Part shown: in pieces, positions 1 to 14,753 of the stretch
Layout of the letters: each line of letters starts with the position of its first letter
How positions within the stretch are numbered: position 1 is the stretch's first letter
NCBI GenBank assembly: GCA_031414595.1
Contig: JANNVX010000013.1
Span: 1-14,753 of the forward strand
Reading direction: 5' to 3'
DNA length: 14,753 nt
DNA from: Deinococcales bacterium
GTDB lineage: Bacteria > Deinococcota > Deinococci > Deinococcales > JAAFIG01
The notes under the pieces: generated by a model
Databases searched by the model: none
The model's input: only the letters and a program-made list of their open reading frames with translations
What the model was told of the DNA's origin: nothing
Made by a program: the position numbers and the translations under genes

Positions 1-131
1 ACAAGAAACGGTTGCATTCGAGTCTGGGGTACTTACCTCCAGAAGAATTTGAGGCGAATTATCTTGCAAAAGTTACGGAGCAAGTCATGCTATAGTTCTG
101 GATAGTGGTCTCAGTTTAAGGGTGCAGTCCA
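1..131 (+). mobile_element. Right end of an IS3-family insertion sequence
   Basis: After the transposase stop the sequence ends ...GTGGTCTCAGTTTAAGGGTGCAGTCCA (131). The reverse complement TGGACTGCACCC... fits the 5'-TG...CA-3' termini of IS3 elements. The junction coincides with loss of cupin similarity. Confidence 0.82.
3..95 (+). CDS. IS3-family transposase (OrfB/integrase), C-terminal fragment running off the left edge
   Basis: Manual translation of frame +3 gives KKRLHSSLGYLPPEEFEANYLAKVTEQVML*. This matches the R.HSSLGY..P.EFE C-terminal motif of IS3-family transposases. Too short for the supplied ORF track. Confidence 0.88.
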   Translation, partial: KKRLHSSLGYLPPEEFEANYLAKVTEQVML

Positions 132-325
132 CGGAAGTGCATTTCAAAACTTCCTGAGATGACCAAAAACATCTCATCCTCAAGTTCGTGGCTGTGCCAA
201 ACAAATTCACCTTGGAACTTGACGAGCTTGATGGCTGTACCGTTCACTTGCCCAATCAGACGCGGATTCCAGTGGTCAGAAAAAAGCTCAAGTTTTTCTT
301 CTAAATTGATTTTATCCATGCTCAC
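132..325 (-). pseudogene. Cupin-domain protein truncated by the IS3 insertion
   Basis: MDKINLEEKLELFSDHWNPRLIGQVNGTAIKLVKFQGEFVWHSHELEDEMFLVISG has cupin motif 1 (WH.H..EDE.F.V..G). Motif 2 is missing. The last residues GLHP* (116-130) are read from the IS terminus. Start is GTG 325 (overlapping the GNAT stop) or ATG 319. Confidence 0.85.
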
Positions 326-807
326 AGCTTAAACAAATACGAAACCTCGAGCAAGACCGCCGAACCAATTTTTTCGGTGCGGGAATCATCCAACACCCCG
401 CCCATGTGTTCATAAAAACCTCGAGTTGGATTGTCTTCAAGCACCCAAAGCGATAAGGTTTTTGCGCCTTGGGCTTTTGCGTTCTCGAGTGCAGTAAGCC
501 ACAATTGTTTGCCAAGTCCAGAACCTTGAAACGCCTTTAGCAAGTACAAAGTAAGTATTTCAGCTTCTGAGCCTTGCATCGTCTGGCTACAAAATCCAAT
601 CAGAGCATTTGCTTTCAGTGCCACAAAAACTTTTACTTTTGGATTTGCCAAAGTCCGTTGCCACTGAAATTCTCGAGATTCGGCAGTGATGATGTTGTAC
701 AGCACATCATCGGGAATTAAGCCCGTATAGGTTTCTTGCCAAGACTGGACATGAACTCGAGCCAAAAAAGGAATATCGGATAAAACTGCTTCACGAATCA
801 AGAACAT
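322..807 (-). CDS. GNAT-family N-acetyltransferase
   Basis: 161 aa with acetyl-CoA motif A (LYLLKAFQGSGLGKQL) and C-terminal LWVLEDNPTRGFYEHMGG. Possible RBS AAGGTGA lies 6 nt before the ATG. Confidence 0.92.
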   Translation of the reverse strand: MFLIREAVLSDIPFLARVHVQSWQETYTGLIPDDVLYNIITAESREFQWQRTLANPKVKVFVALKANALIGFCSQTMQGSEAEILTLYLLKAFQGSGLGKQLWLTALENAKAQGAKTLSLWVLEDNPTRGFYEHMGGVLDDSRTEKIGSAVLLEVSYLFKL

Positions 808-987
808 AGGACTTCACCTTGAGCAGATGATACAGCCTCCAATGCCTCGGTGGTTTACGCACACTGCGCCTCAAGGATTAGCTGCCAAACCGTGCTAAAG
901 TAACTCTTGCTGGGCAATCATACCGCAAAGGTTGAACTATTCATTGAGGTCACAAATTTAGATTGTACCGAAGAAAAGGAGGAATTC

Positions 988-1338
988 ATGAGAGAATTAT
1001 GTTACGCCTTGTTTCACTGCGACCCGTTCACCGAACCACCATTTGAGTTTGAACTGGGATTCAGTGACCACAGCACTTTCAGTATCAACGGATGCGATCA
1101 TATACCAGACGCACTCGAGAAACTGGACTTGCACTGCACAGCAGAAAGCATCATAAAAGCAGTTCACTTCACCTTGCTTTACCCCATTTATTTAAAAGCA
1201 ATGGAATCAGATGTTGAAAATAAAATGCACATGATAGCCTCACTGATTAAAACTCAAGCTGACGATAACAAATGGAATTTTGGTCGTATTGGTGGGTATA
1301 CCGGCATGACACCTGAAAGTTACTTGTCAAACGGATAG
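988..1338 (+). CDS. Hypothetical protein (116 aa; ORF track extends it to TTG 907)
   Basis: Open frame with strong RBS AAGGAGG (976-982) before ATG 988. Possible extended -10 TGCTAAAGT at 893-901. No family recognised. AT-richer than its neighbours and on the opposite strand. Confidence 0.55.
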   Translation: MRELCYALFHCDPFTEPPFEFELGFSDHSTFSINGCDHIPDALEKLDLHCTAESIIKAVHFTLLYPIYLKAMESDVENKMHMIASLIKTQADDNKWNFGRIGGYTGMTPESYLSNG

Positions 1339-1404
1339 CCAATAAAGAACATCGGAAAGCACACCTCACGAATCAAAAACATAAGCCCTTAACTCGAGCA
1401 AATG
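1338..1404 (-). repeat. Degenerate direct copy of the GNAT gene 5' end and upstream sequence (761-829)
   Basis: Manual alignment gives about 52/69 identities with two single-base gaps. The minus strand reads ATG TTT TTG ATT CGT GAG (MFLIRE), identical in protein to the GNAT N-terminus, then frameshifts. Confidence 0.75.
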
Positions 1405-1466
1405 CGTGAGCCGAACCGCATTAACGGTTTTAGCGTTCTGTTCCCGCTCGAGCCAATAGGCTTCCA

Positions 1467-1769
1467 TCAATCTTCCACACGAATCAAACGCCCATAGATT
1501 CCATTTCGACCAATCCAGCCATTGATCCCACCGCGATTATTGCCAATCAAAAAACGTTCTTTGTCTGTCGCCATAATCAAATGCAAATACTGATTACCAT
1601 GCACTTTGCACAACACAATATCGCCAACCTTGAGTACACTTGGGTCAACAGGCTCAACTGTACATAACTGCTTTGATTCGATTTTACCAGTCATTGAATG
1701 ACCATGCGGACGAAACGAGACCGTTTGACCTTCTTGTAATGTTGCAATCAACATTGTTGCCCAGCCCAT
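1467..1769 (-). CDS. Small S24/S26 peptidase-like protein
   Basis: 100 aa with G.SM motif (PHGHSM), LKVGDIVL, YLHLI and IGNNRG, resembling the LexA/signal-peptidase-like fold. Leaderless -10 TAGCAT (1776-1781, minus strand) lies 6 nt before the ATG. Confidence 0.7.
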   Translation of the reverse strand: MGWATMLIATLQEGQTVSFRPHGHSMTGKIESKQLCTVEPVDPSVLKVGDIVLCKVHGNQYLHLIMATDKERFLIGNNRGGINGWIGRNGIYGRLIRVED

Positions 1770-1817
1770 GAGTACATGCTACATGGGCAAAGGCAACGAG
1801 CCAATACGACAAGTGGC

Positions 1818-4208
1818 TTACGAATCTCGAATCTCGAGTCCAGCATTTCGCATCGCTGTAATTACATTCTGGAACGCTGCCCCAACTTCTTCATCGGTCA
1901 GGGTTCGGCTCTGCGCTCGCCACGTCATGGTAATTGCGGTGCTGCGCTTACCATGCCCAATCCGTTCGGATTCAAAGACATCAAACGGCTGAACGCTCTC
2001 GAGAAAATCCCCTGCCGCATTTTTGGTAATTTCCTCGAGTTTTGAATACGGCAAACTCTTATCGGCAATAATAGCCAAATCCCGAATCGCGGCGGGTTGA
2101 CGGCTTGGGTCGGCAAATGCCCATGCTCGAGATGGAAGCGGCAAACGAATTTCGGCAAGCACAATGTTGCTTGGTAACTCGAGCGCAGCCGCGACACTCG
2201 GATGCACCGCGCCGATAATGCCCACGAACGCCCCGTTGTACTCGAGCGCCCCTGCAATTCCGGGGTGTAAGCACTCGGGTTTATGCTGTACGTGTTTTTC
2301 TATTGGCACGACTTTGAGGTCATCACCCAGTTTAGCCGCCATAGACTCGAGCAAACCCTTAAAGCCGTAAAAACCGCCAGCCATTCCAGCTTGCCAAGTT
2401 TTAGAACTCAAGTCGCCCATCAAAAGCGCTCCAAGTCGTTCTTCCTCGAGGTCAAGCGTTGGAAAAACCCGTCCAACTTCAAACAGCAATACATTCTTGG
2501 CTTGCAGATTGGTTTTGGCAGCATTAAGTAAACTGCCAATCAAACACGGACGAAGGTGGGTGCGTTCCGAACTCTGAGCATTTCGTAACTCGAGAATCGG
2601 TTCTGGCAGTTTCATGATTCGCATTTCTTCTGGGCTGGTGAAGCTATACGAAACAATTTCTTGAAAACCCAAGCCCACAAGCGCGTTTTTGAGTTCTCGA
2701 GTGCGATTATATGGCTCGGATGTGCTGCGCGTTAGGTCGTTGACTTTCATGTTTGGCAGGGTTTCGGGGATGGCATCGTAACCCAAGACTCGAGCAATTT
2801 CTTCGGTTAAGTCCTCAGGGATGTCCATGTTCACGCGGTAGGTTGGGGCGTGAACTTTCCAAGGACTGGTCTCTGCTTCAACAATAAAACCCAGTCGCTC
2901 GAGGGCAGATTGCATCTCATCCCAAGAAAAATGAGTTCCAAGGTACTGATTGACAAATTCTGGACGAAGCTCAATCACATTTTTTGGTTTTTCACCACCA
3001 ATATCACGGTGTCCCTCGAGAACCACACCACTACAAGCTGCCTGCACAATTTCCATATAGCGGTTAGCAGCCCAAACTGGCAGGTTCGGGTCTACACCGC
3101 GTTCGTAGCGGTACAGGGCATCAGTGACAATCCCCAAACGCCGTGCCGTCAAGCGCATTCGTACTGGATTCCAATGTGCCACCTCGAGAATCACATCGGT
3201 TGTACCGGCTTGAATACTCGAGTATTTTGCACCAAGCATACTGCCAATGCCCACGGTTTTGGATTCGCCATTTACGGGTGTAGAAACTAGTAAATCCTTA
3301 GGGCTGCATTGGTACTCGAGACCATCCAAACCAAGCAGTTTTTCATTTTCTAGCGCGTCACGCACAATAATTTTATTTTCGGGAATATCACGCGCATCAT
3401 ACGCCGCACTCGGTTGCCCAAGTTCAAGCATCACGTAATTACTGGCATCCACCAAGGCACTAATCGGACGCATTCCACACAGACTCAGACGGCGTTGTAA
3501 CCATGCTGGGCTGGGCTGATTCTTGACACCTTGAATCACTCGAGCCACAAAACGGTCACAGTCTTTGTTCGGGTCTAATTCGATTTGCACAGGGAAATTA
3601 TCATCATGCACCGACTCGAGACCAAGCGATGGTGGTTTTAACTCAAGGTTCAGTTTTGCAGCTAAATCTCGTGCAATGCCCAAAACACTAAGCGCATCGG
3701 CTCGGTTTGGCGTAATTTCAACATCCAACACGTAGTCTTCTGCCCATAAGCTCGAGAGTGATGTACCCGCTTTAGCGTTATGGATAGGCAACTCGAGTAA
3801 ACCTGCACCATAATCACTAATGCCAAGTTCTTTTGGGCTACACGCCATACCCCATGAGGTTAGCCCTTGCACCAGACGCTCCTCGACCAGTTTGCCTTGG
3901 ATGGTGGTGTCGGGCGGTGCAATTGCCACACCCACACCAGTTTTGGCGTTCGGCGCACCTGTGATTATTTGCTTAGGTAACTCGAGACCAACATCTACTT
4001 GGAGTTGGTATAAATGCGTTTCGGGAATGGCACTGCACTCGAGAACCACACCAAAAATCACGTCTTCGGGGGGTGCAGGAAACTCGACAATTTCTTCGAC
4101 ACCAGTACCAAGCATGGCTAGAATCGGCTCTAGGTTATGCGGATTATTGTTAATGGCTTTTGGAAGTTCGGGTAAAAGTTCAACCAACCAAGAATACGGT
4201 ATTTTCAT
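1818..4208 (-). CDS. pheT: Phenylalanine--tRNA ligase beta subunit
   Basis: 796 aa with MKIPYSWL start, tRNA-binding OB fold (IITGAPN, GMACSPKELG), EITPNRADALSVLGIARD, B3/4 (NYVMLELGQP), B5 (EDLTEEIARVLGYD) and C-terminal FDX-ACB (RDLA...RTLTDEEV). RBS AGGAG. Confidence 0.98.
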   Translation of the reverse strand: MKIPYSWLVELLPELPKAINNNPHNLEPILAMLGTGVEEIVEFPAPPEDVIFGVVLECSAIPETHLYQLQVDVGLELPKQIITGAPNAKTGVGVAIAPPDTTIQGKLVEERLVQGLTSWGMACSPKELGISDYGAGLLELPIHNAKAGTSLSSLWAEDYVLDVEITPNRADALSVLGIARDLAAKLNLELKPPSLGLESVHDDNFPVQIELDPNKDCDRFVARVIQGVKNQPSPAWLQRRLSLCGMRPISALVDASNYVMLELGQPSAAYDARDIPENKIIVRDALENEKLLGLDGLEYQCSPKDLLVSTPVNGESKTVGIGSMLGAKYSSIQAGTTDVILEVAHWNPVRMRLTARRLGIVTDALYRYERGVDPNLPVWAANRYMEIVQAACSGVVLEGHRDIGGEKPKNVIELRPEFVNQYLGTHFSWDEMQSALERLGFIVEAETSPWKVHAPTYRVNMDIPEDLTEEIARVLGYDAIPETLPNMKVNDLTRSTSEPYNRTRELKNALVGLGFQEIVSYSFTSPEEMRIMKLPEPILELRNAQSSERTHLRPCLIGSLLNAAKTNLQAKNVLLFEVGRVFPTLDLEEERLGALLMGDLSSKTWQAGMAGGFYGFKGLLESMAAKLGDDLKVVPIEKHVQHKPECLHPGIAGALEYNGAFVGIIGAVHPSVAAALELPSNIVLAEIRLPLPSRAWAFADPSRQPAAIRDLAIIADKSLPYSKLEEITKNAAGDFLESVQPFDVFESERIGHGKRSTAITMTWRAQSRTLTDEEVGAAFQNVITAMRNAGLEIRDS

Positions 4209-4702
4209 AAATTCTCCTGTAATTGCGGAGTCAGTGACTCCGTAAACGAATGTTCCTCAAGACTTAAACTAAAACGTGCTGAAAGTGGTTTTTCACTAAA
4301 CCCTCGAGCCTCATAAAAACCCGTTTGATACGATTTCTTATCTCGCCAATTATTAAGTGCTAACCTCGAGCAGCCCCTTTTAATTGCCTCGAGTTTAATC
4401 GCTTCAAGCAAAGCTGTCCCAGCGCCAAGGCTCGAGAATTGGGCATGAACAAATAAATTACTGATAAACCCCTCAAGTGGTGCTGTGAGCGGCACAAACC
4501 AATGCGCCATCATAAAACCAATCACTCGAGACTCGAGTTGTGCAACCAGCACAGTTCGTTCAGAAGTTGTACTAAGACTCGAAGATATTTTCTGCTCGAG
4601 AATAAGTAAAGTTTCTTTTTTGTAACGCAGATATTCCTCGAGACTGTGCAGAATTTCAGCAATGGCTCGAGCATCGGCAGGTTGGGCAGGGCGGATGGTC
4701 AT
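4205..4702 (-). CDS. GNAT-family N-acetyltransferase
   Basis: 165 aa with MTIRPAQPADA start, motif A (LFVHAQFSSLGAGTALL) and GFYEARGF. The stop overlaps the pheT start (ATGA). GGAG RBS at 4712-4715. Confidence 0.88.
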   Translation of the reverse strand: MTIRPAQPADARAIAEILHSLEEYLRYKKETLLILEQKISSSLSTTSERTVLVAQLESRVIGFMMAHWFVPLTAPLEGFISNLFVHAQFSSLGAGTALLEAIKLEAIKRGCSRLALNNWRDKKSYQTGFYEARGFSEKPLSARFSLSLEEHSFTESLTPQLQENL

Positions 4703-4719
4703 GGAAGTGAACTCCTACG

Positions 4720-4762
4720 AACTCCCCCCGCCTTCGGCGACCCCCTCAAAAGCGAGGGGGTT
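4720..4762. repeat. Left structured inverted repeat flanking the DUF559 gene
   Basis: AACTCCCCCCGCCTTCGGCGACCCCCTCAAAAGCGAGGGGGTT is 40/43 identical to the reverse complement of 5165-5207. It contains hairpins CGCC-TTC-GGCG and ACCCCCTC-N6-GAGGGGGT. Confidence 0.92.
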
Positions 4763-4791
4763 TGGTGTGGGAATGGGTTTAGAATGTTAGG

Positions 4792-5166
4792 GTGCAACGT
4801 TTCAAGTACAACAAAAAACTGACTGCTCGAGCGCAGGAATTGCGGTTTGAGATGACCGAACCTGAGAAAAAGCTGTGGTATCAATGTTTGCGGTTGCGCT
4901 CTGAACGATGGTTGCGGCAACGCCCCATTGGGAATTTCGTACCCGATTTTTATTGTTCCTCGAGAAGGCTGATTGTTGAAGTTGATGGTTTGCAGCACCA
5001 CACGCGAGAAGGTCTGGTAAAAGATGCCGAGCGCACCGCGTTTCTTGAAGGTCTTGGAATCAAAGTAATCCGTTTTACCAACCATGAAGTAATGAACAAC
5101 TTTCAAGGCGTTTGTCAAAAAATTCAAATAGAAATAGAAACACAATCCCAAACTCCCCAGCCCTAA
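4792..5166 (+). CDS. DUF559 / Vsr-like (very-short-patch-repair-like) endonuclease domain protein
   Basis: 124 aa with ARAQELRFEMTEPEKKLW, RQRPIGNFVPDFYC, LIVEVDGLQH, DAERTAFLEGLGIKVIRFTN. Leaderless -10 TAGAAT (4780-4785) lies 6 nt before the GTG. Confidence 0.92.
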   Translation: MQRFKYNKKLTARAQELRFEMTEPEKKLWYQCLRLRSERWLRQRPIGNFVPDFYCSSRRLIVEVDGLQHHTREGLVKDAERTAFLEGLGIKVIRFTNHEVMNNFQGVCQKIQIEIETQSQTPQP

Positions 5167-5207
5167 CCCCCTCTTTTTCGAGGGGGTCGCCGAAGGCGGG
5201 GGGAGTT
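5165..5207. repeat. Right structured inverted repeat flanking the DUF559 gene
   Basis: AACCCCCTCTTTTTCGAGGGGGTCGCCGAAGGCGGGGGGAGTT is the inverted partner of 4720-4762. AACTCCCC (5151-5158) can also pair with GGGGAGTT (5200-5207). Confidence 0.92.
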
Positions 5208-5260
5208 GCCCCCAACGCCAACACAACAACTTTTGCATATCTTTCATACTACCCTCGAGT

Positions 5261-5572
5261 TTATTCGTGTATTTCAAATGGTTTTCCTGCCTCAAGCGGT
5301 TGCCAGCCACTCGCTAGGGCTTTGCGTATCCAAGTTTCGACTTCCTTGGGTAAAACGATGTGGTGTTCTTTACAATCTTTTTTCAAATCAAGCCAAACAT
5401 CATAGTATTCTTGCTCGAGGTAGACAAATAGAGTTGTACTAGGTTTTTGTTGTGCAGCAAGAACTAAAGTGAGCTTTTCTTGTTGTTGGTCTATTTTGCG
5501 CCAACGAATCTGCCAAAAGAATTGAATTCCTTCAACAGTAATTCTTCTCGAGCCGCGTTTCCTAAGCGCCAT
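5261..5572 (-). CDS. Hypothetical protein (103 aa)
   Basis: The start overlaps the pheS stop (TAATG). MALRKRGSRRITVEG...F.WQIR and IRKALASGWQP...GKPF look like a conserved uncharacterised family. Function not recognised. Confidence 0.78.
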   Translation of the reverse strand: MALRKRGSRRITVEGIQFFWQIRWRKIDQQQEKLTLVLAAQQKPSTTLFVYLEQEYYDVWLDLKKDCKEHHIVLPKEVETWIRKALASGWQPLEAGKPFEIHE

Positions 5573-6582
5573 TACTCGAGCGCTCCCCTGAATTGCTTTA
5601 AGACCCGCAAATCATTCTGAAAAAAGTATCGAATATCTGGCACACCATACTTAATCATGGCGACGCGCTCGATGCCTAAGCCAAAAGCAAAACCGCGCTG
5701 CCCAGCATAAACCTCGTCGCCTCGTAACTTGCAGACTTCTTCAAAAACCCGAGGATGCACCATGCCACTGCCGCCTAACTCGAGCCATTTGGATTGCCCC
5801 GTGCGTTTGTTTTCCCAGTAGACCGCAAAGTCGGCGCTTGGTTCAGTAAATGGGTAGTAACTGGGCTGAAAACGCACTTTGCTGGTCTCGCCAAATAAGC
5901 CCTTCGCCATTTCCTCGAGTGTACCTTTGAGGTCAGACATGGTGATATTTTTACCAACTGCCAGCCCCTCGAGTTGATGAAACATCGCTTCGTGGGTGGC
6001 ATCCACGGCTTCAAAGCGGTAGGTTTTGCCCGGCACAACAATCCGAAAAGGTGGTTCAAAGGCTTGCATGAACCGAGCCTGCATTGGGCTGGTGTGGGTG
6101 CGTAAAACCCGCCCATCGGTCAGCCAAAAGGTATCCCAGAGGTCTCGAGCCGGATGCCAACTGGGGATGTTCAGGGCATCAAAATTGTACAACTCGGTTT
6201 CGACTTCTTGCCCTTGTACCACTTGATACCCTAAGCCTTTGTAAATGTTGCAGAGGTCATCAATAATGCGGGTCAGTAAATGAAAGCCACCAGTTTGAAA
6301 AGCCATTCCGGACAGGGTCACATCCAGACTTTCGCCAGCCAGTTTTGCCTCGAGTGCGGCGTTTTTGAGGCTTGCTTCTTTGGTGTCGAATAGTGCCTCG
6401 AGTTCGGTTTTAATCATATTTAATGCCGCACCGCGAATTTTCCTGTCATCGGGCGTGAGGTTGCCTAACGTTTTTAATTCGGCGGTCAGTAAGCCTTTTT
6501 TGCCAAGGTATTTGACCTTAATTTCTTGTAATTCTGGGAGGCTCGAGGTAGGGGCAATCTCAAGGGTTGCTTGGTTAATCAT
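5572..6582 (-). CDS. pheS: Phenylalanine--tRNA ligase alpha subunit
   Basis: 336 aa with YLGKKG, NFDALNIP..HPARD..DTF, LRTHTSPMQ, motif 2 (PGKTYR...DATH...FHQLEGL), YYPFTEPS and motif 3 (GFAFGLGIER). RBS AAGGAG. Confidence 0.98.
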   Translation of the reverse strand: MINQATLEIAPTSSLPELQEIKVKYLGKKGLLTAELKTLGNLTPDDRKIRGAALNMIKTELEALFDTKEASLKNAALEAKLAGESLDVTLSGMAFQTGGFHLLTRIIDDLCNIYKGLGYQVVQGQEVETELYNFDALNIPSWHPARDLWDTFWLTDGRVLRTHTSPMQARFMQAFEPPFRIVVPGKTYRFEAVDATHEAMFHQLEGLAVGKNITMSDLKGTLEEMAKGLFGETSKVRFQPSYYPFTEPSADFAVYWENKRTGQSKWLELGGSGMVHPRVFEEVCKLRGDEVYAGQRGFAFGLGIERVAMIKYGVPDIRYFFQNDLRVLKQFRGALE

Positions 6583-6601
6583 AAATTTTTCTCCTTAGAT
6601 A

Positions 6602-6629
6602 ATAAAAAACTTCGGCATATGCCGAAGTT
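6602..6629 (-). terminator. Intrinsic terminator (attenuator) in the pheS leader
   Basis: Perfect 22-bp palindrome AACTTCGGCATATGCCGAAGTT (6608-6629), continuing into a T-tract on the minus strand, between the promoter and the pheS RBS. Confidence 0.82.
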
Positions 6630-6653
6630 AAAGCGCAGAAACAAAAACAGTCT

Positions 6654-6692
6654 CTACGCGAATCTTGTAAATAGCGAAAGTGTAACGTCCAT
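6654..6692 (-). CDS. Putative pheST leader peptide MDVTLSLFTRFA
   Basis: ATG lies 6 nt after the -10 box (leaderless geometry). Phe codons at positions 8 (TTT) and 11 (TTC). The TAG lies in a hairpin just upstream of the terminator. Confidence 0.6.
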   Translation of the reverse strand: MDVTLSLFTRFA

Positions 6693-6698
6693 GAGTTC

Positions 6699-6727
6699 AT
6701 GTTATCGGGCATTGTTGCTCGAGTCAA
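6699..6727 (-). promoter_or_regulatory. Sigma70-type promoter for the pheS leader
   Basis: Minus strand TTGACT (6727-6722), 17-nt spacer, TAACAT (6704-6699). Confidence 0.8.
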
Positions 6728-6769
6728 GAGTGAATCCATATTGCCGAAACCTAGGGTAAACTGTTGCCT

Positions 6770-7693
6770 ATGAAAATCATTTTGGATTGCGACCCCGGGC
6801 ATGATGATGCCTTGGCAATCATGTTGGCACTGTCTAGCCCCGAACTCGAGGTGCTGGGAATTACCGTCACCTATGGCAATGTCGGTTTAGAAAACACCCT
6901 GCGTAATGCCTTAAAAATTCGGGAACTCTGCGGTTCAAACGTGCCAGTCTACGCCGGTGTGCCATTGCCGCTCGTCTCGAGCCGAATTTCGGCAGAGTTT
7001 GTCCATGGGCGCAGCGGTTTGGATGGTCCTGAGTTACCCGAACCTAAACGCGGGGCAGAGGAGACCCGTGCGGTGGATTTTATGATAGATTCGATTCTGG
7101 CACACCCGCACGAAGTGACGCTCTGCCCAGTTGGTCCAATGACCAATCTTGCACTGGCGATGCGTCTCGAGCCAAAAATCGTGCCGCTTATTAAGCAAAT
7201 TGTTCTGATGGGTGGCAGTACAGGCTTAGGGAATTGGTCGCCAGCCGCAGAATTTAATATTCTCTGCGACCCTCATGCGGCGAAAATTGTCTTTGAATCG
7301 GGTTGTGACATCACCATGTTTGGCTTAAACGTCACCCATCAGGCGTTGGCACTGCCGCAGCACATTGAGGCAATTCGGGACAATGGCAACAAAACCAGTC
7401 TGGTGGCAGCCGAACTGCTCGAGTTTTTTAAGGTTGCCTATGCCAAGCGCTATGGTTATGCTGGTCCGGCACTGCACGACCCATGTGTGATTGCCTTTTT
7501 ATTAAAACCCGAACTCTTTACCACCGAATTTTTGCATGTCGTGGTGGATGACTCGAGCGGTGCGTCTTTTGGGCGAACCGTGGTGGATGTGTACGGTGTG
7601 ACTCAACATAAACCCAATACCACGGTGGCAATGATGGTGGATGCCGATGGTTACTTTGCACTTCTTGCCGAGCGCTTGGCGTTACTGCCTTAA
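6770..7693 (+). CDS. Inosine-uridine-preferring (IUNH) family nucleoside hydrolase
   Basis: N-terminal DCDPGHDD Ca-binding motif, VHGRSGL, GPMTNLA, LMGG, AEFNILCDPHAA, LHDP. ATG 6770 is preferred over TTG 6764 because -10 TAAACT (6757-6762) lies 7 nt upstream. Confidence 0.95.
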   Translation: MKIILDCDPGHDDALAIMLALSSPELEVLGITVTYGNVGLENTLRNALKIRELCGSNVPVYAGVPLPLVSSRISAEFVHGRSGLDGPELPEPKRGAEETRAVDFMIDSILAHPHEVTLCPVGPMTNLALAMRLEPKIVPLIKQIVLMGGSTGLGNWSPAAEFNILCDPHAAKIVFESGCDITMFGLNVTHQALALPQHIEAIRDNGNKTSLVAAELLEFFKVAYAKRYGYAGPALHDPCVIAFLLKPELFTTEFLHVVVDDSSGASFGRTVVDVYGVTQHKPNTTVAMMVDADGYFALLAERLALLP

Positions 7694-7699
7694 GCTACT

Positions 7700-7728
7700 T
7701 TCAAAATTGTGGGTCAATGCAGTATTGT
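7700..7728 (+). promoter_or_regulatory. Putative promoter of the GTPase operon (leaderless first gene)
   Basis: TTCAAA (7700-7705), 17 nt, TATTGT (7723-7728), then 6 nt to ATG 7735. Confidence 0.55.
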
Positions 7729-7734
7729 CTTAAT

Positions 7735-8157
7735 ATGGCGACAAAACCTAATCCTGTGCCTTCGACAAGCAGCGACCCCTCTGTACCTCGGGCTGACCCC
7801 AGTCTCGAGCAAGTGCGGGATATTCTTTTTGGTCAGCAGCAACGCAGTTTTAACAATGACCTGTCGGTGCTGGAAGCCCGAGTCTTGGCACTCGAGAAGC
7901 GTTCTGAGGATTTGGAACGCGAACTGGCAGCTACCAAGGATGAACTTGAGGCACGGATTCGCTCCGAGAGCCAACGCCAAGATAAGGCACTGAACGCCGA
8001 GTCGAATCGTTTGAATAAGTTAATCGAAACCGAAGTTAGCCAATTACAAGCCCAGCATCAGCAGGCAATGGCAGATTTGGAGACGTTGCGCTTGAAGGAT
8101 AGGGCAAAACTAGCAGCCCTGATGGTCAGTTTGGCGCAGCAACTCGAGGCGGATTAA
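7735..8157 (+). CDS. Coiled-coil protein, first gene of the small-GTPase operon
   Basis: 140 aa from ATG 7735. Pro/Ser-rich N-terminus, then LEQVRDILFG and heptad-rich E/L/Q/R helices. Confidence 0.8.
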   Translation: MATKPNPVPSTSSDPSVPRADPSLEQVRDILFGQQQRSFNNDLSVLEARVLALEKRSEDLERELAATKDELEARIRSESQRQDKALNAESNRLNKLIETEVSQLQAQHQQAMADLETLRLKDRAKLAALMVSLAQQLEAD

Positions 8158-8160
8158 AGC

Positions 8161-9498
8161 GTGGTTTCACCTCGAGAAGATAGTATTTCCGAACCGTCTT
8201 TTGATGTGTTGCGGGAAGTGCTACTTTCCGAGGAACGCCACCGATTGGGGTCGGTAGAACACCGCTTAAATGATCCCGAGGTTCGTACCACAGAGCTTGC
8301 CGAGGTGTTGAGTGATGCCTTAAATTTGGCAGCCAAAGAACCTCGTTTTGCTCGGGTGCTTGCGCCAACCATCGAAAAAGCCTTGTTTGAATCGGTCAGA
8401 GCTAACCCCGAAGGACTTGCCGATGCGCTTTTTCCAGTCCTAATGCCAACCATTCGGCGGGTGGTCTTAAGTTTACTCGAGCGTACTTTTGAAAATTTTA
8501 ATCGGGTGCTTGATGTGTCGGTCTCGCCACGCAGTTTTGCTTGGCGGCTCGAGTCTTGGCGTACAGGTAAGCCTTTTGGTGAAATTGTTTTGTACCATAC
8601 CGTCCAGTACCGTGTTGAGCAAGTGCTGCTGACGCACCGAGAGACTGGTTTACTGGTCGAACAAGCGGGGGTTAGTAACTCCGATGCCGATTTGGTCAGT
8701 GCCATGCTGACCGCGATTCAAGATTTTGCCAGAGACAGTTTCCAAATGGGCGACGCAACCATTCGCACTTTCAAAATTGGTGATTTAACGGTGCTGATTG
8801 AAACCTCGCCCCATGCCACGATAGCTGCCGCCGTGCGTGGTACACCTCCAGCCGAGTATAGCGACAATTTAGCGGTGGCATTAGAAACGATTCAATTGCG
8901 TTTTTCATCTGATTTATCGGGTTTTCAGGGTGACACCAGTGTTTTTGAAGCTGCCAAACCCATTTTAGAAGGTTGCTTAACCACGGTTTATATGCAGCAA
9001 CCTGCCCAAAAAAGCAAAGCCGCGCCAAATCCAATGCAGCGTTTTGGTTTGCCTGTGCTTGGTCTTGCCCTGCTGTTAGGGGCGGCTTGGTGGGGTTGGA
9101 ATGCCTATCAAGCTGGGCTTTGGCAGGGGGCGGTGCAAGCGTTGCGGCTCGAGCCGGGCTTTTTGATTATCGAGGATAGCCAAAAACGTTTGGTGGGCTT
9201 ACGTGACCCGTTGGCTCGAGAGCCACAAGTGGTGCTGGATTCACTAGGTTATCCAGATGTACCTCAAGTCTGGGGAGAATTCCAATCCTTAGACCCGCAG
9301 TTAATTGTCGAACGCGCACGGGTGGCACTCGAACCAGCCTCGAGTACGGCGGTGGAATTACGTGGACAAACCCTTGTGTTTAGCGGACAAGCTACCGAAG
9401 CCTGGGTAAAACGCGCTAAACTAATTGCTCGTGGTTTATCGGGAGTATCAAATGTTGACTCGAGAGCCTTAGAATTGGTGGAAGCGGAGAAAAAATGA
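8161..9498 (+). CDS. Single-pass membrane protein: helical N-terminus, roadblock/longin-like region, TM helix, BON-like C-terminus
   Basis: 445 aa with YRVEQVLLTHRETGLL...DADLVSAMLTAIQDF, a hydrophobic stretch FGLPVLGLALLLGAAWWGW, and C-terminal LVFSGQA...ARGLSGVSNVD. Domain assignments are by eye. Starts 3 nt after the previous stop. Confidence 0.78.
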   Translation: MVSPREDSISEPSFDVLREVLLSEERHRLGSVEHRLNDPEVRTTELAEVLSDALNLAAKEPRFARVLAPTIEKALFESVRANPEGLADALFPVLMPTIRRVVLSLLERTFENFNRVLDVSVSPRSFAWRLESWRTGKPFGEIVLYHTVQYRVEQVLLTHRETGLLVEQAGVSNSDADLVSAMLTAIQDFARDSFQMGDATIRTFKIGDLTVLIETSPHATIAAAVRGTPPAEYSDNLAVALETIQLRFSSDLSGFQGDTSVFEAAKPILEGCLTTVYMQQPAQKSKAAPNPMQRFGLPVLGLALLLGAAWWGWNAYQAGLWQGAVQALRLEPGFLIIEDSQKRLVGLRDPLAREPQVVLDSLGYPDVPQVWGEFQSLDPQLIVERARVALEPASSTAVELRGQTLVFSGQATEAWVKRAKLIARGLSGVSNVDSRALELVEAEKK

Positions 9499-10007
9499 GT
9501 CAAGAGACAGTTTTACAATTTAAGATGTGTTTACTCGGCGGCTCGGCTGTCGGTAAATCCAGTCTGATTGCACGTTTTGTGCATAGTATTTACTCAGGGC
9601 AGTACCACACCACGGTGGGTGTGCGAATCGAAAAGAAATTGGTTCGCACCGAAAAAGGGGCAGCCAACTTAATGATTTGGGACATCAACGGTGAGGATGC
9701 CTATCAAAAAGTCCAAACCACTTATCTGCGTGGCATGGCTGGCTACTTTTTGGTGGCTGACGGCACACGTGAGCAAACCGTAGACGAATGCCTAAAACTT
9801 CATGCTCGAGCGGTCGAGGGTTTTGGGGCGTTGCCAGCCTATTTACTGATTAACAAATCCGATCTTCAACACGAGTGGCGGGTGGATATGGCACAACTTG
9901 AATCGCTTGGAATTACCGTCTTAAAAACCAGTGCTTTAACTGGCGAGAATGTCGAATTGGCATTTTATCACCTTGCCCAACAAATGGTTGCTAAGGTTAA
10001 ATCATGA
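9495..10007 (+). CDS. Ras-superfamily (Rab-like) small GTPase
   Basis: 170 aa with G1 GGSAVGKS, G2 YHTTVG, G3 WDINGE, YLRG, G4 NKSD, G5 TSA.TGENV..AF. ATGA overlaps at both ends. Confidence 0.95.
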   Translation: MSQETVLQFKMCLLGGSAVGKSSLIARFVHSIYSGQYHTTVGVRIEKKLVRTEKGAANLMIWDINGEDAYQKVQTTYLRGMAGYFLVADGTREQTVDECLKLHARAVEGFGALPAYLLINKSDLQHEWRVDMAQLESLGITVLKTSALTGENVELAFYHLAQQMVAKVKS

Positions 10008-11212
10008 ACACCATTCCAGCCGAGTTACTCGAGAGTGCGGGATGGATTGCCTTTGAATGGCAGTTAAGCGGCGAACTGACCCTACTGACTCGAGCGCCTA
10101 AATGGATGCAGTCTTTAATTCAAAATGGGCAACTAGAAGCCACGGTTTCGCCGTTCTTAGAAAATTTTTTAATAGACGCACGGGTTTTTTGGGCAGAAGA
10201 AAAAATCGGGCGGCTACGCAGTGGTGTTTGGCTTGAACCGACCGACAAAGGCACAGAACAAGCCCTCGAAGCCACGGCAGTCCACAGCGAGGACAGGGCT
10301 TTTTTGGTGATTGAAATTCTGGGCGGCAAATTTAACGAGCAAACCAAAATCCTCCAAGCTGCCAGAGAATCGCACCTTGAATCCCAGCGCCTAAGAAGCG
10401 AATTACGAGAATTAAAAGACCAAAGTAAAAACTTAGAACGTGCCATGCTCGAGTTGGCTGGAAAAATGAACATCAGTAGTCAAATTCAAGCCGAAGCCCT
10501 GCTGCACGATGCTAAACGGGCTGCTATCCGCTCCGAGCAAATCCAAAACCAGTACCTTGCCCAACTCGCCCATGAATTGCGAACCCCGTTAAGTGTGATT
10601 CTGTGGATTTCGGATACGCTCGAGGATACTTCCCTAGACCCAGAACAGCGTGAGCAACTGCTGCAACTCGAGAACGCGGCTAAGCACCTAAACTTGGTTA
10701 CATCCGATTTACTCGATTTCTTTAAGCTCGAGGCAGGCGCTAAACCACCGTTGAGAGCCTTATTTAACTTGGATGAACTTGCCCGTTCTTGTATGCGCGA
10801 CCTGAGTGAAAGTGCCAAAGCCAAAGGCGTAGACATCAACGTTCACGCCCCGCAAGAATTACCGATTGCGGCTGACCAACGTCAACTGCGACAGGTGCTG
10901 CATAACCTGCTGGTCAATGCCCTAAAATTCACCGATACAGGCGGTAGTATCGTGATTGAAGCCCTTGAAGTCGGCAGCAATTTAGAGCTTCGGGTCATAG
11001 ACACGGGCATCGGTATTGCCCCAGCCGATATTCCCAAATTATTCCAGCCATTTGGCAAACTCGAGAACCCCGAGTACAACCCAGACGGCACGGGTTTAGG
11101 TTTGGTGATTGCCCAAAGAATCGTTGAAGCCCACGGCGGCAGCATTAAAATCTCGAGCGCTCCGAGCTTGGGCAGTACCTTTACGGTGATTCTGCCACAA
11201 GTGTTGAATTAA
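10004..11212 (+). CDS. Soluble sensor histidine kinase (unassigned N-terminal domain, coiled coil, HisKA, HATPase_c)
   Basis: H-box LAHELRTPL, N-box NLLVNALKFT, G1 DTGIGI, F-box LFQPF, G2 GTGLGL. No TM helix and no receiver domain seen. Confidence 0.95.
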   Translation: MNTIPAELLESAGWIAFEWQLSGELTLLTRAPKWMQSLIQNGQLEATVSPFLENFLIDARVFWAEEKIGRLRSGVWLEPTDKGTEQALEATAVHSEDRAFLVIEILGGKFNEQTKILQAARESHLESQRLRSELRELKDQSKNLERAMLELAGKMNISSQIQAEALLHDAKRAAIRSEQIQNQYLAQLAHELRTPLSVILWISDTLEDTSLDPEQREQLLQLENAAKHLNLVTSDLLDFFKLEAGAKPPLRALFNLDELARSCMRDLSESAKAKGVDINVHAPQELPIAADQRQLRQVLHNLLVNALKFTDTGGSIVIEALEVGSNLELRVIDTGIGIAPADIPKLFQPFGKLENPEYNPDGTGLGLVIAQRIVEAHGGSIKISSAPSLGSTFTVILPQVLN

Positions 11213-11219
11213 AGGGCAG

Positions 11220-11250
11220 GAGGAAGGAGAAAATAGCTTTCTCTTTTCTC
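11220..11250 (+). terminator. Possible hairpin after the GTPase operon
   Basis: GAGGAAGGAGAAA-ATAGC-TTTCTCTTTTCTC forms a 13-bp stem with 2 G:U pairs. No clear downstream U-tract. Confidence 0.35.
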
Positions 11251-11307
11251 ACCCGTTTAGTGGCTTGGATTGCTGCTTGAGACCATAAATTCACGTAAAC
11301 TTAGGGC

Positions 11308-12414
11308 GTGAAAAGATTTTTGCTTTTGGTTGGTGCGGTTTTGGTGGCTTGTGCGCCAGCTAGTATGCGTTCGCTCGAGCCTTTTGTTGAACGCAAACCC
11401 GACCCGATTCTTGACCAAGGGGCGCACAAAGCCCCGATTGAATGGTGGTACTTAAACGCCCATCTCGAGACCAAAACGGGTACAAGAGGCATTGCGGCGG
11501 CTATTTTTCAGGTTTATATCCCAGATGGCACGCCGTATAACCTTGCCAGCCTGTTTCCAGATGCTTTGTTCTTTGGGCATTACAGCATTGTGGATAAACA
11601 GACTGGTTTGTTTCAAAGCAGCGAATACAGCACTGTGCCAAGGGCTAAACCCGATGTTGCCACCAAAGTTGGTTTTGCCGACACAAACCGTATGAATGTC
11701 GGACTCGGTGATTGGCGCATGACTCGGGAAGCGAACGGTATTTACACCGCTAAGTTTGGCATCAAAAACCGCGAAACCGTAGACCTCAAACTCCGACCGC
11801 TTCGCCCAGAAGCGATTCATGGACCCGGTTGGAGTGGCAACCTCGAGACAGGACGCATGTATTACACCAGTGCCACCCGCCTCGAGATTAGTGGCACGTA
11901 CAATGGCGAACCAGTAAGCGGGATTGCTTGGCTGGATCATCAATGGGGCGGCGGCTTAGGTGCAAGTGGCGATGGCAGTGCCAGTTCCTCGCCGCGTTGG
12001 GATTGGATGAGCATGAACCTCGAGGATGGACGCGACATTATGCTCTACAGTTTACGCAACGAAAAAGGCGAGGTCTCGGATCGTTTTGCCAGTATTGTCA
12101 AACCCGACGGCAGCACCACCGAAGAACGCAACTTTGAAATGCAGCCTTGGGATTGGTGGGTTTCGCCAAGCAGTGGTGGCAAGTATCCCGTGCGTTGGTA
12201 TGTGCGCCTCAAAGATGGCACAGTCTTAAACATTAAACCAGTGGTCAATGCCCAAGAAGTCGAGGCAAGGGCTACGGCTGGTTTTAACTATTACGAAGGT
12301 GCAATTAGTATTTCTGGAACGACTCGAGGCGTTGGCTATATGGAACTCACCGGCTACACCACGATGAAAAATCCATTTGCCAATCCGTTCTCGTTTATTG
12401 AACCGACAAAGTGA
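11308..12414 (+). CDS. Lipoprotein of the AttH / CrtC (lipocalin-like) family
   Basis: Lipobox LVAC after a signal peptide, EWWYLNAHL, YYTSATRL, AWLDHQW, WDW...L.DG...MLY, YP..W, YYEG, GYMELTGY. Leaderless -10 TAAACT (11296-11301). Confidence 0.88.
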   Translation: MKRFLLLVGAVLVACAPASMRSLEPFVERKPDPILDQGAHKAPIEWWYLNAHLETKTGTRGIAAAIFQVYIPDGTPYNLASLFPDALFFGHYSIVDKQTGLFQSSEYSTVPRAKPDVATKVGFADTNRMNVGLGDWRMTREANGIYTAKFGIKNRETVDLKLRPLRPEAIHGPGWSGNLETGRMYYTSATRLEISGTYNGEPVSGIAWLDHQWGGGLGASGDGSASSSPRWDWMSMNLEDGRDIMLYSLRNEKGEVSDRFASIVKPDGSTTEERNFEMQPWDWWVSPSSGGKYPVRWYVRLKDGTVLNIKPVVNAQEVEARATAGFNYYEGAISISGTTRGVGYMELTGYTTMKNPFANPFSFIEPTK

Positions 12415-12457
12415 GGGCAGCAAAGAGCAATGATTTTTCCTCCTTTCTTTTTTGTCC

Positions 12458-13756
12458 TTAAACCATAGCTTCAAAGGTAATTTCAATCCTCAGTCCACCT
12501 TGTTTGGCTTGTCCAAATTTAAGTGCTGCTCTGTGGTTACTGACCACGGCGGCAACCAAGGCTAGACCTAAGCCTGAACCGGCAATACTTTGTAGATTTG
12601 TTCCACGCTGAAATGGTTGTTGCAAGCGTTCTAAATCGGTGGCTGCGATGCCGTTTCCATCATCGGCAATGCTTAAGATATTGGATTCTAAGCTGACCCA
12701 AATATGTCCGTCTGGCTGACCGTACTTAATCGCATTCTCGAGTAAATTATAAATCGCAATCCGTAAACTGCTTGGGTCAGCTTTGATTTGGCTTGGCTCG
12801 AGATTCAATTCAAAACCAATGGATTTTGTGGCTGCCATGTGTTGCAGACTTTCCACAGTATCAAAAACCAGATCGGATAAACTTAGTTTTTGCAATTGAA
12901 TCGGTTGATAAGACCGTGCCAGTGCCAGTAAACTCTCAATGGTGGTGTTCAAATCAGTAGCCGTTTCCTCGAGTTCGCGCAGTGCATTTTGGTATTCTTG
13001 GGGTGTGCGGGTTCGCTCTAAGGTCAGGCTGGTGCGTCCGCGCAGTACGGTTAAAGGGGTGCGGAGTTCATGCGCCGCCGCCAGTGCAAAAGCCCGTTCG
13101 CGTTCAATCGTGTGTTCTAATTTCTCGAGCATGGCGTTGACAGTTTGGGTTAAGCGTGCCATTTCATCATTGCCATTGGTTTGCGGGACTCGCCAATCAC
13201 TTTTTCCTGAGGTAGCAATGCTTAATGCAAGGCGAGTAACAGCATCTACGGGGCGCAAAGCTCGGTCTGAAATAATGTACCCTGCGATTAAACCAAGGCA
13301 AAGCACAATTGGAATTGAAATCAGTAAACCTTGAGCCGCATTTGTCAGGCTATTTATTGTTTCAATTTGCGAACGAGCCGCTTGTATCCACCCGCCTTTG
13401 GGTATGGCTTGGGTATAAATTCTGATGTCTTCTATGGTTTGAAAGCCAATCTCGAGTTTTGAAAGGATTTGCAATGTTCCAAAACGATCCAAGTGTTGTC
13501 CTTTGGCATCAAAGACCGTTAAAGTAGTCGCTCCGGGTAACTGGGCTTGTAAACGTTCCGTCGGAGTTTCAATTTGGGTTTTGCCGTTGTCATCATCAAG
13601 TTGGGTCATGGCTAACTGAGCCGCTTCTTGTAAGGAAGTATCCAGTGATTGATGCAAACTCGAGCGCAGGGCTAAAAATAAGGCAAAGTTACCAAGCAAT
13701 AAAATCAGAGCGCAAAGTACACCATAATAAAGCGTTAAACGCCAACGTAGACTCAT
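12458..13756 (-). CDS. Membrane sensor histidine kinase (2 TM, HAMP, HisKA, HATPase_c)
   Basis: SLRWRLTLYY plus TM1, TM2 before RALRPV, HAMP DEMARL...N.ML, AAHELRTPL, NLLENAIKY, DDGNGI, GSGLGL. Confidence 0.95.
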   Translation of the reverse strand: MSLRWRLTLYYGVLCALILLLGNFALFLALRSSLHQSLDTSLQEAAQLAMTQLDDDNGKTQIETPTERLQAQLPGATTLTVFDAKGQHLDRFGTLQILSKLEIGFQTIEDIRIYTQAIPKGGWIQAARSQIETINSLTNAAQGLLISIPIVLCLGLIAGYIISDRALRPVDAVTRLALSIATSGKSDWRVPQTNGNDEMARLTQTVNAMLEKLEHTIERERAFALAAAHELRTPLTVLRGRTSLTLERTRTPQEYQNALRELEETATDLNTTIESLLALARSYQPIQLQKLSLSDLVFDTVESLQHMAATKSIGFELNLEPSQIKADPSSLRIAIYNLLENAIKYGQPDGHIWVSLESNILSIADDGNGIAATDLERLQQPFQRGTNLQSIAGSGLGLALVAAVVSNHRAALKFGQAKQGGLRIEITFEAMV

Positions 13757-14424
13757 CCAAGCCGCCCAAGTCGGTAGCCCATGCCTCGAACAGTTTCGAT
13801 GATTTGATCTGATAATTTACGCCGCAAAGTCGAAACAAAGACATCCACGGCTTTTAATTCGACTTCGCTCTGGCTTTGCCAAACCCGTTCAATCAGACTC
13901 GAGCGCGAAAAGGCTCGGTTGGGATTTAAGGCAAAACATTCAAGCAACGCATATTCACGCGGGGTTAATGCCACTGGCTGACCTTGCAGTAAAATTTCAT
14001 GAGCAATTAAATCAAGCACATAACCGACGGGTAAACGAATTTGATTGCGACTTTCACCTTTGGAACGCCGTACTAAAGCCCGAATCCGAGCGCGCAGTTC
14101 CCTAAAATCAAAAGGTTTAGCCAAGTAATCATCTGCACCAGAATCCAAACCCTCGAGTTTAGATTCGATGTCAGCTCGAGCCGTTAAAAAAAGCACTGGG
14201 GTTTTATTGCCATTGCCGCGTAAGCGCCTTGCCAGTAAAAAACCCGCTTCATGACCTTCGGGTAGCATCACATCAAGAATCAGTAAATCAAAAGCCTCGA
14301 GTGCCGCCATGCTCTCGCCGGTACTGGCATTGATGGCGTGTTCGACAACAAAATCATCTTCACTTAAACCATCTAAAATCAGTTTAGCAATCCGTGAATC
14401 ATCTTCAACCAGCAACAACTTCAT
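13753..14424 (-). CDS. OmpR/PhoB-family response regulator
   Basis: LLVEDD, ILDVMLP (phospho-Asp), FLTA, GADDYLAKPF, winged helix LTPREY...LRRKL...IETVRGMGY. ATGA overlap with the kinase. Leaderless -10 TAGATT (14431-14436, minus strand). Confidence 0.96.
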   Translation of the reverse strand: MKLLLVEDDSRIAKLILDGLSEDDFVVEHAINASTGESMAALEAFDLLILDVMLPEGHEAGFLLARRLRGNGNKTPVLFLTARADIESKLEGLDSGADDYLAKPFDFRELRARIRALVRRSKGESRNQIRLPVGYVLDLIAHEILLQGQPVALTPREYALLECFALNPNRAFSRSSLIERVWQSQSEVELKAVDVFVSTLRRKLSDQIIETVRGMGYRLGRLG

Positions 14425-14446
14425 GTGCTTAATCTAACGCGCCAAG

Positions 14447-14480
14447 GTTTTGATTGGGTAAATCTTTACCTAATCAAAAC
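14447..14480. promoter_or_regulatory. 16-bp inverted repeat in the divergent promoter region
   Basis: GTTTTGATTGGGTAAA-TC-TTTACCTAATCAAAAC, 15/16 complementary. Confidence 0.55.
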
Positions 14481-14503
14481 TTTTAATTGCAAAAATGCAG
14501 CCT

Positions 14504-14618
14504 ATGAAGGTTTCTCGAGAATCCCTATTTATGCTTACAATCACCGTACCACTGCTTATATTTGCAGTTCTAACTGTCGAAGTACAGAATCAAAAAGTTC
14601 TGAGTATAGACCAACTTA
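14504..14618 (+). pseudogene. 5' fragment of a membrane protein (possibly PAP2-phosphatase-like) interrupted by IS630
   Basis: ATG 14504 gives MKVSRESLFMLTITVPLLIFAVLTVEVQNQKVLSIDQL, with one hydrophobic helix. The frame then runs into the IS end and stops at 14635. The family guess rests only on the F..L...V.......D pattern. Confidence 0.5.
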
Positions 14619-14753
14619 GTGCAGCGTCGGATTAAGAAGTAATCTTTGGATACCTGTCCGCAAATTTCGTCCGAGCAGATTTGATCGAAAATTGCCAATT
14701 AATCTTTATACAGCGCTTATTCCGCTCTTTAACCCAAGTCTTTACTTCACGCT
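14619..14753 (-). mobile_element. End of an IS630-family insertion sequence
   Basis: The transposase C-terminus is followed 13 nt later by a TA dinucleotide (14617-14618), the canonical IS630 target. The + strand reads TA|GTGCAGCGTCGGA. The exact terminus is inferred. Confidence 0.75.
14632..14751 (-). CDS. IS630-family transposase, C-terminal fragment running off the right edge
   Basis: Manual translation gives REVKTWVKERNKRCIKINWQFSIKSARTKFADRYPKITS*. This matches the W...RN....I.WQF....AR.K....YP tail of IS630 transposases. Not in the ORF track. Confidence 0.82.
   Translation of the reverse strand, partial: REVKTWVKERNKRCIKINWQFSIKSARTKFADRYPKITS

Follow-up and report, generated by a model that had tools for sequence, protein, structure and literature searches.

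For thirty years, to our knowledge, work on highly iterated palindromes (HIPs) has been confined to cyanobacteria, and what they do is not yet settled. The cyanobacterial HIPs comprise HIP1 (GCGATCGC) and alternates such as GGCGCC, RCCGGY, GGGATCCC and others, hexameric ones among them (PMC4390886). HIP1 is described as conserved and quasi-periodic, it boosts transformation, an effect that depends on methylation, and it has been proposed to be an uptake tag (PMC13756078). The uptake sequences of Pasteurellaceae (USS) and Neisseriaceae (DUS), for which counts of 1,471, 765 and 1,892 per genome are given, roughly double their tripeptides and occupy poorly conserved residues (PMC2817400).

The hexamer CTCGAG in the analysed window, a stretch of 14,753 nt from a Deinococcales bacterium, is best read as an iterated palindrome resembling HIPs or uptake sequences, of which both the phylum and the motif are new and which is 3 to 7 times as dense as the HIPs of cyanobacteria. 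The features by which HIPs are described in PMC4390886 and PMC13756078 were found here as well: a short palindrome in lineage-wide excess (in the window and in related loci), spread by substitution, with copies in every frame as well as outside genes, conservation between orthologues and a spacing more regular than random. Unlike HIP1, CTCGAG belongs to the Deinococcota, has another sequence with a GC content of only 67 %, and is strongly avoided by a sister genus. HIP1 proper was rejected, the host being a Deinococcales relative and CGATCG having 0 copies in the window, so that GCGATCGC is impossible there. With USS and DUS, CTCGAG shares a lineage-wide excess common to related species, the use of all frames, an approximate doubling of the encoded peptides, amino-acid-changing substitutions and a scarcity of copies in foreign-looking genes (PMC2817400). 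An asymmetric uptake core of 9-12 nt with flank preferences was also rejected, as CTCGAG is palindromic and its flanks are weak. USS and DUS are asymmetric, 9-12 nt long and present at about 0.4-1 per kb, whereas CTCGAG is an exact 6-nt palindrome at about 7 per kb; moreover, an uptake preference has been demonstrated for them and is putative for CTCGAG. The sequence-only reading had named DUS and HIP1 as precedents, but the parallel is looser than proposed given a density several times above either. A Chi-like hotspot was rejected because a palindrome has no orientation and therefore no replication-linked skew.

CTCGAG is also the target of XhoI/PaeR7I-type restriction-modification. Restriction targets are normally avoided, as CTCGAG is in the Deinococcus loci (0.14x), whereas in the clade described below the same word is enriched 26-fold. 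It was therefore rejected as an avoided restriction-modification target, and any enzyme reading it would be no conventional restriction barrier against its own DNA. CTCGAG methyltransferases of both the m6A and the m5C kind exist (PMC12700378; PMC8112702).

The sites and genes of the window are as follows, with the number of CTCGAG sites where applicable.

346..14519, no strand: span with all 94 sites, spaced 152 bp apart on average and from 7 to 600 bp overall, coefficient of variation (CV) 0.72
1393..1398, no strand: noncoding site in the spacer of convergent ORFs 907-1338 (+) and 1467-1769 (-)
1447..1452, no strand: noncoding site in the same convergent spacer, 907-1338 (+) / 1467-1769 (-)
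5254..5259, no strand: noncoding site with the DUF559 ORF (+) on one side and a 103-aa ORF (-) on the other
6718..6723, no strand: noncoding site in the divergent spacer of pheS (-) and the nucleoside hydrolase gene (+)
14514..14519, no strand: noncoding site, 90 nt upstream of the gene for the response regulator
322..807, minus: GNAT acetyltransferase gene, 5 sites (frames 2/3/0)
1818..4208, minus: pheT, 22 sites (frames 16/4/2), 9.2 per kb
4205..4702, minus: GNAT acetyltransferase gene, the densest gene, 9 sites, 18 per kb
4792..5166, plus: DUF559 (Vsr-like PD-(D/E)XK) ORF adjoining pheS, E 2.6e-30, 2 sites
5572..6582, minus: pheS, 8 sites (frames 6/1/1), 7.9 per kb
6764..14424, no single strand: nine further genes, 40 sites together and at least one in each; among them genes for a nucleoside hydrolase, a coiled-coil protein, a 445-aa protein, a Ras-like GTPase, two histidine kinases, a CrtC/lipocalin protein and a response regulator

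The estimate of about 94 copies in the sequence-only reading proved exact on recounting, the outermost sites being 346-351 and 14514-14519. Base composition alone predicts 3.3 copies, and 200 dinucleotide-preserving shuffles gave 2.02 +/- 1.53 with a top value of 6, so none attained 94. CTCGAG is by a wide margin the most frequent hexamer of the window, the runner-up without overlap to it reaching 21 copies. The pentamers CTCGA (103) and TCGAG (99) lie nearly all within CTCGAG, which identifies the whole hexamer as the iterated unit. A maximal-order Markov model of the window predicts 77 copies, an expectation this high because the sub-words of the model consist of CTCGAG itself, and a dicodon-preserving shuffle is circular because CTC-GAG is itself one dicodon. 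Synonymous shuffling and resampling from background codon usage were used as coding nulls.

In the 17 gene models of this analysis, 89 of the 94 sites are coding, in genes of both strands, with 57 read as CTC|GAG, 18 as xCT|CGA|Gxx and 14 as xxC|TCG|AGx. Synonymous shuffling of these genes yielded 9.7±2.8 sites (by frame 6.8, 2.3 and 0.9), and background-codon resampling yielded 3.0 in total. The five noncoding sites compare with 0.23 in shuffled noncoding segments, and none of 5000 shuffles attained five. Each of the three frames and the noncoding DNA thus stands 8- to 20-fold above codon-aware nulls, and since the excess occurs in every frame and between genes, a DNA-level process and not protein coding maintains the writing of CTCGAG. 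The earlier description of sites on both coding strands, in three frames and in intergenic DNA at 1393, 1447 and 6718 was therefore correct and is extended by 5254 and 14514. Its view that codon usage alone is insufficient also held under both coding nulls, and the loss of the excess under a codon-preserving shuffle, which it had named as a refutation, did not occur.

Such a pattern could in principle stem from a bias in codons, dipeptides or composition, or from an artefact confined to one assembly: 61 % of the window sites are CTC|GAG, Leu-Glu is a common dipeptide, and CTC and GAG are heavily used by Thermaceae. Apart from the frame-independent excess, however, CTC makes up just 16 % of the Leu codons in the window, and 57 of its 89 CTC codons lie inside CTCGAG. 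Deinococcus writes only 2 % of the Leu-Glu in the same proteins as CTCGAG, and the pattern is repeated in 18 independent metagenome-assembled genome (MAG) records. This explanation is already refuted, and its remaining probability is negligible.

The clade set was made up of 18 loci, all from MAGs of related uncultured Deinococcales, and covered about 21 kb per genome, with roughly 10 kb on either side of pheS. All 18 are rich in CTCGAG, at 4.7-9.1 per kb and a GC content of 0.45-0.62. Pooled, they contain 1773 sites in 260,098 bp, 26 times the expectation, distributed over the frames as 932, 322 and 300, plus 219 noncoding. Only 3 of 180 genes of at least 500 bp have no site. The remaining 63 hexamer palindromes occur at 0.41x. 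Deinococcus loci avoid other palindromes as well as CTCGAG, while in loci of Trueperaceae and Thermaceae CTCGAG is mildly over-represented (4.6x). The one-off variants of CTCGAG range from 0.55 to 2.0x in the clade, with CTTGAG at 1.28x; the exception is CTAGAG at 0.09x, which contains the generally avoided CTAG. CTCGAG is, with very high confidence in this descriptive part, a genuine highly iterated palindrome of the whole clade. The concern that the excess might be limited to the window is thereby removed; the lineage guessed beforehand agrees with Deinococcales MAGs as nearest relatives, and the proposed HIP-like iteration acts at the DNA rather than the codon level in codon-aware nulls and at 18 of 18 loci. 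The suggestion that such iteration might already have been reported was not borne out, as full-text literature searches found no earlier report of it.

On the basis of crude gene calls, the density in the pooled loci is equal in coding (6.79 per kb) and noncoding DNA (6.98 per kb). This bears on the idea of an RNA-level signal, in which the self-complementary CUCGAG would serve as a pairing or nuclease site in transcripts of either strand. The palindrome is present in mRNA whichever strand is transcribed, and 4 of the 5 noncoding window sites could be in untranslated regions. Against this, neither frame nor strand has an influence, the window has no match to Rfam families, and Deinococcus avoids CTCGAG as a DNA palindrome together with other palindromes. 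An RNA-level signal is consequently regarded as very improbable.

As with uptake sequences, the proteome is reshaped. Clade proteins contain 1290 Leu-Glu dipeptides against 577 expected, and CTCGAG encodes 932 of these (72 %), where 9.7 % would be expected. Among peptides compatible with the other two frames, CTCGAG is realised in 323 of 627 and in 300 of 688. PheT has 20.6 Leu-Glu per protein within the clade and 8.5 outside, and many sites of pheT lie at positions where relatives outside the clade carry other amino acids. In PheS and PheT together, fewer than 10 % of the outgroup sequences carry compatible amino acids at 50 of 73 site positions, and 69 of these 73 positions are in ungapped and 4 in gapped columns. 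CTCGAG sites are thus written in place by point substitution and not by insertion, often with an amino-acid change. They favour poorly conserved residues only weakly in PheT (0.622 vs 0.670, p=0.046) and not significantly in PheS.

Parsimony over 11 clade taxa placed 16 of the 73 positions at the root, followed by 93 gains and 33 losses, and new sites continue to arise in every lineage. In ten comparisons of pheS/pheT and their flanks between the window and loci L002-L007, site retention was 0.45-1.00 while control hexamer identity was 0.15-0.48. For the closest pair, the window and L001 (93.4 % identity), retention of 0.76 and 0.87 has only a slight edge over control hexamers at 0.69. The orthologous conservation proposed as a check was therefore found against the more distant loci and weakly against the closest one.

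The over-representation of CCWGG in E. coli through Vsr/Dcm is a known case of a methylation-site palindrome enriched by DNA-level bias, but its effect is small and its deamination product is depleted, whereas CTCGAG stands at 26x without any depletion of CTTGAG. Very-short-patch-type repair would require m5C on the inner C together with a Vsr-like nuclease that restores CTCGAG from T:G mismatches in CTTGAG or CTCAAG. Several observations are compatible with it: m5C methylation of CTCGAG is known in Halorubrum sp. BOL3-1 (PMC8112702), the Vsr-like DUF559 ORF adjoins pheS, and CpG-transition variants are the most frequent differences at lost or gained sites. DUF559 was considered as a repair partner but is not linked to CTCGAG; homologues also adjoin pheS in five Deinococcus loci that avoid CTCGAG. 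Outside the motif, Leu-Glu pairs written CTT GAG (2.8x) and CTC GAA (2.2x) are similarly raised, so the central C carries no special signature. In a toy Markov model of site drive, a bias at the central CpG alone had a ceiling of 3.2x and emptied CTTGAG, while a bias of 5 at all positions gave 25x with one-off variants near 1x. As modelled, such repair as the sole cause is at odds with the observed hexamer counts, and we give it very little credence. The model suggests that the pattern needs an approximately five-fold bias favouring the intact hexamer over each of its one-off variants, across all six positions, one position being insufficient.

The best explanation overall would be a clade-wide iterated palindrome driven by transmission bias for the whole hexamer, a reading given slightly less than even confidence. 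Somewhat more tentative is the specific mechanism, by which a candidate CTCGAG-specific, probably dimeric, DNA-reading protein, such as an enzyme resembling a methyltransferase or a receptor for uptake or recombination, would give DNA carrying CTCGAG a transmission advantage in natural transformation or recombination. Alleles creating CTCGAG could then spread through molecular drive, and steric redundancy of close neighbours may account for the deficit of spacings below 20 bp (77 vs 226 expected). This proposal leans on the behaviour of uptake sequences in Pasteurellaceae and Neisseria, now also proposed for HIP1. Against it, the marginal uptake gain of one more site should be small at about 7 sites per kb, and Thermus reportedly takes up DNA without sequence preference. 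Among 122 representative proteins of the clade loci (about 260 kb, about 10 kb on either side of pheS), no DNA methyltransferase domain and no CTCGAG-reading protein was found.

Alternatively, direct selection may act on a distributed chromosomal function, with CTCGAG as a binding or methylation site needed every ~150 bp under weak purifying selection per site, for example in a nucleoid-organising, epigenetic or strand-discrimination system. The few genes without a site and the high cross-species retention would fit this, as would one-off variants near 1x, which mutation-selection balance predicts. The spacing is also more even than random and has few long gaps, with a CV below 1 in 14 of 17 loci (significant at P<=0.05 in 8 of 17) and a window CV of 0.72 (P=0.001 for so low a value under random placement). 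The quasi-periodic spacing of HIP1 has already been read as structural (PMC13756078). On the other hand, 20,000-35,000 sites would be required if the density holds over 3-5 Mb, each overriding amino-acid choice, and the repair-coverage argument of Elhai leads to roughly 1 site per kb rather than 7 (PMC4390886). The 122 proteins near pheS include no candidate for this function either, and direct selection is considered possible but rather unlikely. Even spacing and high retention are equally well explained by it.

Returning to transmission bias, CTCGAG could be a mark of kin DNA: a Deinococcales family would use the motif, probably methylated, to bias transformation or recombination towards its own lineage, while Deinococcus would purge it as a restriction target. 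This extension is speculative and distinctly unlikely. If true, a HIP or uptake-tag system would have arisen independently outside the cyanobacteria, the opposite fates of CTCGAG would mark, and perhaps enforce, a gene-flow barrier between lineages, and the drive would suffice to double one dipeptide proteome-wide.

Whatever its cause, CTCGAG provides a second, independent case of such iteration and a natural replicate, in another phylum, with another word, 3-7x denser and with a measurable effect on proteins. The explanations offered for HIP1, namely a ratchet linked to methylation, a tag for uptake or chromosome structure, are now open to tests of generality, and the contrast between the rich clade, the mildly enriched Trueperaceae and Thermaceae and the avoiding Deinococcus is available for gene co-occurrence analysis. 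In practical terms, CTCGAG distorts codon and dipeptide statistics, affects MAG binning and gene calling in the Deinococcales clade, and could act as a lineage signature in metagenomes.

Two minor observations concern the immediate surroundings of the sites. In the GNAT gene at 4205..4702, a pair of sites at 4525 and 4532 lies 7 bp apart. The flanks of CTCGAG are weakly biased, with G at position -1 at 0.34 and A at position -3 at 0.35.

The window contains exactly 94 copies of CTCGAG by direct count, spanning 346-14519, where 3.3 are expected from base composition. The excess claimed by the sequence-only reading is borne out, and it goes far beyond a curiosity of a single window. A set of 200 dinucleotide-preserving shuffles gave 2.02 ± 1.53 copies, with a largest value of 6. 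CTCGAG is the most frequent hexamer of the window by a wide margin. The words CTCGA (103 copies) and TCGAG (99) lie nearly always within it, and the 38 copies of TCGA outside it show no enrichment. Therefore, the unit is the complete hexamer. A longer hidden motif was rejected, since the flanks are weak (G at -1, 0.34; A at -3, 0.35; pooled over the window and its closest relatives), no extended word appears, and the top 10-mer reaches 6 copies.

A PheS scan with one genome per species provided 80 related loci. The most similar of them, 18 in number with PheS identities of 75-99%, are MAG records, all labelled Deinococcales or Deinococcota, the nearest sharing 93% DNA identity with the window over 5.8 kb; together with the window they are referred to here as the clade. 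All 18 are rich in CTCGAG (4.7-9.1 per kb at GC contents of 0.45-0.62), which is the top hexamer in each, and this contradicts a confinement of the excess to the window. Pooled, the clade holds 1773 sites in 260,098 bp, or 26x the base-composition expectation, a figure resting on about 21 kb per related genome. The 32 Deinococcus loci (L019, L021-L047, L049, L050, L052 and L059; 605,989 bp) are at the opposite extreme to this sister clade, with 29 copies (0.14x), an approximately seven-fold avoidance that suggests restriction pressure on the word. For 27 Trueperaceae, Thermaceae and unlabelled loci the pooled value is 4.6x, with an increase in every frame as well as in noncoding sequence, and this mild excess perhaps represents the phenomenon in a weaker or ancestral state. 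Two low-GC outgroups show 1.4x; L048 and L073 were omitted from these group-wise figures. CTCGAG is also the top hexamer in several of the Trueperaceae, Thermaceae and unlabelled loci L051, L054-L058, L060-L072 and L074-L080. All the other palindromic hexamers are strongly avoided, 38 of 64 being absent from the window, and the 63 others stand at 0.41x in the clade, 0.41x in Deinococcus and 0.88-0.89x in the other outgroups. Among the clade tetramers, GGCC (0.19x), CTAG (0.19x), TATA (0.23x) and CCGG (0.36x) are scarce.

The coding context of the sites was assessed with 17 Pfam-supported gene models in the window, which include:

pheT
pheS
two GNAT genes
4792-5166, plus strand: DUF559 ORF with a Vsr-like nuclease fold, between a GNAT gene and pheS
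nucleoside hydrolase
Ras-like GTPase
two histidine kinases
CrtC/lipocalin protein
OmpR-type regulator

Coding sequence holds 89 of the sites and noncoding DNA 5. The coding sites are distributed over the frames CTC GAG (57), xCT CGA Gxx (18) and xxC TCG AGx (14). CTC accounts for only 89 of 564 Leu codons, and 57 of these CTC codons sit within CTCGAG; out of 94 Leu-Glu dipeptides, 57 are encoded by it. The excess persists under the codon-shuffled nulls that the sequence-only reading had proposed, with 89 sites against 9.7 ± 2.8 (maximum 19 in 1000 synonymous within-gene shuffles; 6.8, 2.3 and 0.9 in the same frame order). Codon-order shuffling gave 4.1, and resampling of codons from their usage outside the motifs gave 3.0 ± 1.7. 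In noncoding DNA, the 5 copies compare with 0.23 expected, a count reached in none of 5000 shuffles. A maximal-order Markov model expects 77 copies, but the reasoning turns circular with this model and with a dicodon-preserving shuffle alike: the sub-words come from the motif, which forms a dicodon in its own right. Synonymous and background-codon nulls were used in their place. In clade proteins the dipeptide Leu-Glu is found 1290 times where the Leu and Glu frequencies predict 577, and it is written CTCGAG in 72% of cases against 9.7% expected; among the tripeptides compatible with the two other frames, 323 out of 627 and 300 out of 688 carry the motif. Codon or dipeptide bias as the cause is thus rejected by the codon-aware nulls, the frames, the noncoding excess and the clade Leu-Glu counts. 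The corresponding share of Leu-Glu written CTCGAG is 2% in Deinococcus (10.5% expected), 39% in Trueperaceae (12%) and 41% in Thermaceae (22%); the outer families thus share the pattern at lower strength, and Deinococcus has its opposite.

Site density in the clade is 6.79 per kb in coding sequence and 6.98 per kb in the rest, based on a crude annotation that picks the longest ORFs greedily from 90 aa upwards and mis-calls some regions. Among 180 clade genes at least 500 bp long, only 3 lack a site, and the site-poorest are a cytochrome oxidase subunit and foreign-looking low-GC genes. The low-GC mobile or accessory genes of related loci rank among the site-poorest, and DDE transposase, HNH and PIN genes lie amid housekeeping genes (L004 883-1797, L015 5511-6356, L014 1289-1846, L013 10127-10543). 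The window stretch 808-1817 has a lower GC content (0.44-0.46), with 1 site in ORF 907-1338, none in ORF 1467-1769 and two in the spacer between them. Neither ORF scores above its curated Pfam cut-off, 1467-1769 being weakly S24-like, and the stretch may be a more recent arrival.

The effect on proteins was followed in codon alignments restricted to sequences that span 95% or more of the query (80 of 81 for PheS, 60 of 70 for PheT), in which the clade has 73 distinct site positions. At 50 of these, motif-compatible residues occur in fewer than 10% of outgroup sequences; 10 positions are compatible in 10-50% of them, 9 in most, and 4 fall in gapped columns. At one PheT position, outgroups have W-S, W-A, Y-D or Y-K, most clade members carry CTC GAG, and two members have TTT GAA and TAT GAA. 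Per PheT protein, Leu-Glu numbers 20.6 within the clade and 8.5 outside. The lean of sites towards poorly conserved residues is weak in PheT (p=0.046) and not significant in PheS. Most clade PheS proteins end in Leu-Glu, with CTC GAG right before the stop (5575-5580 in the window); the aligned part of outgroup PheS ends at Leu, where the outgroup ends are clipped at the BLAST match.

The sites are conserved in orthologues beyond background. Across the pheS/pheT region, ten pairwise alignments show retention of 0.45-1.00 against a control-hexamer identity of 0.15-0.48, but the margin is small for the closest pair (0.76 and 0.87 against 0.69). Parsimony on a PheS+PheT tree, built with 12 of 49 available outgroups and showing its 11 clade taxa as monophyletic, placed 16 of the 73 positions at the clade root, followed by 93 gains and 33 losses, although the method is rough on such data. 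Site gains are clearly continuing, often in parallel. Spacings below 20 bp number 77 in the pooled data against 226 expected under random placement, with mid-range spacings in excess. Per locus, the test covered the 17 sources holding 30 sites or more, namely the window and all the loci but L003 and L011, 16 in number: the coefficient of variation is below 1 in 14 and significantly low in 8 (window 0.72, P=0.001), and short spacings are fewer than simulated in 16. A site pair exactly 7 bp apart (CTCGAGNCTCGAG; window 4525-4537) occurs 12 times in the clade, against 1 to 6 occurrences for each of the spacings from 8 to 11 bp and none for a spacing of 6.

The HIP-like reading of the iteration is supported, as the descriptive features of the class are found here. 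According to Elhai's HIP paper (PMC4390886), this class includes the hexamers GGCGCC and RCCGGY and typically reaches 1000-2000 copies per Mb; CTCGAG does not appear in that paper. The present case differs in its phylum and in its density, which is about 6,800 per Mb. It is not HIP1, the highly iterated palindrome of cyanobacteria, nor an uptake sequence of the classical asymmetric type, nor Chi-like, and in the clade it is not under the avoidance seen for restriction targets. The guess that such an iteration might already be reported found no match, as no description of it was found in the full-text literature, with subscription journals outside this coverage.

Several processes were considered as a source of the excess. 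Hypermutability of m5C at the central C was rejected because its signature is absent after allowing for strand and synonymy: among non-motif Leu-Glu, the synonymous single-transition neighbours CTC GAA (2.2x) and CTT GAG (2.8x) are both raised, a halo round the motif with no special central-C signature. One-off variants of CTCGAG range over 0.55-2.0x in the pooled clade loci, except for CTAGAG at 0.09x, a variant that includes CTAG, a word avoided in general. In a toy Markov substitution model on hexamers, a bias at central-CpG transitions only, of the very-short-patch type, has a ceiling of 3.2x and empties CTTGAG; CpG-confined repair is thus at odds with the measured values, which are 26x for the motif and 1.28x for CTTGAG. 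When the model favours gains of the complete motif and disfavours its losses by a factor of about 5, whatever the position, it yields 25x with one-off variants near 1x, as observed. On this model the force reads the whole hexamer, and the data would be compatible both with biased transmission and with weak selection that acts site by site to serve a distributed function. Biased transmission could operate through preferential uptake or recombination of motif-carrying DNA, or through repair keeping the motif-bearing strand. We infer transmission bias as the favoured explanation because the implied sites per genome are very numerous, because the proteome effects closely match those of uptake sequences as described in PMC2817400, and because HIP1, in PMC13756078, is reported to raise transformation, an effect that depends on methylation, and is proposed as an uptake tag.

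Methyltransferases for CTCGAG exist elsewhere, of m5C and m6A types, according to PMC8112702 and PMC12700378. In the clade loci around pheS, no reader protein was found, and no DNA methyltransferase domain is present among 122 representative proteins, one per cluster of at least 120 aa, drawn from 139 clusters without a window member; the window Pfam search took in the 14 clusters that do have one. DUF559 adjoins pheS in 6 loci of the clade and 5 of Deinococcus, and a role as a motif-specific repair enzyme was rejected since these five Deinococcus loci avoid the motif. A longer antisense ORF (4699-5310) overlapping the DUF559 ORF is probably spurious. No structured RNAs were found in the window, and the related loci contain four tRNA genes. 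Elsewhere in the window, four tightly packed plus-strand genes with overlapping stops and starts (7717-11212), encoding a coiled-coil protein, a 445-aa protein without a Pfam match, a Ras/Roc-like small GTPase and a histidine kinase, look like one signalling operon.
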